A stretch of 64,000 bases of DNA from an uncultured Clostridia bacterium (GTDB taxonomy: Bacteria; Bacillota; Clostridia; TANB77; CAG-508). The position numbers and the translations under genes are program-made. The notes under the pieces were generated by a model. That model ran no database searches. It was not told the origin of the DNA and saw nothing but the letters and a program-made list of their open reading frames with translations. Location of the stretch: assembly GCA_947628835.1 (NCBI GenBank), contig CANRBL010000001.1:1618-65617 (forward strand), given 5' to 3'. Positions within the stretch are counted from its first letter, which is position 1, and each line of letters opens with the position of its first letter. Positions 1-64,000 of the stretch are shown piece by piece.

Positions 1-301
1 TCCTCCTTTATTTGTTCATATATATGTAATATGTAAAAAAACTACAATATAAATAAAAAATTATTTATATTAATATAAAAAATGAATATATAACTTTATA
101 TCTATATGTTAGTAATAAAAAGATAAAATTTAATTTTGAATATTTAGATTTAATTCATAAGACAAAATATATACTTGACAATACCTGAAAAAATTTATTG
201 GTTAATATGTTTATATTAAAACATATTAAATAAAAAAAATCAAGTATTTTTTTTATTTTTTTCACATATATTTAAAAAGTAATATAGGAGGGTTTGCTAT
301 T

Positions 302-535
302 ATGGAAAAAGATTTTTCAAATTGTCCTCCATTTATGTCATTTGATACTAATGATATAAATGGATTTAATGATATTTATAAAGATCCTATGTTTAATCCT
401 ATTATGCAATATGAGCAAGCATATTCATATTATAAATATCTAAATATGCAAATGGAATACAAAATAAAATGTAAAGAATATGAAAAAATTTGCACTACTT
501 CTAATAACATACAAAATAAGAGAAGTGATATTTAA
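302..535 (+). CDS. small hypothetical protein (77 aa)
   Basis: ORF with AGGAGGG RBS 9 nt upstream of ATG, followed by an intrinsic terminator; no recognisable family. Confidence 0.5.
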   Translation: MEKDFSNCPPFMSFDTNDINGFNDIYKDPMFNPIMQYEQAYSYYKYLNMQMEYKIKCKEYEKICTTSNNIQNKRSDI

Positions 536-560
536 AATTTTCACTTCTCTTATTTTTATA
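521..560 (+). terminator. rho-independent terminator
   Basis: stem AGAAGTGA/TCACTTCT (521-528 / 541-548) followed by a T-tract; overlaps the stop of the small ORF. Confidence 0.55.
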
Positions 561-600
561 CTCTAGGAAACTTTTCCGTACTAGAGAAATATGGCAAGCC

Positions 601-1398
601 TTACATTCTAATTATGTATAAAGCAATTATTGCTAATCCTAATATCACTCTATAAATTGCAAATACTTTAAAACTACCTTTTTTTAAAAATTCAAATAAA
701 AATTTTATAACAAATATTCCAACTACAAAACTAACAATAACACCTACTAACCATGGAATACTAAATACAAAATCTTTCAATTTTAATAAAGCTGCACCAA
801 ATACAATTGGTGTAGAAAGCATAAAAGAATATTTTGCTACCCCTTCTCTTGATACTCCCATCATTCTTCCAGTAGTTATTGTTATTCCTGATCTAGATAC
901 TCCTGGTATAAATGCTAATGCTTGTGATACTCCTATTAAAAATGTTTGTTTAAAATTCATATCTTCATATTCTATATCTGATTTTGCATTTTTGTCTACT
1001 ATGTACAATATTATTCCCATTACTATTAAAGCACATGCTATTACTATAACATTAGAACCTAATGACTCTCCAATAAAATGGTCTAATATAAATCCTATAA
1101 TTCCTCCTGGTATCGTTGCAAACACAATATACCAAAACATTCTTCCTTCAGGTGTTTTCTTTTTATGTATAACTTGATTATATCCACCTATTATCAATTT
1201 TATCCAATCTTTAAAAAACATTATTACTATTGCCAGTAATGTTCCCACATGTAATGCAACATCAAAACTCTCGGATATTTGCCAATTCCATATCCAAGGA
1301 ATTAAATTTAAATGTGCAGAACTTGATATTGGCAATAATTCTGTAAGTCCCTGCACTGCTCCCAATATTATTGCTTGAAATATTGTCATTGTTTCCAT
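601..1398 (-). CDS. uppP: undecaprenyl-diphosphatase
   Basis: N-terminus METMTIFQAIILGAVQGLTELLPISSSAHL and a multi-TM profile typical of UppP/BacA. Confidence 0.9.
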   Translation of the reverse strand: METMTIFQAIILGAVQGLTELLPISSSAHLNLIPWIWNWQISESFDVALHVGTLLAIVIMFFKDWIKLIIGGYNQVIHKKKTPEGRMFWYIVFATIPGGIIGFILDHFIGESLGSNVIVIACALIVMGIILYIVDKNAKSDIEYEDMNFKQTFLIGVSQALAFIPGVSRSGITITTGRMMGVSREGVAKYSFMLSTPIVFGAALLKLKDFVFSIPWLVGVIVSFVVGIFVIKFLFEFLKKGSFKVFAIYRVILGLAIIALYIIRM

Positions 1399-1415
1399 AT
1401 TTATTTCCCCCTTAA

Positions 1416-2297
1416 CTATTTTATTTCTTCCAAAATATTATATATTGTATCTTTTATAAATTCTGCAGATGTTACTGGTGCTACTTTTCCTGGTAATGCT
1501 AATGCCCACTCTAATTTTATTTGCATTTCCTTAGCCGTTTCTCTATCTATACCTCCAGGATTAGATGCCAAATCTATTAATAAACAATCTTTTCTTACAT
1601 AATTTAGACGATTTTTATCTAAAATTAATTGAGGTACGGTGTTTATTATTATATCATACTCTTTTAAGTTATTTCCTATATCATTAATATTTGTATAATT
1701 GTATCCATATGTCTTTATCCATGCTTTATCTTCAATTTTTCTTGCAGCACACGTTACGTCTACTGACAATGCTTTTAATTTATTTGCTAACACCTTACTA
1801 ATTCTACCAAATCCTAATATTAAAACTTTACTTCCATGCAATATTCTATCTGTTTTATTAATTGCAATTTCTATTGTTCCTTCTGCTGTTGCTATTGCAT
1901 TTAATACTGCAAGTTCTTCTCTTTTCATAATATCATAAAATTGAATTTTTTTATCATTTAGGATATTTGCTACATCTTGATTTATACTACCTGCAATAAA
2001 TATTTGTGATTTTAATTTTTCTATTACTTCAACTATAGAAATTTCCTGATTACTAAACGGTGCATATATATTTTTACCATCTTTTGTAAATGGAACTGGT
2101 CCAATGACAATATCTGTATTTTCATATAATTTTTCTATATTTTCTGCTTTCGTAATATTATTACTTTTTAATAATTCATTTTGTTCTAAACCCAAATTTT
2201 TTACAATATTTCCATCATTTTGTAATTGTTTTACAAGATTAACATTTCTTGCATCTCCTCCAATTATCGAAATTTTATAATTCATAAAAACCTCCAT
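1416..2297 (-). CDS. dpaA: dipicolinate synthase subunit A (SpoVFA-like)
   Basis: IIGGDARN N-terminal motif; blocks IATAEGTIEIAI...HGSKVLILGFGR and IDLASNPGG...LALPGKVAPVT align to B. subtilis DpaA. Confidence 0.75.
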   Translation of the reverse strand: MEVFMNYKISIIGGDARNVNLVKQLQNDGNIVKNLGLEQNELLKSNNITKAENIEKLYENTDIVIGPVPFTKDGKNIYAPFSNQEISIVEVIEKLKSQIFIAGSINQDVANILNDKKIQFYDIMKREELAVLNAIATAEGTIEIAINKTDRILHGSKVLILGFGRISKVLANKLKALSVDVTCAARKIEDKAWIKTYGYNYTNINDIGNNLKEYDIIINTVPQLILDKNRLNYVRKDCLLIDLASNPGGIDRETAKEMQIKLEWALALPGKVAPVTSAEFIKDTIYNILEEIK

Positions 2298-2399
2298 TAA
2301 AGCTTTAAATTTTTGTTACATTTAAACCTAGCTTTTATAAGTAATATGTATATAATTATTACAATTAATTATATACATATTACTAGCTTTTTATGATTA

Positions 2400-3626
2400 T
2401 TAATTTTCTCTTTCTTTTGGATTTACTAATTTTTGTTCTTCCTGTATTTTTGATTTCTTTAACACATTTATATCGTTATATCCTATTTTTCTCGTTATTT
2501 CAAACATTTCTTCTAAATGTTCTTTTGCTCTTATTTCTTTTTCCGTTAATTTTAATTTCTTATCCTTTTCATTTTCTATATCTAAATTAAATGGTATTGA
2601 AATTCGTGCCAAAATAGGTATAAATATTGTGTTATTTTTTACTTTTGGTACTATTTTTCTAGCATTTATATCTATTGCAGTATTTACATATTTTATTGCC
2701 ATTTGCTTATCTCCTCTTATTAATGCAATTTTTGATAATTCAAAATAACAATCTGCACTTAATTCTTCATCTTCACTTGCTTGCAAAAAATATGCTTCTG
2801 CTTCATCTAATTCTTTATATATCAATGCTATCTCTGCTAAACTGTATTTTGTATTATATATTAATGAATTAAGAGTTGCTGCTTTTTCATAACACGCTTT
2901 TGCACTTTGAAAATCATTTAACATAGTATATGCAATTGCTAAATTATATTGTAATTCATAACTTGCGGGATTATATTTTAGTCCATTCATATATACATGA
3001 ACAGCTTCTTTATATTTTTCTTGTTCTAATAATAACTCTCCTAACAACTCTGTTGCACTATTATATTCTGGCTTTTTACTCAATAAATTAGTTAACATTT
3101 GAGTTGCCTCATTTTTTTTATTTAACTGACTTAGCAATTTGGCAATAGTATAATATGAATCATAATCATTTTTTCTTATATCTATTAATTGGACATACTC
3201 ATCTATTGCTTTTCTCATTCCACCTTCACCTTCATACATTTTTGCAAGCATTTTATGTCCATAATAGCTATTTTCGTATTTAGTTACTAAATTAATAAGT
3301 ATCTTTTTCGCTTGTTTCTTTTTTCCTATTAAAAGATATATCTTTGCTTTTGCTATACTAAATACTTCTGCAAAATTTATTTTTTTCTTTTCTAAAACTA
3401 TTATAGCTAATGGTAGTATTAATGATAATATATATCTTACTATTTTTAATGCAATACTTATTTCCATACTACATAGAATTTCAATAAAACTTATTGCTAT
3501 TCCTATAGCTTCTAATATCAATACTGCTATATAAGTTGTATCATTTTTTTGTATCATTTTAAGAAATATTAGTACAAACAATGCAAAAGCTATTACTATA
3601 AATGCTAATTGTTCTAATATCATCAT
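2400..3626 (-). CDS. membrane-anchored TPR-repeat protein
   Basis: N-terminal hydrophobic helices followed by multiple TPR-like repeats (AxxYY/LG motifs). Confidence 0.55.
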   Translation of the reverse strand: MMILEQLAFIVIAFALFVLIFLKMIQKNDTTYIAVLILEAIGIAISFIEILCSMEISIALKIVRYILSLILPLAIIVLEKKKINFAEVFSIAKAKIYLLIGKKKQAKKILINLVTKYENSYYGHKMLAKMYEGEGGMRKAIDEYVQLIDIRKNDYDSYYTIAKLLSQLNKKNEATQMLTNLLSKKPEYNSATELLGELLLEQEKYKEAVHVYMNGLKYNPASYELQYNLAIAYTMLNDFQSAKACYEKAATLNSLIYNTKYSLAEIALIYKELDEAEAYFLQASEDEELSADCYFELSKIALIRGDKQMAIKYVNTAIDINARKIVPKVKNNTIFIPILARISIPFNLDIENEKDKKLKLTEKEIRAKEHLEEMFEITRKIGYNDINVLKKSKIQEEQKLVNPKEREN

Positions 3627-3642
3627 AAATTCTCCTTATATA

Positions 3643-4413
3643 TTATACACCCACTATCGAAAATCCATTATCTACATGTATTATTTCACCTGTTATTGCA
3701 GATGACATATCACTAAATAAGAAACTTGTTGCATTTCCAACTTCTATTGTTGTTACATTTTTATGTAATGGTGCTTTTTCTTCTACTATATCTAAAATTG
3801 TTCCAAAATCCTTTATTCCTTTAGCTGATAATGTTTTTATTGGTCCTGCTGATATTCCATTTATTCTATAACCATCTTTTCCTAAATCTTTTGATAAATA
3901 TCTAATACTTGCCTCTAATGCTGCTTTTGCAACTCCCATTACATTATACCCTTCTACAGCTTTTTCAGATCCAAAATATGTATAAGCAACAATGCTTGCT
4001 CCATCATTTAACATATCTAATTCTTTTGCTATTCTTGCTGTTGCAACTAATGAATATGCACTTACATCACATGCATGAGCATAACCGCTTCTTGATGTTA
4101 ATATAAAATCATTTCTTAAATCTTCTGTATTTGCATGTGCTATTGCATGCAATATTCCATCAACTTTTCCATAGTCATTTTTTATTTTCTCAAAACATTC
4201 TTTTATACTTTCATCTGAACTTGCATCACATGTAAATACTTTTGATCCAGGTATTTCTTCAATTAATGCATTTATTTTTTCTATATTTTCCATTGTACTA
4301 CAAGTAAATATAACTTGTGCTCCATTTTCATATGCTGATTGTGCTGCTCCCCAAGCTATACTCCATTTATTTCTTATCCCCATTATTACTACTTTTTTGT
4401 TTTTTAATATCAT
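3643..4413 (-). CDS. fabI: enoyl-[acyl-carrier-protein] reductase (NADH), FabI type
   Basis: MGIRNKWSIAWGAAQS N-terminus and an SDR fold with the Y..K catalytic region, typical of FabI. Confidence 0.85.
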   Translation of the reverse strand: MILKNKKVVIMGIRNKWSIAWGAAQSAYENGAQVIFTCSTMENIEKINALIEEIPGSKVFTCDASSDESIKECFEKIKNDYGKVDGILHAIAHANTEDLRNDFILTSRSGYAHACDVSAYSLVATARIAKELDMLNDGASIVAYTYFGSEKAVEGYNVMGVAKAALEASIRYLSKDLGKDGYRINGISAGPIKTLSAKGIKDFGTILDIVEEKAPLHKNVTTIEVGNATSFLFSDMSSAITGEIIHVDNGFSIVGV

Positions 4414-4547
4414 TTTTATTCCTACCTTTCTATATTTTTATTAATTTTTTATTTTATCTTATGTACCATCATTTATGTTACTATATTTATATTACTTTTT
4501 CAAAAATACTATGTATTTTTGTTAGCATATTCATTTGTAACAATTTT

Positions 4548-5339
4548 TTACATTTTTCTGAATTTTTCATACCTTTGTTCAATTAATTTTTCTTTAGGTA
4601 TTTGTTTTAATTTAATTATACTGTCATTAATATATTTTTTTAAATCATTTGAAACCTGTTCTAAATTATTTTGTGCTCCTCCTTCTGGTTCTTGTATTAT
4701 TTTATCTATAATTTTTAATTTTTTCAAGTCCTCTGCTGTAATTTTCATACTTTCTGCTGCCTCTTTACATTTACTTGAATCTTTATATAAAATACTCGCA
4801 AATCCTTCTGGAGAAAGTATTGAATATACTGCATTTTCAAGCATTACAACTTTGTCGCCTACTGCTATGGCAAGTGCACCTCCACTTGAGCCTTCTCCTA
4901 TAACTACACATATAATTGGAACTTTTAATTTTGACATTTCCATCATACTTCTTGCTATTGCTTCTCCTTGACCTCTTTCTTCTGCTCCCATTCCTGGATA
5001 CGCTCCTGGAGTGTCTATAAATGTTATTATTGGTCTATTAAATTTTTCTGCTTGTTTCATTAATCTTAATGATTTTCTATACCCTTCTGGATTTGGCATT
5101 CCAAAGTTTCTTTCCATATTTTCCTTGGCCTTTTTTCCCTTTTGTTCACCTATTACCGTTACAGCTACATTATCTAATTTGGCTATTCCTGCTACAATAG
5201 ATTTATCATCTCCATATAACCTATCTCCATGTAATTCCATAAAGTCATCAAATATACTATTTATATAATCTAGCGATTTTGGTCTTTCTGCAATTCTTGC
5301 TAAACATACTCTATCCCATGCTGTTATTTTGTTACTCAT
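4548..5339 (-). CDS. accA: acetyl-CoA carboxylase carboxyltransferase subunit alpha
   Basis: [22 protein letters not shown] ... [18 protein letters not shown], an AccA signature. Confidence 0.9.
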
Positions 5340-5364
5340 TATATAACAACCTCCTTTCTGCTTT

Positions 5365-6210
5365 TTATTTGTGCAATCTTATTATTTTTGCAATTTCACT
5401 TTTCATATTTTTTCTTTCTACTATTCTATCTATAAATCCATGTTCTAATAAAAATTCCGATTTTTGAAATCCTTCTGGTAATTTTTGTTTTATTGTTTGC
5501 TCTATTACTCTTGGCCCAGCAAATCCTATTAAGCAGTCTGGCTCTGCTAATATAATATCACCTAAACTTGCAAAACTTGCTGTAACTCCTCCTGTTGTTG
5601 GGTCTGTTAATACTGATATATATAATAGGCCCGCTTCATTATGTTTTGCTAATGCAGAAGATGTTTTTGCCATTTGCATAAGTGATACTATACCTTCTTG
5701 CATTCTTGCACCACCAGACACACAGAATATTACTAATGGTAATTTTTTTTCTATTGATAATTCTATTGCAAGTGTTATTCTTTCTCCTACAGCACTTCCC
5801 ATACTTCCCATAAGGAAATTTCCATCCATTACAGCAATTACAGCTTGTTCTCCTTCTATTTTACATATTCCACATTTTACTGCTTCTTCTATTTTTGTTT
5901 TTTCTTTTAACATTTCTACTTTTTTTAAATATCCTTCAAATTGTAATGGGTCTTTTGTTAATATTTCTTGACCAATTTCTTCAAATGTTCCTTCATCTGC
6001 AATTTGATTTATTCTTCTTCTTGATGATAGTCTAAAATGTCTTCCACAATTAGGACATACACTTAAGTTATTATGAACATCATCTTTATATAAAATTTCT
6101 TTACACTTGTCACATTTTACCCATTTTCCTATCATCATATCTGAGGCTTTTTCATTTCTATTCCTGACATTTTCCTCTTTATTGACCTTTTTTACTTTGT
6201 CTATTATCAA
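5365..6210 (-). CDS. accD: acetyl-CoA carboxylase carboxyltransferase subunit beta
   Basis: N-terminal zinc ribbon CDKC...CPNCGRHFR followed by a carboxyltransferase domain. Confidence 0.9.
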
Positions 6211-6249
6211 TTTTTTTCCTCCTTATGTTTATTTTATTACACTTTTTTG

Positions 6250-7329
6250 CTAATTATCCATACATAACTCTGCTTCTGTTACTAATTCTTGCATTAATTC
6301 ATGCACTGTAGTCATTTTATTTATTCTTGCAACATTACTTCCACAAAATATTAGGCCTTCTGTAATATTTCCCTTTACCGCATTTACCAATGCTTTAGTT
6401 ATACAATATGGACTTTCTTTTGGATTACAAGTTTTTATGCAATTATAACATTTTGTAATTTTTTGCTTATTCTCATGAACTGTTTCTATAAATTTATTTT
6501 TTATTGCCCTTCCTGGCAATCCTACTGGACTTTTTATTATCTCTATATCTTCTTCCTTTGCATTTATATATGCTTGTTTAAATTCTGGAGCTGCATCACA
6601 TTCTTCTGTTGCAACAAATCTTGTCGCCATTTGTACTCCTTTTGCTCCTAATTTTAAAAATTTTGCAATATCTTTTCCATCAAAAATTCCTCCTGCCACT
6701 ACTACTGGTATTTCTTTTCCTGTTTCTTCTTCTATTTTCTTAACTTCTTCTAAAACTTCTTTTGTTATTTCCTCTAATTTTGGTCTATTTGCTTCTTCTA
6801 ATTCCTCTTCTTTAAATCCTAAGTGTCCCCCTGCTTCTGGTCCTTCTATTACTATCATATCTGGTACATAATTATGTTTATTTATCCACATTTTTGATAT
6901 TAATTTTGCACCTCTCGCTGATGATATTATTGGTGCAATCTTTGTCTTAGTTCCTTTTACAAATTCTGGTAATTCCTTTGGTAAACCAGCTCCTGATATT
7001 ATTAAATCTATTCCTTTTTTTACACATTCTTTTACTATATCTGCATAATTACTTAATGCTACCATAATATTTACCCCTATTATACCATCTGGTGCTATTT
7101 CCCTTGCTTTATCTATTTCTTTATCTATTGCTCTTATATTTGCTCCCATTGGATTTTGTGTGAAGTCTTCTTCTTGGTATCCAATGTCTGCAGTTGATAT
7201 TATTCCTATTCCACCTTCTTTTGCTACTGAACCTGCTAATTTATGCATTGATACTCCTACTCCCATTCCTCCTTGAATAATTGGATATTTTGATATCTTC
7301 TCTCCAATTTTTAAACCTTTTAATTTCAT
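6250..7329 (-). CDS. fabK: NMO-family FMN oxidoreductase, probable enoyl-ACP reductase II (FabK-like)
   Basis: IIQGGMGVGVS motif and a TIM-barrel nitronate monooxygenase/FabK family; adjacent to accD/accA; Cys-rich C-terminal tail. Confidence 0.65.
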   Translation of the reverse strand: MKLKGLKIGEKISKYPIIQGGMGVGVSMHKLAGSVAKEGGIGIISTADIGYQEEDFTQNPMGANIRAIDKEIDKAREIAPDGIIGVNIMVALSNYADIVKECVKKGIDLIISGAGLPKELPEFVKGTKTKIAPIISSARGAKLISKMWINKHNYVPDMIVIEGPEAGGHLGFKEEELEEANRPKLEEITKEVLEEVKKIEEETGKEIPVVVAGGIFDGKDIAKFLKLGAKGVQMATRFVATEECDAAPEFKQAYINAKEEDIEIIKSPVGLPGRAIKNKFIETVHENKQKITKCYNCIKTCNPKESPYCITKALVNAVKGNITEGLIFCGSNVARINKMTTVHELMQELVTEAELCMDN

Positions 7330-7488
7330 ATCGTTCTCCTTTTTTTTCGAATTTGTTATATTATATATGCATTTTTAAAATTTTTCAAGTAGAATATGTA
7401 GTCAAATTTATATTTATACAAACACAGAAAAAGACACTAGTAAAATTCTTGATTTTTCTAATGTCTTAATAATTATTTTATTTAATCA

Positions 7489-8667
7489 TTATTGTTCCAA
7501 TAGTACGTATGGATTACTCTCTGTTCCATCTCCACCACTTACTTTTATTCCTGACTTTAACTTTACCAATGGTCTATATCCTATAGGCACATTGCCACTA
7601 CCATATGCAGAATCATAACTGAATGCTCCAACATAGCCATAATATACAATAATAATGTCATTTGAAGAATTTTTATGAGCAACTCTCCAATTACTATTAC
7701 CATAAAGATCACCTGATACACTCTTCCATAATTCAAGTGCATAACCAAGTGATTTATTAAATTGATCATATGTCGGTCCTCCAGTAGCAGATTCTGCAAA
7801 TTTGTCATTCACATAACTTGTCCAATTAGATGTATCCGTCATATAACTAACCGTTGTATCTGCATTTGTACCAACTCTCGTAGGATAAACAGCTAATTTT
7901 GTAATTATATATACTATATCTGATTCTAGATAAAAAACTCTCCAGCTACTAACTCCACCTGCACTATACTGTACATATTTTCCTTTGCCCGAACTTGTAT
8001 TTCCTAATACCTTTGCCAAATTATTAATTACATCCACTTCATATGTATTACTAATTTCACTTTCATCGTAATTTGTTATTTTACATGTTATTGTTACTTT
8101 TCCTATTTGACTCCCTGTTACTTCACATAACATTCCATTCCCTGTTACTGTTGCTTTATCTGTGTCACTACAATTCCATTTTATATCTTTATATGTTCCT
8201 CCCTCTTTACTGGCTTTTGCAGTTAATGTTATTGTACTGCCTACATCTACTAATTTTTCTCCGCTAATTTCTATTCCTTCTATATTCTTTGCATTAAATA
8301 TATTCCCATTCACCTCTATATTTCCATTATCATCCATTTTTACTTCATTCCCACTATCTGTCAATATTTTAAACTTTCCATTATCCTCTTCATATTTATC
8401 TTTATAATTAGTATCTAAAAAATTCTTTACACTAGATTGCCTTCCTTCTGTTTCACACGCTTTCTTATACATTTCATACTCGTTGCCTATACTTATAGCC
8501 TCTTCTTCTGCTTGAGCTTCTTGCGTCTTTGTCTTTGCTGTTCTTGCTCTTGATATTATTCCATTCTCTCCTCCTAATGTTGCTATTGATACTCCTGCTA
8601 ATATTAATAACACTATTATTGTGATTACTAATGCTATTAATGTTATCCCTTTATTTTTTTTCTTCAT
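7489..8667 (-). CDS. N-terminally anchored surface protein with prepilin-like leader and Big_2 Ig-like domain
   Basis: MKKKNKGITLIALVITIIVLLILAG resembles a class III (prepilin) signal but has Ala instead of Glu at +5; central Ig-like segment (VTITCKITNY...YEVDV); strong GAGGAGG RBS. Confidence 0.45.
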   Translation of the reverse strand: MKKKNKGITLIALVITIIVLLILAGVSIATLGGENGIISRARTAKTKTQEAQAEEEAISIGNEYEMYKKACETEGRQSSVKNFLDTNYKDKYEEDNGKFKILTDSGNEVKMDDNGNIEVNGNIFNAKNIEGIEISGEKLVDVGSTITLTAKASKEGGTYKDIKWNCSDTDKATVTGNGMLCEVTGSQIGKVTITCKITNYDESEISNTYEVDVINNLAKVLGNTSSGKGKYVQYSAGGVSSWRVFYLESDIVYIITKLAVYPTRVGTNADTTVSYMTDTSNWTSYVNDKFAESATGGPTYDQFNKSLGYALELWKSVSGDLYGNSNWRVAHKNSSNDIIIVYYGYVGAFSYDSAYGSGNVPIGYRPLVKLKSGIKVSGGDGTESNPYVLLEQ

Positions 8668-8699
8668 TATTTTCCTCCTCTTATATTATTTTTCAATTC

Positions 8700-8757
8700 A
8701 AAAAGCAGAAGTATTAACTTGTATCAAAAATTGACACAGTTTTACTTCTGCTTTTTT
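8700..8757. promoter_or_regulatory. large stem-loop in the leader of the 7489..8667 gene
   Basis: 13-bp perfect inverted repeat AAAAGCAGAAGTA / TACTTCTGCTTTT with a ~30-nt loop, T-runs on both sides, about 30 nt upstream of the RBS. Confidence 0.4.
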
Positions 8758-8800
8758 TCATATTTAATTTTATTTCTTTTTTATATTTACTAAACATAAT

Positions 8801-8818
8801 GTGTGTGTGTGTGTGTGT
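8801..8818. repeat. (GT)9 dinucleotide simple sequence repeat
   Basis: gtgtgtgtgtgtgtgtgt seen directly; about 135 bp upstream of the start of the surface-protein gene. Confidence 0.9.
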
Positions 8819-9024
8819 ACAGCCTCAAGGCTTTTAGCGTTTACTTTTTTCATTTGTATTTCTCCTTTCCTTCCTTATTCATTCATACTATAATAATTAT
8901 ATTCATTAGTCAAGTGTTTTTTCAATTTTGTCCTAGTAATAGTTACAAATTTTAAGTTCATTTCATATATTTACAAATTCACAAAAATGCTGTAAAATAA
9001 TATCCAAATGGAGGTTATAAGTAT

Positions 9025-9489
9025 ATGAAAACCTATACATATATTTCAAAATCGGAACAAGAAACAATGCAATTTGCATATACCCTAGCATCACACTTAA
9101 AAAAAGGTGATATAATCATATTAAATGGTGAATTAGGCGCTGGTAAAACAAAATTTACAGAAGGATTTTTATCATATTTTGGCCTAGCAGAAGAAATATC
9201 AAGTCCGACATTTACCATTGTTAATGAATACAAAGGGCAAAATATCAATATATATCACTTTGATGTATACAGATTAGAAAATAGTGATGAATTTTATGCA
9301 ATAGGTGGTGAAGAATATTTCCAAAATGGAATTTGCATAATAGAATGGGGAAACATTATACAAGATGTATTACCACAAAATTATATCGAAATAAATATAC
9401 AAAAAGATTACACTAATGATAATTTACGCAATTTCGAAATTATTACTTATGGAAAAAAATTTGATAATATAATTGAAAAAATATTATAA
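9025..9489 (+). CDS. tsaE: tRNA threonylcarbamoyladenosine biosynthesis protein TsaE
   Basis: P-loop ILNGELGAGKTKFTEG, YjeE family, ~150 aa. Confidence 0.85.
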   Translation: MKTYTYISKSEQETMQFAYTLASHLKKGDIIILNGELGAGKTKFTEGFLSYFGLAEEISSPTFTIVNEYKGQNINIYHFDVYRLENSDEFYAIGGEEYFQNGICIIEWGNIIQDVLPQNYIEINIQKDYTNDNLRNFEIITYGKKFDNIIEKIL

Positions 9490-10210
9490 TTTAAGAGGTG
9501 ATTTTTTGAAAACATTAAGTATTACTACTTCTAGCAACATATGTTCAGTTGCCATTTTAGAAGATGAAAAACTTATAAAGCAAATTACTATAAATGACGG
9601 ACATACACATTCTGAAAAACTAATGCCAATAATTCAGCAAATTTTTTTAAAAACTAATTTAAATCTTAATAATATAAATTTATTAGTGTGTGATAATGGA
9701 CCTGGCTCTTTTACTGGAATTAGAATTGGTATTGCCACAATAAAAGCATTTTCTGACAGTTTAAACATTCCTTGTATTGGAGTTAGCGCATTAGAAGCTT
9801 TATGTTATAACGTAACAACTAATAATAGTATAATATGTTCTTTAATAGATGCAAAAAATTCAAATGTATATTTTGGACTTTTTAAATTGGAAAATGGAAA
9901 ATATACTTCAATACAAAACCTGTCTGCTATAACTCTTGATAATGCTATACAAATTTTACAAAAATATAAAAATGATACAATTACATTTGTTGGTGACGGC
10001 TCAAATTCATATAAAGATATACTAAAAAAATATTTTGAAAATTCTAATATAATTACTGATAGTATAAATAGTTATTATGTTGGTTTATGTGGATACAACA
10101 AATTTCTAAATAATTTTAATGAAGAACTATTACCATTATATTTAAAAAAACCTCAAGCTGAAAGAATGTTAGAAGAAAAAATTAATACTATGAAAAAGGA
10201 TTGTGATTAG
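9473..10210 (+). CDS. tsaB: tRNA t6A biosynthesis protein TsaB
   Basis: YeaZ-like inactive Kae1 homologue N-terminus (LSITTSSNICSVAIL); gene order tsaE-tsaB-rimI. Confidence 0.85.
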   Translation: MKKYYNLRGDFLKTLSITTSSNICSVAILEDEKLIKQITINDGHTHSEKLMPIIQQIFLKTNLNLNNINLLVCDNGPGSFTGIRIGIATIKAFSDSLNIPCIGVSALEALCYNVTTNNSIICSLIDAKNSNVYFGLFKLENGKYTSIQNLSAITLDNAIQILQKYKNDTITFVGDGSNSYKDILKKYFENSNIITDSINSYYVGLCGYNKFLNNFNEELLPLYLKKPQAERMLEEKINTMKKDCD

Positions 10211-10652
10211 TTTGAATATACAAATACAAAATATGACTTTAACTGATTTAAACTCTATATCAAATATTTTAGAAAACGACTTTGATAATTTTTGGAATTA
10301 CAACATTTTTAAAGAAGAACTTGAATGTAAAAATTCAGTATATATAAAAGCTATAAAAAATGATGAAATTGTAGGCTTTGCAGGTATAAAAATTATATTA
10401 GATGAGGCAACTATTACAAATATAGTTACAAAAATTTCTCTACGAAACTGTGGAATTGGTACACTATTACTTGATAATTTAATAAATCTTTGTATTTCTC
10501 AAAAACTAAATTCAATTACATTAGAAGTTAATGAAAATAATCATATTGCAATTCATCTATATGAAAAAAAAGGATTTAAAAATTTAGGAACAAGAAAAAG
10601 ATATTATAACAACTGTGATGATGCCTTTATCATGACAAAATCTTTAAAATAA
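10203..10652 (+). CDS. rimI: ribosomal-protein-alanine N-acetyltransferase (GNAT)
   Basis: GNAT fold motifs (RNCGIGTLLL, YEKKGF); conserved position after tsaB. Confidence 0.7.
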   Translation: MISLNIQIQNMTLTDLNSISNILENDFDNFWNYNIFKEELECKNSVYIKAIKNDEIVGFAGIKIILDEATITNIVTKISLRNCGIGTLLLDNLINLCISQKLNSITLEVNENNHIAIHLYEKKGFKNLGTRKRYYNNCDDAFIMTKSLK

Positions 10653-10700
10653 ATAAATCTATATAATAAGAAACACTATAAAACTTCAATTTTAAGTGAA

Positions 10701-10882
10701 ATAAAATATATAATTTTGAAAAAAGCGCATTGAAAATAATTAAGCTAGAAATTCTAAAAAATTTTATGGAAAGAGTTCACGTAGCGAAGCGAAGTGGAAG
10801 GGTGCCATAAAATTTTTTTTAGAATTTCTTTGAAAATTATTTGAACGAGCATTTTTGAGAAATATATATTTTATTTCAAAAA
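10701..10882. repeat. palindromic intergenic repeat element, family 1, copy A (inverted relative to copies B and C)
   Basis: ~180-bp element with long imperfect inverted arms (agaaattctaaaaaattttatgg / ccataaaattttttagaatttct) around a conserved core; reverse complement nearly identical to 15243..15422 and 46966..47138. Confidence 0.7.
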
Positions 10883-10940
10883 GAATTTCAGTAAATTTCA
10901 ATTTTATTTATATTACTTAAAAATTTCTATTGTAACAATA

Positions 10941-11813
10941 TCATTTCCGTTTTTTAGTCGCCATATATTGTATATCTTTAACTATAAATCTAGCTTTTCC
11001 TCTAATATTTACTAAATCCCCTTCATTTACTATTTTTGAAGGTTTTACTTCTGTTTGGTAATTTATATATACCTTTTCTTTTTTTAACATTTCCACAGCA
11101 ACTGTTCTTGAACACTCAGCAACAGTTGATACTAAATTATCAATTCTCATAGATGCAACAACAATTTGTTTTCTTTGCATATTAATATTTAATCTGCGCA
11201 AACGATTAATATTTTCTAAAACTATTTCAGCTCTTGAAAATCTCTTTAATGAATTTAAGTTTTGTAATAAAAACTGAGATACTTCAGGGCAAATTATAAT
11301 ATCAGCTCCATCATCTGCAACAATTATATCTCCTATCTTTTCCCTTTCTATTCCCAATTTTATAACTCCACCTAAATACATTCTATGATTATATTGCCCT
11401 TTTAAATCTAATGGTAAATTTATTTTTACAACCTGCATAGTTTTTGAAATATATTTTTTAACAATAAACTCTTCTGTATCTTGTGGATATACAATAAGCA
11501 TCTTTCTTTCCGCTTCTTGAAAACCTCCTGTAAACACAAATTGGTTAAACTCTATTTTTTGTAATAATTTTTCTATAATTCCAATTTGATATACATCTAA
11601 AAAATTAGTATTCATTAATTTATTATTCTTTTTCATTAAATTAATTTTGTCTAAAACCTTAGATATTAACAACTTATCTTCTTGCTTTGAATAGCTATCT
11701 ATTATATCATGCTTTTCCACTTTTAATTCCTTTCTAATTATCCAATACACACTTTTTATAACTATACTTATTATAATGCTATATTTTTCAATTATTGCAC
11801 AAATAATTAACAT
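10941..11813 (-). CDS. ylmH: YlmH-like RNA-binding S4-domain protein
   Basis: C-terminal S4 motif (MRIDNLVSTVAECSRTVAVEMLKKEKVYINY); true start probably downstream of the annotated ATG. Confidence 0.5.
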   Translation of the reverse strand: MLIICAIIEKYSIIISIVIKSVYWIIRKELKVEKHDIIDSYSKQEDKLLISKVLDKINLMKKNNKLMNTNFLDVYQIGIIEKLLQKIEFNQFVFTGGFQEAERKMLIVYPQDTEEFIVKKYISKTMQVVKINLPLDLKGQYNHRMYLGGVIKLGIEREKIGDIIVADDGADIIICPEVSQFLLQNLNSLKRFSRAEIVLENINRLRRLNINMQRKQIVVASMRIDNLVSTVAECSRTVAVEMLKKEKVYINYQTEVKPSKIVNEGDLVNIRGKARFIVKDIQYMATKKRK

Positions 11814-12454
11814 GTAACTAATACTATCATTATAAACATTGACATTGGCACTGTTAAATTATCTGTTCCCTTAATAGATACAGCTTCACATAAAGTTGCA
11901 ATTATACTAATTATCACAGCTTTAAATAACCATAAACTTATTCCTAATGAAAATAAATATATTGATACTAAAATTAATGTTGTAATAAACATAGCAGTTG
12001 AACCCATTAATGATTTTGATGAATTTCCTATCTTATAAGTTGGACTTTTTACTGCTTTTCCAACTACTGCCGCTAACCCATCTCCTAAAGCCAAAACTAA
12101 AGTTGGAATTAAACCTAATATTGGTCTTTTAAACACTCCAAATGAAAATATAGATAATATTAATAATGAAATTGCAAAATACACTGTACCTAATCCTTCA
12201 TTTTTTTCTCTTTCCATAACTTTTATTAAATTATATTTATAAGATAAATAATTTATTATAACAAATGTCGCAGGTGCAATTGATGCCCATATAACATTAT
12301 TAAAAAATATCATTGCTATAACCCACCAAAATCCTAAAAATATATGTATAAATTTTCTACTTGCTTCTGTACCAAATTTTTCTACTTTTTTTGAAATAAT
12401 TATTAGAAAAAATACAAAAATATATGATAATACCAATCCTACAAAATTATTCAT
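11807..12454 (-). CDS. polytopic membrane protein, CTP-dependent polyprenol/diacylglycerol kinase (DolK/VTE5-like) family
   Basis: RKFIHIF and GDGLAAVVGK motifs characteristic of the cytidylyltransferase-like kinase family; 6-7 TM helices. Confidence 0.45.
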   Translation of the reverse strand: MNNFVGLVLSYIFVFFLIIISKKVEKFGTEASRKFIHIFLGFWWVIAMIFFNNVIWASIAPATFVIINYLSYKYNLIKVMEREKNEGLGTVYFAISLLILSIFSFGVFKRPILGLIPTLVLALGDGLAAVVGKAVKSPTYKIGNSSKSLMGSTAMFITTLILVSIYLFSLGISLWLFKAVIISIIATLCEAVSIKGTDNLTVPMSMFIMIVLVTC

Positions 12455-12614
12455 TTACTCCTCCATTTATTACCTTTTTATAAATTTTATAATATCTTAT
12501 CATATAATTACTATAAATTCTACAAAATATAAAATTTTTTTGTTATATTGACATACTAATATTTTAGAAATAAAATAATATTGTTTTAATAAATTTATTA
12601 ACGGAGGTTTTATT

Positions 12615-13547
12615 ATGTCATTAGTTACAACAACAGAAATGTTTAAAAAAGCTATGGAGGAAAAATTTGCAATAGGTGCATTTAATGTTAACAATATGGA
12701 AATTATACAAGGAATTGTAGATGCTGCTGCTGCTGAAAATTCACCTGTAATATTACAAGCATCATCTAGTGCTATAAAATATGCTAGAATTAATTACCTA
12801 ATGAAACTAGTTGAAGCTGCAACAAGCGAATATCCTAATATTCCAATTGCCATTCATTTAGACCATGGACCTGATTTTGAAACATGTAAATTATGTATAG
12901 ATAATGGATTTACATCAGTTATGATTGATGGTTCAAAATATGATTTTGAAGAAAATATTGCATTAACAAAGAAAGTAGTAGATTATGCACATTCAAAAGG
13001 AGTCGTAGTTGAAGCAGAACTTGGAAAATTAGCAGGAATTGAAGATGATGTTAATGTATCTGATTCTGATGCAATGTACACAGATCCAGAGCAAGCTGAG
13101 CAATTTGTAAAAGCTACTGGTTGTGATTCTTTAGCAATTGCAATTGGTACAAGTCATGGTGCTTATAAATTCAAAGGTGAAGCAAAATTACGATTTGATA
13201 TTTTAAAAGAGGTAAAATCAAGAATTCCTAACACACCAATAGTATTACATGGTGCTTCTACTGTTATACCTGAACTAGTAGAAATGTGCAATAAATTTGG
13301 TGGAAATATTCCAGGTGCAAAAGGCGTTCCTGATGAAATGTTGCATGAAGCTAGTATATCTGGTGTTTCAAAAATAAATGTTGATACAGATTTAAGGCTT
13401 GCTATGACTGCTGGAATAAGAAAAGTATTTACAGAAGAACCAAATGCTTTTGACCCTAGAAAATATCTTACACCTGCTCGTGAATTAATAAAAAATACTG
13501 TACAACACAAAATTAAAGATGTATTTTGTTCTTCAAACAAAGCATAA
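12615..13547 (+). CDS. fba: class II fructose-bisphosphate aldolase
   Basis: AIGAFNVNNMEIIQGIVDAA...HLDHG...GTSHGAYKF, Zn-dependent class II FBA. Confidence 0.9.
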   Translation: MSLVTTTEMFKKAMEEKFAIGAFNVNNMEIIQGIVDAAAAENSPVILQASSSAIKYARINYLMKLVEAATSEYPNIPIAIHLDHGPDFETCKLCIDNGFTSVMIDGSKYDFEENIALTKKVVDYAHSKGVVVEAELGKLAGIEDDVNVSDSDAMYTDPEQAEQFVKATGCDSLAIAIGTSHGAYKFKGEAKLRFDILKEVKSRIPNTPIVLHGASTVIPELVEMCNKFGGNIPGAKGVPDEMLHEASISGVSKINVDTDLRLAMTAGIRKVFTEEPNAFDPRKYLTPARELIKNTVQHKIKDVFCSSNKA

Positions 13548-13570
13548 ATATCTGAAAAATCTATTGTTTT

Positions 13571-13606
13571 AGGAAAGTATGTTATATTACTTTCCTATTA
13601 TTTTGT
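13571..13606 (+). terminator. rho-independent terminator of fba
   Basis: AGGAAAGTA / TACTTTCCT stem followed by ATTATTTTG. Confidence 0.6.
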
Positions 13607-13650
13607 CGAATTTTGCGATGAAAATTTTAAATTTTTTGTCAAATATTATT

Positions 13651-13685
13651 GACATATTTTTCCAATGCTATTATACTGGAAATAT
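13651..13685 (+). promoter_or_regulatory. near-consensus sigma-A-like promoter
   Basis: TTGACA - 17 nt - TATACT; lies ~240 nt upstream of the Rpn-like ORF, so its target is unclear. Confidence 0.3.
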
Positions 13686-13921
13686 CAAATTATATAATTT
13701 TGTTGTAACAACAATATATTTTTTCTATTTTTAGTTCAGTAATTTTTTTTCTTACTAACTATTTATAATAGTAATTAATTTCAAAACAAATTATGTTTTA
13801 TATCATTGTTACATTCTACCAAGAGTTAACTCTATAAATTTATTTTGTTGAATACAATTTCATATTCAATAATAAAAAAGGAGGTGCATAGTTTTAGTTT
13901 TATACTATTAAACTATATTAA

Positions 13922-14557
13922 ATGAACAGAAAACTAATATCAAAAAGTAATTTTGTATTAAGAAAAGTCATAAATAAAATTGAATGTATAGATATTATAA
14001 AAGACTTCATTGAAAGTATTTTACAGATAAAAATAAATTCTATAACATTAAATCCTTATTTATCACATATGGCAAAATATTTACCTTCGGAAGATAATTT
14101 TGGAATAGCAGATGTTAGAATTATAACAAATGATAATATTGAATATAATGTTGGAATTCAATTCATTGATGGATATTATGTGCAAAATAAATTATTATTG
14201 TATTATGCACAAATTCACGCAAATCAATTACAACATCAAAACTATAACAATACTGTAAAAACTATTACTATAAATATTTTAGATTTTGATTATTTTAATT
14301 CTAATACTTACAATAAAACTATAAAAATTAGAGAAAGTACTAATAGTGAATTTAATGAAGATATTGAATTACACGTTATAGAACTATCAAAATTTCGCAA
14401 TCAAAAAAATACAATTTCAAATAAAGAAGATGCTTGGATTGCATATTTAGATGGAAGTAATGAAAAATTAACAGACTATGCAAAAAACAATTTCGAATAT
14501 ATAAAAAAACTTGACAACTGCTTAGAAAATTACTGGGTAAATGAAACTATGGAATAG
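13922..14557 (+). pseudogene. Rpn/PD-(D/E)XK nuclease (transposase_31)-like ORF, probably disrupted, part 1
   Basis: weak family resemblance (GIADVRI...NVGIQF...LLLYYAQI...IELSKF); in-frame TAA immediately upstream of the ATG; nearest Shine-Dalgarno is 35 nt away. Confidence 0.35.
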
Positions 14558-14634
14558 GAGGTGTTTCAATCCATTTATCTTATAACAATTCTGATAAATT
14601 AAAAGATATTTTTATTGATTTAAATAATAAAAAT

Positions 14635-15165
14635 ATGATAATTACTTTGCTAATCTCTGTATTAAATTTAGATATTATTGATTTTAAATTTATTGATATA
14701 AAAAGCCTAAAAAATATTGCTGAATATCAATTTTCGCTATTAAAATGTGTATGTACTTTATCTAATTTAGAAACTCTTGATATATATTTGCGTATTATAA
14801 AAAAAGGAAAAATTAAAGAATCACTATTTTGCTATTGGTATTTATTATATGAAGAACAAGCTAGTAAATTTTCTAAAAAAGACATTTTTTCTTCTATTGT
14901 TAATAAAGCATCAATTTCAGATATATACTCAGAAAAGTACAAAAATAGCGTATTTTTAGAAATAGAAAATAATACTACTGATATTTTAAAATTTGGTACA
15001 GAAGTACATTTTATAGATTTTGTGAAATACATTGAATATAACAAAACTCAAAAACCAGAATTGAAAAATTGGCTAAATTATATAGATAAATCATCAAGCG
15101 ATTTTTTAATGATAGGCTTAGTATCAAATAAAAGTGCAAATAATAATATTATTTCTATTATTTAA
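14635..15165 (+). pseudogene. Rpn-like ORF, part 2 (frame-shifted continuation)
   Basis: reading frame is open from ~14546 and overlaps the end of part 1 in another frame; no RBS at the annotated ATG; similar N-terminal motif (LISVLNLDIIDF). Confidence 0.3.
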
Positions 15166-15242
15166 TTATTATTTTTTAATTGATATTTTTTATATAATAG
15201 GGAACTACATAAAACTTTTTTTAGTTTTACAATATAAATTGA

Positions 15243-15422
15243 AAAAAATATATAATTTTTCAAAAATGCTCGTTCAAATAATTTTCACAGAAATTCTAAA
15301 AAAATTTTATTGCACCCTTCCATGACAAGCGTGAACTCTTTCCATAAAATTTTTTAGAATTTCTAGCTCAATTATTCTCAATGCGCTCGCTTTTTTCAAA
15401 ATTATATATTTTATTTCAAAAG
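15243..15422. repeat. palindromic intergenic repeat element, family 1, copy B
   Basis: near-identical to 46966..47138 and to the reverse complement of 10701..10882; core ggcacccttccatgacaagcgtgaactctttcc. Confidence 0.7.
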
Positions 15423-15546
15423 AAATGTCTATACGTTTCCTATTATATAAAATTTATTGTATAGAAATTTACTATGTAAATTTTTCTTACATTGATATAT
15501 ATAAATTATTTATTTTTGAACAATTTATATATATCAATGACTTATT

Positions 15547-17829
15547 CTAATGTGCATCTGTTAAAGTTTGCTTTAATGTAACAGTTATTACTGTTCCTTC
15601 TTCTACTGTATCTCCTATCGCATAATCTTGACTTATTACAGTTCCTTCACTACCACTTATTGCTATATTTAAATTTTTAGATTTTAACGAATTTTTTGCT
15701 TGTGCAATTGTCATACCTTTTAAATCAGGTACATCTACTGATGTTCTAGTTGTATTTTCTGTAGAATACAATTTTATAATTGAATCTGTAAATAATTTTG
15801 TTCCTGCTTTTGGTACTTGTTCCATAACTAATAGCGAATCTTCATTTCCTGTTACAGAAATTTGTACATCAAATCCATATGAAGATAAAATTTTCTTTGC
15901 TTCTGTTACTGTTTTATTTGTTACATCTGGTAAAGTTACTGTTTTACTATCTTGATTAGAGTTTTCTGTTGCATCTGATGGAACACCTAAATATGGTAAA
16001 ATATCTGTAAGCATTTGTGAAACAACTGGTGCTGCAATTTGACCACCTTGATGTTTTCTCTCTTTAGGAGGATCATAAAGTGTTACTAATATAACAATTT
16101 CTGTATTTTCTACTGGAGATACTCCAATAAATGATGCTACATATCCTTCATCAGAATTTTCTCCAATTGGTTCTGATGTTCCTGTTTTTCCTCCTACTGA
16201 GTACCCATCCACTGCTGCATTTCCTCCTGTACCCTTCGTTACATCATATTCCAAAAGATTTTTCATTTTTTCTGATGTTTGCTTTGAAATAACTTGTCTA
16301 ACTTCTTTAGTTTCAACTGTTGTAACTGCTCCAGTTTTTGCATTTGTTATTTCCTTTACTATTCTAGGTTGCATTAAAACTCCATCATTTACTATTGCAG
16401 ATACTGCTGTAACAAGTTGAAGTGGTGTAATCTTAATACGCTGACCAAATGACATAGTTGCAAGTTCTACTGGTCCAACATTTTCTAAATTATGGAATAT
16501 ACTTTTAAATTCTCCCGATAACCCTATTCCCGTTTTATCAAAAAATCCAAAAGCCTTATAATATTTATATAATGTTGTTGCTCCTATTCTTTTTCCTAAT
16601 TGCATAAAAGCAGGATTACAAGAATTACCAAAAGCTTCTTTTAAAGTTTGTTGACCATGTGGATTTGCTCTCCAACATTTTATTGGTGTTCCACTAACAT
16701 TTTCTACTCCTGTGCATATGAAATCATTTGGTACATCAGTATCAGTTATATTTTCTTCTAATGCAACTGCTGCTGTAATTATTTTAAATGTAGACCCTGG
16801 CTCATATGTATCTGAAATTGATTTTCCATTCCACATTAATTGCAATGCATCTCTTTGTTGTTCATCTGTCAAAGTATCCCATGTTGTTTTTAAATTTTCA
16901 GATGGAACATAAGGATTATTTAAGTCATAATCTGGATATGAAGCCATTGCCAAAATATCCCCTGTAGATGGTTGCATTACAATTACATTTCCTCCCTTTG
17001 AACAGCTATTATCCTGTACAGCTTGTTTTAAGTACTTTTCTACAATTGACTGTATCTTCATATCTATAGTCAATGTTATATTACTTCCATCTTGTGCTTC
17101 TATATATTTTTCTTGAGAATTTGGAATTTCAGACTGACTTCCTCCCTTTGCACTTACTAATTTACCATATGTACCTGTCAATACAGAATCCCATGAATAT
17201 TCTATACCACTTAAACCTTGATTATCACTTCCACAAAATCCTATCAATTGAGAAGCCAAGTTATTATTTGGATAATATCTTTTTGAATCTTCATCTATGT
17301 TTATTCCAACTTTTATTTCATTTTCTTCCATCCATTTTTTTAACTCATCTACTTTATCTTGTTCTACCTTTTTTATTATTGTTTGTACTGACGATTTAGT
17401 ATTTTGTACTTTTGTCAAGGTCTCCTGATAGTCTAAGCTAAATATGCTTGACAGTCCTTGTGCTATTAATTCCTGATACTTTATTGTATCTTCCTCTTTT
17501 TCTTTAATAAATTTTGATGGATTTATTGTTATAGTATCTACCTGTTCACTAATCGCCAACGATTTTCCTGTAGTATCATATATATTTCCTCGCTTTGGAC
17601 TTATTATTTGATTTATTGCCTGTTGCGAATATGCTAATTCTTTAAAACGCGTACCATCTACAAATTGTATTACTCCTATTCTTATAATCAATGCAAATAG
17701 TGCTACATATGTTGCTACTGTAATTATTTTTACTTTTTTTCTTGATATTGTATTTTTCACATTATAATCATTTTTTATTTCATTTTTTTTATTTTTATAT
17801 TTCACAATGTTTTTATGTTTTTTATTCAT
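15547..17829 (-). CDS. penicillin-binding protein (SpoVD/PBP2B-like transpeptidase with two PASTA domains)
   Basis: PBP dimerisation and transpeptidase domains (STFK active site at GSTFKIITAA); two C-terminal PASTA repeats. Confidence 0.8.
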   Translation of the reverse strand: MNKKHKNIVKYKNKKNEIKNDYNVKNTISRKKVKIITVATYVALFALIIRIGVIQFVDGTRFKELAYSQQAINQIISPKRGNIYDTTGKSLAISEQVDTITINPSKFIKEKEEDTIKYQELIAQGLSSIFSLDYQETLTKVQNTKSSVQTIIKKVEQDKVDELKKWMEENEIKVGINIDEDSKRYYPNNNLASQLIGFCGSDNQGLSGIEYSWDSVLTGTYGKLVSAKGGSQSEIPNSQEKYIEAQDGSNITLTIDMKIQSIVEKYLKQAVQDNSCSKGGNVIVMQPSTGDILAMASYPDYDLNNPYVPSENLKTTWDTLTDEQQRDALQLMWNGKSISDTYEPGSTFKIITAAVALEENITDTDVPNDFICTGVENVSGTPIKCWRANPHGQQTLKEAFGNSCNPAFMQLGKRIGATTLYKYYKAFGFFDKTGIGLSGEFKSIFHNLENVGPVELATMSFGQRIKITPLQLVTAVSAIVNDGVLMQPRIVKEITNAKTGAVTTVETKEVRQVISKQTSEKMKNLLEYDVTKGTGGNAAVDGYSVGGKTGTSEPIGENSDEGYVASFIGVSPVENTEIVILVTLYDPPKERKHQGGQIAAPVVSQMLTDILPYLGVPSDATENSNQDSKTVTLPDVTNKTVTEAKKILSSYGFDVQISVTGNEDSLLVMEQVPKAGTKLFTDSIIKLYSTENTTRTSVDVPDLKGMTIAQAKNSLKSKNLNIAISGSEGTVISQDYAIGDTVEEGTVITVTLKQTLTDAH

Positions 17830-17947
17830 ATAATCACCACTTTTGTATTTTATCTTATTTTATATTTACCATATAAAAAAGTCAATAAAATACTTTAATT
17901 TTATTACTATTTAAGTTACAATTCACAGTTTATAAATAAAAACGTTA

Positions 17948-18083
17948 TTAACTAATTAACTTTTAAGTAAGTGCGTAAGCGATCAACCGTAGTGAAACGA
18001 AGGGCGATTGGAGCAACTTACATACTATTTTTTATATTATGGAAGTTGCGACACACAAACTTACTTAAAAGTTAATTAGTTAA
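17948..18083. repeat. palindromic element with perfect 25-bp terminal inverted repeats
   Basis: ttaactaattaacttttaagtaagt ... acttacttaaaagttaattagttaa flanking an 86-bp GC-richer core related to the family-1 core (ccgtagtgaaacgaagggcg). Confidence 0.7.
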
Positions 18084-18128
18084 GAACTCTATAATATTTG
18101 ACTTGTAACCTATTTAAGGAGGATTTTT

Positions 18129-19676
18129 ATGTTATCAAAAATAAATTCAATGGCATTAAATGGACTTGATGGATATTTGGTAGAAATTCAAACTGATATC
18201 AGTCCTGGCCTTCCATCATTTGAAATAGTTGGTCTTCCAGACACAAGTGTTAAAGAAGCAAAAGAAAGAATACGTTCAGCAATTAAAAATTCTGGATTTG
18301 AATTTCCAAGCAGACGCTTTTTAATAAATCTAGCTCCTGCTGATATAAAAAAAGGAGGTTCTAGTTTTGATTTACCTATGGCTATTGGTATATTAATTGC
18401 CATTGGATATATTAATGAAAATAATATTAGTAATTTAGAAAAAAGCATATTTTTAGGTGAAGTTTCTCTTGACGGAAGTATAAACAGTATTAATGGTATA
18501 TTACCTATGTGTATTGAAGCTTTACATCTAGGAATTAAAAATGTATATCTTCCAAAAAATAATATACGTGAAGCTTCTATTGTTAAGGATTTAAATACTA
18601 TTCCAGTTGATAATTTAACACAATTAGTTAATCATCTAAATGGTATTAGTACAATAGAAAAAGAAAATTTTGATATTAATAATTTATTTAGCTGTCATTC
18701 TACACATAACTTAGATTTTGCAGATGTTAAAGGGCAAGAAAACATAAAAAGAGCCTTAGAAGTTTCTGCTGCTGGTGCTCACAATTGTCTACTTATAGGT
18801 AGTCCAGGTTCTGGTAAAACTATGATGGCAAGACGTTTGCCTACAATTTTACCTGATTTAACTTTTAATGAAGCTTTGGAAATAACTAAAATTCATAGTA
18901 TTGCTGGAAAATTAAAAAATAATTCTTCACTTGTTACTACTAGACCTTTCAGAGCTCCACATCATAATATATCCCCATCTTCTATTATTGGTGGAGGTCG
19001 TATTCCTACTCCTGGCGAAATTAGTCTTGCACATTTTGGAATATTATTTTTAGATGAATTACCAGAATTTAATAAAAATTTATTGGAATTACTTAGAACT
19101 CCTTTAGAAGATAGAGAAGTAACTATTAGTCGTGTTAATTCTACACTTACTTTTCCTTGTAATTTTATGTTTGTTGGTAGTATGAATCCTTGTATGTGTG
19201 GATATTACGGTAGTGGTGTAAAAGAATGTACCTGTTCACCTGAATCTATTAGTAAGTATTTAGGTAAAATTAGTGGTCCTCTTTTAGATAGAATTGATAT
19301 TCATATAGAAGTCAAACCTGTACAATATAAAAAATTAGATTCTAATATAAAAAATGAAACATCTAAGCAAATAAAAGAAAGAGTTGATAATGCTAGACAA
19401 ATTCAACTTGATAGATATAAAGATTTTAATATATATTCTAATTCTGAATTGACTCCTAATCTTATAAATGAATTTTGTAAAATTAATTCTAATGGTAAAA
19501 AAATTCTAGAAAATGCTTTTGATAAATTAGGATTAAGTGCTCGAGCATATACTCGAATTTTAAAAGTTGCTCGCACTATTGCAGATTTAGATAATAAACC
19601 TAATATTGAATGCACTCATTTAGCAGAAGCAATTCAATATAGGAGTTTAGATAGAAAGTATACAGATAAATATTAA
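18129..19676 (+). CDS. comM: YifB/ComM family Mg-chelatase-like AAA+ ATPase
   Basis: N-terminal Lon-like/ChlI architecture and Walker A GSPGSGKT; ~510 aa. Confidence 0.85.
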   Translation: MLSKINSMALNGLDGYLVEIQTDISPGLPSFEIVGLPDTSVKEAKERIRSAIKNSGFEFPSRRFLINLAPADIKKGGSSFDLPMAIGILIAIGYINENNISNLEKSIFLGEVSLDGSINSINGILPMCIEALHLGIKNVYLPKNNIREASIVKDLNTIPVDNLTQLVNHLNGISTIEKENFDINNLFSCHSTHNLDFADVKGQENIKRALEVSAAGAHNCLLIGSPGSGKTMMARRLPTILPDLTFNEALEITKIHSIAGKLKNNSSLVTTRPFRAPHHNISPSSIIGGGRIPTPGEISLAHFGILFLDELPEFNKNLLELLRTPLEDREVTISRVNSTLTFPCNFMFVGSMNPCMCGYYGSGVKECTCSPESISKYLGKISGPLLDRIDIHIEVKPVQYKKLDSNIKNETSKQIKERVDNARQIQLDRYKDFNIYSNSELTPNLINEFCKINSNGKKILENAFDKLGLSARAYTRILKVARTIADLDNKPNIECTHLAEAIQYRSLDRKYTDKY

Positions 19677-19698
19677 ATATGAAAGGACTTTATATAGT

Positions 19699-20700
19699 AT
19701 GATAATTAATTATGAAGATTCTAATTTTCCAATTTCTTTACGCAATATTCCCAATGCACCTAAACAGTTATATGTAAAGGGAAACATTAATTTATTAAAT
19801 TCTATCGGTATTGCAATTATAGGTTCTCGAAATTGTACTGATTATGGGAAAAAAATGTGCGAATATTTTACAAAAAAACTAACCCAGTATGGATTAACTA
19901 TAATTAGTGGAATGGCTGTTGGTATTGATGCCATTTCTCATATTACCGCAATCAAAAATAATGGAAAAACTATTGCTGTTTTACCCAGTGGTTTTAATCA
20001 TATTTTTCCTAAGGAAAATATTAATCTATTTGAAGATATTATTAACTCTGATGGTTGTATTGTTAGTGAATATTCACCTGATATTTATGCTTCATATAAT
20101 AATTTTTTAAAACGAAACAGAATTGTTAGTGGTTTAGCAATAGGCACTTTAGTAATTGAAGCAGGATATAGAAGTGGTACTACTGTTACTGCTAGACTAA
20201 CTAATCAGCAAGACAAAAAAGTATTCTGTGTTCCAAGTAACTTAGATAATCCTAAGGGAATCAGCACAAATACTTTAATACAAAAGGGTGCTTTTTTAGT
20301 TACTTGTGCAGAGGACATTCTAAAACAAATTCCTGACTTAAATATTAATATTATTAATGAAAAGAGAAATCATTTTATAGATAATACCTCTGATTCTAAG
20401 TACAATTCTTATACTAATACTAACATTAATTCTAATATTAATCCCAATATTAATTCTAATATTAATTCTAATATTAATTCTAATATTAATTCTAATAATA
20501 TTTCTAATAATATTAATTTTAAAATTAATCCCAATCTTTTAGACATTTACAATCTTATTAGTAATGAACCAATTGATATTGATGATATTATACGTCTATC
20601 TAATTTAAGTATTAATGAAGTTAATTATAAACTTACTATGCTTGAACTTGAAAATTTGATAATACAATTGCCAGGAAAACAATTTATTTTAAAAAATTAA
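19699..20700 (+). CDS. dprA: DNA-processing protein DprA (Smf)
   Basis: IAIIGSRNCTDYGKK Rossmann-like DprA core; contains an in-frame N/I/S-rich repeat insertion before the C-terminal domain. Confidence 0.85.
   Translation: MIINYEDSNFPISLRNIPNAPKQLYVKGNINLLNSIGIAIIGSRNCTDYGKKMCEYFTKKLTQYGLTIISGMAVGIDAISHITAIKNNGKTIAVLPSGFNHIFPKENINLFEDIINSDGCIVSEYSPDIYASYNNFLKRNRIVSGLAIGTLVIEAGYRSGTTVTARLTNQQDKKVFCVPSNLDNPKGISTNTLIQKGAFLVTCAEDILKQIPDLNINIINEKRNHFIDNTSDSKYNSYTNTNINSNINPNINSNINSNINSNINSNNISNNINFKINPNLLDIYNLISNEPIDIDDIIRLSNLSINEVNYKLTMLELENLIIQLPGKQFILKN
20423..20520 (+). repeat. in-frame 12-bp tandem repeat (aatattaattct)n inside dprA
   Basis: about 7 tandem units encoding NINS/NINP repeats, seen directly. 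Confidence 0.85.
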
Positions 20701-20727
20701 ACATATAAACTATAAGGGAGAATACTT

Positions 20728-31033: not shown

Positions 31034-32530
31034 TTATATTTCTTCATCATCTTCTACAGAGTCTCTTGGTTTTAATAATGGATATAAAACTACATCTCTA
31101 ATATTATAGCTATTTGTTAAAAATTGTAAGAATCTATCTACACCAAGACCCCATCCAGAAATTGGAGGCATACCATATTCCATAGCTTTAATATATTCAT
31201 AATCTATACTCATAGCCTCTTCATCTCCATTAGCTTTTAATTCACTTTGTTTTAGCAATCTTTTTTCTTGTTCTCTAGCATCAACTAACTCAGAATATCC
31301 ATTTATTATCTCTTGTCCATTTACTATTAATTGAAATCTATCAGAAATACTATTATCATTATCATTACTCCTTGCTAAAGGTGATAAATCTGTAGGATGT
31401 TTTATTAAAAATGTTGGTTCTATTATATTTGGTCTACTTACTTTTTTATATAATTGATCAATTAAATTTCCTCTTCCAAGCGTTTCTAAATCTTCTACTT
31501 CTAGATTAATATTTTTACTTTTTATCTCTTTTAATAATTTATCTGCTGTATCAAACTTATCAATGTCTATTCCACAGTCTTTTAATAATAATTCTCTAAA
31601 TGAAACTACTTTCCATTCTCCACCAAAGTCAATTGTTTTATCCCCAATTTTTATATTCAAATTTCCATCATAAAGTTTTTCGAGAATATAAACAACCATT
31701 TTTTTCATAAATTTCATATTATCTTCATAATTCCAATATGCACTATATCCTTCTACCATGGTGAAATCTTGTAAATGGTTTACATCAATACCTTCATTTC
31801 TGAAATCTCTTGCTACCTCATAAATATTGTTAAAGCCACCAATAATAAGTTTTTTTAATGTTAATTCAGGCGAAATTCTTAAGTAAACATCCATATTATG
31901 TGCATTATGATGTGCTATAAAAGGTTTTGCCGTTGCCCCTGATGCTGTATTTTGTAATGCAGGAGTCTCTACTTCAATAAATCCATTATTATCTAAAAAT
32001 TCTCTTAAAAGTCTAATAAATTTAGATCTTAATAAAAATTTCTTTTTTGCTTCTTCATTCATTATCAAATCTAGATGTCTTTCTCTGTATATTATCTCTT
32101 GATTTGACACTCCATGAAATTTTTCTGGTAAAGGTCTTAATGATTTACCTAAGAAAGTTAGTTCATAAACCTGAATTGTTTTTTCACCAGCTTGTGTTGT
32201 AAATACATCACCTTTTACACCGACAAAATCACCTATATCCGTTGTTTCATGAATTCTTTTATAATTTTCTTCTCCTAAATCATCTCTTTTAAGACATAAT
32301 TGTATATGTCCTGATATATCACTTAAATCCATAAAAGAAATCTTACCCATTTTTCTTTTTGACATTATTCTACCAGCAATAGATATATTTTTCATACCAT
32401 CTTCTAATTTTCTACTCTCTCCTATTGTATGTGATATTTCATATCTTTCTGGATGAACATTAATGCCATATTCTTGTAATTTTTGTAATTTATCCTCTCT
32501 AACTTTAATTAGTTCTTTGACATTAGCCAT
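31034..32530 (-). CDS. lysS: lysine--tRNA ligase (class II)
   Basis: N-terminal OB domain plus class II core motifs; probable start at MANVKEL rather than the upstream MRGRKF. Confidence 0.9.
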   Translation of the reverse strand: MANVKELIKVREDKLQKLQEYGINVHPERYEISHTIGESRKLEDGMKNISIAGRIMSKRKMGKISFMDLSDISGHIQLCLKRDDLGEENYKRIHETTDIGDFVGVKGDVFTTQAGEKTIQVYELTFLGKSLRPLPEKFHGVSNQEIIYRERHLDLIMNEEAKKKFLLRSKFIRLLREFLDNNGFIEVETPALQNTASGATAKPFIAHHNAHNMDVYLRISPELTLKKLIIGGFNNIYEVARDFRNEGIDVNHLQDFTMVEGYSAYWNYEDNMKFMKKMVVYILEKLYDGNLNIKIGDKTIDFGGEWKVVSFRELLLKDCGIDIDKFDTADKLLKEIKSKNINLEVEDLETLGRGNLIDQLYKKVSRPNIIEPTFLIKHPTDLSPLARSNDNDNSISDRFQLIVNGQEIINGYSELVDAREQEKRLLKQSELKANGDEEAMSIDYEYIKAMEYGMPPISGWGLGVDRFLQFLTNSYNIRDVVLYPLLKPRDSVEDDEEI

Positions 32531-32745
32531 AAATTTCCTTCCTCTCATACTTTAATTTTTGTATTTTACATTACCATGTTATAAAAATGAATATTTTTAT
32601 TATAATCTGTTCAGAAAATTTTATTTTCTAAATTCAATATACTTTTTTTACAGATTTATGATGATTTTTCCAAAAGAAAAAATCATCCAGTTTAACTGAT
32701 TGATTTTATATCTTTTGTTCTATAAAGTTCGAACAGAATTTTCGC

Positions 32746-32820
32746 TGGCTGGGGTACTAAGATTCGAACTTAGGAATGCTCGGGTCAGAGCCGAGTGCCT
32801 TACCGCTTGGCGATACCCCA
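32746..32820 (-). tRNA. tRNA-Gln (anticodon CTG)
   Basis: cloverleaf TGGGGTATCGCCAAGCGGTAAGGCACTCGGCTCTGACCCGAGC...GTTCGAATCTTAGTACCCCAGCCA, anticodon loop CTCTGAC, encoded CCA; missed by the ORF track. Confidence 0.85.
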
Positions 32821-32950
32821 ATATTTTTATATTTTTTATTTTATCATATATTTTTATTTTTTGCTACCCTTTTTATATAATTTTTTCAAATTTTGTTAAT
32901 ACATTATTATAGAACGAAAGCAGACATTATTAACATTTTATAGAACAAAT

Positions 32951-33045
32951 CGGAAAGCCTTAATATTTCACTAATTTTTTTATTTTTCTTTGGCTTTCCG
33001 TAAATTTGTTCTTGCGCGAAATTCACATAGTGAATTTCTGTGCAA
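32951..33045. repeat. palindromic repeat module, family 2, copy 1
   Basis: CGGAAAGCC...GGCTTTCCG inverted repeat plus perfect palindrome gaaattcacatagtgaatttc inside ttcttgcgcgaaattcacatagtgaatttctgtgcaa; ~40 nt near-identical to 48003..48045. Confidence 0.6.
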
Positions 33046-33151
33046 TTAGTTTTATATAATAGGAAATGTCAGTATGACTTTCCTATTATATAAAAAAAAC
33101 AGACTTCTCATCTGCTTTTTTTATATATAGGATTTTTTATGTTAAACATTT

Positions 33152-33496
33152 TTAATTAGTGGAAGCCCATCTTAGCATTTTTATATTTTTATAACTATCT
33201 AATACATAAGAATATTTCTCATATTCTTCCTCCCAAATTGCTCTTGGCACTTTTTCAAATGCATCAAAAATTTTTTCAGCTTCCATCAAATATATTACTT
33301 GTTCTTGTTTACTTAATTTGTCATATTTTTTTGATAAGTTATATAATTTATCAAGTAATTGGTTTGCTTCTATAAAGCTCCAAAAATCTTTTACATTCAT
33401 TCCTGCTAATTTTATTTGCATTACTGCATATGCGATTAATCCAAAAATTATGAACATTAATATATATATTATAAAAAATATTGTCATAATAATCAC
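33152..33496 (-). CDS. hypothetical single-pass membrane protein
   Basis: N-terminal TM helix and charged C-terminus; no recognised family. Confidence 0.4.
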   Translation of the reverse strand: MIIMTIFFIIYILMFIIFGLIAYAVMQIKLAGMNVKDFWSFIEANQLLDKLYNLSKKYDKLSKQEQVIYLMEAEKIFDAFEKVPRAIWEEEYEKYSYVLDSYKNIKMLRWASTN

Positions 33497-33570
33497 CTCT
33501 TTTTATTTCACCTTTGTATTATTATCACTTACATTTATATTATAGCACAAAATTTTCCAATTCGCAACAT

Positions 33571-33624
33571 TTTTGTAATATATTTGTAATATTCTAGCAA
33601 TATTTGTAACATTTTCGTAATATA
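33571..33624. promoter_or_regulatory. array of ATTTGTAA(T/C)AT direct repeats (putative operator) upstream of the Lon-like protease gene
   Basis: four direct copies of ttt(g/c)gtaa(t/c)at at 33571, 33584, 33603 and 33614, plus inverted ttacaaat copies at 33642 and 33691. Confidence 0.35.
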
Positions 33625-33722
33625 CAATATTTTAAATATACTTTACAAATTAATTTTAGTAATATAAAATGTACTTGATATTTTTTTACAAATTGGGAAT
33701 ATTATAAAATGGAGGAAAACAA

Positions 33723-36110
33723 ATGAAGAAAAAAAATGAACTTTCATATAATGACTTAAAAATGACCTGTGATACTAATATGTTTAAATTTGATACTACA
33801 GAAGGACTTGAAACAATTGTTACAGGTATAGGCCAAGATAGAGGAATTAAAGCTTTAGAATTTGGTATCCAAATAGATGTAAAAGGATATAACATTTACT
33901 TAGAAGGTCCTAGTGGTGTTGGAAAAACTCGATACACAAAAAATTATTTAGATAAAATTGCTTTAAAAAAGAAAACCCCATCTGATTGGTGCTATATTCA
34001 TAATTTTGATAATCCAAATGAGCCAATTGCTGTATCTCTTCCTGCTGGACATGGTAAAGCTTTTCAAGATGATATGAATGATTTTATAAAAGATATAAAA
34101 AAGGATATACAAAAAACATTCAATACTAATGATTTTGAAAAGGAAAAAACTTTAATAAGACAAGAGTTTGAAGAAAAGCGAAGTGCTTTAATGGACAAAT
34201 TAAATAATGATGCCTTAAAATATGGTTTTCAAGTAAAAAGCGCTCAAAATGGTATTTATATGATGCCTGTTATTGACGGAAAAACAATTGAAGAAGATGA
34301 ATTTGAAAAACTTGATGATAATATAAAACAAGAATTTGAAGAAAAATCATCTATTGTACAAGAACAAATAATGGACGTAATTGGAAAGATAAAAGAAATT
34401 GAACGTCAATCTGATAAAAAAATATCAGAATGGCAATCTAATGTTGCTTTACTTACAGTAAATGTTCATATAAATTATCTAAAATCAAAATATAAAAGAA
34501 ATAAAAAAATAAACAAATTTTTAACTGATGTTAAGCATAATATTTTAAATAATATACCTTCTTTTTTAGAAGATAACAACAATAATAATCAAAATAATAA
34601 TCAGCAAAATCCAATGAACAAAAAACCTGATCCTTGTCTAAATTACAGAGTTAATTTATTTGTTGATAATAGCAATCAAGAAGGTGCGCCAGTTATAATG
34701 GATTCCAATTATTCTTACCATAATATTTTTGGTAAGTTAGAATATGAAAATTATTATGGTTCACTAAAAACTGATTATACTATGTTACAGCCTGGTCTTT
34801 TACACAAAGCTAATGGCGGATATATTATATTTCAAGCAAAAGACTTGCTTTCAAATGGATTATGCTATGAAGCATTAAAAAAAGCATTACGTATAAAAGA
34901 ATTAGGAATTGAAAATTCTGCTGACCAACGTTCTTCAATGGTTATGGTTTCTTTAAAGCCTGAACCAATTCCAATAGATGTAAAAGTAATTTTAATTGGT
35001 AATAGTGAAATTTATCATTCACTTTTAGCAATAGATTCAGACTTTAGAAAATTATTTAAAATAAAAGTTGAATTTGAAGATGACGCCCCAATTAATGAAG
35101 AAAATGTTAATAAATTAGCAAGATTTGTTCATGGTTTTTGTGAACAAGAAAATTTGCCACATTTAGATAAATCTGCAATGGCAAGAATTGTTGAATATTC
35201 TTCAAGAATTGCTGGTGACAATACTAAATTATCAACTAGATTTAATGATTTATCTCAAATAATTGGTGAGGCTGCAACTTGGGCTCGTTTGGATAAAGCT
35301 AAGATTGTTACAGATAAATATATTATTAAAGCTCTTGAAGAAAGAAACGAAAGAGTAAAAAAATATGATTCAAAATATATAGAAATGATTAAAGAGAATT
35401 CTCTATTAATTGATACTAGTGGTAGTAAAGTCGGTGAGTTAAATGGTCTTACAGTTATGACTATTGGAGATTATACTTTTGGAAAACCTGCAAAAATAAC
35501 AGTTAATACTTATACAGGTAAAGCTGGAATAGTAAATATAGAAAGAGAAGTTGAACTTTCTGGTTCTTCTCATTCAAAAGGTGTTTTAATATTATCTGGT
35601 TACATTGGAGAAATGTTTGCACAAGATATTCCATTATGTTTAACTGCTAGTATATGTTTTGAGCAATTGTATAATGGTGTAGATGGAGATAGTGCATCTA
35701 GTACTGAATTATATGGTTTACTTTCTAGCTTATCAGGTATTCCAATTAAGCAATCTATTGCAGTTACTGGTTCTGTAAATCAAAAAGGACAAATTCAACC
35801 TATAGGCGGTGTAAATGAAAAAATTGAAGGATTTTTCCAAATTTGTAAACTACGTGGTTTAGATGGTTCTCATGGTGTTATGATTCCAATTCAAAATATA
35901 AAAAATCTTCAACTTTCTGATGATGTTGTTGAAGCTGTAAAAAATAATATGTTTCATATTTATTCTGTTTCAAATATTGATGAAGGAATTGAAATTTTAA
36001 CAGGCGTACCAGCAGGTAAAAAAGATGCTAATGGAAAATTTCCAGCAGGTACAATTAATTATTTAGTTTATGAAAAATTAAAAAAATACTCAAAAATAAG
36101 TGAAAAATAA
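33723..36110 (+). CDS. Lon-like ATP-dependent protease (LonC-type: AAA+ module with helical insert plus S16 Ser-Lys protease domain)
   Basis: Walker A EGPSGVGKT; long coiled-coil insertion; C-terminal Lon proteolytic domain DGDSASSTELYGLLS with downstream catalytic Lys region. Confidence 0.75.
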   Translation: MKKKNELSYNDLKMTCDTNMFKFDTTEGLETIVTGIGQDRGIKALEFGIQIDVKGYNIYLEGPSGVGKTRYTKNYLDKIALKKKTPSDWCYIHNFDNPNEPIAVSLPAGHGKAFQDDMNDFIKDIKKDIQKTFNTNDFEKEKTLIRQEFEEKRSALMDKLNNDALKYGFQVKSAQNGIYMMPVIDGKTIEEDEFEKLDDNIKQEFEEKSSIVQEQIMDVIGKIKEIERQSDKKISEWQSNVALLTVNVHINYLKSKYKRNKKINKFLTDVKHNILNNIPSFLEDNNNNNQNNNQQNPMNKKPDPCLNYRVNLFVDNSNQEGAPVIMDSNYSYHNIFGKLEYENYYGSLKTDYTMLQPGLLHKANGGYIIFQAKDLLSNGLCYEALKKALRIKELGIENSADQRSSMVMVSLKPEPIPIDVKVILIGNSEIYHSLLAIDSDFRKLFKIKVEFEDDAPINEENVNKLARFVHGFCEQENLPHLDKSAMARIVEYSSRIAGDNTKLSTRFNDLSQIIGEAATWARLDKAKIVTDKYIIKALEERNERVKKYDSKYIEMIKENSLLIDTSGSKVGELNGLTVMTIGDYTFGKPAKITVNTYTGKAGIVNIEREVELSGSSHSKGVLILSGYIGEMFAQDIPLCLTASICFEQLYNGVDGDSASSTELYGLLSSLSGIPIKQSIAVTGSVNQKGQIQPIGGVNEKIEGFFQICKLRGLDGSHGVMIPIQNIKNLQLSDDVVEAVKNNMFHIYSVSNIDEGIEILTGVPAGKKDANGKFPAGTINYLVYEKLKKYSKISEK

Positions 36111-36125
36111 ATTTTCACTTATTTT
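36097..36125 (+). terminator. rho-independent terminator of the Lon-like gene
   Basis: AAGTGAAAA / TTTTCACTT stem overlapping the stop codon, followed by ATTTTTACT; two further hairpins at 36128-36162 and 36165-36192. Confidence 0.55.
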
Positions 36126-36229
36126 TACTGAAGTTGTTAAAGCTTGCTTGTTACAACTTCAGTATGCAGATAAATGTAAACATTTATCTGCATTCCTATA
36201 ATTTTGCTGACATCAAACCGCAATTATTT

Positions 36230-37543
36230 TCAATTATTATAACCAGGTTTTTCTAATAATTTAAACATATTTTTCTTATATTCTTCTACTCCTGGTTGAT
36301 TAAATGGATCAACTCCCAATATCATTCCTGATACTGCACATGCTTTTTCAAAGAAATAGATTAAATGACCTATAGTTTCTTCATTTAGTTTTTGCATATT
36401 AATCATAATATTAGGTACATCTCCAGATATATGTGCTTCAACAGTACCTTCCATAGCCTTTTTATTTACATAGTCTAATTCTTTACCTGCTAAATAATTC
36501 AATCCATCTAAATTATTTTCATCAGAATTTATTAAAATATTAGAGTTTGGTTCTTTTATGTTTATAACAGTTTCAAATAAATTTCTTCTTCCATCTTGTA
36601 TATATTGACCCATTGAATGTAAATCTGTAGTAAATTCTACACCTGCTGGAAATATTCCTTTCTTTTCTTTTCCTTCACTTTCTCCATATAATTGTTTCCA
36701 CCATTCTGTAAAAAAGTGCATTTTAGGTTCATAATTTACTAAAATTTCTATATTTTTTTCTGATTTATATAATATATTTCTTGCTACTGCATATTGATAA
36801 CATTCATTATATTTTAATTTACTATCTTCATATTTGTACTGTGCTACTCTTGCTCCTTCCATCAATTTATCTATATCTATTCCTGCTACTGCTATTGGCA
36901 ATAATCCCACTGCTGTTAATACTGAATATCTACCTCCTATATTATCTGGTATAACAAATGTTTCATATCCTTCCTCATCAGCTAAGGTTTTTAATGCTCC
37001 CCTTTGTTTATCAGTAGTAACAAATATTCTTCTTTGGGCTTCTTCTATTCCATATTTATTTTCTATCATTTCTCTGAATATTCTAAATGCAATTGCTGGC
37101 TCTGTTGTAGTTCCTGATTTAGATATTACATTTATAGAAAAATCTCTATCCCCTATTATTTCTATTAAATCATTTATATAGTTAGGACTTAAATTATTTC
37201 CAACATATAATATTTGAGGATGTTTCCTTTTCTTGTATGGTAACATATTATAAAACGTATTTGTTAAAGATTCTATAACTGCTCTTGCACCTAAATATGA
37301 ACCACCTATTCCAATTACTACTAATACTTCTGAATTTTCTACTATTTTTTCTGCTGATTTTTTTATCTTATTAAATTCTTCTTTATCATATTTACTTGGC
37401 AATTTTAACCAGCCTACAAAATCATCTTCTTTGTCTGCCCTTTCATTTAATTCTTTGTGTATGCTTTCTACAGTTTTACTGTATTCCATAATTTCCTTTT
37501 GCTCAATTCCACTATTTTTTAAATCAATCTTAACTTCAAACAT
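36230..37543 (-). CDS. pgi: glucose-6-phosphate isomerase
   Basis: [15 protein letters not shown]-domain motif and PGI family length. Confidence 0.85.
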
Positions 37544-37747
37544 ATAACCACACTCCTTTTTTTATTATAGAAATTACATCTTGCATATGCAATTTTTATA
37601 TGTTCATTATATATAACTATAATAAATATTGCAAGATAAAAATAAAAACTATACTATTTTGTAGTTACAAGTTAATGGTTTTTAATAGATAAATTACTAA
37701 AAACATTATATGTTACACGTTAATGGTTTTAAAAGGATAAATTTCTA

Positions 37748-38033
37748 AAAGCATTGAAATATAAGATTTTCACTACATTCCTCGGCTCTTTACAAAGCTT
37801 AAGAACTTCTAACTTATTTTATGGCACCCTTTCACTCAACGCGAACTATTTCCATAAAATTGCGTAGAATTTCTAAAGTTTTTCCAAGTTCTAGACAATT
37901 GCGTGCAATTGTCGTAGAAATTGGTTATGCGAAAATTAGATTTTCTTATGGCAAAGCCATATAGAAAATCTTAATTTCGTTTTTCCAATCACATTCGTCA
38001 TTTCATTCAAATTCTTATATTTCAATGCTTTTT
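37748..38033. repeat. nested palindromic element (family 1-related core inside outer inverted repeats)
   Basis: outer inverted repeat gcattgaaatataaga / tcttatatttcaatgc; inner palindrome gaaaattagattttct...agaaaatcttaatttc; core ttatggcaccctttcactcaacgcgaac resembles the family-1 core. Confidence 0.6.
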
Positions 38034-38157
38034 TAAGTATATTGCACAGAAACCATTATATAGTAACGCATTATATTATAAATTTAAAAATAACTCTTTA
38101 AATTACATTAATTTTGTAGTATAATATAATTATATTGAGTGAAAGGAATTTTAAATT

Positions 38158-38607
38158 ATGTGGAAATTATGGTTAATAGCTTCTGGAATATTTTTTATAG
38201 GTGAAATGGTCACAGTTGGTTTTTTAATATTTTGGCTTGGAATTGGTGCATTACTAGCAATGGTTGCCAGTTTCTTTACTGATAATATTATAATTCAGAC
38301 AACAATTTTTGTTATTTCTTCTGGATTACTTATTTTTGCCACAAAACCTTTTGTAAAAAAATTTGCAAAAAGTAAAAATCCTATTAATACCAATGTATAT
38401 TCAATAATTGGCAAAAAAGGTATTGTTATAGAAGATATTAATCCTAGCAAAAGTTGTGGACAAATTAAAATTGCAGGTGAAGTATGGTCTGCTACATGCG
38501 ACGAAAATTTGACTATAGAAAAAGGTACTGAAATAGAAGTTTGTGAAATTAATGGTGTAAAAGCATATGTAAAGCCTATAAATGTAGTAGTTACTAAAGA
38601 TAATTAA
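38158..38607 (+). CDS. NfeD-family membrane protein (short form)
   Basis: two TM helices plus a C-terminal OB-fold; immediately upstream of an SPFH gene, the classic nfeD-SPFH pairing. Confidence 0.7.
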   Translation: MWKLWLIASGIFFIGEMVTVGFLIFWLGIGALLAMVASFFTDNIIIQTTIFVISSGLLIFATKPFVKKFAKSKNPINTNVYSIIGKKGIVIEDINPSKSCGQIKIAGEVWSATCDENLTIEKGTEIEVCEINGVKAYVKPINVVVTKDN

Positions 38608-38715
38608 ATGTTTAAATCAAATAATTGTTATTTATGTTTTAATGTTGCTAATTAATTTTTTATAATTGACAAATAGTAGCATTTAAAAATTTTATAAATA
38701 AAAGGAGGAATTATT

Positions 38716-39612
38716 ATGGCTTTTTTAATTGTATTATTAGTTATAATTTTAATTATTGCTTTTAAATCAATCAAAGTTGTCAGACAATCCGAAGTGTATA
38801 TCATTGAAAGACTTGGAAAATTTCATAAAATTGCTGATGCTGGTTTAACAATTATAGTTCCATTTATGGATAATGTAAGAAGTGTTGTAAGCCTAAAACA
38901 GCAAACAATGGATATACCACCTCAAGGAGTTATTACAAAAGATAATGTTACAATTACTATAGATACTGTTGTTTTCTATCAAATAACAGACCCTGCAAAA
39001 GCAGTATACGAAATTCAAAGTTTAAAGAAAGGTATTGAGTATTTAGCTATTACTACAATTCGTGATATTGTTGGTAAAATGGATTTAGACGAAACTTTTA
39101 GTTCTCGTGATGCTATTAATCAACAACTTAGAGCTATCTTAGATGAAGCTACTGATAGATGGGGTTGTAAAATAGATAGAGTAGAAATTAAAGACATTAA
39201 TCCACCAGCAGATATTCGTGATGCAATGGAAAAACAGATGAATGCTGAAAGAAATAAAAGAGCTTTAATTCTTGAAGCAGAAGCACAAAGACAATCTGAC
39301 ATAACTATTGCTGAAGGTAAAAAACAAGCTGCTATATTAGAAGCTGAAGCTGATAGCGAAGCAAGAATGAGAAGAGCAACTGGTGAAGCTAATGCTATCA
39401 AAAAAGTTGCTGAAGCAAAAGCAGAAGAAATTAAACTTGTTTATGAAGCTATTAAAGATTCAAAACCTGATGAAAAATTAATTCAATTAAAATCTTTAGA
39501 AGCATTAGAAGAAGTTGCAAAAGGTGATGCAAATAAAGTATTTATTCCTTTTGATGCAACAAGTGCATTAGGTTCTTTAGGAGCTATGAAAGAAATAGTT
39601 AAAGATAAATAA
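38716..39612 (+). CDS. SPFH/Band 7 (stomatin-like) protein
   Basis: N-terminal TM helix, PHB domain (VVRQSEVYIIERLGKF...) and A/E-rich coiled-coil C-terminus. Confidence 0.8.
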   Translation: MAFLIVLLVIILIIAFKSIKVVRQSEVYIIERLGKFHKIADAGLTIIVPFMDNVRSVVSLKQQTMDIPPQGVITKDNVTITIDTVVFYQITDPAKAVYEIQSLKKGIEYLAITTIRDIVGKMDLDETFSSRDAINQQLRAILDEATDRWGCKIDRVEIKDINPPADIRDAMEKQMNAERNKRALILEAEAQRQSDITIAEGKKQAAILEAEADSEARMRRATGEANAIKKVAEAKAEEIKLVYEAIKDSKPDEKLIQLKSLEALEEVAKGDANKVFIPFDATSALGSLGAMKEIVKDK

Positions 39613-39650
39613 ACTGTAAAAAATAGATTAATAAATGAATAAATAATAAA

Positions 39651-39754
39651 GCAAGCCTAAAATTTTCTTAAATTTTGCATTTGATAGATTTCTTAGCCGT
39701 ATGAGTGTAAACGAATTACGGATAAGTTATGCATTAGAAAAATCTTAGGCTTGC
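39651..39754. repeat. palindromic repeat module with perfect 10-bp termini
   Basis: GCAAGCCTAA ... TTAGGCTTGC with internal ttagattttctta-like arms shared with 37932-37980 and 48110-48160; a partial copy (ggcaagcct) at 591-599. Confidence 0.55.
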
Positions 39755-39792
39755 CATATTTTTATTTTACTTTTTATGTAACATTTTCTTTT

Positions 39793-40551
39793 TTACCTTA
39801 CCTCGGCATTCTTTATTTTCCATTTATATAATTCTACTTTTTCACTTCTTTGTTTTGATAATACTTCGATATAATTACGTATATCCTCATTTTTTATATT
39901 CGGAACAGAATCTAATACATTATACTCAATTTTATAATTTTTTCTTTGTATATATTGCTCAGGATTTAATTTATCAAATTGAGTGTCAATATCATTAAAT
40001 AATTGTTCAAATCTAATTCTTACATCTTCCTTCAAATGACCTTGCTCAAAAAAATCCTTTCTTGAACAACCTATTTGAGTTAATAGATTATCTAATTGTT
40101 TTAAAGCAACTGAAACTGATACTTTAACTCTAATTTGTTCATTCGAAAATTGTTTTGCACTTTGCAAACGTTTATAAAATTGTTTTATTTCATCAGAATT
40201 ATTGATATTTTTTTCTTTATTGCTAGAATTTTTCTCAATAATATTTATATTATTTTCTTCAGAAGTACTTAATTTTAACAAATTTCCAATTTTTTCTTTT
40301 GAATTTAGAGTATATATTGCATCTAAAGTTCTTAATTTTGCCACTTGGCTTTTTGTTAAATTCGTACTATTAATAGATTTTGCTATATTCTTTATTTCTT
40401 CTTTTATATCGTTTGGTATCTCATTATTTTCATTTAATTTCATATTTTTCAATATTTGAGTTAACTTTTCTATTTTTATATCTTCCTCATTTATTACAAT
40501 TGACTTTAATTTGTTATACCAATTTTTAGAAATTTTATTAATTATTTTCAC
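39793..40551 (-). CDS. hypothetical N/K/E-rich protein, probably coiled-coil
   Basis: ORF only; no recognisable motif. Confidence 0.35.
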   Translation of the reverse strand: MKIINKISKNWYNKLKSIVINEEDIKIEKLTQILKNMKLNENNEIPNDIKEEIKNIAKSINSTNLTKSQVAKLRTLDAIYTLNSKEKIGNLLKLSTSEENNINIIEKNSSNKEKNINNSDEIKQFYKRLQSAKQFSNEQIRVKVSVSVALKQLDNLLTQIGCSRKDFFEQGHLKEDVRIRFEQLFNDIDTQFDKLNPEQYIQRKNYKIEYNVLDSVPNIKNEDIRNYIEVLSKQRSEKVELYKWKIKNAEVR

Positions 40552-40659
40552 TTTTTATTCCTCCCTATTATTTAATTATATTATTATTTCTATTTTTTAT
40601 TATAATTTTATAATTATAAATCCCAATTACGCAATATCCATTATTATATTACAGTTATG

Positions 40660-41700
40660 TCAATAATTATTTAAATTTTTTCGTCTTAATTGACCACATG
40701 CTGCATCTATATCTGAGCCTAATTCTCTCCTTATAGTAGCAACAATTCCATGTTCATTTAAATAATCTCTAAATTTAATTATATTTTCATTATCACTTTT
40801 TATATATTTTCCATTTTCTATTTTATTAATTGGAATTAAATTAACATGACATATCATTCCTTTTAATAAACTAACTAATTTTTTTGCATCTTCAATATTA
40901 TCATTGTTATCTTTTGCTAATGCATACTCAAAAGATATTCTTTTATTTGTTATTTTTATATAATCTTTACACGCTTGTAATAATTGCTCTATATTATATA
41001 CATCATTTATTGGCATCATACTACTTCTTTTTTCATCTGTTGTTGCATGTAATGATATAGATAATGTGCATTGTATATTTTCGTTTGCTAAATCATATAT
41101 TTTTGGTACTATACCACTTGTTGATATGCTTATATGTCGTGCTCCTATATTAAGACCTTTTGGATTATTAATAATTTTTATTGCATTTACTACATTATCA
41201 TAATTATCTAATGGCTCTCCAATTCCCATAAAAACTATATTAGATATTTTTATATTTTCTTCTCTTTCCACTGCAAGAAGCTGTTCAACTATTTCGCCAC
41301 TTGTTAAACTTCTTATAAATTTTATTCCTGTTGAGGCACAAAATTTACAGCCCATTTTACAACCAATTTGTGAAGAAACACATATACTATATCCATGATG
41401 ATATTTCATTAATACCGTTTCTATTGCATTTCCATCTAATGTATCAAATAAATACTTTTTTGTTCCATCTGATGCTTCTTGTTTTTTTATTATTTTAAAT
41501 ATACACATTGTAAAATTATTTTTTAATTTTTCTCTTAACTCTAATGATAGATTTGTCATATTATCAAAATTTATTTCCTTTTGTTCATATATCCATTTAA
41601 ATACCTGCTCTGCTCTAAATGGTTTTTCTCCTAATTTAATAAATTCTTCTTTTAGTTCATTCAAATTATAGTCCTTTATATTCTTCACGTTGACCTCCAT
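40660..41700 (-). CDS. rlmN: 23S rRNA/tRNA adenine-C2 methyltransferase (radical SAM)
   Basis: CKMGCKFCAST radical-SAM cluster motif and RlmN length. Confidence 0.85.
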   Translation of the reverse strand: MEVNVKNIKDYNLNELKEEFIKLGEKPFRAEQVFKWIYEQKEINFDNMTNLSLELREKLKNNFTMCIFKIIKKQEASDGTKKYLFDTLDGNAIETVLMKYHHGYSICVSSQIGCKMGCKFCASTGIKFIRSLTSGEIVEQLLAVEREENIKISNIVFMGIGEPLDNYDNVVNAIKIINNPKGLNIGARHISISTSGIVPKIYDLANENIQCTLSISLHATTDEKRSSMMPINDVYNIEQLLQACKDYIKITNKRISFEYALAKDNNDNIEDAKKLVSLLKGMICHVNLIPINKIENGKYIKSDNENIIKFRDYLNEHGIVATIRRELGSDIDAACGQLRRKNLNNY

Positions 41701-41785
41701 TTTACATTATATACCTACATATTTTTTAGACCTAACAACTTGCAACATATTTTTACTTCATATATAATAATTAAATTTAAATGTA

Positions 41786-43597
41786 TTACTCATCATTTAG
41801 TTTTAATACAGATAAAAATGCCTCTTGTGGTACTTCTACATTCCCTATTTCTCTCATTTTTTTCTTTCCTCTTTTTTGTTTTTCCAATAACTTTTTCTTT
41901 CTCGTTATATCTCCTCCATAGCATTTTGCAAGTACATCTTTTCTCATTGCAGATATTGTTTCTCTTGCTATAATTTTTCCACCTATCATTGCTTGAATTG
42001 GTATTGTAAATAACTTTCTTGGAATTACTTCTTTTAATTTTTCTACCATTTTCTTTCCTCTGTTATAGCTACTATCTTTATGAACTATAAATGATAATGC
42101 ATCAACTTGCTCTCCATTAACATATATATCTAATTTTACTAAATCTGACTTTCTATATTCTTTAAACTCGTAATCAAATGAAGCATATCCTTTTGTTTTT
42201 GATTTTAAATTATCAAAAAAATCATATATAATCTCATTTAATGGCATATCATATATTAATGTTACTCTATTTGCATCTAAATATTTCATATCAATATATA
42301 TACCTCTCCTATTTTGGCATATTTCCATTACATTGCCTACATATTCTTTTGGTGTTAAAATTTGTGCTGTTACAATAGGCTCTTCTATATATGCAATTTC
42401 ATTAGGTGTTGGTAAATCTGCTGGATTGTATATTTCTAATATTTCGCCTGTTGTTTTATGCAATTTATATATAACTGATGGTGCTGTTGTAATTAGACCT
42501 AAATCAAATTCACGATCTAACCTTTCTTCTATTATTTCTAAATGTAACAATCCCAAAAATCCACATCTAAAACCAAATCCTAATGCAGCAGATGTTTCTT
42601 GCTCATATTGTAATGCTGCATCATTTAATTTTAGTTTTTCTAAAGCAATTTTTAAATTTTCATATTCACTTCCGTCCATTGGATATAACCCGCAATAAAC
42701 CATAGGAACGACTTTTTTATACCCTTTTAGTGGCTCTTCTGCTGGATTACTTGTTACTGTTATTGTATCTCCTACATGTATGTCTGATAGTGTTTTTATA
42801 CTTGCAGCTATATATCCAACTTCTCCTGCTTTTATTTCATTTGTTGGCATATATGAACCAGGTACAAAATATCCTACTTCAGATACAGTAAATACTTTGT
42901 TTGTTGCCATAAGTTTTATTTCATCTCCAACTTTTACCTTGCCATCTACTACTCTAACATATGCTATTGCTCCTTTGTAATTATCATAATATGAATCAAA
43001 TATTAAACATTTTGTTTTTGCATTTTCATCTCCATTTGGTGCTGGTAAATCTGTTACTATTCTTTCTAATACTTGTTCAACATTTAACCCAGATTTTGCT
43101 GAAATACATGGTGCATCTTGCGCAGGTATTCCTATAATATCTTCAATTTCATTTTTTACCTCTTCAGGTCTACTATTTGGTAAATCTATTTTATTTATAA
43201 CTGGTAATATCTCTAAATTATTATCTATTGCTAAATATACATTTGCTAATGTTTGTGCTTCTACTCCTTGGCTTGAATCTACAATTAAAATTGCTCCATC
43301 ACATGCTGCTAAACTTCTTGATACCTCATAATTAAAATCAACATGCCCTGGAGTGTCTATTAAATTAAAAGTGTATTCTTTGCCATCTTTTGCTTTATAT
43401 TTCATTCTTACAGCTTGAGATTTTATTGTAATTCCTCTTTCTTTTTCTATATCCATATTGTCCAAAACCTGAGATTCCATCTCTCTTTTTGATAATACTC
43501 CTGTCATTTCTATTAATCTATCTGCTAAAGTAGATTTTCCATGGTCTATATGTGCTATTATACTAAAGTTTCTTATATATTTTTGTCTTTCTTCCAT
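41786..43597 (-). CDS. lepA: elongation factor 4
   Basis: [22 protein letters not shown]-domain and LepA-specific C-terminal domain. Confidence 0.9.
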
Positions 43598-43732
43598 TTT
43601 TAATTCCTTTCTTAAAGCATAACTTTATTTATTCTGCTACACTTCTTTCCATAATATATTTTTATATATTCTTCGTAAAAAGCACCATTGTCATTTTTTT
43701 GTACTGAACCTTTTATATTTTATCTTATGTTT

Positions 43733-44323
43733 TTAAAATTGTCTTATTTGTTCTAAATTTAACTTTCCGCCACATTTGCTACATATATATTTTTGTATTA
43801 AATCTTTTTTTAACCTTTTTCTATATATAACTTGTCCACATTTTTTACATATAATTTTATATTTATAGTCATTACTTTCTTTTTTATATGGTAAATTACT
43901 TTTTTTATAATCTTCTTCTTTATTTCCTACTGTTTTTATATCATAACCTAGTTTTTTATTTATGTAATTTGCATATTTTTTAAATTCTTTTCCATGGTTA
44001 TTACAATTTGGTAAACAATGTATAATTTCATGCATAACAGTATTTTTTATTATGTCTTCATTAAGTTCTAATACCCATTTACTAATTTCTATATGATGTT
44101 TTTTAAATCTATCATATTTTTTATATTTTTTCCTTCCTCGTTTTTCTATATGATAATATTTTTTATCTGGTTCCTCTTGCTTACAACACCCATATCTTTT
44201 TGCATCTCTTTTGGCTAGTTTTATATCTACATTTCCTATTAAAGGATTGTCTTTGATATTTATTTCTACTGTTCTTAATTCTTCTATACATTTATTATAT
44301 ATATCTTTTAGCTTTTCTTCCAC
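43733..44323 (-). CDS. SprT-like zinc metallopeptidase-fold protein with C-terminal zinc ribbon
   Basis: HEIIH motif and C-terminal CxxC...CxxC (CKKCG...CSKCGG). Confidence 0.55.
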   Translation of the reverse strand: MEEKLKDIYNKCIEELRTVEINIKDNPLIGNVDIKLAKRDAKRYGCCKQEEPDKKYYHIEKRGRKKYKKYDRFKKHHIEISKWVLELNEDIIKNTVMHEIIHCLPNCNNHGKEFKKYANYINKKLGYDIKTVGNKEEDYKKSNLPYKKESNDYKYKIICKKCGQVIYRKRLKKDLIQKYICSKCGGKLNLEQIRQF

Positions 44324-44348
44324 TTTAAACCTCTATTTTTATGATTTT

Positions 44349-45074
44349 TTACATATCTTTACTAATACTTTTTAATACATGCTTTGTTGTATTGCTTTTA
44401 TCTAATTTATTGATTATTAATATTATTATTGCAACTATTATTAATATTACTAAATATAACATAATACTCATCTTCCAATCACCATTTACTAAATTATGTC
44501 CTGCAAGTGTTGATGTTATAACTGATGGAAATCGTGCAAATGTTGTAATTATTACAAATCTAATTGGTTTTATTGGTAACAAACCTGCTACATATACTAA
44601 TAAATCCTTTGGCGTCCCTGGTATTAAAAATAATATGAGCATAATAAATTCTATTGTTTTTGGATTTTGAAATATTTTATTGTTTTCTATCTTTTTTACT
44701 TTATTTTCATCACAAAAATTATATATAAATTTTCTTCCAAATTTTCTAACTAATAAAAATATTGATGTTGATATTAAACAACTTGATATCATAATAAATA
44801 TTGTTCCCCAAAAACTTCCATAGCACATTCCTGCTACTATTTCTATAGGCTCGCCTGGTAATATTATTAAAAATATTTGTGCAATTTCCATTCCTAATAA
44901 TAATAACATTCCTAAAATTCCCAAACTTTGTACCTTATTTTTAAATTCTACTTGTCCTTCGGCTGATGATAGATTTTTCATTAAAGGAAATAAATATATA
45001 ATCATTGCTATGATTATTGCTAATGCAATTATTGTCAATATTATTTTAAATATTGCTACATTTTTTTTCTTCAT
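44349..45074 (-). CDS. TVP38/TMEM64 (DedA-related) family membrane protein
   Basis: VAGLLPIKPIRFVIITTFARFP motif typical of YdjX/YdjZ-like proteins. Confidence 0.7.
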   Translation of the reverse strand: MKKKNVAIFKIILTIIALAIIIAMIIYLFPLMKNLSSAEGQVEFKNKVQSLGILGMLLLLGMEIAQIFLIILPGEPIEIVAGMCYGSFWGTIFIMISSCLISTSIFLLVRKFGRKFIYNFCDENKVKKIENNKIFQNPKTIEFIMLILFLIPGTPKDLLVYVAGLLPIKPIRFVIITTFARFPSVITSTLAGHNLVNGDWKMSIMLYLVILIIVAIIILIINKLDKSNTTKHVLKSISKDM

Positions 45075-45154
45075 CTTATCCCTTCTTTTTTTACTTTCAT
45101 ATTATATAAATAAATCTAGCTTAATATATTATTAAACTAGATTATTTATATCTA

Positions 45155-45694
45155 TTAATAATTTTCTGCCTTGATTTCAAAATATGCTTGAGGGTGATTG
45201 CATACAGGACAAACTGCTGGTGCTTCTTTTCCTATACATATATGTCCACAATTTCTACATTTCCAAATTTTATCTCCATCTTTAGAAAATACTAATTCAT
45301 TTTCTACATTCTCTAATAATTTTTTAAATCTTTCTTCATGTTCTTTTTCTATTTTTCCAACTTGTTCAAATAAATATGCTATTTTATCAAAACCTTCTTC
45401 TTTTGCTTCTTTAGCAAATTTTTCATACATATCTGTCCATTCATAATTTTCTCCATCAGCAGCTGCTTTTAAATTTTGAACTGTTGTAGGAATGTTTCCA
45501 TCATTCAATAATTTAAACCACATTTTTGCATGTTCTTTTTCATTATCTGCTGTTTCTAAGAATATTGCTGATAATTGTTCATATCCTTCTTTCTTTGCTT
45601 GACTAGCAAAATATGTATATTTATTTCTTGCTTGTGATTCTCCTGCAAATGCTTCCATTAAATTTTTTTCTGTTTTACTTCCTTTTAATCCCAT
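45155..45694 (-). CDS. rbr: rubrerythrin
   Basis: ferritin-like diiron domain ([10 protein letters not shown] ... EKEH) plus C-terminal rubredoxin-like CxxC...CxxC. Confidence 0.85.
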
Positions 45695-45766
45695 TTAAAT
45701 TTCCTCCTTAATTATTTCATATATTTTTGTTTATTTTATCATATTCTAAAAAAAAGTCAATACTTT

Positions 45767-46165
45767 TTAACTTTTTGTATTAGTATTAACGCCTATTATT
45801 CCCCCTATTATTCCACATATCATTCCTGTAATAATTACTACTAAAGAACTTCCATTTAGTGAAAAATTTGAATTGATTATACTTGATATTATATATATTG
45901 AAAATAAATATATAATCCCTATAATACCACCTTTTATAATACCATTTTTATTACTTTTTAAATTTCCAATAGAACTTCCTATTAAAATACTAATTGCTGT
46001 TATAACAATTATAACTGGACTTATTATACTTTCACTTATATTAGTATATGTTAATATAACTGATAATACTAATAGAAATATGATTGTAAATATAAATGAT
46101 ATAATAACTCCTTTTACTATGCCCATAATATTGTTGCTTTGTTTAGCTCCTGAATATAATTCCAT
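45767..46165 (-). CDS. small Gly/Ile-rich integral membrane protein
   Basis: four predicted TM helices with GGIIG motifs; family unclear. Confidence 0.35.
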   Translation of the reverse strand: MELYSGAKQSNNIMGIVKGVIISFIFTIIFLLVLSVILTYTNISESIISPVIIVITAISILIGSSIGNLKSNKNGIIKGGIIGIIYLFSIYIISSIINSNFSLNGSSLVVIITGMICGIIGGIIGVNTNTKS

Positions 46166-46239
46166 ATATCCTCCCTATAAATATAAATTTATATTTATAT
46201 ATTTATTATCTTTTTTTATTTTTAGAACATTATTTTTTA

Positions 46240-46818
46240 TTAATATAAATTAATTAACTTTTTTTCTAATTCCTCTATAAAATTTATTATTATTTCTTCT
46301 CTTATAAAATTTTTATTATATTCTTTTTTTAAAGATGTTGCTATATTTATTGTTTCTTCACTAAAATTACATTCATTAACATTAAATCCTATACTAATAA
46401 TTAAATAGTTTATTTTTTCTCCTATGCAGTTTATTTCTGTTAATATACCACTAATTTTTTTATTATTTAATATTAAATCATTTGGTTCTTTGATTTCTAA
46501 ATTTATATTATATAATTTTTTTATTACAGTTTGCATTGTTTTTGCAATTTCAACTGTTAGTCCTTCAAGTTTATTTAATTTACAGTTTATATGTAAAATC
46601 ATAGACATTGCTATATTATTGCCTTTTCCTGTGTACCAATTTCTCCCCTTGGTTCCTATTCCATTTGTTTGCATATCTGCTATTATTATTTTTCCATTTT
46701 GATTTTTTTCATTCGCTATTTCTTTTGCTTTTATATGTGTTGAATTTATTTCTTCATAATATTCTATAATTTTTCCTAAATATTTTGTTTTTGCATTTTT
46801 TATTTTTTCTATATCCAT
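46240..46818 (-). CDS. birA: biotin--[acetyl-CoA-carboxylase] ligase (catalytic domain only, no HTH)
   Basis: GIGTKGRNW (GRGRxGRxW-like) motif, BPL_LplA_LipB fold, ~190 aa. Confidence 0.7.
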   Translation of the reverse strand: MDIEKIKNAKTKYLGKIIEYYEEINSTHIKAKEIANEKNQNGKIIIADMQTNGIGTKGRNWYTGKGNNIAMSMILHINCKLNKLEGLTVEIAKTMQTVIKKLYNINLEIKEPNDLILNNKKISGILTEINCIGEKINYLIISIGFNVNECNFSEETINIATSLKKEYNKNFIREEIIINFIEELEKKLINLY

Positions 46819-46965
46819 AATTACATCTAGTCCTTTCTCTATTATAAATTAATTTAAAAATTATTTTTCTTATTTATATATTTTAAGGCATTTAAAATTT
46901 TTATGCAATATTTAATTCTATATACTAGGAAAGATTATGAAACTCTAATTTTTCAATTCTATGTA

Positions 46966-47138
46966 AAATAAAATATTATTTTTTCAAAAATGCTCGTTCA
47001 AATAATTTTCACAGAACTTCTAAAAAAATTTTATGGCACCCTTCCACGACAAGCGTGAACTCTTTCCATAAAATTTTTTAGAAGTTCTAGCTTAATTATT
47101 TTCAATGCGCTTTTTTCAAAAATATATATTTTATTTCT
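46966..47138. repeat. palindromic intergenic repeat element, family 1, copy C
   Basis: near-identical to copy B (core ggcacccttccacgacaagcgtgaactctttcc); abuts the stop of the DUF1540 ORF. Confidence 0.7.
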
Positions 47139-47142
47139 CATT

Positions 47143-47307
47143 TTAATCATTATTTTTATAATTTGAACACATTGATTCATCAGCATTTTTTGTATCACAT
47201 TCTTGTTTTGGAGTTACTATTATTGAATGTAAATTACATTCTTGTCTTTGTTCATTATTGTATTCACAACTTGTTACTGTACAATTTATTTTTTGATTAT
47301 TATCCAT
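47143..47307 (-). CDS. DUF1540-like small Cys-rich protein (54 aa)
   Basis: minus-strand ORF MDNNQKINCTVTSCEYNNEQRQECNLHSIIVTPKQECDTKNADESMCSNYKNND with two C-x-V-x-x-C-x-Y-N-like half-sites typical of DUF1540; missed by the ORF track; weak RBS. Confidence 0.45.
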   Translation of the reverse strand: MDNNQKINCTVTSCEYNNEQRQECNLHSIIVTPKQECDTKNADESMCSNYKNND

Positions 47308-47514
47308 AATTTTTCATATATTAGTTTTTTTACTAATATATATCCTCCTTCTTTATTTTTATCTTCCTGAATTAATAACATTCAATTATATCTATTATTT
47401 GTTTTTTTCTATTTTTTATTCAAAAACTCTTTTTTATATTGAAATTATATACAAAAATCATTATAATAAATATATCAAAAATAAACTAATAATATGAAGG
47501 GAACGTAATTTCAT

Positions 47515-48024
47515 ATGAAAATTTTATTTAAAAATATTACTACTTATTCTGAAAAAAATTATAAAAAATTTTTGAAATTTCATAATAAAAAATTTAATAG
47601 TTATTATACATTTACTACTATCATTACATTAATTTTAATTTTATATTGTATTATAGTAACCATACAATATAAAAATTTAAAATTATTTATGCTATTTTTT
47701 ATTTTATTAATTTGTTACTTTATTTATAGCTTTTTTTATCCTATAAAAAAAATACAAAAAGAATTAAAAAGTGATACAATATGCAATTCAGAAACTTTTA
47801 CTTTTGTATTTTATAAATATTATTTTAAAATTATTGGTAATAAACAACATATTAAATTTCCATATTTTAAACTTTATAAAGTTTTTGAAACAAAAGATTT
47901 TTTCTACTTATATTCTAATAAAAATCACTCTTTTGCTCTTAATAAAAACGGATTTAAAATTGGAAATTCAAAAAATTTTTCTAAATTTATTCGTACAAAA
48001 TGTTCTTGCATGAAATTCACATAG
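47515..48024 (+). CDS. hypothetical two-TM membrane protein (YcxB-like topology)
   Basis: short cytosolic N-terminus, two TM helices, ~90-aa C-terminal domain. Confidence 0.3.
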   Translation: MKILFKNITTYSEKNYKKFLKFHNKKFNSYYTFTTIITLILILYCIIVTIQYKNLKLFMLFFILLICYFIYSFFYPIKKIQKELKSDTICNSETFTFVFYKYYFKIIGNKQHIKFPYFKLYKVFETKDFFYLYSNKNHSFALNKNGFKIGNSKNFSKFIRTKCSCMKFT

Positions 48025-48140
48025 TGAATTTCTGTGCAAGAGTTTTTTATACTCTAGGAAAGTCATCATCATTTATGATGATAGACTTGACATAGAGTAT
48101 AATTATGCGGAGTTTAGATTTTCTTAAAAGCTTTGCTTTT
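48003..48140. repeat. palindromic repeat module, family 2, copy 2, with additional hairpin modules
   Basis: tgttcttgcatgaaattcacatagtgaatttctgtgcaagag matches 33001-33045; plus atactctaggaaagtc...gacttgacatagagtat and catcatcatttatgatgat hairpins. Confidence 0.6.
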
Positions 48141-48232
48141 TAGAAAATGTTAATTCCGTTTTTTTATAATATTATTAACATTATTTAACTTTTTTCATAT
48201 TATATAAAAAAATATGAAGGGAGTTTATTTTT

Positions 48233-48394
48233 ATGGATTACGAATTAATGATGAATGGTCATATAAGAATTGGGCAACATGCACCAGATTTTGAAGCAAT
48301 TACTACTTATGGAAAAATATGTTTAAAAGATTATTTAGGCAAATGGCTTGTATTATTTTCTCATCCCGGTGATTTTACCCCCGTATACTCTTAA
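48233..48394 (+). pseudogene. truncated 1-Cys/Prx6-like peroxiredoxin remnant (N-terminal 53 codons)
   Basis: RBS GAAGGGAG then [53 protein letters not shown]; the motif [19 protein letters not shown] is cut off, with peroxidatic Cys replaced by Tyr followed by a stop. Confidence 0.7.
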
Positions 48395-48436
48395 TGTTAG
48401 AAACAATCTACAAAACATATATATCACTATTCTTAA

Positions 48437-49213
48437 TTACATATTGTAATTTAATCTTTCTATTTTTATAACCTTATTCGTATTATCATCAATATCAAAT
48501 ATACAAGAATTAAATATACATTCTCCTTCTGCAACTTTATATCTTTCAGGCAAAGTTGTTTCAAACCTTTTTATAGAAGCCTTTATATCCATTCCAATAA
48601 CAGAATATTTTGGCCCAGTCATACCGATATCAGTAATATATCCTGTACCATTAGGCAATATTTTTTCATCTGCTGTTTGAACATGTGTATGTGTACCAAA
48701 TATAGCAGTAACTTTACCATCTAAATAATATCCCAAAGCAATTTTTTCTGCTGTTGCCTCAGCATGAAAATCTACTATAATAATATCAGCATTATTCTTT
48801 ATTTTATCTATAATTTTTCTACTTAATATAAATGGATTTTCTGTAAGAATATTTATATCAACTCTACCAATTAAATTTATTACAGCAATTTTTTTATCAT
48901 TACAATTATAAATATTATAACCTTTACCAACAACACCTTCTGGATAGTTAGCAGGTCTTATTAATTCTGGCGCATCTATAAAATTAAAAATATCTTTTTT
49001 ACCCCAAGTATGATTTCCCATTGTAACAACATTTCCACCTGAATGTAGTATATTTTTAAATATACTTTCTGTTATTCCCATTCCACCAGCTGAATTTTCA
49101 CCATTTACAATAACAAAATCTATGTTTTTTTCTTTTTTAATTTTAGGTAAGTTCTTTTGTAATTCTTTAACTCCACTTTCCCCAACAATATCACCAACTG
49201 CTAAAATTTTCAA
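48437..49213 (-). CDS. ymdB: YmdB-like (TIGR00282) metallophosphoesterase
   Basis: MKILAVGDIVG...NGEN calcineurin-like motifs, ~260 aa. Confidence 0.8.
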   Translation of the reverse strand: MKILAVGDIVGESGVKELQKNLPKIKKEKNIDFVIVNGENSAGGMGITESIFKNILHSGGNVVTMGNHTWGKKDIFNFIDAPELIRPANYPEGVVGKGYNIYNCNDKKIAVINLIGRVDINILTENPFILSRKIIDKIKNNADIIIVDFHAEATAEKIALGYYLDGKVTAIFGTHTHVQTADEKILPNGTGYITDIGMTGPKYSVIGMDIKASIKRFETTLPERYKVAEGECIFNSCIFDIDDNTNKVIKIERLNYNM

Positions 49214-49232
49214 ATTGTTACTCTCCTTTTTA

Positions 49233-50342
49233 TTAAATTTTAACTATTTTTTCCCATGGCAGATATGATTTCCCAAAATGTCCATAATTAGTTGTTTTCT
49301 TATAAATAGGTTGTTTTAAACCTAAATAATCTATTATTCCTTGTGGTGTTAAATTAAAATTATTTTTTATTATTTCAATAATTTTTTCTTCTTCTATTGT
49401 ATTTGTATTAAATGTATTAATATATATTGACATTGGTTGTTCCATACCTATTGCATATGCAATTTGAACTTCACATTTTTTTGCATATCCATTTGCTACA
49501 ATATTTTTAGCTATATGTCTTAACATATATGCTGCACTTCTATCAACTTTAGTAGCATCTTTTCCAGAAAACGCACCTCCACCATGTCTTGCATAACCAC
49601 CATATGTATCTACAATTATTTTTCTGCCAGTTAGACCAGTATCCCCTAATGGACCTCCTATTACAAATCTACCAGTTGGGTTTATATAGTATTTTGTTTT
49701 TTCATCTAAGTATTTTTCTGGAATTACTGTTTTTATAACATTTTCTATTATTTCATCTTTCATTTTACTTAAATCAGTATTTTCTGTATGTTGATTAGAA
49801 ATTAATATTGTATCTATTCGCTTTATTTTTTCATTTTCATATTCAACTGTAACTTGTGTTTTTCCATCAGGTCTTAAATATGGCATTATTCCGTTTTTTC
49901 TAACTTCAGTTAATCTTTTTGCAAGCTTGTGTGCAACCATAATTGCAAAAGGCATATATTCTTCTGTTTCATCTGTAGCATAACCAAACATAATTCCCTG
50001 GTCTCCAGCTCCTCCAATATCTACTCCCATTGCAATATCTGAACTTTGTTTTGTAATATTGACATCTATTATACATGTCCTATAATCAATATCTAAATTT
50101 TCATTTTCATATCCAATTTCTTTTATAGTTTCCCTAACTATATTTTCAATATCTAAATTTGCATTTGTTGTTATTTGACCTGCAATTGTTATTTTATTAG
50201 CTGATGCAAATGTTTCAACTGCAACTCTTGAATTTTCATCTTGTTTCAAACATTCATCTAAAATTGCATCAGATATAGTATCACATAATTTATCTGGATG
50301 TCCTTCTGTTACACTTTCTGATGTAAAAAAATACTTACTCAT
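49233..50342 (-). CDS. metK: S-adenosylmethionine synthetase
   Basis: [16 protein letters not shown]; start proposed at MSKYFF (ATG 50342) behind a GGAGTGG RBS, since the upstream in-frame extension contains the rplQ terminator. Confidence 0.9.
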
Positions 50343-50381
50343 ACCATTACCACTCCATTTTTTATTACTTTTACTAATATT

Positions 50382-50420
50382 AAAAGCCACATCTAATAAA
50401 CTATAGATTTGTGGCTTTCT
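50382..50420 (-). terminator. putative terminator after rplQ
   Basis: AAAGCCACA / TGTGGCTTT stem followed by TTAATATT on the minus strand. Confidence 0.45.
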
Positions 50421-50437
50421 AATTATAAATTACTTTA

Positions 50438-50971
50438 TTAAACAAGTTGTAATATAACCATTTCTGCTCCATCGCCTCTACGTGGACCACATTTTACTAT
50501 TCTTGTATATCCACCGACTCTACCAGAATATCTTGTTGCTAATTCATTAAATAATTTTGATGGTAAATCTACTTTATTTCCTTCACTATCTACAACTTTG
50601 TTAATTTTTCTCATTATTTTTCTTCTTGCATTTAATCTTGATGGCATATCTTTTTGTCTTTTTTCAACAGTTTCTTCTTTTACAACTTTTAGGTATTCTT
50701 TTCCATTTTTGCTTTTTACTAATTCTGTAACTTTATTACCTTTAGCATCTAATTTAGCTTTTACTACTTTTACATCAACCATTTCAAAGTTATCTTTTTC
50801 TTTTACTGCTAATGCAATTATACTATCAACTATAGCTTTAACTTCCTTTGCTCTTTGTTCTGTAGTTTCAATTTTTTCATGCCAAATTAAATCTGTTGAT
50901 AATGTTTTTAGCATTGACATTCTTATATCTGTTGTTCTACCTAATTTTCTATTTTTAGCCAATTTTTTCAC
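50438..50971 (-). CDS. rplQ: 50S ribosomal protein L17, with ~55-aa Lys-rich internal insertion
   Basis: RKLGRTT...HEKIETT N-terminus and ...RYSGRVGGYTRIVKCGPRRGDGAEMVILQLV C-terminus; 177 aa versus ~115-125 aa typical. Confidence 0.85.
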   Translation of the reverse strand: MKKLAKNRKLGRTTDIRMSMLKTLSTDLIWHEKIETTEQRAKEVKAIVDSIIALAVKEKDNFEMVDVKVVKAKLDAKGNKVTELVKSKNGKEYLKVVKEETVEKRQKDMPSRLNARRKIMRKINKVVDSEGNKVDLPSKLFNELATRYSGRVGGYTRIVKCGPRRGDGAEMVILQLV

Positions 50972-51024
50972 CTTCCTCTTCTTCTTTTAAGAAAATAATA
51001 TTCTAATTTCTCTATATTCTTTTA

Positions 51025-51972
51025 TTAATCATCTTCTTGTGCAAAGTCTAACCCTAATGAATGTAATTTTGCAGTTACTTCATCTAATGATTTTTTTCCT
51101 AAATTTCTTACTTTCATCATATCAGCTTCTGTTTTATTTGTCAAATCTTCAACAGTTGATATATTTGCTCTTTTTAAGCAATTAAATGACCTTACAGATA
51201 ATTCTAATTCTTCTATTGACATTTCTAAAACTTTTTCTTTTTTAGATTCCTCTTTTTCTATCATTACTTGTGTATTCTTAGCTGTTTCAGATAAATCTAT
51301 AAATAATTCTAAATGTCCTGTCATTACTTTTGCAGCTAAACTTAATGCTTCATATGCTTTTAGACTTCCATCTGTCCAAACTTCTATAATTAACTTGTCG
51401 TAATCTACCATTTGACCAACTCTAGTATTTTCTACTTGATAATTTACTTTCTTTACTGGTGTATATATAGAATCTATTGGAAGAACAGATATGTCTTGAT
51501 CTGGTTTTTTATTTTTTTCTGATGAGTTATATCCTCTACCTTTATCTGCTGTCATTTCAATAACTAAATGACCTCCTTCAGATACTGTTGCAATATGTAA
51601 ATCAGGATTTAATATTTCTACAGTTCCATCTGTAATAATATCTCCTGCTGTTACTTCTCCTTCTCCCTTAAAATCTATTCTTAAACTTTTTTCTTCATTT
51701 TGGTCAAAACGTAATCTTACACCTTTTAAATTTATTATAATTTCTGGAACATCTTCTACAACATTTGGTACACTTGAAAATTCATGTAATATTCCATCAA
51801 TTTTTACACTTGTTATTGCACAACCTGGAAGTGATGAAAGTAAAATTCTTCTTAAAGAATTTCCTATTGTTACTCCATAACCTCTTTCTAATGGTTCACA
51901 TACAAATTTTGCATAGTTTTTTGTATCATCAACCTCTAGACATTCAATATTTGGTTTTTCAAATTCAATCAT
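51025..51972 (-). CDS. rpoA: DNA-directed RNA polymerase subunit alpha
   Basis: N-terminal domain plus C-terminal HhH domain; canonical position after rpsD. Confidence 0.9.
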
Positions 51973-52158
51973 TCTTACCTCCTATTTGAGATACTAGATG
52001 TGAGATATTTATAATGTTTTTACTTATATCTCACTTTATAACTCTACACGCTTAACTCTAAATATAATAAAATATACATAATTTTTGTTTCATAATATCC
52101 ATATAAATATTGTATATACATTTTATAGTAATAAAATGTTTTTGCATATTTTTTAATT

Positions 52159-52785
52159 TTATTTTGAGTAAAGCTCTACTATTAAGTGTTCTTCAATTGG
52201 AATATCGATATCTTCTCTTACCGCTAATCTAATTACTTTACCACTTAATGTTTCATTATTTTTTTCTAACCATGCTGGAATAACTCTTGTATTATTTACT
52301 TCAACATTTGCTTTTATCGTTGCGTTATCTTTCTTTATTTCTCTTACTGTTATAACATCTCCTGGTTTAACTAAGTATGATGGTATATCTACTTTTTTAC
52401 CATTTACATCAAATTGAGCATGATTAACAAGTTGTCTTGCTTGTGCTCTTGAACTTCCAAATCCAAGTCTATATACAACATTATCTAATCTGCTTTCTAA
52501 TATTTGAAGTAAATTTTCACCTGTTACACCTTTTTTATTTGAAGCCATTTCAAAATACTTTCTAAATTGTTTTTCTCCGACTCCATAATATGATTTTGTT
52601 TTTTGTTTTTCTCTTAATTGTGTTCCGTATTCAGAAAGTTTTGCTCTTTTTTGTCCATGTTGTCCTGGTCCGTAGTTTCTTCTTGAAATACTACATTTAT
52701 CAGTATAACATCTTTCTCCTTTTAAGAACAATTTTTGACCTTCTCTACGGCAAATACGACATTGTTCGTCTTTATATCTTGCCAT
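52159..52785 (-). CDS. rpsD: 30S ribosomal protein S4 (zinc-ribbon form)
   Basis: [16 protein letters not shown]...CYTDKC. Confidence 0.9.
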
Positions 52786-52819
52786 TTTATTTATTACACC
52801 TCTTTCTTTTTTTACTTAA

Positions 52820-53218
52820 CTATACTCTTCTTCTTTTTGGTGGTCTACAACCATTGTGTGGTATTGGTGTGACATCTTTAATTGCGCTAATTTCTAAACC
52901 TGCTGTTTGAAGTGATCTTATTGCAGCTTCACGACCAGAACCTGGTCCTTTTACTTCTACTTCAACACTTTTCATTCCATGTTCCATTGCTGCTTTTGCT
53001 GCTACTTCTGCAACTTGACCTGCTGCATATGGTGTGCTTTTTTTAGAACCTTTAAATCCTAATTCTCCTGCACTTCCCCATGAAATACAATTTCCTTGAG
53101 TATCTGTAATTGTAACTATTGTATTGTTAAAACTAGAATGAATATGTGCTACACCTTTATCAACATTTTTTCTATTTCTTCTAGCAACTGGTTTTCTTGT
53201 TACATTTTTATTAGCCAT
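52820..53218 (-). CDS. rpsK: 30S ribosomal protein S11
   Basis: [18 protein letters not shown]. Confidence 0.9.
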
Positions 53219-53327
53219 TATTATATTTCCTCCTCATTAAAATTTATATAATTTTAAATTTGGGATTAATCTGTGGTCTAGCTTAAAATTTATTTTAATT
53301 TTTTACTATACCATCTAATTTCTAATC

Positions 53328-53696
53328 CTATTTTTTACTTTTACTTACTAATTTTCTTGGTCCTTTTCTTGTACGAGCATTTGTTTTTGTTCTTTGTCCT
53401 CTAACTGGTAATCCTCTTCTATGTCTTAATCCTCTATAGCATCCTATTTCAGTAAGTCTTTTTATATTAAGAGCAACTTCTCTTCTTAAATCACCCTCAA
53501 CTTTGTATGATTCATCTATAACTTTTCTGATTTTGTTAACATCTTCATCTGTTAAATCTTTTATTCTTGTATCTGGGTTAATTCCAGTTTGTTTAAGTAT
53601 TTTTTGAGAACTTGACAAACCTATTCCATATATGTATGTAAGTCCTACTTCAACTCTTTTTTCTTTAGGCAAATCTACTCCTGCTATACGAGCCAT
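53328..53696 (-). CDS. rpsM: 30S ribosomal protein S13
   Basis: [26 protein letters not shown]. Confidence 0.9.
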
Positions 53697-53910
53697 ATTT
53701 TTGCACCTCCAAAGTTTATTTTATTTCATTTAATTTACAAATTTTTATTTGTAAGTGTTTGTCCTTATCATAATCTAAAGGTGAAATGCACCATTAATAT
53801 TTATGGTCTTTAGATTCGATATAAAGTATATATATAAACACAAATTTGATATGTAAAATTTTTCAAAAAAATTTCCACAGCCGCTTACCTTATTTGTGTT
53901 ATAAACAAAT

Positions 53911-54024
53911 TTAACCTTGTCTTTGTTTGTGTTTAGGGTTTTCGCATATAACTCTAATTACACCTTTTCTTTTTATTACTTTGCATTTGTCACATATTTT
54001 CTTTACTGATGGTCTTACTTTCAT
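53911..54024 (-). CDS. rpmJ: 50S ribosomal protein L36 (zinc form)
   Basis: [37 protein letters not shown] behind a GGAGG RBS; missed by the ORF track (37 aa). Confidence 0.85.
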
Positions 54025-54098
54025 TTTTGCACCTCCTATTTTTATGCCAGATTAAATTCTGACTATATATATATATTTGGGTTAATTTTTAACTTTTT

Positions 54099-54317
54099 TT
54101 ATTTTGCCCTCCATATTATACGACCTCTTGTTAAATCATATGGTGAAAGCTCCACTTTAACTTTATCACCTGGTAAAATTTTAATGTAATTCATTCGTAA
54201 TTTTCCTGAAATATGGGCTAAAATTTGATGTCCATTTTCAAGTTCTACTTTAAAATTTGTATTTGGTAATGCTTCTACCACTACTCCCTCAACCTCGATT
54301 ACGTCTTCCTTTGCCAA
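54099..54317 (-). CDS. infA: translation initiation factor IF-1
   Basis: [18 protein letters not shown]...; start proposed at TTG 54317 behind a GGGAGG RBS. Confidence 0.85.
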
Positions 54318-54418
54318 AATATCGCCTCCCTCTATAAAGAGCAAATTTAAATTTTATATTTTTATTAATTGCCAATATATGACAATCCAAAAAATGACTA
54401 TTATAGTATATAACAAAA

Positions 54419-55189
54419 TTAAAGTAATGTCAATATTTCTGGTTCGTTTTCTGTAATTAAAATTGTATTTTCATAATGTGCTGCCAAACTTCCATCTTCT
54501 GTTATAATTGTCCAACCATCTTCTAATTCTAATATATTGTGTTTTCCTTGAATAACCATTGGCTCTATTGCCAATGTCATTCCAGGCTCTAATCTAATTC
54601 CTTTGCCTTTTTTACCATAGTTTGGTATTCCTGGATCTTCATGCATTTCTTTTCCAATTCCATGACCTTGAAATTCTTCTACTACAGAATAACCTTGCAT
54701 ACGAACATATTCCCCTATTGCATGTGATACATCTCCTATTCTATACCCTGGTTTTGCAAAAGCTATTCCTTCGTAAAATGCTTGCTTTGTTACATCAACT
54801 AATCTTTGTGCTTCTTTTGATACTTTTCCTACTGTAAATGTCCTTGCAGCATCACCATTAAATCCATCTTTTAAAACTACAGTATCTATACTTACTATGT
54901 CTCCTTCTTTTATAATTTTCTTTTTTGATGGAATTGCATGTATTACTTCATCATTTACAGACACACATGTTGCACATGGATAATCAGGTATTCCTTTTAT
55001 TCCACAAGAGTATCCCTTTTGTGCAGGAATTCCCCCATATTTTTTCATTGTATCTTCTGCAATTTTATCAATTTCCCAAGTTGTCATTCCTGGTTTTATT
55101 CTTTTTTCAAGTTCTTCGTATGTTAATGCAACTATTTTACAAGCTTCTCTCATATGTTCAATTTCTTTTTTAGATTTTATTGTTACCAT
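54419..55189 (-). CDS. map: type I methionine aminopeptidase
   Basis: pita-bread fold with metal ligands D..D..H..E..E and a Map-typical N-terminus. Confidence 0.9.
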   Translation of the reverse strand: MVTIKSKKEIEHMREACKIVALTYEELEKRIKPGMTTWEIDKIAEDTMKKYGGIPAQKGYSCGIKGIPDYPCATCVSVNDEVIHAIPSKKKIIKEGDIVSIDTVVLKDGFNGDAARTFTVGKVSKEAQRLVDVTKQAFYEGIAFAKPGYRIGDVSHAIGEYVRMQGYSVVEEFQGHGIGKEMHEDPGIPNYGKKGKGIRLEPGMTLAIEPMVIQGKHNILELEDGWTIITEDGSLAAHYENTILITENEPEILTLL

Positions 55190-55845
55190 TTACATGTCCT
55201 TTCTATGTCTTTTGCCACATCTATACCCATTCTTCCTTTTTTTTGGCTAACTTCTTCTACTCTTAAAATTCCTTTTTGTTTATAATAATCTACTAATGGA
55301 CTTGTATTTTGTTCATATGTTGATAACCTATTTTTTATAGTTTCTACATTATCATCTTTTCTCTTTATTAAATCACTTCCACATTTATCACAAATTCCTT
55401 CTTGTTTTGGTGGATTTAATACTGTATTAAACACTGCTTTACAATTTTGATTTGAACATACTCTTCTATTTGCCATTCTTTCTATTATTTCTTCTTCTGA
55501 AGATACTAAATCTATTACTAAATCAACTTGTTTATTATGGCTAGTTAATATTTTATCTAATTCTTCTGCTTGCTTTATTGTACGAGGGAAACCATCTAAA
55601 ATTGCTCCATTTTTTGTATCATTTTGTTGCAACCTTTCTTCAATTATTTTTATAGTTACTTCATCTGGAACTAAATTTCCTTTTGACATATAACTATCTG
55701 CTAATTTTCCTAATTCTGTTCCTTGTTTTATTTGCTCTCTAAACATATCTCCTGTAGATATTTGTGGAATACTAAAACTTTCTGATAAAATACTTGCAAC
55801 TGTTCCTTTTCCCGTTGCTGGGGCACCTAACATTATAATAATCAT
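55183..55845 (-). CDS. adk: adenylate kinase (zinc-lid form)
   Basis: GAPATGKGT P-loop; lid CSNQNC...CDKCG. Confidence 0.9.
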   Translation of the reverse strand: MIIIMLGAPATGKGTVASILSESFSIPQISTGDMFREQIKQGTELGKLADSYMSKGNLVPDEVTIKIIEERLQQNDTKNGAILDGFPRTIKQAEELDKILTSHNKQVDLVIDLVSSEEEIIERMANRRVCSNQNCKAVFNTVLNPPKQEGICDKCGSDLIKRKDDNVETIKNRLSTYEQNTSPLVDYYKQKGILRVEEVSQKKGRMGIDVAKDIERTCKW

Positions 55846-56024
55846 TTTTACTACCTTTCCTTTCTAAAGACAAATCTGGTTTGAAAAAATTTAAATAAAT
55901 GTTTCACATAGTTTCCTATCTTATAAAATTTTAAAACCATAAAAACTTTTAGATTATTTTTTGTATATAATAATCTTTTTAATACCTAAATGCTACTATA
56001 AGCATTAAAAAAATTATTATTTAA

Positions 56025-56107
56025 TAAAGACGGACTTCTTTTTTATATTATAGAAAAGTTTTCCGAATTTCCTATAATATGAAGCTAGTTTGAAGTCCAT
56101 ATCTTTA
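56025..56107. repeat. palindromic module in the unusually long secY-adk spacer
   Basis: imperfect inverted repeat taaagacggacttc ... gaagtccatatcttta enclosing a tatagaaaagttttccgaatttcctata hairpin related to 560-585. Confidence 0.45.
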
Positions 56108-56145
56108 TTACTTTTTATTTAACATTTTTTATAATATTTTTACTT

Positions 56146-57465
56146 TTAATCTAAAAATCCTTTATAATGTCTCATTACCAATTGAGATTCTAATTGTTGT
56201 ACAGTTTCTATTGCAACACCAACTAGGATTAATATTGAAGTACCTCCAAATGATACATCTAAAGATGTAAATCTTAATAACATTGGAAGTATAGCAATTA
56301 TAGCTAAATAAAATCCTCCAAACCAATTTAATTTTGACATTACTGAAGATAAATAATCTGTTGTAGGTTTTCCTGTTCTAATTCCTGGTATAAATCCACC
56401 ATTTCTTTTTATGTTAGCAGATAATTCTGCTGGATTCATTGTTGCATATGTGTAGAAAAATGTAAATCCCATTATTAACAATAAATATACAATTGCATTT
56501 GCTATGCTATAACCAATTCCTACACTTGCTGAAGATGTAGCAATTGAAAATTTATATAACATTGCTAAAAATCCTGTTTGATTTGCAATATCGCTATTAA
56601 AAATTTGTATTATCATTGCTGGGAATGTCATAAATGATGAAGCAAATATTATTGGCATAACACCTGCTGCAACTAATTTCAATGGTATATGTGTTTTTTG
56701 TGCTCCTACCATTTTTCTTCCAACAACTTTTTTCGCATATTGAACTGGTATTCTTCTTTCTGCTAATTGCATATATACAACAGCTGTTACTAATATTAAA
56801 GCTCCTATTATTAATCCTAATGATAATAGGAATCCTGTTGTACTAAATCCAGAAGATGTTACTATTAGATTTTTCATAGTTACAATAACTGAAGGTATTC
56901 CTGATACTATTCCTATGAATATTAATAGAGATATACCATTTCCTATTCCCTTACTTGTTATTTGGTCTCCAAGCCACATTAATAGTGATGTTCCCGCTAC
57001 TAATGATATTACTACTAAAGCTCCTGTTATTCCTTCATTATTTACGAAAATTCCTGATGATTTATAAGATATATATATTCCTATGGCTTCAACTACTGCT
57101 AAAACAATAGTTAATATTTTTGTATATCTATTAATTTTTACTCTACCATCTTCTCCACCTTCTTTAGTTAGCTTTTCTAATGATGGTATAACCATTGATA
57201 ATAATTGTATTACAATTGAAGCTGTGATATATGGACTAATAGACATTGCAAACATTGAAAATCTTGAGAATGCACCTCCTGATATTATATCTATAAGTCC
57301 TGTTATTCCATTTGCATTTGACATTGCTTCATTTAATGCTATACTATTTACTCCTGGAACTGTAATGTAGCAACCTAATCTAAATATTACAATTAAAACT
57401 AATGTATAATATATTCTTTTTCTTACTTCTGGCGTTTTCCATGCATTTTTTATGGTTGAAAACAA
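56146..57465 (-). CDS. secY: preprotein translocase subunit SecY
   Basis: 10-TM SecY family; conserved position between rplO and adk. Confidence 0.9.
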   Translation of the reverse strand: MFSTIKNAWKTPEVRKRIYYTLVLIVIFRLGCYITVPGVNSIALNEAMSNANGITGLIDIISGGAFSRFSMFAMSISPYITASIVIQLLSMVIPSLEKLTKEGGEDGRVKINRYTKILTIVLAVVEAIGIYISYKSSGIFVNNEGITGALVVISLVAGTSLLMWLGDQITSKGIGNGISLLIFIGIVSGIPSVIVTMKNLIVTSSGFSTTGFLLSLGLIIGALILVTAVVYMQLAERRIPVQYAKKVVGRKMVGAQKTHIPLKLVAAGVMPIIFASSFMTFPAMIIQIFNSDIANQTGFLAMLYKFSIATSSASVGIGYSIANAIVYLLLIMGFTFFYTYATMNPAELSANIKRNGGFIPGIRTGKPTTDYLSSVMSKLNWFGGFYLAIIAILPMLLRFTSLDVSFGGTSILILVGVAIETVQQLESQLVMRHYKGFLD

Positions 57466-57900
57466 TTATATCACCTCTGTCTTTCCGCCTAAAGCTTCGA
57501 TTTTTTCTTTTGCTGCTTTTGTAAATTTTTTGGCTTTTATATTTAATTTCTTTTCTAATGTTCCTGTTGCTAAAACTACTATTCCATCATTTATTTTTCC
57601 AATTATTCCTTCTTGTAATAGAGTTTCAGCTGTAACATCAGTTGCTTTTGATTCATTTAACATTTTTAATGTAACTTCAGTATAATTTTTTGCATGTATA
57701 TTAGTAAATCCTCTTTTTGGCAATCTTCTATATAATGGTGTTTGACCACCTTCAAAACCTCTTCTTACTCCTCCTCCTGATCTTGCTTTTTGTCCTTTAT
57801 GGCCCTTTCCTGATGTTTTTCCAAGTCCAGAAGCTATTCCACGTCCTCTTCTTGTTCTTTTTACTTTTTTTACAGCTGGTTTTAATTCGTCTATCTTCAT
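57466..57900 (-). CDS. rplO: 50S ribosomal protein L15
   Basis: [29 protein letters not shown]. Confidence 0.9.
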
Positions 57901-57963
57901 CTTTAAGTTGCACCTCCTTATATTATTTAGATTATATAATTTTACAATAAAACTAAGTTTTTA

Positions 57964-58455
57964 TTATAATATATCTTCTACTTTCTTTCCTCTCTTTTTA
58001 GCAACTTGTTCTATTGTTTGCATAGATTTTAATGCCTCTATTGTAGCATATACTACATTTCTAGGATTGTTTGTTCCTATAACTTTTGTACGTATGTTTT
58101 GGTATCCTGCAAGTTCAAGTACTGGTCTTACACTTCCTCCAGCTATAACTCCTGTACCTACTACAGCTGGTTTTAACATAACTTTTGCACTACCAAATTT
58201 ACCTACATATTCATGTGGTACTGTTGTTTCAACAATTGGAACTGCAACTAAATTTTTCTTAGCGTCTTGAATAGCTTTTTTTATTGCATCAGGAACTTCT
58301 GCTGCTTTACCATTACCTACACCAACACGACCATTTTCATCACCAACAACTACTAATGCACTAAATCTGAAATTTCTACCACCTTTAACAACTTTAGCAA
58401 CTCTGTTAATAGCTACTACTTTTTCTTTTAATTCTAAAGTATTATTTTCTTCCAT
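57964..58455 (-). CDS. rpsE: 30S ribosomal protein S5
   Basis: [27 protein letters not shown]. Confidence 0.9.
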
Positions 58456-58479
58456 TGGTTTTAGTTTTCCCTCCTCTTT

Positions 58480-58839
58480 TTAAAATTTTAATCCATTTTC
58501 TCTAGCTGCCTCTGCTAACTCTTTTACTACTCCATGATATATGTATCCTCCACGGTCAAAAACTACATTTTCAATATTCTTTTTGCTAGCTCTTTTAGCA
58601 ATTAATGCTCCAACTTCTTTAGCTGCTTCCTTATTTGCGTGTTTATTCTTTATTTCTTTATCTAAAGTAGAAGCTTGTGCTAAAGTACAGCCTGCAACAT
58701 CATCTATAATTTGAACATAAAGGTTGGTATTACTTCTAAAAACACATAATCTTGGTCTTTCAGCTGTGCCTGAAATTTTATTTCTTACTCTTTTATGTCT
58801 TCTTTCTCTTTGAAGTTTTCTATCTGGTTTTGTAATCAT
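58480..58839 (-). CDS. rplR: 50S ribosomal protein L18
   Basis: [18 protein letters not shown]. Confidence 0.9.
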
Positions 58840-58928
58840 CTTATTTCTCCTTTCATTAAAGATTTTAACCGATTAAATTAATAGGTATGTATAACCTTAT
58901 TTTTAACAGGCTTATTATATTTCTAATT

Positions 58929-59465
58929 TTATTTACCTGTTTTTCCAACTTTACGTCTAATAACTTCATCAGCATATTTAATTCCCTTACCTTTATATAC
59001 TTCAGGTGGTCTTTTTGTTCTTATAACTGCTGCTGTTTGACCTACTAATTCTTTATCAATTCCTTTTACTATAATAGTATTAGGATTTGGTACATCAAAA
59101 GAAATTCCTGCTGGTGCTTCAAATATAACTGGATGTGAATATCCAAGTGCCATATTTAAATTGTTTCCTTGTTTTTGAACTCTATAACCAACACCATTTA
59201 TTTGTAATTCTTTTGAATATTCCTTAGTTACACCTTCTATCATATTACTTATTAAAGTTCTTGTCAAACCATGTAATGCTTTATTTTGCTTTTCATCATT
59301 TTTTCTTAAAACTTTAATTACATTTCCTTCTATTTCTAAGGAAATATTATGGTTTATCTCTCTATTTAATGTACCTTTTGGGCCTTTTACTGTAACTTTA
59401 CTTCCATCTACTTTTACTTCTACACCATCTGGTACTATAATAGGAGAATTTCCTATTCTTGACAT
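58929..59465 (-). CDS. rplF: 50S ribosomal protein L6
   Basis: MSRIGNSPIIVPDGVEVKVDG. Confidence 0.9.
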   Translation of the reverse strand: MSRIGNSPIIVPDGVEVKVDGSKVTVKGPKGTLNREINHNISLEIEGNVIKVLRKNDEKQNKALHGLTRTLISNMIEGVTKEYSKELQINGVGYRVQKQGNNLNMALGYSHPVIFEAPAGISFDVPNPNTIIVKGIDKELVGQTAAVIRTKRPPEVYKGKGIKYADEVIRRKVGKTGK

Positions 59466-59480
59466 TTTTTTCCCTCCTTT

Positions 59481-59879
59481 TTACCATACATATGCTAATA
59501 CTTCTCCACCTACTCCAAGTTCACGCGCTTGTTTGTCTGTCTTTATTCCTTTTGATGTAGATATAATAGCAATTCCTAATCCATTTAATACTTTTGGTAA
59601 TTCTTCTTTTCCAGCATATACTCTTAATCCTGGTTTACTTATTCTTTTTAAACCATCTATTACTCTTGTTCCATTTTCTGAATATTTAAGAGTAATTCTT
59701 ATTATTCCTTGACTATCACTATTTATTTCTTCCATAGATTTTATATAACCTTCTTTTAATAAAATATCAGCTATTGCTAATTTCATTTTAGATGAAGGGA
59801 TATCTACTGTTTTATGTTTTGAACTATTTGCATTTCTAATTCTTGTTAACATATCTGCTATTGGGTCTGTAATGTTCAA
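59481..59879 (-). CDS. rpsH: 30S ribosomal protein S8
   Basis: [14 protein letters not shown]. Confidence 0.9.
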
Positions 59880-59961
59880 TTTACTTTCCTCCTTTTCTTC
59901 TTTTTTCGTTTCAAATGTTTACAATCTATTTGTATTACTTGCTAACATTTGAATTTTTATA

Positions 59962-60147
59962 TTACCAACTTGTTTTCTTTACTCCTGGTATTTCTCCTTT
60001 ATGTGCTAATTCTCTAAAGCATATACGACAAATACCATATTTTCTTAAATATGCATGTGGTCTACCACATAGTTTGCATCTGTTGTATTCTCTTGTTTTG
60101 TATTTTTGTGGTTTTTGTTGCTTTACTTTCATTGATTTTTTAGCCAT
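59962..60147 (-). CDS. rpsZ: 30S ribosomal protein S14 type Z (zinc-binding)
   Basis: 61 aa with [23 protein letters not shown]. Confidence 0.9.
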
Positions 60148-60281
60148 TACTTTTTACTCCTTCCTTGACTTTTATTCAATGCTTTTTATTTGTATAAATT
60201 AGCTTTTTGTTATTTATTCTTTATTTTATTATTTATTTTTCTATTATCATAATTGATTTTAAGCTATTTTTATTTTTTTAC

Positions 60282-60821
60282 TTAATTTTTGAAAGGTATT
60301 CCTAATAATCTTAATAACTCTCTTGCCTCTTCATCAGTTTGAGCTGTTGTTACAAAAATTATATCCATTCCTCTTAATTTATCAACTTTGTCATATTCAA
60401 TTTCAGGGAATATTAATTGCTCTTTTACTCCCATAGAATAATTTCCTCTACCATCAAAAGAATCTGCTGATACTCCTCTAAAATCTCTTACTCTTGGTAA
60501 TGCTACATTAAATAATTTATATGCAAAATCATACATTTTGTCTTTTCTTAATGTAACTTTACATCCTACATTTACTCCTTCTCTTAATTTGAAAGCTGCA
60601 ATTGATTTCTTTGCTTTTGTTACTATTGGTCTTTGACCTGTTATAATGCTTAAATCATTCATTGCATTTTCTAATGATTTAGGATTTTCTTTTATATCTC
60701 CTAAACCAATATTTATAACTATCTTCTCAAGTTTTGGAACTTGTGATATTGATTTATATTCAAATTTTTTCATTAATGCTGGTACTACTTCTTTTTCATA
60801 TTGCTCTCTTAATTTTTGCAT
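60282..60821 (-). CDS. rplE: 50S ribosomal protein L5
   Basis: L5 family; position between rplX and rpsZ. Confidence 0.9.
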
Positions 60822-60845
60822 TTTGTTTTTTCCTCCTTTCTAATT

Positions 60846-61154
60846 TTATTTTATGATTTCTCCACATTTTTTACATATACGAACTTTTTTGTCTTTATCT
60901 ATTTTATATCCTATTTTTGTAGGATTTCCACATTTTGAACATACTACTGCAACTTTACTTGCATATATGCTACATTCTACTGGGATTATTCCTCCTGCTT
61001 CTCCTTGTTTTTTTGGTTTTACATGTTTTTTTCTTACATTTATACCTTTTACTATTACTTTACCAGATTTAGGAATAACTTCTAATACTTCTCCTTTTTT
61101 ATCTTTGTCATTTCCAGATAAAACTTGTACTGTATCTCCTTTATGTATTCTCAC
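60846..61154 (-). CDS. rplX: 50S ribosomal protein L24, with C-terminal Cys4 zinc-ribbon variant
   Basis: KOW N-terminus MRIHKGDTVQVLSGNDKDKKGEV; C-terminus CSKCGNPTKIGYKIDKDKKVRICKKCGE. Confidence 0.88.
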   Translation of the reverse strand: MRIHKGDTVQVLSGNDKDKKGEVLEVIPKSGKVIVKGINVRKKHVKPKKQGEAGGIIPVECSIYASKVAVVCSKCGNPTKIGYKIDKDKKVRICKKCGEIIK

Positions 61155-61231
61155 TTAGAATTTCCCTCCTTTTCTTTTTATTTTAATTAATTATCTCTAC
61201 TTAAATTTTCTTTCTTTTTATATAACACTCC

Positions 61232-61530
61232 TCTTATCATACATAAAACACTTCGTGATTCTTTGCGTTTTTTGTATTTTTTATCTTCTTATTCGAGTTA
61301 CTTTTGCTTCTTTTTTGGCTTATCATACATAAAACACTTCGTAATTCTTTGCGTTTTCTGTATTTTTAATCTTCTTATTCGAGTTACTTTTGCTTCTTTT
61401 TGGGCTTATCATACATAAAACACTTCGTGATATTTTGCTTTTTTTATCTTTAATTTTCTTATTCGAGTTACTTTTGCTTCTTTTTTGGTTTATCATACAT
61501 AAAACACTTCGTATATACTTCGTGTTTTAT
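61232..61530. repeat. tandem repeat, ~86-bp unit x 3.4, inserted between rplN and rplX
   Basis: units begin cttatcatacataaaacacttcgt(g/a)att... at 61232, 61318 and 61404, with a partial diverged copy at ~61488; the period of 86 bp is seen directly. Confidence 0.9.
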
Positions 61531-61582
61531 GCATCTTTAATCTGTAACACTCGATTATCTTTCAGATAATCTCGTTAACAGC

Positions 61583-61951
61583 TTAAAGAACTTCAGGGGC
61601 TAAAGAAAGAATTTTCATGTATTCTTGATCTCTTAATTCTCTTGCTACTGGTCCAAATATACGTGTTCCTCTTGGTGTTTTGTCATCTCTTATAATTACT
61701 GCTGCATTTTCATCAAATTTTATGTATGAACCGTCTGCTCTTCTTAATCCTCTTTTTGATCTTACTATAACAGCTTTTACAACATCACCTTTTTTTACAA
61801 CTCCACCTGGTGTTGCTGATTTTACTGAAGCTACTATCATATCACCAATGTTTGCATTTTTTCTATAAGAACCACCAACACATCTAATACACATCAACTC
61901 TTTTGCTCCAGTATTATCTGCTACCTTCAATATAGTTTGTTGCTGTATCAT
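61583..61951 (-). CDS. rplN: 50S ribosomal protein L14
   Basis: [27 protein letters not shown]. Confidence 0.9.
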
Positions 61952-62054
61952 TACTTATTTTCCTCCTTTTTAATAATCTTTTTTTGTTTTATTTCTTACT
62001 ATTAGATTATATTTTTTTGAGGTTCGACGTTGAATTTTTTTCAACTTCTAACTT

Positions 62055-62318
62055 CTATTTTATTACTGCTTTTTCAAGAATTTCCACTACTCTCCATCTT
62101 TTTTCTTTAGATAGTGGTCTTGTTTCCATAACTTTAACTTTATCACCAATTTGGCAACTATTGTTTTCGTCATGTGCTTTTAATTTATATGTTCTTTTTA
62201 CTATTTTTCCATATGTTTTATGGCTAACACTTGTTTCTACTGCAACTACAACTGTTTTATCCATTTTATTAGATATAACTTTGCCAACCATAACTTTACG
62301 AAGATTTCTTTCTCCCAT
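62055..62318 (-). CDS. rpsQ: 30S ribosomal protein S17
   Basis: [22 protein letters not shown]. Confidence 0.9.
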
Positions 62319-62363
62319 TTAGATTTCTCCTTTCTACTAAGTGTACGATTATACTATATACTT

Positions 62364-62564
62364 TTATTTCTTGTCTTCAGCTATTTTTCTTTCTGTTATA
62401 ACTGTATTTATTCTAGCTATATCTCTTTTTACATCTTTTATTTTACTTGGGTTTTCTAATCCATTAGTAGCTAAACTAAATTTTAATTTGAATAACTCTG
62501 TTTTTAATTCGCTTAGTTCTTTGTCTAACTCTTGTGAAGACATTTCTCTAATTTTATCTATCTT
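62364..62564 (-). CDS. rpmC: 50S ribosomal protein L29
   Basis: [39 protein letters not shown]; start taken at the internal Met. Confidence 0.85.
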
Positions 62565-63000
62565 CATCACTATCACCCACCTCATTTTCAATTTCTTTTG
62601 CTACAAATTTTGATTTTATAGGTAATTTATTCATTGCTAATCTTAAAGCTTCTCTTGCAGTTGCTTCTGGTACACCTGCTATTTCAAACATTACTCTACC
62701 TGGTTTTACTACTGCTACCCAATATTCTGGAGCACCTTTACCTTTACCCATACGAGTTCCTGCAGGTTTTTTAGTAACTGGTTTGTCTGGAAATATTTTT
62801 ATCCAAACTTTTCCTCCTCTTTTTATATAACGAGTCATAGCAATACGTGCTGCTTCTATTTGATTACTCTTTATTGTTCCTGCTTCTATTGCTTGTATTC
62901 CATATTCACCATCTGTAACTTTGTTACCTCTCATGGCTTTTCCTCTAATTCTACCTTTTTGCATTTTTCTATATTTTGTTCTTTTTGGCATTAATGGCAT
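62554..63000 (-). CDS. rplP: 50S ribosomal protein L16
   Basis: [20 protein letters not shown]. Confidence 0.9.

Positions 63001-64000: not shown

What the first reader, a model, noticed from the sequence alone, without database searches (positions are those of the whole stretch)
7489..8830. Surface-protein gene preceded by a (GT)9 tract and a 13-bp-stem hairpin; prepilin-like leader lacks the conserved Glu5
The 392-aa protein starts MKKKNKG|ITLIALV…, which resembles a type IV prepilin class III signal but has Ala where the methylation-critical Glu+5 should be. It also carries an Ig-like (Big_2-type) domain. About 135 bp upstream lies a perfect (GT)9 microsatellite at 8801-8818, which is rare in a genome this AT-rich. 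Between it and the RBS is a long-stem hairpin with T-runs (8700-8757). Dinucleotide tracts in promoters are classic phase-variation switches, and the hairpin could act as an attenuator.
Basis: partly seen in the sequence, partly recalled or inferred. Interest (0 to 1): 0.6.

Follow-up and report, generated by a model that had tools for sequence, protein, structure and literature searches.

The report
Repeat-controlled leader switch for surface protein
The GT/CA repeat and the hairpin are two parts of one probable stochastic on/off switch: the repeat sits inside a tiny upstream reading frame, and its length decides whether ribosomes run into a transcription terminator in front of a surface-protein gene, a mechanism shown experimentally only in Streptococcus gallolyticus and found here as a multi-copy cassette in uncultured gut Firmicutes.

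Summary
The window holds a perfect (TG)9.5 tract at 8800-8818, a strong hairpin with a U-run at 8756-8700, and a 392-aa Big_2 protein with a prepilin-like N-terminus that has Ala at +5.

It lies inside a 27-codon leader ORF (8853-8770) with its own Shine-Dalgarno site, downstream of a TTGACT-17-TAGTAT promoter.

I found the same cassette at 28 loci in AT-rich Clostridia and Erysipelotrichaceae MAGs: promoter, leader ORF, a conserved 19-nt box, (CA)3-15 or (TA)8-10, then a hairpin terminator and a surface-protein gene. The hairpin sequences differ between lineages, yet in 7 of 9 lineages exactly one of the three frames runs into the hairpin. Two orthologous locus pairs differ only by one CA unit. 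One relative has no terminator and carries the repeat in the gene's own leader-coding sequence.

This matches the phase-variable leader-peptide attenuator of S. gallolyticus pil1/pil3 (Danne 2014). The window copy (n=9) is predicted OFF or low, and n=8 or n=11 predicted ON.

Pilin membership is not established. Nothing here was shown experimentally.

The parts
8908..8913 (-). -35 hexamer TTGACT of the cassette promoter
   Evidence: Promoter scan and coordinates. TTGACT or TTGACA at the same position is conserved in paralogues and most other loci.
8885..8890 (-). -10 hexamer TAGTAT, 17-nt spacer after the -35 (an overlapping TTGAAA-18-TATAAT match at 8925-8896 is an alternative)
   Evidence: The aligned paralogue L007 has TAATAT at the same place.
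8862..8870 (-). Shine-Dalgarno sequence GGAAAGGAG of the leader ORF
   Evidence: Read from the sequence. An SD-like motif precedes the in-frame ATG at all 25 loci examined.
8770..8853 (-). Leader ORF, 27 codons plus stop (MKKVNAKSLEAVHTHTHTLCLVNIKKK*) at the present tract length n=9
8820..8838 (-). Conserved 19-nt box GCTAAAAGCCTTGAGGCTG (codons AKSLEA plus the first base of the Val codon) containing the inverted repeat AGCC-UUGA-GGCU (8832-8821); function unknown
   Evidence: The box is unique in the window. It is identical in at least 7 lineages with otherwise unalignable leaders. The L050 variant keeps the stem through a G-C to C-G swap.
8800..8818 (-). Simple sequence repeat: A(CA)9 on the gene strand, (TG)9.5 on the + strand, coding HTHTHT
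8700..8756 (-). Attenuator: imperfect stem-loop (core 8752-8704, dG -22; extended -26.7 kcal/mol) ending in U5, with the features of an intrinsic terminator
   Evidence: Within the (TA)n lineage the equivalent stem shows 4 pairs with compensatory changes.
8714..8716 (-). TAA in the 3' arm of the hairpin, the stop codon reached by the leader ORF when n=8 or 11 (predicted ON frame, 45-47 codons)
8674..8681 (-). Shine-Dalgarno sequence AGAGGAGG of the structural gene; only 32 nt separate the U-run from the ATG, leaving no room for a separate promoter
   Evidence: The only promoter-like match between hairpin and gene (TTGAAA-16-GAAAAT, 8696-8669, 9 of 12) overlaps the SD sequence and ends 1 nt before the ATG, so it leaves no leader.
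7489..8667 (-). Structural gene, 392 aa: prepilin-like N-terminal module (1-~125), Big_2 Ig-like domain (134-194), and a C-terminal beta-rich domain (~231-390) shared with many family members
7427..7467 (-). Hairpin plus T-run after the stop codon, the likely terminator of the monocistronic gene. The next gene (7329-6250) has its own TTGAAA-17-TATAAT promoter.

Best explanation
The region 8913-7427 (- strand) is one expression unit for a surface protein, controlled by a phase-variable leader-ORF attenuator.

**Proposed mechanism.**
1. Transcription starts at a sigma-70-type promoter (8913-8885).
2. Ribosomes load on a strong SD site and translate a short leader ORF that contains a conserved 19-nt box followed by (CA)n.
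3. About 45 nt further on, the RNA forms a stable hairpin followed by a U-run (8756-8700), which terminates most transcripts before the structural gene.
4. Slipped-strand gain or loss of CA units shifts the leader ORF among three frames.
5. Two frames hit conserved stop codons 7-27 nt after the tract, and the terminator forms (OFF or low).
6. The third frame stays open into the 3' arm of the hairpin (TAA at 8716-8714). The translating ribosome then covers the 5' arm, the terminator cannot form, and RNA polymerase reads into the 392-aa gene (ON).

**State of this copy.** With n=9 the window copy is in a short frame, with its stop 13-17 nt before the stem, so it is predicted OFF or low. n=8 or 11 is predicted ON, and n=10 OFF.

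**Shown here.**
- The anatomy of the unit.
- Its conservation across lineages.
- The frame logic.
- Tract-length polymorphism at orthologous loci.

**Inferred only.**
- That the leader ORF is translated.
- That the hairpin terminates transcription.
- That the ribosome relieves termination.

The product is a membrane-anchored or possibly pilin-like modular surface protein. The cassette probably gives stochastic, reversible, copy-by-copy variation of a paralogous surface-protein repertoire.
For: 1. **The cassette recurs.** The same order of parts occurs upstream of four paralogues or homologues that share only about 50% amino-acid identity in the gene, while the leader DNA is 81% identical per alignment column, with an invariant box-SSR core. 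It also occurs at 28 unique loci in AT-rich Clostridia and Erysipelotrichaceae MAGs and metagenomes.
2. **Translation signals are conserved.** At all 25 loci checked, the ATG that is in frame with the box is preceded by an SD-like motif, although the 1-7 codons before the box differ.
3. **The repeat varies.** It is (CA)3-15 or (TA)8-10.
4. **The tract is the sole polymorphism in two locus pairs.** L022 and L039 are 100% identical over 601 nt except n=11 versus 10. L024 and L032 are identical over 448 nt except n=10 versus 11.
5. **Hairpins differ but keep place and function-like features.** Hairpin sequences are unalignable between lineages, yet each sits 39-48 nt after the tract (94 nt in L030), has dG -14 to -32 kcal/mol, and is followed by a T-run. 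Within the (TA)n lineage, 4 stem pairs show compensatory changes.
6. **One frame reaches the hairpin.** In 7 of 9 hairpin lineages exactly one of three frames stays open into or through the hairpin, and the other two stop 2-34 nt after the tract. Within the window's own lineage the connecting frame differs between copies but one is always open. The Fisher combined P over the nine lineages is 0.014. The two exceptions, L011 and L050, are the two with interrupted, decayed repeats.
7. **No room for a second promoter.** Only 32 nt lie between the U-run and the gene's ATG in the window; the one weak promoter-like match there overlaps the gene's SD sequence.
8. **A simpler relative exists.** L028 has no terminator, and the leader ORF fuses in frame to the pilin-like gene only at n=14 or 17. 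This is classical translational SSR switching.
9. **The mechanism has an experimental precedent.** S. gallolyticus pil1/pil3 use GCAGA repeats in a leader-peptide ORF plus a stem-loop terminator. Leader stops at least 28 nt upstream gave low expression, and stops adjacent to or through the hairpin gave high expression (PMC3894217).
Against: - There are no expression, read-level or single-cell data.
- The three assemblies of this exact locus all have n=9.
- The open-frame statistic is only moderately significant. Per-locus shuffle probabilities of some frame reaching the hairpin are 0.28-0.52, and lineages share ancestry.
- Loci were ascertained by exact match to the box, so conservation of the box itself is biased.
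- In several relatives the spacer between hairpin and gene is 100-250 nt and could hold a second promoter.
- From my own knowledge, transcription-translation coupling is weak in Bacillus subtilis, which would make ribosome-mediated antitermination harder in Firmicutes. The S. gallolyticus case shows it can still work.
- The window's n=9 stop lies 13-17 nt before the stem, between the 'low' and 'high' distances of the S. gallolyticus study, so its state is uncertain.
- Only 3 of about 20 scorable loci are in the long frame, where one third would be expected if unselected.
Confidence: 0.68

Rival explanations
1. Independent small gene. The SD-preceded 27-codon ORF with its hairpin is a self-contained small-peptide or small-RNA gene with its own terminator. 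The surface-protein gene is transcribed separately, and tract variation only changes the small peptide.
For: The leader unit has its own promoter, SD site, ORF and terminator. In some relatives 100-250 nt separate the hairpin from the gene. Gene callers annotated a 29-aa gene in L005, L006 and L050.
Against: In the window only 32 nt separate the U-run from the ATG, and the only promoter-like match there overlaps the gene's SD sequence and is a weak 9 of 12. The peptide is not conserved apart from the box, and the box variant changes 4 of 7 residues while keeping the nucleic-acid stem. The peptide's C-terminus differs in every frame and lineage. The unit is always followed by a secreted or anchored protein gene on the same strand. 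L028 fuses the ORF to the gene.
Confidence: 0.1
2. Translation-independent RNA switch. Tract length changes the structure, processing or stability of the 5' leader RNA, as reported for the Haemophilus influenzae hmw 5'-UTR element cut by RNase III. The reading frame is irrelevant.
For: The box contains a conserved hairpin maintained by one compensatory change. (TA)n tracts are self-complementary. A 5'-UTR RNA mechanism for SSR phase variation exists in the literature (PMC12721329).
Against: (CA)n cannot pair with itself or with the hairpin. SD, ATG and frame relative to the box are conserved everywhere. Conserved TAA/TAG stops close two frames just after the tract, and one frame is kept open into hairpins of unrelated sequence. 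No Rfam family matches.
Confidence: 0.1
3. Promoter-spacer repeat. Changes in GT number alter promoter geometry and hence transcription initiation, and the hairpin is a separate attenuator.
For: Dinucleotide tracts in promoter spacers are a known switch type, for example the (TA)n tract in the H. influenzae hif promoter (my own knowledge). A different family member does show an A6/A7 difference inside a TTGACT...TATAAT spacer.
Against: The conserved -35/-10 pair lies upstream of the leader ORF, and the tract begins 66 nt after the -10. No hexamers flank the tract. Tract lengths of 6-30 nt in relatives are incompatible with a 16-18-nt spacer.
Confidence: 0.03
4. Classical amino-acid-sensing attenuator. 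The His/Thr codon run in the leader peptide senses charged tRNA, as in the his and thr operons.
For: The leader peptide has alternating His and Thr codons followed by a terminator.
Against: The downstream genes encode surface proteins, not biosynthetic enzymes. No alternative antiterminator pairing was seen. In other lineages the run is (TA)n coding Tyr/Ile, and the copy number varies from 3 to 15.
Confidence: 0.02
5. Neutral microsatellite next to an ordinary terminator-like hairpin, with no regulatory role.
For: No functional data exist, and this locus is identical in three assemblies.
Against: An 18-nt CA tract is not expected by chance at 26.5% G+C. It recurs at the same position after the same box at 28 loci across several lineages.
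Confidence: 0.03

Closest known systems
Streptococcus gallolyticus pil1 and pil3 leader-peptide phase-variation attenuator (Danne et al. 2014, PLoS Pathog, PMC3894217)
   Same: Both have a promoter, an SD-preceded short leader ORF containing a repeat whose unit length is not a multiple of 3, a stem-loop terminator about 30-45 nt downstream, and then an adhesin or pilus gene. In both, the frame set by repeat number decides whether the leader stop lies well upstream (low) or within or next to the hairpin (high). Both belong to gut-associated Firmicutes. More than one locus per genome carries the device.
   Different: - The repeat here is a dinucleotide, (CA)n or (TA)n with n up to 15, rather than 13-26 GCAGA pentamers.
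- Only one of three frames is ON here, whereas two of three out-of-frame states were high in S. gallolyticus.
- An invariant 19-nt box with a small hairpin precedes the tract and has no counterpart there.
- The cargo is a family of prepilin-signal-like modular proteins (Big_2, LRR_5, FGE-sulfatase, DUF6273 modules) or other anchored proteins, not sortase pili.
- I saw no sequence resemblance.
- Nothing here has been tested experimentally.
Translational SSR switching in signal-peptide coding regions, e.g. Neisseria opa CTCTT repeats (my own knowledge)
   Same: A repeat lies in the leader-coding 5' end of a surface-protein gene, giving a three-frame ON/OFF logic in a multi-copy family where each copy switches independently. 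The relative L028 works exactly this way.
   Different: In the window the repeat is not in the structural gene's own ORF. It lies in a separate upstream ORF, separated from the gene by a terminator, so control would act on transcription read-through.
Clostridioides difficile cwpV switch (invertible element that forms or abolishes an intrinsic terminator in the 5' leader; my own knowledge)
   Same: Phase variation of a Firmicute surface protein is executed through a terminator in the leader.
   Different: That switch is a site-specific DNA inversion by a recombinase, not repeat slippage plus translation.
pyrBI-type attenuation in E. coli (leader ORF runs through the attenuator and a closely following ribosome blocks the hairpin; my own knowledge)
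   Same: In both, a ribosome translating into the terminator hairpin physically prevents termination.
   Different: The input there is physiological (UTP-dependent RNA polymerase pausing). Here it would be a heritable frame change.
Type IV pilins, pseudopilins and modular pilins (e.g. S. sanguinis PilB/PilC; GspK-type minor pilins that lack Glu5; my own knowledge and PMC6497953, listed)
   Same: Both have a short basic leader ending in Gly followed by a hydrophobic helix of about 20 residues, with extra functional modules grafted C-terminally. The absence of Glu5 has precedent in tip-located minor pseudopilins.
   Different: - Ala at +5 is invariant across the family.
- Profile scores are below threshold.
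- No pilin match appeared in the fold search.
- No processing or assembly genes were seen in the window.
- Cleavage is not demonstrated.

Membership tests
SSR-dependent leader-peptide transcription attenuator (S. gallolyticus pil1/pil3 type) | Promoter followed by a short leader ORF with a ribosome-binding site, upstream of the structural gene | tested here: met
   The window has TTGACT-17-TAGTAT at 8913-8885, SD GGAAAGGAG, and a 27-codon ORF at 8853-8770. The arrangement is conserved at 25 loci.
SSR-dependent leader-peptide transcription attenuator (S. gallolyticus pil1/pil3 type) | Hypermutable repeat, with unit length not divisible by 3, inside the leader ORF | tested here: met
   (CA)9 lies at 8817-8800 within the ORF. 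Relatives carry (CA)3-15 or (TA)8-10.
SSR-dependent leader-peptide transcription attenuator (S. gallolyticus pil1/pil3 type) | Stem-loop with U-tract (premature terminator) between the leader ORF and the gene | tested here: met
   The hairpin at 8756-8700 has dG -22 to -26.7 kcal/mol and a U5 tail. Hairpins occupy the same position in other lineages, with compensatory pairs in one lineage. Termination activity itself was not tested.
SSR-dependent leader-peptide transcription attenuator (S. gallolyticus pil1/pil3 type) | Repeat-number-dependent frames place the leader stop either well upstream of the hairpin or within or beyond it | tested here: met
   In the window, n=9 stops 17 nt before the core stem, n=10 stops 37 nt before it, and n=8 or 11 stops in the 3' arm. 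The same logic holds in 7 of 9 lineages, with Fisher P=0.014.
SSR-dependent leader-peptide transcription attenuator (S. gallolyticus pil1/pil3 type) | Repeat number differs between isolates or cells at the same locus | tested here: inconclusive
   This is met at two related loci: L022 versus L039 and L024 versus L032 each differ by one CA unit in otherwise identical sequence. It is not seen at the window locus, where three assemblies all have n=9. Read-level data are unavailable.
SSR-dependent leader-peptide transcription attenuator (S. gallolyticus pil1/pil3 type) | Read-through depends on translation of the leader, and expression is heterogeneous in the population | not testable with these tools
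   This needs reporter constructs, Term-seq or single-cell assays.
Type IV pilin / class III signal peptide protein | Short basic leader ending in Gly, followed by a hydrophobic stretch of about 20 residues | tested here: met
   The protein starts MKKKNKG|ITLIALVITIIVLLILAGVSIA. G7 to A24 are invariant or nearly invariant in 33 homologues.
Type IV pilin / class III signal peptide protein | Glu at position +5 of the mature protein | tested here: not met
   Ala is at +5 (residue 12) and is invariant in 20 and 33 aligned homologues and in 23 of the 24 N-termini found in the loci, the other having Val (L028).
Type IV pilin / class III signal peptide protein | Match to curated N-terminal methylation/cleavage profiles (Pfam PF07963, NCBIfam TIGR02532) at threshold | tested here: not met
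   PF07963 scores 18.7 bits against a 21.2-bit cut-off. No prepilin model appears among the NCBIfam hits.
Type IV pilin / class III signal peptide protein | Pilin fold: long N-terminal helix packed on an antiparallel beta-sheet | tested here: inconclusive
   The AF2 model of residues 1-128 (pLDDT 80) has helices at 5-32 and 37-74 followed by a 5-strand sheet. Foldseek against the PDB finds no pilin, with best E=0.15 to PepSY-like periplasmic proteins. The whole-protein search returns only Ig-like hits.
Type IV pilin / class III signal peptide protein | Prepilin peptidase and filament assembly genes in the genome | not testable with these tools
   I saw none in the 64-kb window, whose ORFs read as housekeeping genes; only ten unclear ORFs were formally scanned against Pfam. 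The rest of the genome is not available.
Promoter-spacer SSR phase variation | Repeat located between or overlapping the -35 and -10 hexamers | tested here: not met
   The tract begins 66 nt downstream of the -10 and lies inside an ORF.
Bacterial Ig-like domain group 2 (Big_2) proteins | Pfam PF02368 above the gathering score | tested here: met
   The match scores 33.8 bits against a 22.8-bit cut-off, covering residues 134-194. The model shows a beta-sandwich matching the phage lambda gpV Ig-like domain, TM 0.75.

The most novel reading that the evidence does not exclude
The box-plus-repeat-plus-terminator unit may be a portable, multi-copy phase-variation cassette. It would be spread across uncultured gut Clostridia and Erysipelotrichaceae and independently gate each member of a large repertoire of Glu5-less, prepilin-signal modular proteins. 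These proteins could be interchangeable tip adhesins of a type IV filament or a new kind of signal anchor. The invariant 19-nt box would be an active cis-element, for example a slippage enhancer, a protein-binding site or a gene-conversion anchor, rather than a passive coding remnant. That would be a programmed combinatorial surface-variation system in abundant commensals, comparable to Neisseria opa or Mycoplasma vlp but built on leader-ORF attenuation.
Probability: 0.2. Interest if true: 0.75.

Novelty: new variant of a known kind. Interest (0 to 1): 0.6.

Why it matters
**Rarity of the mechanism.** Repeat-controlled leader-peptide attenuation has a single experimental example, S. gallolyticus pil1/pil3. 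It is absent from a 2025 review of phase variation. My searches found it discussed only in the S. gallolyticus literature.

**What this finding adds.**
- A non-homologous cassette with the same logic occurs at dozens of loci in uncultured gut Firmicutes from human, rabbit, chicken and rumen samples. This suggests the mechanism is a general, recurrent solution rather than a curiosity.
- The cassette gives a sequence signature: the box, a dinucleotide tract, then a hairpin. This could be used to find phase-variable surface genes in metagenomes and to read ON/OFF states directly from reads.
- It flags a very large protein family, more than 7,800 database hits. Family members share an invariant GITLIALVITIIVLLILAG N-terminus without Glu5, and how they are processed and displayed is unknown.

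Tried and rejected
- **Rfam.** Neither the leader searched at E up to 10 nor the whole window at gathering thresholds gave a relevant family.
- **Simple terminator scan.** It found nothing. I rejected this negative because the stem has an internal loop and folding gives -22 to -26.7 kcal/mol.
- **Other cassette copies in the window.** There are none.
- **His/Thr-sensing attenuator or RiPP-like peptide.** I rejected both because the peptide is not conserved and the run becomes Tyr/Ile in (TA)n lineages.
- **Promoter-spacer model.** Rejected on position.
- **Solved-structure sequence search.** It returned only Big_2 relatives.
- **Sampling other family members by protein.** P0024, P0096, P0062, P0059 and P0084 lack the repeat cassette. 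The cassette is therefore confined to some lineages of the family and is not a family-wide feature.
- **Pilus machinery.** A Pfam scan of ten unclear window ORFs found none.
Full report
**1. Checking the observation**

All the described features are present at the stated coordinates.
- Tandem Repeats Finder gives (TG)9.5 at 8800-8818 with 100% matches.
- A regex scan shows it is the only non-AT dinucleotide tract of 5 or more units in the window apart from a (CT)5. The window is 26.5% G+C, so such a tract is not expected by chance. My estimate from base composition is about 2e-7 per window.
- The gene on the minus strand, 8667..7489, encodes 392 aa beginning MKKKNKGITLIALVITIIVLLILAG.
- Pfam gives Big_2 at residues 134-194 (E=3.3e-8). 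N_methyl scores 18.7 bits, below its 21.2-bit cut-off.
- The hairpin folds with dG -22 kcal/mol (core 8752-8704) or -26.7 kcal/mol (8756-8700, including A/U pairs) and ends in five U.
- The consensus terminator scanner missed it because the stem has an internal loop.

**2.

Read on the gene strand, the tract is (CA)9 and lies inside a small ORF, 8853..8770. The ORF encodes MKKVNAKSLEAVHTHTHTLCLVNIKKK. It is preceded by GGAAAGGAG at the correct distance and by a TTGACT-17-TAGTAT promoter at 8913-8885.

The tract therefore starts 66 nt downstream of the -10 hexamer, in transcribed and probably translated RNA, not in a promoter. After the hairpin's U-run only 32 nt remain before the gene's ATG, and most of these are the SD sequence. 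The gene therefore cannot have a conventional promoter of its own and must be reached by read-through of the hairpin.

**3. The cassette recurs**

The closest homologues of the protein share 48-55% identity with it.
- I fetched contigs for P0002, P0003, P0004 and P0007. All carry the same leader, with 81% mean column identity and an invariant box-SSR core, although the proteins are only about half identical. Their CA counts are 8, 8, 8 and 10.
- P0007 is listed on a 98-kb contig of the same length as the longest contig carrying the window's protein, and was fetched from the same sample as L001. L005 has two cassette-plus-gene units in tandem.
- Scanning one genome per species with the invariant 19-mer GCTAAAAGCCTTGAGGCTG gave 21 hits. 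Sixteen are in AT-rich 'Clostridia', 'Clostridium sp.' and 'Erysipelotrichaceae' MAGs from human, rabbit, chicken and rumen samples. The other five have 46-53% G+C, no tract after the box, and match the number expected by chance.
- A metagenome scan added eight more real hits. Three copies with a slightly different box turned up incidentally.

Every copy has the same order of parts:
1. A -35/-10 promoter.
2. An SD site and an ATG.
3. One to seven variable codons.
4. The box, read as A K S L E A V.
5. (CA)n with n=3-15, or (TA)n with n=8-10.
6. A motif of the form TTTAnTAAATAA that supplies stops in two frames.
7. An A-rich spacer.
8. A hairpin with a T-run.
9. An SD site and a gene for a secreted or anchored protein.

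The downstream gene usually has the GITLIALVITIIVLLILAG N-terminus.

**4. Evidence that the tract is unstable**

Two pairs of independent assemblies of the same locus differ only in the tract.
- L022 (n=11) and L039 (n=10) are otherwise identical over 601 nt.
- L024 (n=10) and L032 (n=11) are identical over 448 nt.

Short tracts (n=3) are the same in both assemblies of their locus. At the window's own locus three assemblies are identical, with n=9. This is uninformative, because they are 100% identical throughout and come from one study.

**5. Frame logic**

For every copy I computed the leader peptide for n, n+1 and n+2 and the position of its stop relative to the hairpin.

In the window:
- n=9 stops 17 nt before the core stem (13 nt before the extended stem).
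- n=10 stops 37 nt before it.
- n=8 or 11 gives a 45-47-codon ORF ending at a TAA in the 3' arm (8716-8714).

Exactly one long frame exists in 7 of 9 lineages defined by unalignable hairpin sequences. Within the window's lineage, indels have changed which frame connects the tract to the hairpin. It is the 'HIMF...' frame in the window and L005, and the 'TLCLL...' frame in L004 and L007. One frame is always open, which points to selection for openness rather than for a peptide.

Dinucleotide-preserving shuffles give these probabilities:

| Test | Result |
|---|---|
| Some frame reaches the hairpin, per locus | P 0.28-0.52 |
| Same test for L030 (94-nt spacer) | P 0.037 |
| Fisher combination over nine lineages, including the two failures | P = 0.014 |

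The two failures, L011 and L050, are the copies whose repeat is interrupted (CACACGCGCACACACACA and (CA)3(TA)5). In both, the present frame stops 5-12 nt before the hairpin, which may be a locked state.

Hairpins in the (TA)n lineage show four stem pairs with compensatory changes. Of about 20 scorable loci, 3 are in the long frame.

**6. A simpler relative**

In L028 (a Hadza gut MAG) there is no hairpin. The leader ORF runs directly into the pilin-like gene as MKKVKAKSLEAV(HT)n..YNLDNERG|ITLVALV, but only when n=14 or 17. The assembly has n=15, so it is out of frame.

This is ordinary translational repeat switching in a leader-coding region. It supports reading the tract as a phase-variation repeat, and it suggests how the two-part cassette may have arisen.

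**7. Mechanism and precedent**

A literature search found the same logic demonstrated in Streptococcus gallolyticus (Danne et al. 2014, PMC3894217).
- GCAGA repeats in a leader-peptide ORF change its length.
- Longer peptides whose stop lies within or next to a stem-loop terminator raise pil1 and pil3 transcription through ribosome-induced destabilisation of the hairpin.
- Isolates whose leader stops at least 28 nt upstream were mostly low.
- Isolates with stops immediately upstream of, or through, the hairpin were high.
- Mutating the ATG, adding stops or deleting the terminator behaved as that model predicts.

I therefore propose the same mechanism here. It is inferred, not shown. By the S. 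gallolyticus distances, the window's n=9 state (13-17 nt) is probably OFF or low but could be leaky.

One caveat comes from my own knowledge. Transcription and translation are poorly coupled in B. subtilis, so the ribosome may need an RNA polymerase pause at the hairpin.

**8. Rival explanations**

- **Separate small gene.** This is unlikely, because no promoter fits after the hairpin in the window and the peptide is not conserved.
- **Translation-independent RNA effect.** This does not explain the conserved SD, ATG and frame, or the stop pattern.
- **Promoter-spacer model.** This fails on position.
- **His/Thr sensing.** This fails because (TA)n lineages encode Tyr/Ile and the cargo genes encode surface proteins.

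**9. The protein**

More than 7,800 database proteins match. Most share only the roughly 55-residue N-terminal module, at 70-75% identity. Their C-terminal modules vary widely and include Big_2, LRR_5, FGE-sulfatase and DUF6273.
- Gly7 through Ala24 are invariant or nearly invariant, and Ala occupies +5 throughout. The missing Glu5 is therefore a family trait, not a lesion.
- AF2 models (pLDDT 83 and 80) show helices at 5-32 and 37-74, a small sheet, the Ig domain and a C-terminal beta-rich domain.
- Foldseek finds Ig-like hits for the whole model and no pilin for the N-terminal module (best E=0.15).
- NCBIfam has no prepilin hit.
- I saw no prepilin peptidase or pilus genes in the window, which is housekeeping DNA: acc/fab genes, tsaE/tsaB/rimI, comM, dprA, infB and ribosomal-protein operons (for the ten ORFs formally scanned).

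Membership in the type IV pilin class is therefore not established. The protein may be a Glu5-less minor or tip pilin, or simply a signal-anchored surface protein.

**10. Unexplained**

The 19-nt box is identical in lineages whose other leader parts are unalignable. One variant keeps its AGCC/GGCU stem by a G-C to C-G swap while changing four of seven amino acids. This points to a constraint at the nucleic-acid level. Another variant breaks the stem. Ascertainment by exact match limits what can be concluded.

**11. Verdict**

The feature is best explained as a dinucleotide-repeat version of the leader-peptide phase-variation attenuator, present as a multi-copy cassette in uncultured gut Firmicutes. 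I classify it as a new variant of a known kind, because the mechanism class has one published example. Interest is moderate to high for phase-variation and microbiome specialists. Everything functional remains to be tested.

Noticed in passing
window 61233-61543: A tandem array of an 86-nt unit (3.6 copies, 89% identity) fills the spacer between rplN (61583-61951) and rplX (60846-61154) inside the ribosomal-protein operon. It has no Rfam match, and its function is unknown.
   Followed up: partly
window 8820-8838 and loci L009-L039, L050: The 19-nt box GCTAAAAGCCTTGAGGCTG before the repeat is identical across lineages with otherwise unalignable leaders. It contains a small inverted repeat. One variant preserves the stem by a compensatory swap while changing the encoded amino acids. 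Its role is unexplained.
   Followed up: partly
L028:336-520: A Hadza gut MAG copy lacks the terminator. The leader ORF with (CA)15 is fused to the pilin-like gene and would be in frame only at n=14 or 17, so the assembly state is OFF.
   Followed up: yes
L042-L045, about 110 nt upstream of the gene start (1501 in L042/L043): Another family member (P0024) has no leader cassette, but its TTGACT...TATAAT promoter spacer contains A6 in two samples and A7 in two others. This is a possible homopolymer promoter switch in the same protein family.
   Followed up: no
L055 vs L058, about 260 nt upstream of the gene start (1201): At the P0084 locus, a hairpin that overlaps the TTGACT promoter differs by one TA unit in its loop between samples.
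   Followed up: no
L009:-508 and L013:-6759 downstream genes: Two (TA)n cassettes precede genes whose products have ordinary signal-anchor N-termini rather than the pilin-like motif. The cassette is therefore not tied to one cargo type.
   Followed up: no
L036 vs L021/L012: L036 combines a promoter and 5' part like L012/L022 with a terminator and spacer like L021, and has (CA)11 where L021 has (CA)3. This suggests recombination between cassettes around the box and repeat.
   Followed up: no
window 20404-20529: A 12-nt repeat (8.8 copies) inside the DprA-like ORF 19699-20700 encodes NINS repeats.
   Followed up: no
window 24729-25096: The N-terminal part of IF2 (22588-25653) carries long Asn-rich repeat arrays with periods of 6, 18, 27 and 105 nt.
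   Followed up: no
window 13922-15165: Two adjacent ORFs both match PDDEXK_2 (Rpn-like PD-(D/E)XK nuclease/transposase family). They may be a split or duplicated gene.
   Followed up: no

Follow-up and report, generated by a model that had tools for sequence, protein, structure and literature searches.

Dispersed palindromic repeats with a near-invariant tip in uncultured gut Clostridia, probably a family of non-autonomous foldback MITEs

Among the described systems closest to the repeats reported here, Correia elements (CREE/NEMIS) of Neisseria are likewise small non-coding MITEs with TIRs and many intergenic copies in both orientations. They are 100-155 bp long, duplicate TA and have a functional central site, a duplex IHF site lying at the centre, and their transcripts fold into hairpins. 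ERIC/IRU, RUP and BOX repeats of enterobacteria and streptococci are also imperfect palindromic intergenic repeats, about 100-130 bp or more in length, with internal insert variants and an autonomous partner that is not known or absent. Eukaryotic foldback (FB) transposons share, by analogy only, a layout in which long inverted arms enclose a short asymmetric centre. HUH transposition yields neither target duplications nor TIRs. RecV-type switches and gut invertons are few per genome, mutually unrelated and non-palindromic inside, and are flipped by a known recombinase. The Clostridioides difficile RecV switches and gut invertons (PMC11892184) resemble our repeats in that a segment of 130-200 bp with inverted repeats of ~21 bp occurs in either orientation. 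REPIN-RAYT systems (PMC3116915; PMC8266576) have in common with our repeats long inverted-repeat hairpins, long persistence at loci and compensatory evolution; REPINs have a conserved stem (REP) and a variable loop, show no duplications and need an HUH transposase.

In the window, i.e. the whole 64-kb stretch of DNA analysed here, four core-bearing copies were found (Table 1), fewer than the five or more loci of the original prediction. Each core half occurs 4 times in the window, compared with 0.37 and 0.69 occurrences expected by chance. The three subfamily-B copies had been described as near-identical and are indeed 86-98% identical in pairwise comparisons over 58-166 nt. The gene contexts originally given were also correct (GNAT/YlmH, the PDDEXK_2 pair beside a SpoVD-like PBP, PGI/NfeD, DUF1540/LplA-like and PBP/ComM). 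On folding, both strands give a single long imperfect hairpin (z = -9.95 and -9.15), and as DNA the subfamily-A element folds over its entire length (z = -7.3).

Table 1. Repeat elements and associated features in the window
Feature	Position	Strand	Context and remarks
Core-bearing foldback copy, subfamily B	10701-10882	-	between convergent GNAT (rimI-like) and ylmH; core 10768-10806
Candidate outer frame of the 10701 copy	10883-10936	.	putative TIR-like end ...CTATTGTAAC at 10936
Core-bearing foldback copy, subfamily B	15243-15422	+	between convergent PDDEXK_2-like ORF and SpoVD-like PBP gene; core 15311-15343
Perfect 8-bp TSD CTATTTAA, left copy, of 17915-18109 element	17907-17914	.	
Coreless 195-bp MITE	17915-18109	.	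TIR as in core-bearing E subfamily (GTTACAATTCACAG ... GACTTGTAAC)
Perfect 8-bp TSD CTATTTAA, right copy, of 17915-18109 element	18110-18117	.	
Extra tandem copy of left terminal 44 nt of subfamily-A element	37664-37707	+	86% identical to 37712-37755
TSD CATTATAT, left copy, of 37712-38067 element	37704-37711	.	read from sequence
Complete subfamily-A element	37712-38067	+	between divergent pgi and nfeD; core 37823-37853; TIRs GTTACACGTTAATGG... / ...CCATTATATAGTAAC
92-bp insert in right arm of subfamily-A copy	37888-37979	+	9-bp direct repeats TTTTTCCAA at 37879-37887 / 37980-37988
TSD CATTATAT, right copy, of 37712-38067 element	38069-38076	.	read from sequence; one extra base precedes
Core-bearing foldback copy, subfamily B	46966-47138	+	3' of small DUF1540 gene, 5' of LplA-like gene; core 47035-47067

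The diverged relative suggested at 37748-38033 is real and carries the core as GGCACCCTTTCAC..CGCGAACTATTTCC. The insert in its right arm contains two small hairpins, one of them tip-like without the core (TTATGG-CAAAG-CCATA), and has no further copy in the collected sequence except in a contig of the same strain (L113). In case of the three window subfamily-B copies no clear termini could be recognized, and neither TIRs nor TSDs were found where their similarity ends. Homology in direct orientation links the candidate outer frame of the 10701 copy to 15423-15445, while the inner parts of both copies are mutually inverted. A related core had also been claimed at 17948-18083. This stretch shows no core match and no sequence similarity to the family and was rejected as a member; it belongs to the separate coreless element, which shares only the TIR GTTACAATTCACAG with one core-bearing subfamily. 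The coreless element has inserted 8 bp 5' of the Shine-Dalgarno sequence of comM, and its non-palindromic centre was found again, in either orientation, in two metagenome elements (L221 and L235).

The copies are not confined to the window. A genome scan located the core in more than 106 stretches from dozens of MAGs, all assigned to uncultured Clostridia, Clostridium or Eubacteriales, and viral contigs gave no match. Each of the 101 copies that could be scored lies between genes. Their orientation is random relative to both the flanking genes (41 vs 28 in tandem contexts) and GC skew (60 vs 45, p = 0.17), and no genes recurring beside the elements were found. Many copies occur at the same locus in species whose flanks are just 66-80% identical. 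The tip is intact in such copies, which fits host-level selection as well as element-level selection. A distant species (L047) has a copy at the position of the 46966 copy. Comparison of the core with known RNA families yielded no Rfam family at gathering score, the only matches being generic hairpins (miRNA precursor) far below thresholds.

The apical core GGCACCCTTCCAC-(loop)-GTGAACTCTTTCC, the tip of ~30 bases at the end of the hairpin, is almost invariant apart from its loop length and does not vary freely among copies. This conservation supports the original view that a non-palindromic core implies more than a plain hairpin. Because the loci were chosen by the core pattern, core conservation is partly a selection artefact. 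An arm-only search gave 117 clusters, 106 of which have the canonical core and 4 a mildly variant core, with 1 half element and the rest cut by locus ends. The arms differ widely in sequence among copies and retain their complementarity: 83.1% of cells are paired compared with 67.4% in shuffles, a value reached by none of 500 shuffles, and 37-50% in slid controls. Changes on both sides were seen for 51 of 62 pairs, and of the 84 paired sites that changed at shared loci, 55 are compensated. Two copies (L017 and L082) have outer arms that visibly diverged from each other, and all eight mapped changes at paired sites are compensated, indicating that the self-complementarity of each element is maintained. 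G-U type mismatches occur without strand bias (176 vs 154). The apical insert ranges from 4 to 13 nt in length and is compensated by extensions of the stem. This cannot be reconciled with a duplex site of fixed spacing, and the tip is therefore most likely read in the folded state.

The elements are short, 155-500 bp and thus under about 600 bp as in MITEs, and non-coding, none being spanned by an ORF. Several subfamilies have the hairpins at the centres of elements of 250-500 bp with TIRs of the GTTAC type and 8-bp TSDs. The TIR of subfamily A, GTTACAnGTTAATGG, is found at window position 37712 and in L078 and L032. E-type paralogues are ~500 bp long, their similarity extends to GTTACAATTCACAG...CTGTGAATTGTAAC, and their 8-bp TSDs include TTGAAAAT in L098 and GGTTTTGT in L101. 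Perfect 8-bp duplications at GTAACTATTyAG ends are present in L031 and L060. The 8-bp TSDs recorded for the family also include TATTTTAG, AAATGAAA, AAAATTAC and TTTAGAAG. A metagenome scan with the TIR uncovered more elements that have these ends and carry 8-bp duplications, among them a core-bearing one of 487 bp. The suggested check for target-site duplications was thus positive for a subset of copies. Signatures of TIR plus TSD were seen in 8-9 of 102 copies, about a tenth, and a TSD was recognisable in about 8-12 of 102 core-bearing copies, in both cases compared with 0-5 in shifted controls.

Empty sites were observed as well (in L123, L126 and L129). The PDDEXK_2/PBP spacer, which holds the 15243 copy in the window, is empty in three related species, where it measures 27-67 bp and contains an ordinary hairpin, and between the PBP gene and comM L126 has 111 bp, compared with 300 bp in the window. 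Conversely, the window is empty at sites filled in L014, L001/L031 and L053.

The centre of the element is found inverted at orthologous loci. Among 26 pairs of copies at the same locus, some of them with 92-97% identical flanks, the centre is flipped in 11 and unflipped in 15. The inverted segment, the central 130-170 bp, occurs in both orientations at one locus in close relatives, with breakpoints inside perfect internal repeats of 21-24 bp and an unflipped outer frame. The flips observed here are differences between species; no flipped copy was seen in 2-3 samples of the window's own strain, and the 46966 copy has the identical orientation in two further samples of that strain. The asymmetric core and the asymmetric arm modules always move together, and none of 110 aligned copies has the core alone flipped.

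Taken together, we consider it probable (roughly 60%) that we are dealing with non-autonomous foldback MITEs, native to a clade of gut Clostridia that are uncultured and have small, AT-rich genomes. The family is apparently new and undescribed, the kind of element itself being ordinary apart from its near-invariant tip and flipping centre. A putative transposase acting in trans would insert the element by its GTTAC-type TIRs and thereby create the 8-bp TSDs. The termini differ between subfamilies and a single transposase for all of them is therefore an assumption; no autonomous element with matching ends was detected in about 1.6 Mb of loci, the candidate intervals all holding housekeeping genes. 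The element body would be one long imperfect palindrome with the ~180-bp repeats as its centre. After insertion, the arms may evolve in concert by arm-to-arm recombination or conversion, which would keep them complementary despite sequence drift, and the same exchange would invert the central segment between the internal perfect repeats. In the predicted tip architecture, two 8-nt strands form an internal loop below a CAC/GTG stem with a free apical loop on top, and this tip may act as a cis module recognized by some factor in the folded state, either as extruded DNA hairpin or as RNA.

A different explanation holds that the hairpins, perhaps delivered by transposition, are now kept by the host, either as DNA sites or as UTR RNA hairpins (terminator, insulator or mRNA stabiliser), with the tip as the binding site of a host protein. 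We regard this as unlikely, even though the tip is near-invariant across subfamilies with change-saturated arms, many copies share a locus in distant species and copies are found where relatives carry ordinary terminator hairpins, such as the PDDEXK_2/PBP site. The reverse strand would additionally offer a purine-rich internal loop (AAAGAGUU / GAAGGGUG), a composition common among protein-binding RNA loops, and it carries two GGA motifs ~20 nt apart. However, orientation is random relative to genes and GC skew and flips between relatives, so that any RNA function tied to one strand would be turned off at random. The elements showed no conserved signature of a promoter or terminator, and the unbiased G-U type mismatches, the patchy occupancy between species and the lack of an Rfam match further argue against host service. 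As for terminator mimicry, which had been proposed originally, the results speak neither for nor against it: a consensus scan gave no terminator in the elements, and the terminator census is uninformative (9% near elements, 10% in controls).

The flipping centre could also point to programmed invertible switches (invertons), where a dedicated recombinase flips the central segment and thus switches neighbouring genes, as RecV does in the small switches of Clostridioides difficile. The 130-170 bp centre in both orientations between perfect 21-24 bp inverted repeats, the joint movement of core and arm modules and a size and repeat length resembling RecV switches would all fit. Nevertheless, we judge this reading very unlikely. 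The flanking repeats differ by subfamily and hence offer no common recombinase site, no recurrent recombinase gene lies nearby, and no promoter was detected inside the elements, promoter-like hits not exceeding those in shuffles. Since the element is almost wholly palindromic, a flip changes little; mixed orientation was absent among the few contigs from 2-3 same-strain samples, and the breakpoints are explained by general recombination at the longest stretches over which the arms match perfectly. The lowest probability is assigned to REP/REPIN-type elements moved by a domesticated HUH (RAYT) transposase on single-stranded hairpins. Long hairpins, intergenic sites, vertical persistence at loci and compensatory change do resemble REPINs (PMC3116915; PMC8266576), but here the tip and not the stem is conserved, the conserved GTAG/CGTC tag is absent, no RAYT-like gene was seen beside the elements, and 8-bp duplications and TIRs are present. 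The REP half of the original REP/MITE-like assignment is hence not upheld, while its MITE half agrees with the TIRs, the 8-bp TSDs, the dispersed multi-copy occurrence and the filled and empty orthologous sites.

One may speculate that the near-invariant asymmetric tip is a functional, structure-specific recognition module, an internal loop on an extruded DNA hairpin or on RNA to which a protein conserved in this Clostridia clade binds. The MITE superfamily would spread this module, and frequent flips of the centre would present now its pyrimidine-rich and now its purine-rich face. This is a tentative and rather doubtful extension; if true, the hairpin would be more than inert cargo of a transposon, namely a mobile structure for regulation or chromosome organisation that is switched by its orientation. 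Irrespective of this, a MITE superfamily that apparently has not been described before, with ends of the GTTAC type and 8-bp duplications, is documented here for a little-known lineage of uncultured gut Clostridia, and its elements break assemblies, occur at rearrangement points and insert beside ribosome-binding sites. It also offers a clean natural example of the concerted evolution of palindrome arms together with inversion of the palindrome centre. If a host or transposon protein turns out to bind the tip, this would provide a handle on folded-state recognition of foldback elements, and in this clade the tip would mark dozens of sites of factor action per genome.

Compared with known systems, FB transposons differ in domain of life, size and arm architecture. 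In contrast to Correia elements, the elements described here are 180-500 bp long, duplicate 8 bp and have a nearly completely palindromic body whose conserved centre is a hairpin tip with a variable loop. ERIC/IRU, RUP and BOX belong to other host clades and have other sequences, while the present family has GTAAC/GTTAC ends, 8-bp duplications and documented flips of the centre at orthologous loci. Unlike RecV switches and invertons, it comprises many homologous copies, for which neither a recombinase nor an effect on gene regulation was found, and, in a reversal of the REPIN-RAYT arrangement, its tip is conserved, its stem is variable and duplications exist.

The three near-identical palindromic copies of the original prediction (subfamily B) were present as described. 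They were regained independently as repeat families of the window (D3, 166 nt, 88%; I1, 84 nt, 98%; I4, 58 nt, 97%), and each core half occurred four times in the window versus chance expectations of 0.37 and 0.69. On each strand, the copy at 46966 folds into one long imperfect hairpin (-47.5 and -52.1 kcal/mol, z = -9.95 and -9.15) whose predicted tip is a 4-bp stem, CACG/CGUG, with two 8-nt unpaired stretches beneath. The diverged relative claimed at 37748-38033 is genuine as well, with a core match at 37823-37853; its right arm is broken by 92 bp of inserted sequence, flanked by 9-bp TTTTTCCAA repeats. A related core had also been claimed at 17948-18083. No core match was found there, and similarity of this stretch to the family was absent both in an arm-based profile search and by BLAST. 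This confirms four core-bearing loci in the window and shows that the related core of the fifth was wrong. Other repeats of the window were noted alongside (Table). A short repeat containing TTTATATAATAGGAAAC adjoins the 15243 copy and is intergenic at its two other sites; it may be part of the subfamily-B outer frame. A tandem array is unrelated to the family, periodic and low-complexity AT-rich repeats apparently lie within long ORFs as repetitive protein regions, and a tRNA gene is the sole Rfam match at gathering score in the window.

The copies are not confined to the window, as a local duplication would be. Scanning a species-representative genome collection for the two core halves placed 2-20 nt apart gave more than 106 stretches among the matches listed, all from MAGs labelled uncultured Clostridia, Clostridium or Eubacteriales. 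Their hosts, again among the matches listed, include human (Hadza, Nepal), rabbit, goat and mouse gut, and a complete 1.55-Mb chromosome is among the core-bearing genomes. By accession prefix, at least 39 assemblies are represented among the first 80 loci, several of them with 7-12 matches each. A phage or plasmid origin was considered and rejected, the core having no match among 2.9 million viral contigs. For the strain of the window, many short-read contigs stop within repeats, and the family thus fragments assemblies of these genomes.

The extent of complete elements became apparent from near-identical paralogues of the E type in one MAG (loci L007, L018, L035 and L050) and in others (L098 and L101), whose similarity extends well past the 180-bp centre. 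It is bounded by GTTACAATTCACAG... and ...CTGTGAATTGTAAC, ca. 500 bp in all, and the flanks beyond are unrelated save for 8-bp direct repeats (TTGAAAAT in L098, GGTTTTGT in L101 and 7/8 matches in L007 and L018). When copies were scanned blindly for an inverted terminus combined with an 8-bp duplication, 9 of 102 were recovered versus 0-5 in shifted controls; the proposed check for target-site duplications gave a positive result for a subset of copies. Those recovered include L031 and L060, with ends GTAACTATTyAG and perfect duplications TATTTTAG and AAATGAAA. Anchoring on GTWAC ends returned 8 copies versus 0-2 in controls. The complete subfamily-A element of the window folds end to end (z = -7.3). 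An exact E-type terminus at window position 17915 identifies the supposed fifth locus as a 195-bp element that has inserted upstream of comM, 8 bp from the ribosome-binding site; the spacer holding it measures 300 bp in the window versus 111 bp in locus L126. A metagenome scan with the 14-nt terminus gave mostly noise, plus AT-rich loci with complete elements, all of which carry the same ends and 8-bp duplications. The core-bearing hairpins thus represent one body type of a MITE superfamily that is defined by the ends of its elements. A search for TIR pairs in all collected loci and 120 metagenome loci gave no autonomous IS; DDE families that produce duplications of 8 bp are IS256, ISL3, IS1595, IS66 and IS6. 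For the three subfamily-B window copies, neither ends nor duplications were recognisable. Their centres are inverted relative to each other, yet their flanks are homologous in the direct orientation (repeat family D17).

Positions of elements and other features (window coordinates unless a locus, L plus number, from other MAGs or metagenomes is named)
Feature	Position	Size, ends or remarks	Flanking duplication
Subfamily-B copies	10701-10882 (reverse), 15243-15422, 46966-47138		
Complete subfamily-A element	37712-38067	ends GTTACACGTTAATGG and ...ATAGTAAC	CATTATAT on both sides
Coreless element with E-type terminus	17915-18109	195 bp	CTATTTAA, perfect
Metagenome element	L165, L226	155 bp	AAAATTAC
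Metagenome elements	L221, L235	214 bp and 167 bp; centre as in 17915-18109, either orientation	
Metagenome element	L137	254 bp	TTTAGAAG
Metagenome element	L242	487 bp; core-bearing	
Long near-perfect palindromes	L033 ~7330-7960, L037 ~1880-2480, L073 ~6410-6830	arms >=100 nt	
Solo terminal motifs	L053 ~1550-1900	GCCAAGAGAGAAATAAA and complement	
Duplicated left end	37664-37707		
NfeD junction	37543-38158; L112 ~1060-1130, L114 ~650-720		
Short repeat with TTTATATAATAGGAAAC	15433-15483, 33019-33069, 48001-48039	~40-50 nt, 87-95% identical, both orientations	
Stretches flanking subfamily-B copies	~15190-15215, ~10660-10685	related to the TTTATATAATAGGAAAC repeat	
Tandem array	61233-61513	~3.3 repeats of an 84-86 bp unit; identity 92-95%	
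12-nt periodic and low-complexity AT-rich repeats	20381-20540, 24710-25044		
tRNA gene	32749-32820 (minus strand)		
6S RNA gene	L017 1224-1415 (minus strand); homologous part of L082	Rfam RF00013, 81.9 bits	
Motif upstream of PDDEXK_2 gene	13600-13655; L123 ~2745-2800; L126 ~2830-2870; L129 ~2730-2790	TTTTGTCGAA(A/T)TTTGCG(A/G)T, then TTGACA	
Contigs ending inside repeats	L107, L108, L111, L113, L115-L118	at contig ends	

Several loci show more complex arrangements. In L033, L037 and L073, copies lie at the exact centre of far longer near-perfect palindromes, the arms of which contain G+C-rich direct repeats (e.g. ACCAGTGGGGACACCC); these could be long members of the family, or copies inserted into a palindromic element of another kind. 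In L053, one copy has extra solo terminal motifs stacked on either side, and the duplicated left end beside the subfamily-A element of the window resembles them. Loci L112 and L114 encode an NfeD protein identical to that of the window, with a D-Tyr-tRNA deacylase upstream instead of pgi. All that the junction retains of the subfamily-A element is a single arm-like fragment, which suggests a rearrangement with its breakpoint in or at the element.

A link to the Rpn-like PDDEXK_2 genes adjacent to the 15243 copy was also considered and rejected. These genes form a conserved syntenic chromosomal gene family without homologues near other copies, and the neighbourhood is element-free in three other species. 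There, the spacer from PDDEXK_2 (or an intervening small TSCPD gene) to the PBP gene measures 27-67 bp and contains an ordinary hairpin. This represents an empty site and argues against the link. Upstream of the PDDEXK_2 gene, a motif followed by TTGACA is kept in 4/4 species and looks like a conserved operator and promoter of this gene.

In total, 109 copies were extracted, and 110 distinct copies were aligned. The invariance of the columns GCACCCTT(C/T)CA and CG(T/C)GAACTNTTTCC follows from the search pattern itself; the positions next to them, TTTTATGG/CCATAAAA and AGAAATTCTA/TAGAATTTCT, are more than 90% conserved too. Outer arms differ near-completely between subfamilies. To lessen the bias from core-based choice, arms-only profiles were run on 860 kb of loci, and here the core did not vary freely: 106 of 117 clusters carried the canonical core, four showed 3-5 core changes, one was a half element and the rest were cut by locus ends, with the remaining bias that the loci were core-chosen and the arm profiles came from core-selected copies. 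The tip is retained by subfamilies with almost nothing in common in their arms, and must be of importance either to the host or for propagation of the element itself. Between CAC and GTG, the apical insert varies from 4 to 13 nt, and stem extensions compensate (e.g. CACGCC-AAA-GGCGTG). Such variation would be tolerable for a hairpin tip and not for a duplex-binding protein contacting both halves, so the core is probably read in the folded state, and the tip geometry points to recognition of the folded strand. A micro-ORF across the core (MERVH...GRVP, reverse strand) was rejected: it is without a Shine-Dalgarno sequence, its ATG is gone in variant stems and its frame is broken by 25/109 loop lengths. 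A known RNA family was likewise discarded, the suggested Rfam comparison giving only generic hairpin matches at gathering and E-value thresholds.

Covariation between the arms is strong. The alignment was given a structure combining manual inner helices with a consistency alignment of the outer columns. Pairing reached 83.1% of cells versus 67.4% in shuffles (0/500 shuffles reach the observed value), a percentage inflated by deriving the structure from the same alignment, which does not apply to the two-sided changes seen in 51 of 62 pairs. The covariation score was 0.36 versus 0.12 in shuffles, and sliding the partners by 1-3 columns left 37-50% paired. Mismatches are mostly pyrimidine-pyrimidine on the GCACCC strand and represent conserved asymmetric internal loops, e.g. 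CTCGGCT opposite CACATTCG. When G-U and A-C mismatches were compared, no bias as to the strand of action was seen; G-T type mismatches numbered 176 versus 154 on the two strands, which singles out neither. Compensation was seen at 55 of the 84 paired sites that had changed between copies at shared loci. Close same-locus pairs show single uncompensated changes and distant pairs mostly compensated ones. For the orthologous L017 and L082, the outer arms have visibly diverged from each other, yet each of the 8 changes mapped to paired sites has a compensating counterpart, leaving each element self-complementary. A 6S RNA gene directly adjoins the element in L017 and in the homologous part of L082.

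Comparing the flanks of all copies gave 26 pairs at a common locus, with the core orientation relative to the flanks being the same in 15 and inverted in 11. Inverted pairs with 92-97% identical flanks are L005/L045, L105/L045, L023/L089, L024/L026 and L006/L058. In the alignments, the inverted inner segment spans ca. 130-170 bp between perfect internal repeats of 21-24 bp and the flanks are collinear, as is the asymmetric outer part of the element in L006/L058. Assembly ambiguity is an improbable source of these inversions because the assemblers' k-mers exceed the perfect repeats in length. A flip of the core only was not seen in the 110-copy alignment, where asymmetric arm modules lie on the same core side in every row. 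In other samples, contigs of the window's own strain with identical flanking proteins have the same orientation as the window and thus give no evidence of rapid within-population switching (few samples, with many contigs ending inside the repeat). As patterns, co-evolution of the arms and flipping of the centre are both shown. Recombination or conversion between the arms would homogenise them and flip the segment between, and would be the simplest account of both patterns. Selection for pairing is an alternative, or may act in addition.

All 101 scorable copies were intergenic, in agreement with the predicted preference. Between tandem genes, the core points with the genes in 41 cases and against them in 28; 19 copies lie between convergent and 13 between divergent genes, roughly the background proportions. 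Orientation showed no bias with local GC skew as a measure of replication strand (60 vs 45, p = 0.17). That orientation is random and flips speaks against strand-specific action in adjacent transcripts. In consensus scans, promoter signal within elements was not above shuffles and no terminators were detected, leaving a sigma-70 promoter or intrinsic terminator inside the element unsupported. Replacement of terminators was examined as well: canonical terminators follow 9% of element-adjoining genes versus 10% of other genes, near-equal rates that speak neither for nor against replacement. Look-alikes of sigma-54 and ECF-type promoters, parS, dif/Xer, Chi and SRS, inspected by eye, had wrong spacing or partial matches only and were discarded. 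No RAYT or other recurrent neighbour gene was seen, neighbours being assorted housekeeping genes; genes between paired elements encode an HD-domain-like protein (translation judged by eye) and an unrelated protein. Persistence at shared loci in distant species would be compatible with a host-level role. As a residual possibility, the tip may be a mobile, orientation-switchable recognition module.

In conclusion, we are fairly confident in assigning the family to the foldback MITEs, as the tests for terminal repeats, duplications of fixed length, dispersed copies and empty sites were all positive. The main gaps of this reading are that an autonomous transposase was not found and that the fraction of copies with intact ends is low. 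In the literature, we found no description of the family or its terminus and nothing specific on comparable repeats of Clostridia. The small clostridial inversion switches resemble the family in flipping only. REPINs are the second closest kind and depart from the family on each of the mechanistic criteria tested. Closest among the kinds described are Correia, ERIC, RUP and BOX elements, bacterial MITEs whose bodies are hairpins and whose centres are functional.

Follow-up and report, generated by a model that had tools for sequence, protein, structure and literature searches.

The gap between rplN and rplX in the stretch of DNA analysed here (64 kb, the window) contains a tandem array of 86-nt units. 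This array is probably a co-transcribed, non-coding, lineage-private intercistronic minisatellite, which arose from an amplified hairpin module. It looks like tolerated, fast-changing filler and not like a new regulator. The more interesting piece of the gap is a long hairpin named HP1, which lies across the stop codon of rplN ahead of the array.

Both flanking genes are on the minus strand. rplN (61583-61951) encodes ribosomal protein L14 with 122 aa, as identified from its ORF and from the Pfam family PF00238 on an identical protein, and its product shares 77-89% identity with the L14 of relatives. rplX (60846-61154) encodes ribosomal protein L24 with 102 aa, identified from its ORF and the Pfam domains KOW and ribosomal_L24. 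It starts with GTG, and an in-frame TAA is found immediately before this start. The Pfam calls for both genes were precomputed on the same proteins from other contigs. Measured from the two ORFs, the gap extends over 61155-61582 and is 428 nt long, in agreement with the original prediction, which gave a distance of about 430 bp. In mRNA sense the gap contains HP1, followed by a second hairpin, HP2, and then the array. A Shine-Dalgarno sequence of rplX, AAGGAGGG, is found at 61164-61171 on the minus strand, 9 nt upstream of the GTG, with a predicted pairing energy of -12.3 kcal/mol. The Shine-Dalgarno region is homologous in relatives. This sequence allows L24 to be initiated on its own.

Tandem Repeats Finder detects a single array at 61233-61543 with a period of 86 nt, 3.6 copies, 89% matches and 2% indels. 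Its score of 487 is the highest in the window. The tandem 86-bp repeat noticed before is thus borne out, with 3.6 copies counted in place of 3.4. The array lies on the minus strand and is further delineated by a repeat search, by the unit sequences and by the folds of its modules. In transcript sense, unit A occupies 61543-61458, unit B 61457-61374 (84 nt), unit C 61373-61288 and the partial unit D 61287-61233. The repeat search places the copies at 61233-61318, at 61319-61404 (95% identical to the first) and at 61403-61488. The last of these is 84 nt long and has about 10 gapped differences to the others. The earlier description of three near-identical units therefore holds for two of them but not for the third, which is only ~88% identical. 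The architecture of the array is H-T-H-T-H-T-H, in which H stands for a hairpin module similar to HP2, its 3' arm being invariant, and T for an A-rich tail. Four exact matches of an invariant 23-nt block, ACGAAGUGUUUUAUGUAUGAUAA, are found on the minus strand at 61234-61256, 61320-61342, 61406-61428 and 61490-61512. This block is the 3' arm of every hairpin module and holds both AUGs. An invariant 30-nt block of the A-rich tail, AAAAAGAAGCAAAAGUAACUCGAAUAAGAA, has three exact matches on the same strand (61286-61315, 61372-61401 and 61456-61485). The number of such exact 23-mers and 30-mers expected from shuffles is 0.00. Within the units, a segment of 56 nt is much better conserved than the other 30 nt. 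Neutrality alone would not predict this contrast, although it could be explained by slippage at homopolymers within the variable part.

HP2 is the hairpin module H1 (61495-61534, minus strand), a near-perfect palindrome recognized as the inverted repeat AUGCAUAAAACACGAAGUAU / AUACGAAGUGUUUUAUGUAU. Its arms are located at 61495-61514 and 61515-61534, and its fold has an energy of -15.9 kcal/mol with a z-score of -4.7. HP2 adjoins HP1, and the 3' arm of HP2 corresponds to the invariant block of the unit. In each allele of the array (see below), three of the four hairpin modules fold with z-scores of -3 to -5, and one module is without a fold. The variable 5' arms of the modules carry A/G changes opposite U, with pairing in the sense-strand RNA retained. 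The whole gap folds with a z-score of -4.2. The hairpin that the original prediction placed at the end of the array is real and corresponds to HP2, but the larger HP1, which pairs the stop codon, had gone undescribed.

HP1 (61531-61591, minus strand) is a long imperfect hairpin identified by its inverted repeat and its fold (-20.2 kcal/mol, z -4.1). The outer stem of 12 bp is formed by UCUUUAAGCUGU / ACAGAUUAAAGA and encloses an internal loop and an apical stem of 8 bp with a 3-nt loop. The 5' arm consists of the last codons of rplN and its TAA stop. Of the strong folds near the stop codons of 65 ORFs in the window, HP1 alone includes the stop codon itself in its pairing. A covariance model of HP1 matches one position of the window, the distant relatives L013, L014 (partial), L021, L011 and L119, and metagenome contigs of the L013 type only. 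Compensatory changes are observed at 8 of the 21 pairs across five sequences, a level reached by none of 500 shuffles. They include changes that compensate for the exchange of TAA to TAG and for a synonymous change in the last codons of rplN. In L119, the stem and the internal loop of HP1 are ~93% identical, compared with 79% for L14 and 73% for L24, and a hairpin is also found at the position of HP2. HP1 is patchy in its occurrence and is missing from most sister species. In transcript sense, the array and the descending arm of HP1 overlap at the 5' end of the array. In particular, unit A starts with this descending arm and HP2, and the later units hold degenerate copies of both. A TTAA target-site duplication around HP1 was considered and rejected, as the flanking repeats in relatives are inverted and not direct.

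The gap is covered in full by five independent assemblies of different samples, in which it measures 426-429 nt, and in part by three further contigs. Two co-existing alleles are present, each in at least three samples. They are nearly equal in length (428 versus 429 nt for the gap), and both have three full units and a partial one. The alleles differ at 28 positions in the 311-nt array (9%). The flanks show 0 differences in ~730 nt (L008) and 4 in ~3 kb (L003), or ~0.1%, so that the array is ~70-fold more variable than its flanks. The order of the units is shifted between the alleles, with a2 matching w1 and a1 matching w3. No variation of copy number is found among the contigs spanning the gap (8 contigs in all), and the alleles differ in order and sequence. 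With two alleles at hand, this constant copy number despite reshuffling could hint at a constraint on length or copy number.

The rplN-rplX spacer of 79 other species has a median of 26 nt and a range of -4 to 223 nt, and it exceeds 100 nt in 13 of them. The statement that the two genes are normally a few nucleotides apart is thus roughly right for the median but does not describe a range that reaches 223 nt. In the clade, the spacer measures 22-223 nt, with unrelated hairpins and heptad tandem repeats inside it. The heptad repeats lie at this place in L024 and L081, at least four unrelated long hairpins share one position in the various relatives, and a hairpin of ~130 nt is found in L023, L030, L032 and L033. 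Near-identical sister species differ in the presence or absence of spacer inserts. A search with L24 finds no relatives between 100% and 79% identity. Four of the best L24 matches have spacers of 24-100 nt from which the repeat is absent, and an L14 look-up returns no additional contigs. None of the relatives' loci shows homology to the repeat unit. In the suggested comparison with related genomes, the array is thus absent from the loci of relatives, whose spacers have other lengths and contents. The argument that a repeat is unexpected in such a conserved operon is weakened by the same comparison, since this very spacer is highly plastic in the clade. The other spacers of the operon in the window measure 45-134 nt.

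Could the array be a collapsed, expanded or chimeric repeat assembled from short reads? The source is probably a metagenome-assembled genome, and the comparison contigs have ~2-4x coverage by their names, which would favor an artefact. However, the array is reproduced with the same gap length in the independent metagenome assemblies described above, each of its two alleles recurs in several samples, and the differences between units suffice for unambiguous placement. An assembly artefact is thus extremely unlikely. Another origin would be a dispersed or mobile repeat of the MITE, REP/BIME, BOX or MIRU type, which landed here and was then amplified. The unit does hold a palindromic module, like many small bacterial interspersed repeats, and spacer inserts appear and vanish among relatives. 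Against this, no second locus of the 86-nt unit is found in the 64-kb window, either with three mismatches allowed or by blastn-short. Exact-match scans, which diverged copies would escape, give 0 matches to a 20-mer of the unit in the GTDB species genomes, 0 matches elsewhere to a 22-mer in a metagenome collection and 0 matches to either invariant block in IMG/VR. The search for further copies proposed before is thereby answered for these public collections and for 64 kb of the genome, a reach that leaves some room for this origin. Furthermore, the array passes at its 5' end without a break into HP1, and the rplN-proximal arm of the palindrome belongs to the rplN coding sequence. The marks of a MITE, namely multiple copies, terminal inverted repeats and a target-site duplication, all appear to be lacking within the window and the collections. 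The mobile mini-element of the original prediction thus finds no support, and we regard a mobile origin as improbable.

The mini-ORF MYDKPKKKQK, which had been noticed in the units, is found three times by translation of the minus strand (61298-61330, 61384-61416 and 61468-61500), together with a truncated fourth copy, MYDKRSVI, at 61218-61244. It has no Shine-Dalgarno sequence: the predicted pairing of -1.0 kcal/mol equals the median of all ATGs, and the median of long ORFs is -7.45. In the alternative allele, the peptide has D to N and P to L exchanges. Three synonymous and two non-synonymous changes separate the alleles; an apparent excess of synonymous changes disappeared on correct reading of the alternative allele. 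ORFs of at least 20 aa on either strand are not conserved between the alleles. Judged from sequence, the mini-ORFs have neither the Shine-Dalgarno sequence nor the frame conservation between alleles of a small protein-coding gene, and they are probably not translated by normal initiation.

A different role for these ORFs would be a MIRU-like translational relay, in which AUGA-linked small ORFs carry ribosomes across the spacer, so that the coupling of rplN and rplX is preserved or the otherwise untranslated RNA is protected. In this allele only, a chain of four ORFs (13, 57, 29 and 17 aa) with AUGA stop/start overlaps is found at 61187-61534 on the minus strand, covering 348 of the 428 nt of the gap. 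Its first AUG lies at the HP1 base, facing the rplN stop. The period of 86 nt is not divisible by 3 but equals 2 mod 3, and the overlaps are therefore self-propagating. MIRUs have been described with small ORFs, AUGA-type overlaps and a -4 coupling ORF (PMC12548453). However, no Shine-Dalgarno sequence precedes the entry AUGs. A distance of 49 nt separates the rplN stop from the first AUG, and 32 nt remain between the last stop and the start of rplX; the AUGA overlaps exist between internal ORFs only, with neither gene overlapped. In the alternative allele (3 of 8 contigs) the chain is interrupted after ~240 nt, and the non-synonymous exchanges in the mini-ORF fall in the same allele. In addition, 8% of shuffled units link to themselves equally well. 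With the shuffles and the interrupted allele, the chain was rejected as a meaningful signal, and a relay is very unlikely. It is possible, yet rather doubtful, that the array is a functional cis-acting RNA, in which HP1, HP2 and the modules would form an intercistronic control or processing element. Such an element might be a site for RNase III or RNase Y, a set of stem-loops protecting 3' ends, or a binding site for a ribosomal protein. It might set the ratio of L14 to L24 or the stability of the spc mRNA, with amplification tuning its strength. The compensatory changes of HP1, its conservation in L119 beyond that of the flanking proteins, its pairing of the stop codon, the recurrence of unrelated hairpins at one site and the folds of modules and gap all argue for this. 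On the other hand, HP1 and the other inserts come and go in sister species with near-identical ribosomal proteins, and they are thus dispensable. The repeat has no homologue in any relative, and the fold is lost in one module per allele. Compensation within a palindrome might also come from template-switch correction without selection. Rfam gives nothing relevant for the whole window at the gathering score, only chance matches to snoRNA and U6atac (E 2-8.5; region 61050-61700) for the gap at E<=10, and nothing for the loci of ten relatives. No terminator-like site is found in 60000-63000. The sequence after HP1 and HP2 is A-rich and lacks a U-tract, and no G+C-rich stem-loop with a U-run on the sense strand, as in an intrinsic terminator or attenuator, is found in the gap. 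Of the structured leader or attenuator proposed originally, the structure is supported by the folding modules and the covarying HP1, but the terminator, the U-tract and an Rfam family are all absent. More doubtful still is a wider reading, according to which the rplN-rplX junction of the clade carries an undescribed cis-acting RNA composed of HP1 and often a second hairpin. These hairpins might govern processing, stability or translational coupling where the spc operon begins. The 86-nt array would then be the amplified second hairpin, possibly with an AUGA-linked ORF relay toward rplX, and the recurrent unrelated hairpins at this site would reflect convergent selection and not mutational noise.

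For the preferred reading, a non-coding minisatellite that grew out of a hairpin module, the following course of events can be proposed. The ancestral spacer would have contained two stem-loops, HP1 and then HP2, directly after rplN. Through unequal recombination or slipped-strand mispairing, a segment comprising the end of the HP1 right arm, HP2 and the A-rich tail may then have multiplied in head-to-tail order, giving H-T-H-T-H-T-H, and the units would afterwards have diverged and been reshuffled between strains. We favor a local tandem amplification because the unit is lineage-private, because the 5' end of the array is made of local sequence (HP1 right arm and HP2) and because the order of the units depends on the strain. 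The slippage expansion named in the original prediction is in this respect the best supported of its proposals. Its being recent is not, as the units are 5-12% diverged from one another and the array must therefore have lasted some time. The whole spacer would be transcribed within the spc operon mRNA. No sense-strand promoter is found in the gap, where one antisense match of 9/12 is at chance level. We infer co-transcription from the lack of a terminator in the gap and of any other promoter for the genes downstream; the mechanism of amplification and the near-neutrality of the array are likewise inferred. The insertion would be tolerated because the strong Shine-Dalgarno sequence of rplX lets L24 be translated independently. 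Any sequence-specific function of the array is probably small, if there is one at all. The most that can be expected is the multiplication of a hairpin that might block 3'->5' exonucleases or be a site of processing, so that the rplN segment and the downstream mRNA would have separate fates.

Several known systems resemble this locus in part. Mycobacterial MIRU units, as reported by Supply et al. in 1997, are said to be 46-101 bp long. Like MIRU-VNTR loci, the array consists of gene-oriented units of tens of bp in an intra-operon intergenic region (here 86 nt in 3.6 copies), and like MIRUs its units contain small ORFs with AUGA-type overlaps. Unlike MIRUs, it belongs to a different phylum and shows no sequence kinship, its ORFs miss the flanking stop and start codons and have no Shine-Dalgarno sequence, one locus is known from the 64-kb window and the public collections, and each unit bears a hairpin module. 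The copy number, equal in both alleles among 8 contigs, also differs from MIRU-VNTR. Newbury et al. reportedly showed in 1987 that intercistronic palindromes, for example between malE and malF of E. coli, stabilise upstream mRNA. REPs are units of ~35 nt present in hundreds of copies per genome. As in REP/BIME, imperfect palindromes without a U-tract occur here in a presumably transcribed intra-operon spacer, and they would be a plausible barrier to 3'->5' exonucleases. The 86-nt unit, its single locus in the 64-kb window and the one module per allele without a fold are unlike REP/BIME. In the E. coli spc operon, an S8 site at rplE serves autoregulation, with retroregulation of L14 and L24, as reported by Mattheakis et al. 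in 1989. The present locus shares with that autoregulatory RNA a structured RNA in the spc transcript near rplN/rplX, and the HP1 helices covary around a partly conserved internal loop. It differs in its site, which is the rplN/rplX junction and not the start of rplE, in having no match to a ribosomal leader in Rfam, in the patchiness of HP1 among sister species and in an array without counterpart. The array also resembles the ordinary intergenic minisatellites or VNTRs of bacteria, products of slippage or unequal recombination, in its head-to-tail, diverged units, whose order is reshuffled between strains, in its variability relative to the flanks and in its AT-rich, repeat-prone genome. Unlike an ordinary VNTR, it lies within a core ribosomal-protein operon and has so far shown no length polymorphism.

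If the minisatellite reading is true, the array is mostly a curiosity. It would show that, in very AT-rich and repeat-prone lineages of the gut, over 400 nt of repeat DNA can be accommodated at the first intercistronic junction of spc, a gene order that ranks among the best conserved in bacteria, provided that the downstream gene brings its own ribosome-binding site. With two alleles already visible, the array is a potential strain marker for the uncultured species, and it is a caution for annotation pipelines that assume tight rplN-rplX spacing. HP1 is the more useful lead, given that it pairs the rplN stop codon, carries compensatory changes and sits at a site that has repeatedly gained long hairpins. 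It may be a sign that the ribosomal operons of Clostridia have a layer of mRNA processing or coupling control that has so far escaped study. Repeat expansions are also found inside the DprA-like and IF-2 genes of this genome, which is repeat-prone in general.

The S10/spc ribosomal protein genes lie on the minus strand of the window, which has a G+C content of 26.5%. A gap of 428 nt (61155–61582) separates rplN (61583–61951, minus strand) from rplX (60846–61154, minus strand). The two ORFs are assigned by Pfam matches (Ribosomal_L14 and KOW/ribosomal_L24) of identical proteins encoded on other contigs. The GTG start of rplX is directly 3' of an in-frame TAA, and its strong Shine–Dalgarno (SD) sequence AAGGAGGG, 9 nt before the GTG, ends the unique 3' part of the spacer. 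The originally predicted 86-bp tandem repeat is confirmed by Tandem Repeats Finder (61233–61543; period 86, 3.6 copies, 89% matches) with a score of 487, the highest in the window. Exact repeats, namely a 23-mer present four times and a 30-mer present three times, are also found, with 0.00 expected from shuffles. The description as three near-identical units holds for two of them, which are 95% identical, but not for the third, an 84-nt copy with about 88% identity. A makes up 51% of the sense strand of the gap and purines make up 69%, and the 86-nt period is not divisible by three.

Eight short contigs, each from a different ENA assembly, encode exactly this L24 protein, and the gap measures 426–429 nt in all contigs that span it. 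The array is not an assembly artefact. The contigs split into the window allele (L001, L002, L005 and L007) and an alternative allele (L003, L004 and L008), which differ at 28 positions within the 311-nt array. The flanks are nearly identical to the window, with no difference in about 730 nt of L008 and four in about 3 kb of L003 when a difference cluster at the contig end is left aside. Each allele holds three full units and one partial unit, in different orders. Unit 2 of the alternative allele corresponds to unit 1 of the window allele (2 differences), and the nearest counterpart of its unit 1 is window unit 3 (4 differences). From the shifted order and the divergence of array versus flanks we infer that gain, loss or conversion of units far outpaces mutation of the flanks. 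Dense difference clusters against the window are observed in rplE and rpsH near the ends of two low-coverage contigs (L003:3400–3571 and L004:1300–2160; window about 60591–60649 and 59481–59937). Recombination between strains could have produced them, or the contig ends could be chimeric.

Read in register from 61543, the array has the form H-T-H-T-H-T-H, with a hairpin module H of about 52 nt and a 34-nt A-rich tail T. Each unit has a conserved core of 56 nt. The 3' arm of the module, ACGAAGUGUUUUAUGUAUGAUAA, is invariant in every module; the 5' arms are variable, in part through A/G changes opposite U. Unit A starts with the descending arm of a hairpin termed HP1 and includes the first module, HP2 (61495–61534), a near-perfect 20+20-nt palindrome of −15.9 kcal/mol. 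The hairpin fold is lost in unit B, and units C and D carry degenerate copies of it (−8.9 kcal/mol, z about −3 to −4). The alternative allele likewise keeps the fold in three of its four modules. A palindrome is thus present as predicted, but the prediction missed the larger second hairpin, HP1, into which the array continues at its upstream end in transcript sense.

HP1 (61531–61591) is formed by a 12-bp outer stem UCUUUAAGCUGU/ACAGAUUAAAGA, an internal loop and an 8-bp apical stem, with a fold of −20.2 kcal/mol (z −4.1). Its 5' arm consists of the last codons and the stop codon of rplN. Among 65 window ORFs, it is the second most stable stop-proximal fold and the only strong fold with the stop codon paired. 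A covariance model built from five sequences locates HP1 only at the 3' end of rplN, in the window and at the comparison loci L013, L014 (truncated), L021, L011 and L119. The model also matches 14 metagenome contigs with the HP1 type of L013, a human-gut species (L013:2322–2501; L095, L097–L106, L109, L118, L121), and one contig of the L014 type (L108). Pairing holds for 94.9% of the alignment cells. Both sides have changed in 8 of the 21 pairs, a count reached by 0 of 500 shuffles (slid controls, 0–2). Among the compensations are a TAA to TAG stop change and a change in the last codons of rplN. At L119 (JGI Ga0209737_10228841, 529–640) the outer stem and internal loop are about 93% identical in sequence to the window, with L14 and L24 at just 79% and 73% identity. 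This locus lacks the apical helix, and a second hairpin, AUGCAAAAUUC-GAAAAG-GAAUUUUGUA, is found at the HP2 position. The pattern points to selection acting on HP1 or, alternatively, to a spacer exchanged horizontally. As a palindrome HP1 has been maintained, and a function as RNA is plausible; its patchy distribution shows that it can be dispensed with. Its covariation could also be mimicked by template-switch correction of quasi-palindromes. In L013, the right arm of HP1, GAUUAUAGAUGC, can pair alternatively with another copy of the rplN end further downstream, GCUCUAUAAGC, giving mutually exclusive 1:2 and 2:3 hairpins in an attenuator-like geometry without a U-tract; sister species have a spacer of only 28 nt.

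Rfam returns no family at gathering score and only chance matches at E ≤ 10. Neither a terminator-like site nor a sense-strand promoter-like site is found in the gap, so that the downstream genes would rely on read-through and the array would be co-transcribed within the spc mRNA. The predicted mini-ORF MYDKPKKKQK is present. Its predicted SD pairing, −1.0 kcal/mol, coincides with the median over all 1,442 ATG triplets, compared with a median of −7.45 kcal/mol for long ORFs and −12.3 kcal/mol for rplX. The two alleles differ in their ORFs of at least 20 codons on either strand. Four ORFs of the window allele (13, 57, 29 and 17 codons; 61534–61187) are joined by AUGA stop/start overlaps, resembling the −4 coupling known for MIRUs (PMC12548453). 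A translational relay through this chain is nevertheless highly improbable, because it begins 49 nt past the rplN stop, ends 32 nt short of the rplX start, has no SD and is broken in the alternative allele, and about 8% of shuffled units show an equal self-linking property. The chain is probably incidental. Among known kinds, the array is nearest to intergenic minisatellites within operons, of which MIRU-VNTRs are the best example. However, MIRUs are defined by ORFs overlapping the flanking genes and by copy-number polymorphism, while the ORFs of the array reach neither rplN nor rplX and its two alleles have equal unit number. MIRUs also occupy many genomic loci; the 64-kb window holds a single array.

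A mobile element is improbable here. The remaining ~63.6 kb of the window holds no further copy of the unit. Scanning for exact words likewise gives no match in GTDB species genomes, in the metagenome collection or in IMG/VR, so that across the sequences searched the unit is private to this lineage. No L24 between 79% and 100% identity exists among 5.8 billion proteins searched, so the lineage is isolated; MAGs of uncultured Clostridia recovered from human, rabbit and other guts are its nearest relatives. Mobility, the relay and an artefact, the last scarcely conceivable given the independent assemblies, are all less likely than a functional role of the array as stabiliser or processing hairpins or as a protein-binding site. 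Such a role is kept in play by the equal copy number in both alleles, the conserved core and the retention of three of four hairpins, and we still consider it unlikely. For the hairpin modules, REP/BIME-type intercistronic palindromes are the nearest functional parallel. A more doubtful proposal is that HP1, HP2 and the amplified copies jointly make up a hitherto undescribed element for control or processing in the spc operon of this clade. Local amplification is the best-supported account. A hairpin-plus-tail module would have been copied head-to-tail within a permissive, co-transcribed spacer, whose growth the SD of rplX itself would have made tolerable, and the array may be nearly neutral.

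The rplN–rplX spacer has a median of 26 nt among 79 GTDB species. The 28 closest of these have spacers of 22 to 223 nt (median 61 nt, versus 23 nt in the others), and metagenome loci show the same pattern. Inserts can be present in one species and absent from a sister whose ribosomal proteins are nearly identical (for example, 28/71/161, 39/170 and 44/223 nt). The inserts are mutually unrelated, and HP1-type hairpins are one kind. Another is a hairpin of about 130 nt in four rabbit-gut relatives (L030:2322–2465, L023:2268–2400, L033:2324–2465, and the same insert in L032; −35 to −42 kcal/mol, z −4.9 to −6.8), which is absent from the near-identical sisters L034, L035 and L025 and has no Rfam match. 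Its apical motif CUCAACGUGCAAAAGCACGCCUCCGG, containing an anti-SD-like CCUCC, is conserved and covarying. Further long hairpins are found in L022/L115 and L122. Heptad repeats immediately follow the rplN stop in L024 (TAGAAAT, 10.7 copies, 2366–2440) and L081 (ATGCAGA, 6 copies, 564–606), and GAATGTA-like repeats are seen by eye inside the long hairpin of L122. These heptads, in unrelated lineages, are independent repeat expansions at one junction.

Other spc/S10 spacers of the window (45, 103, 134, 82 and 89 nt) are generally long and A-rich as well. The rpsQ–rplN spacer (61952–62054) starts with TAGAAGT TAGAAGT, heptads resembling those of L024, followed by a small hairpin, and the rpsN–rpsH spacer has a 10-bp hairpin of −11.7 kcal/mol. 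Long asparagine-rich repeat insertions are present in a DprA-like ORF (19699–20700, plus strand), as an (NSNI)n run from a 12-bp repeat of 8.8 copies (20404–20509), and in IF-2 (22588–25653, minus strand), as a low-complexity insertion of about 200 residues with arrays at 24730–25096 that include a 105-bp period. This genome accepts repeat expansion even within essential genes. Together with the variable inserts of the relatives, these repeats argue that both site and genome are permissive for repeat and palindrome growth. A 48-bp repeat of 1.9 copies (37664–37755, 86% matches) is also observed in a stretch of about 600 nt without an ORF of at least 60 aa, flanked by one ORF that ends at 37543 and another that starts at 38158.
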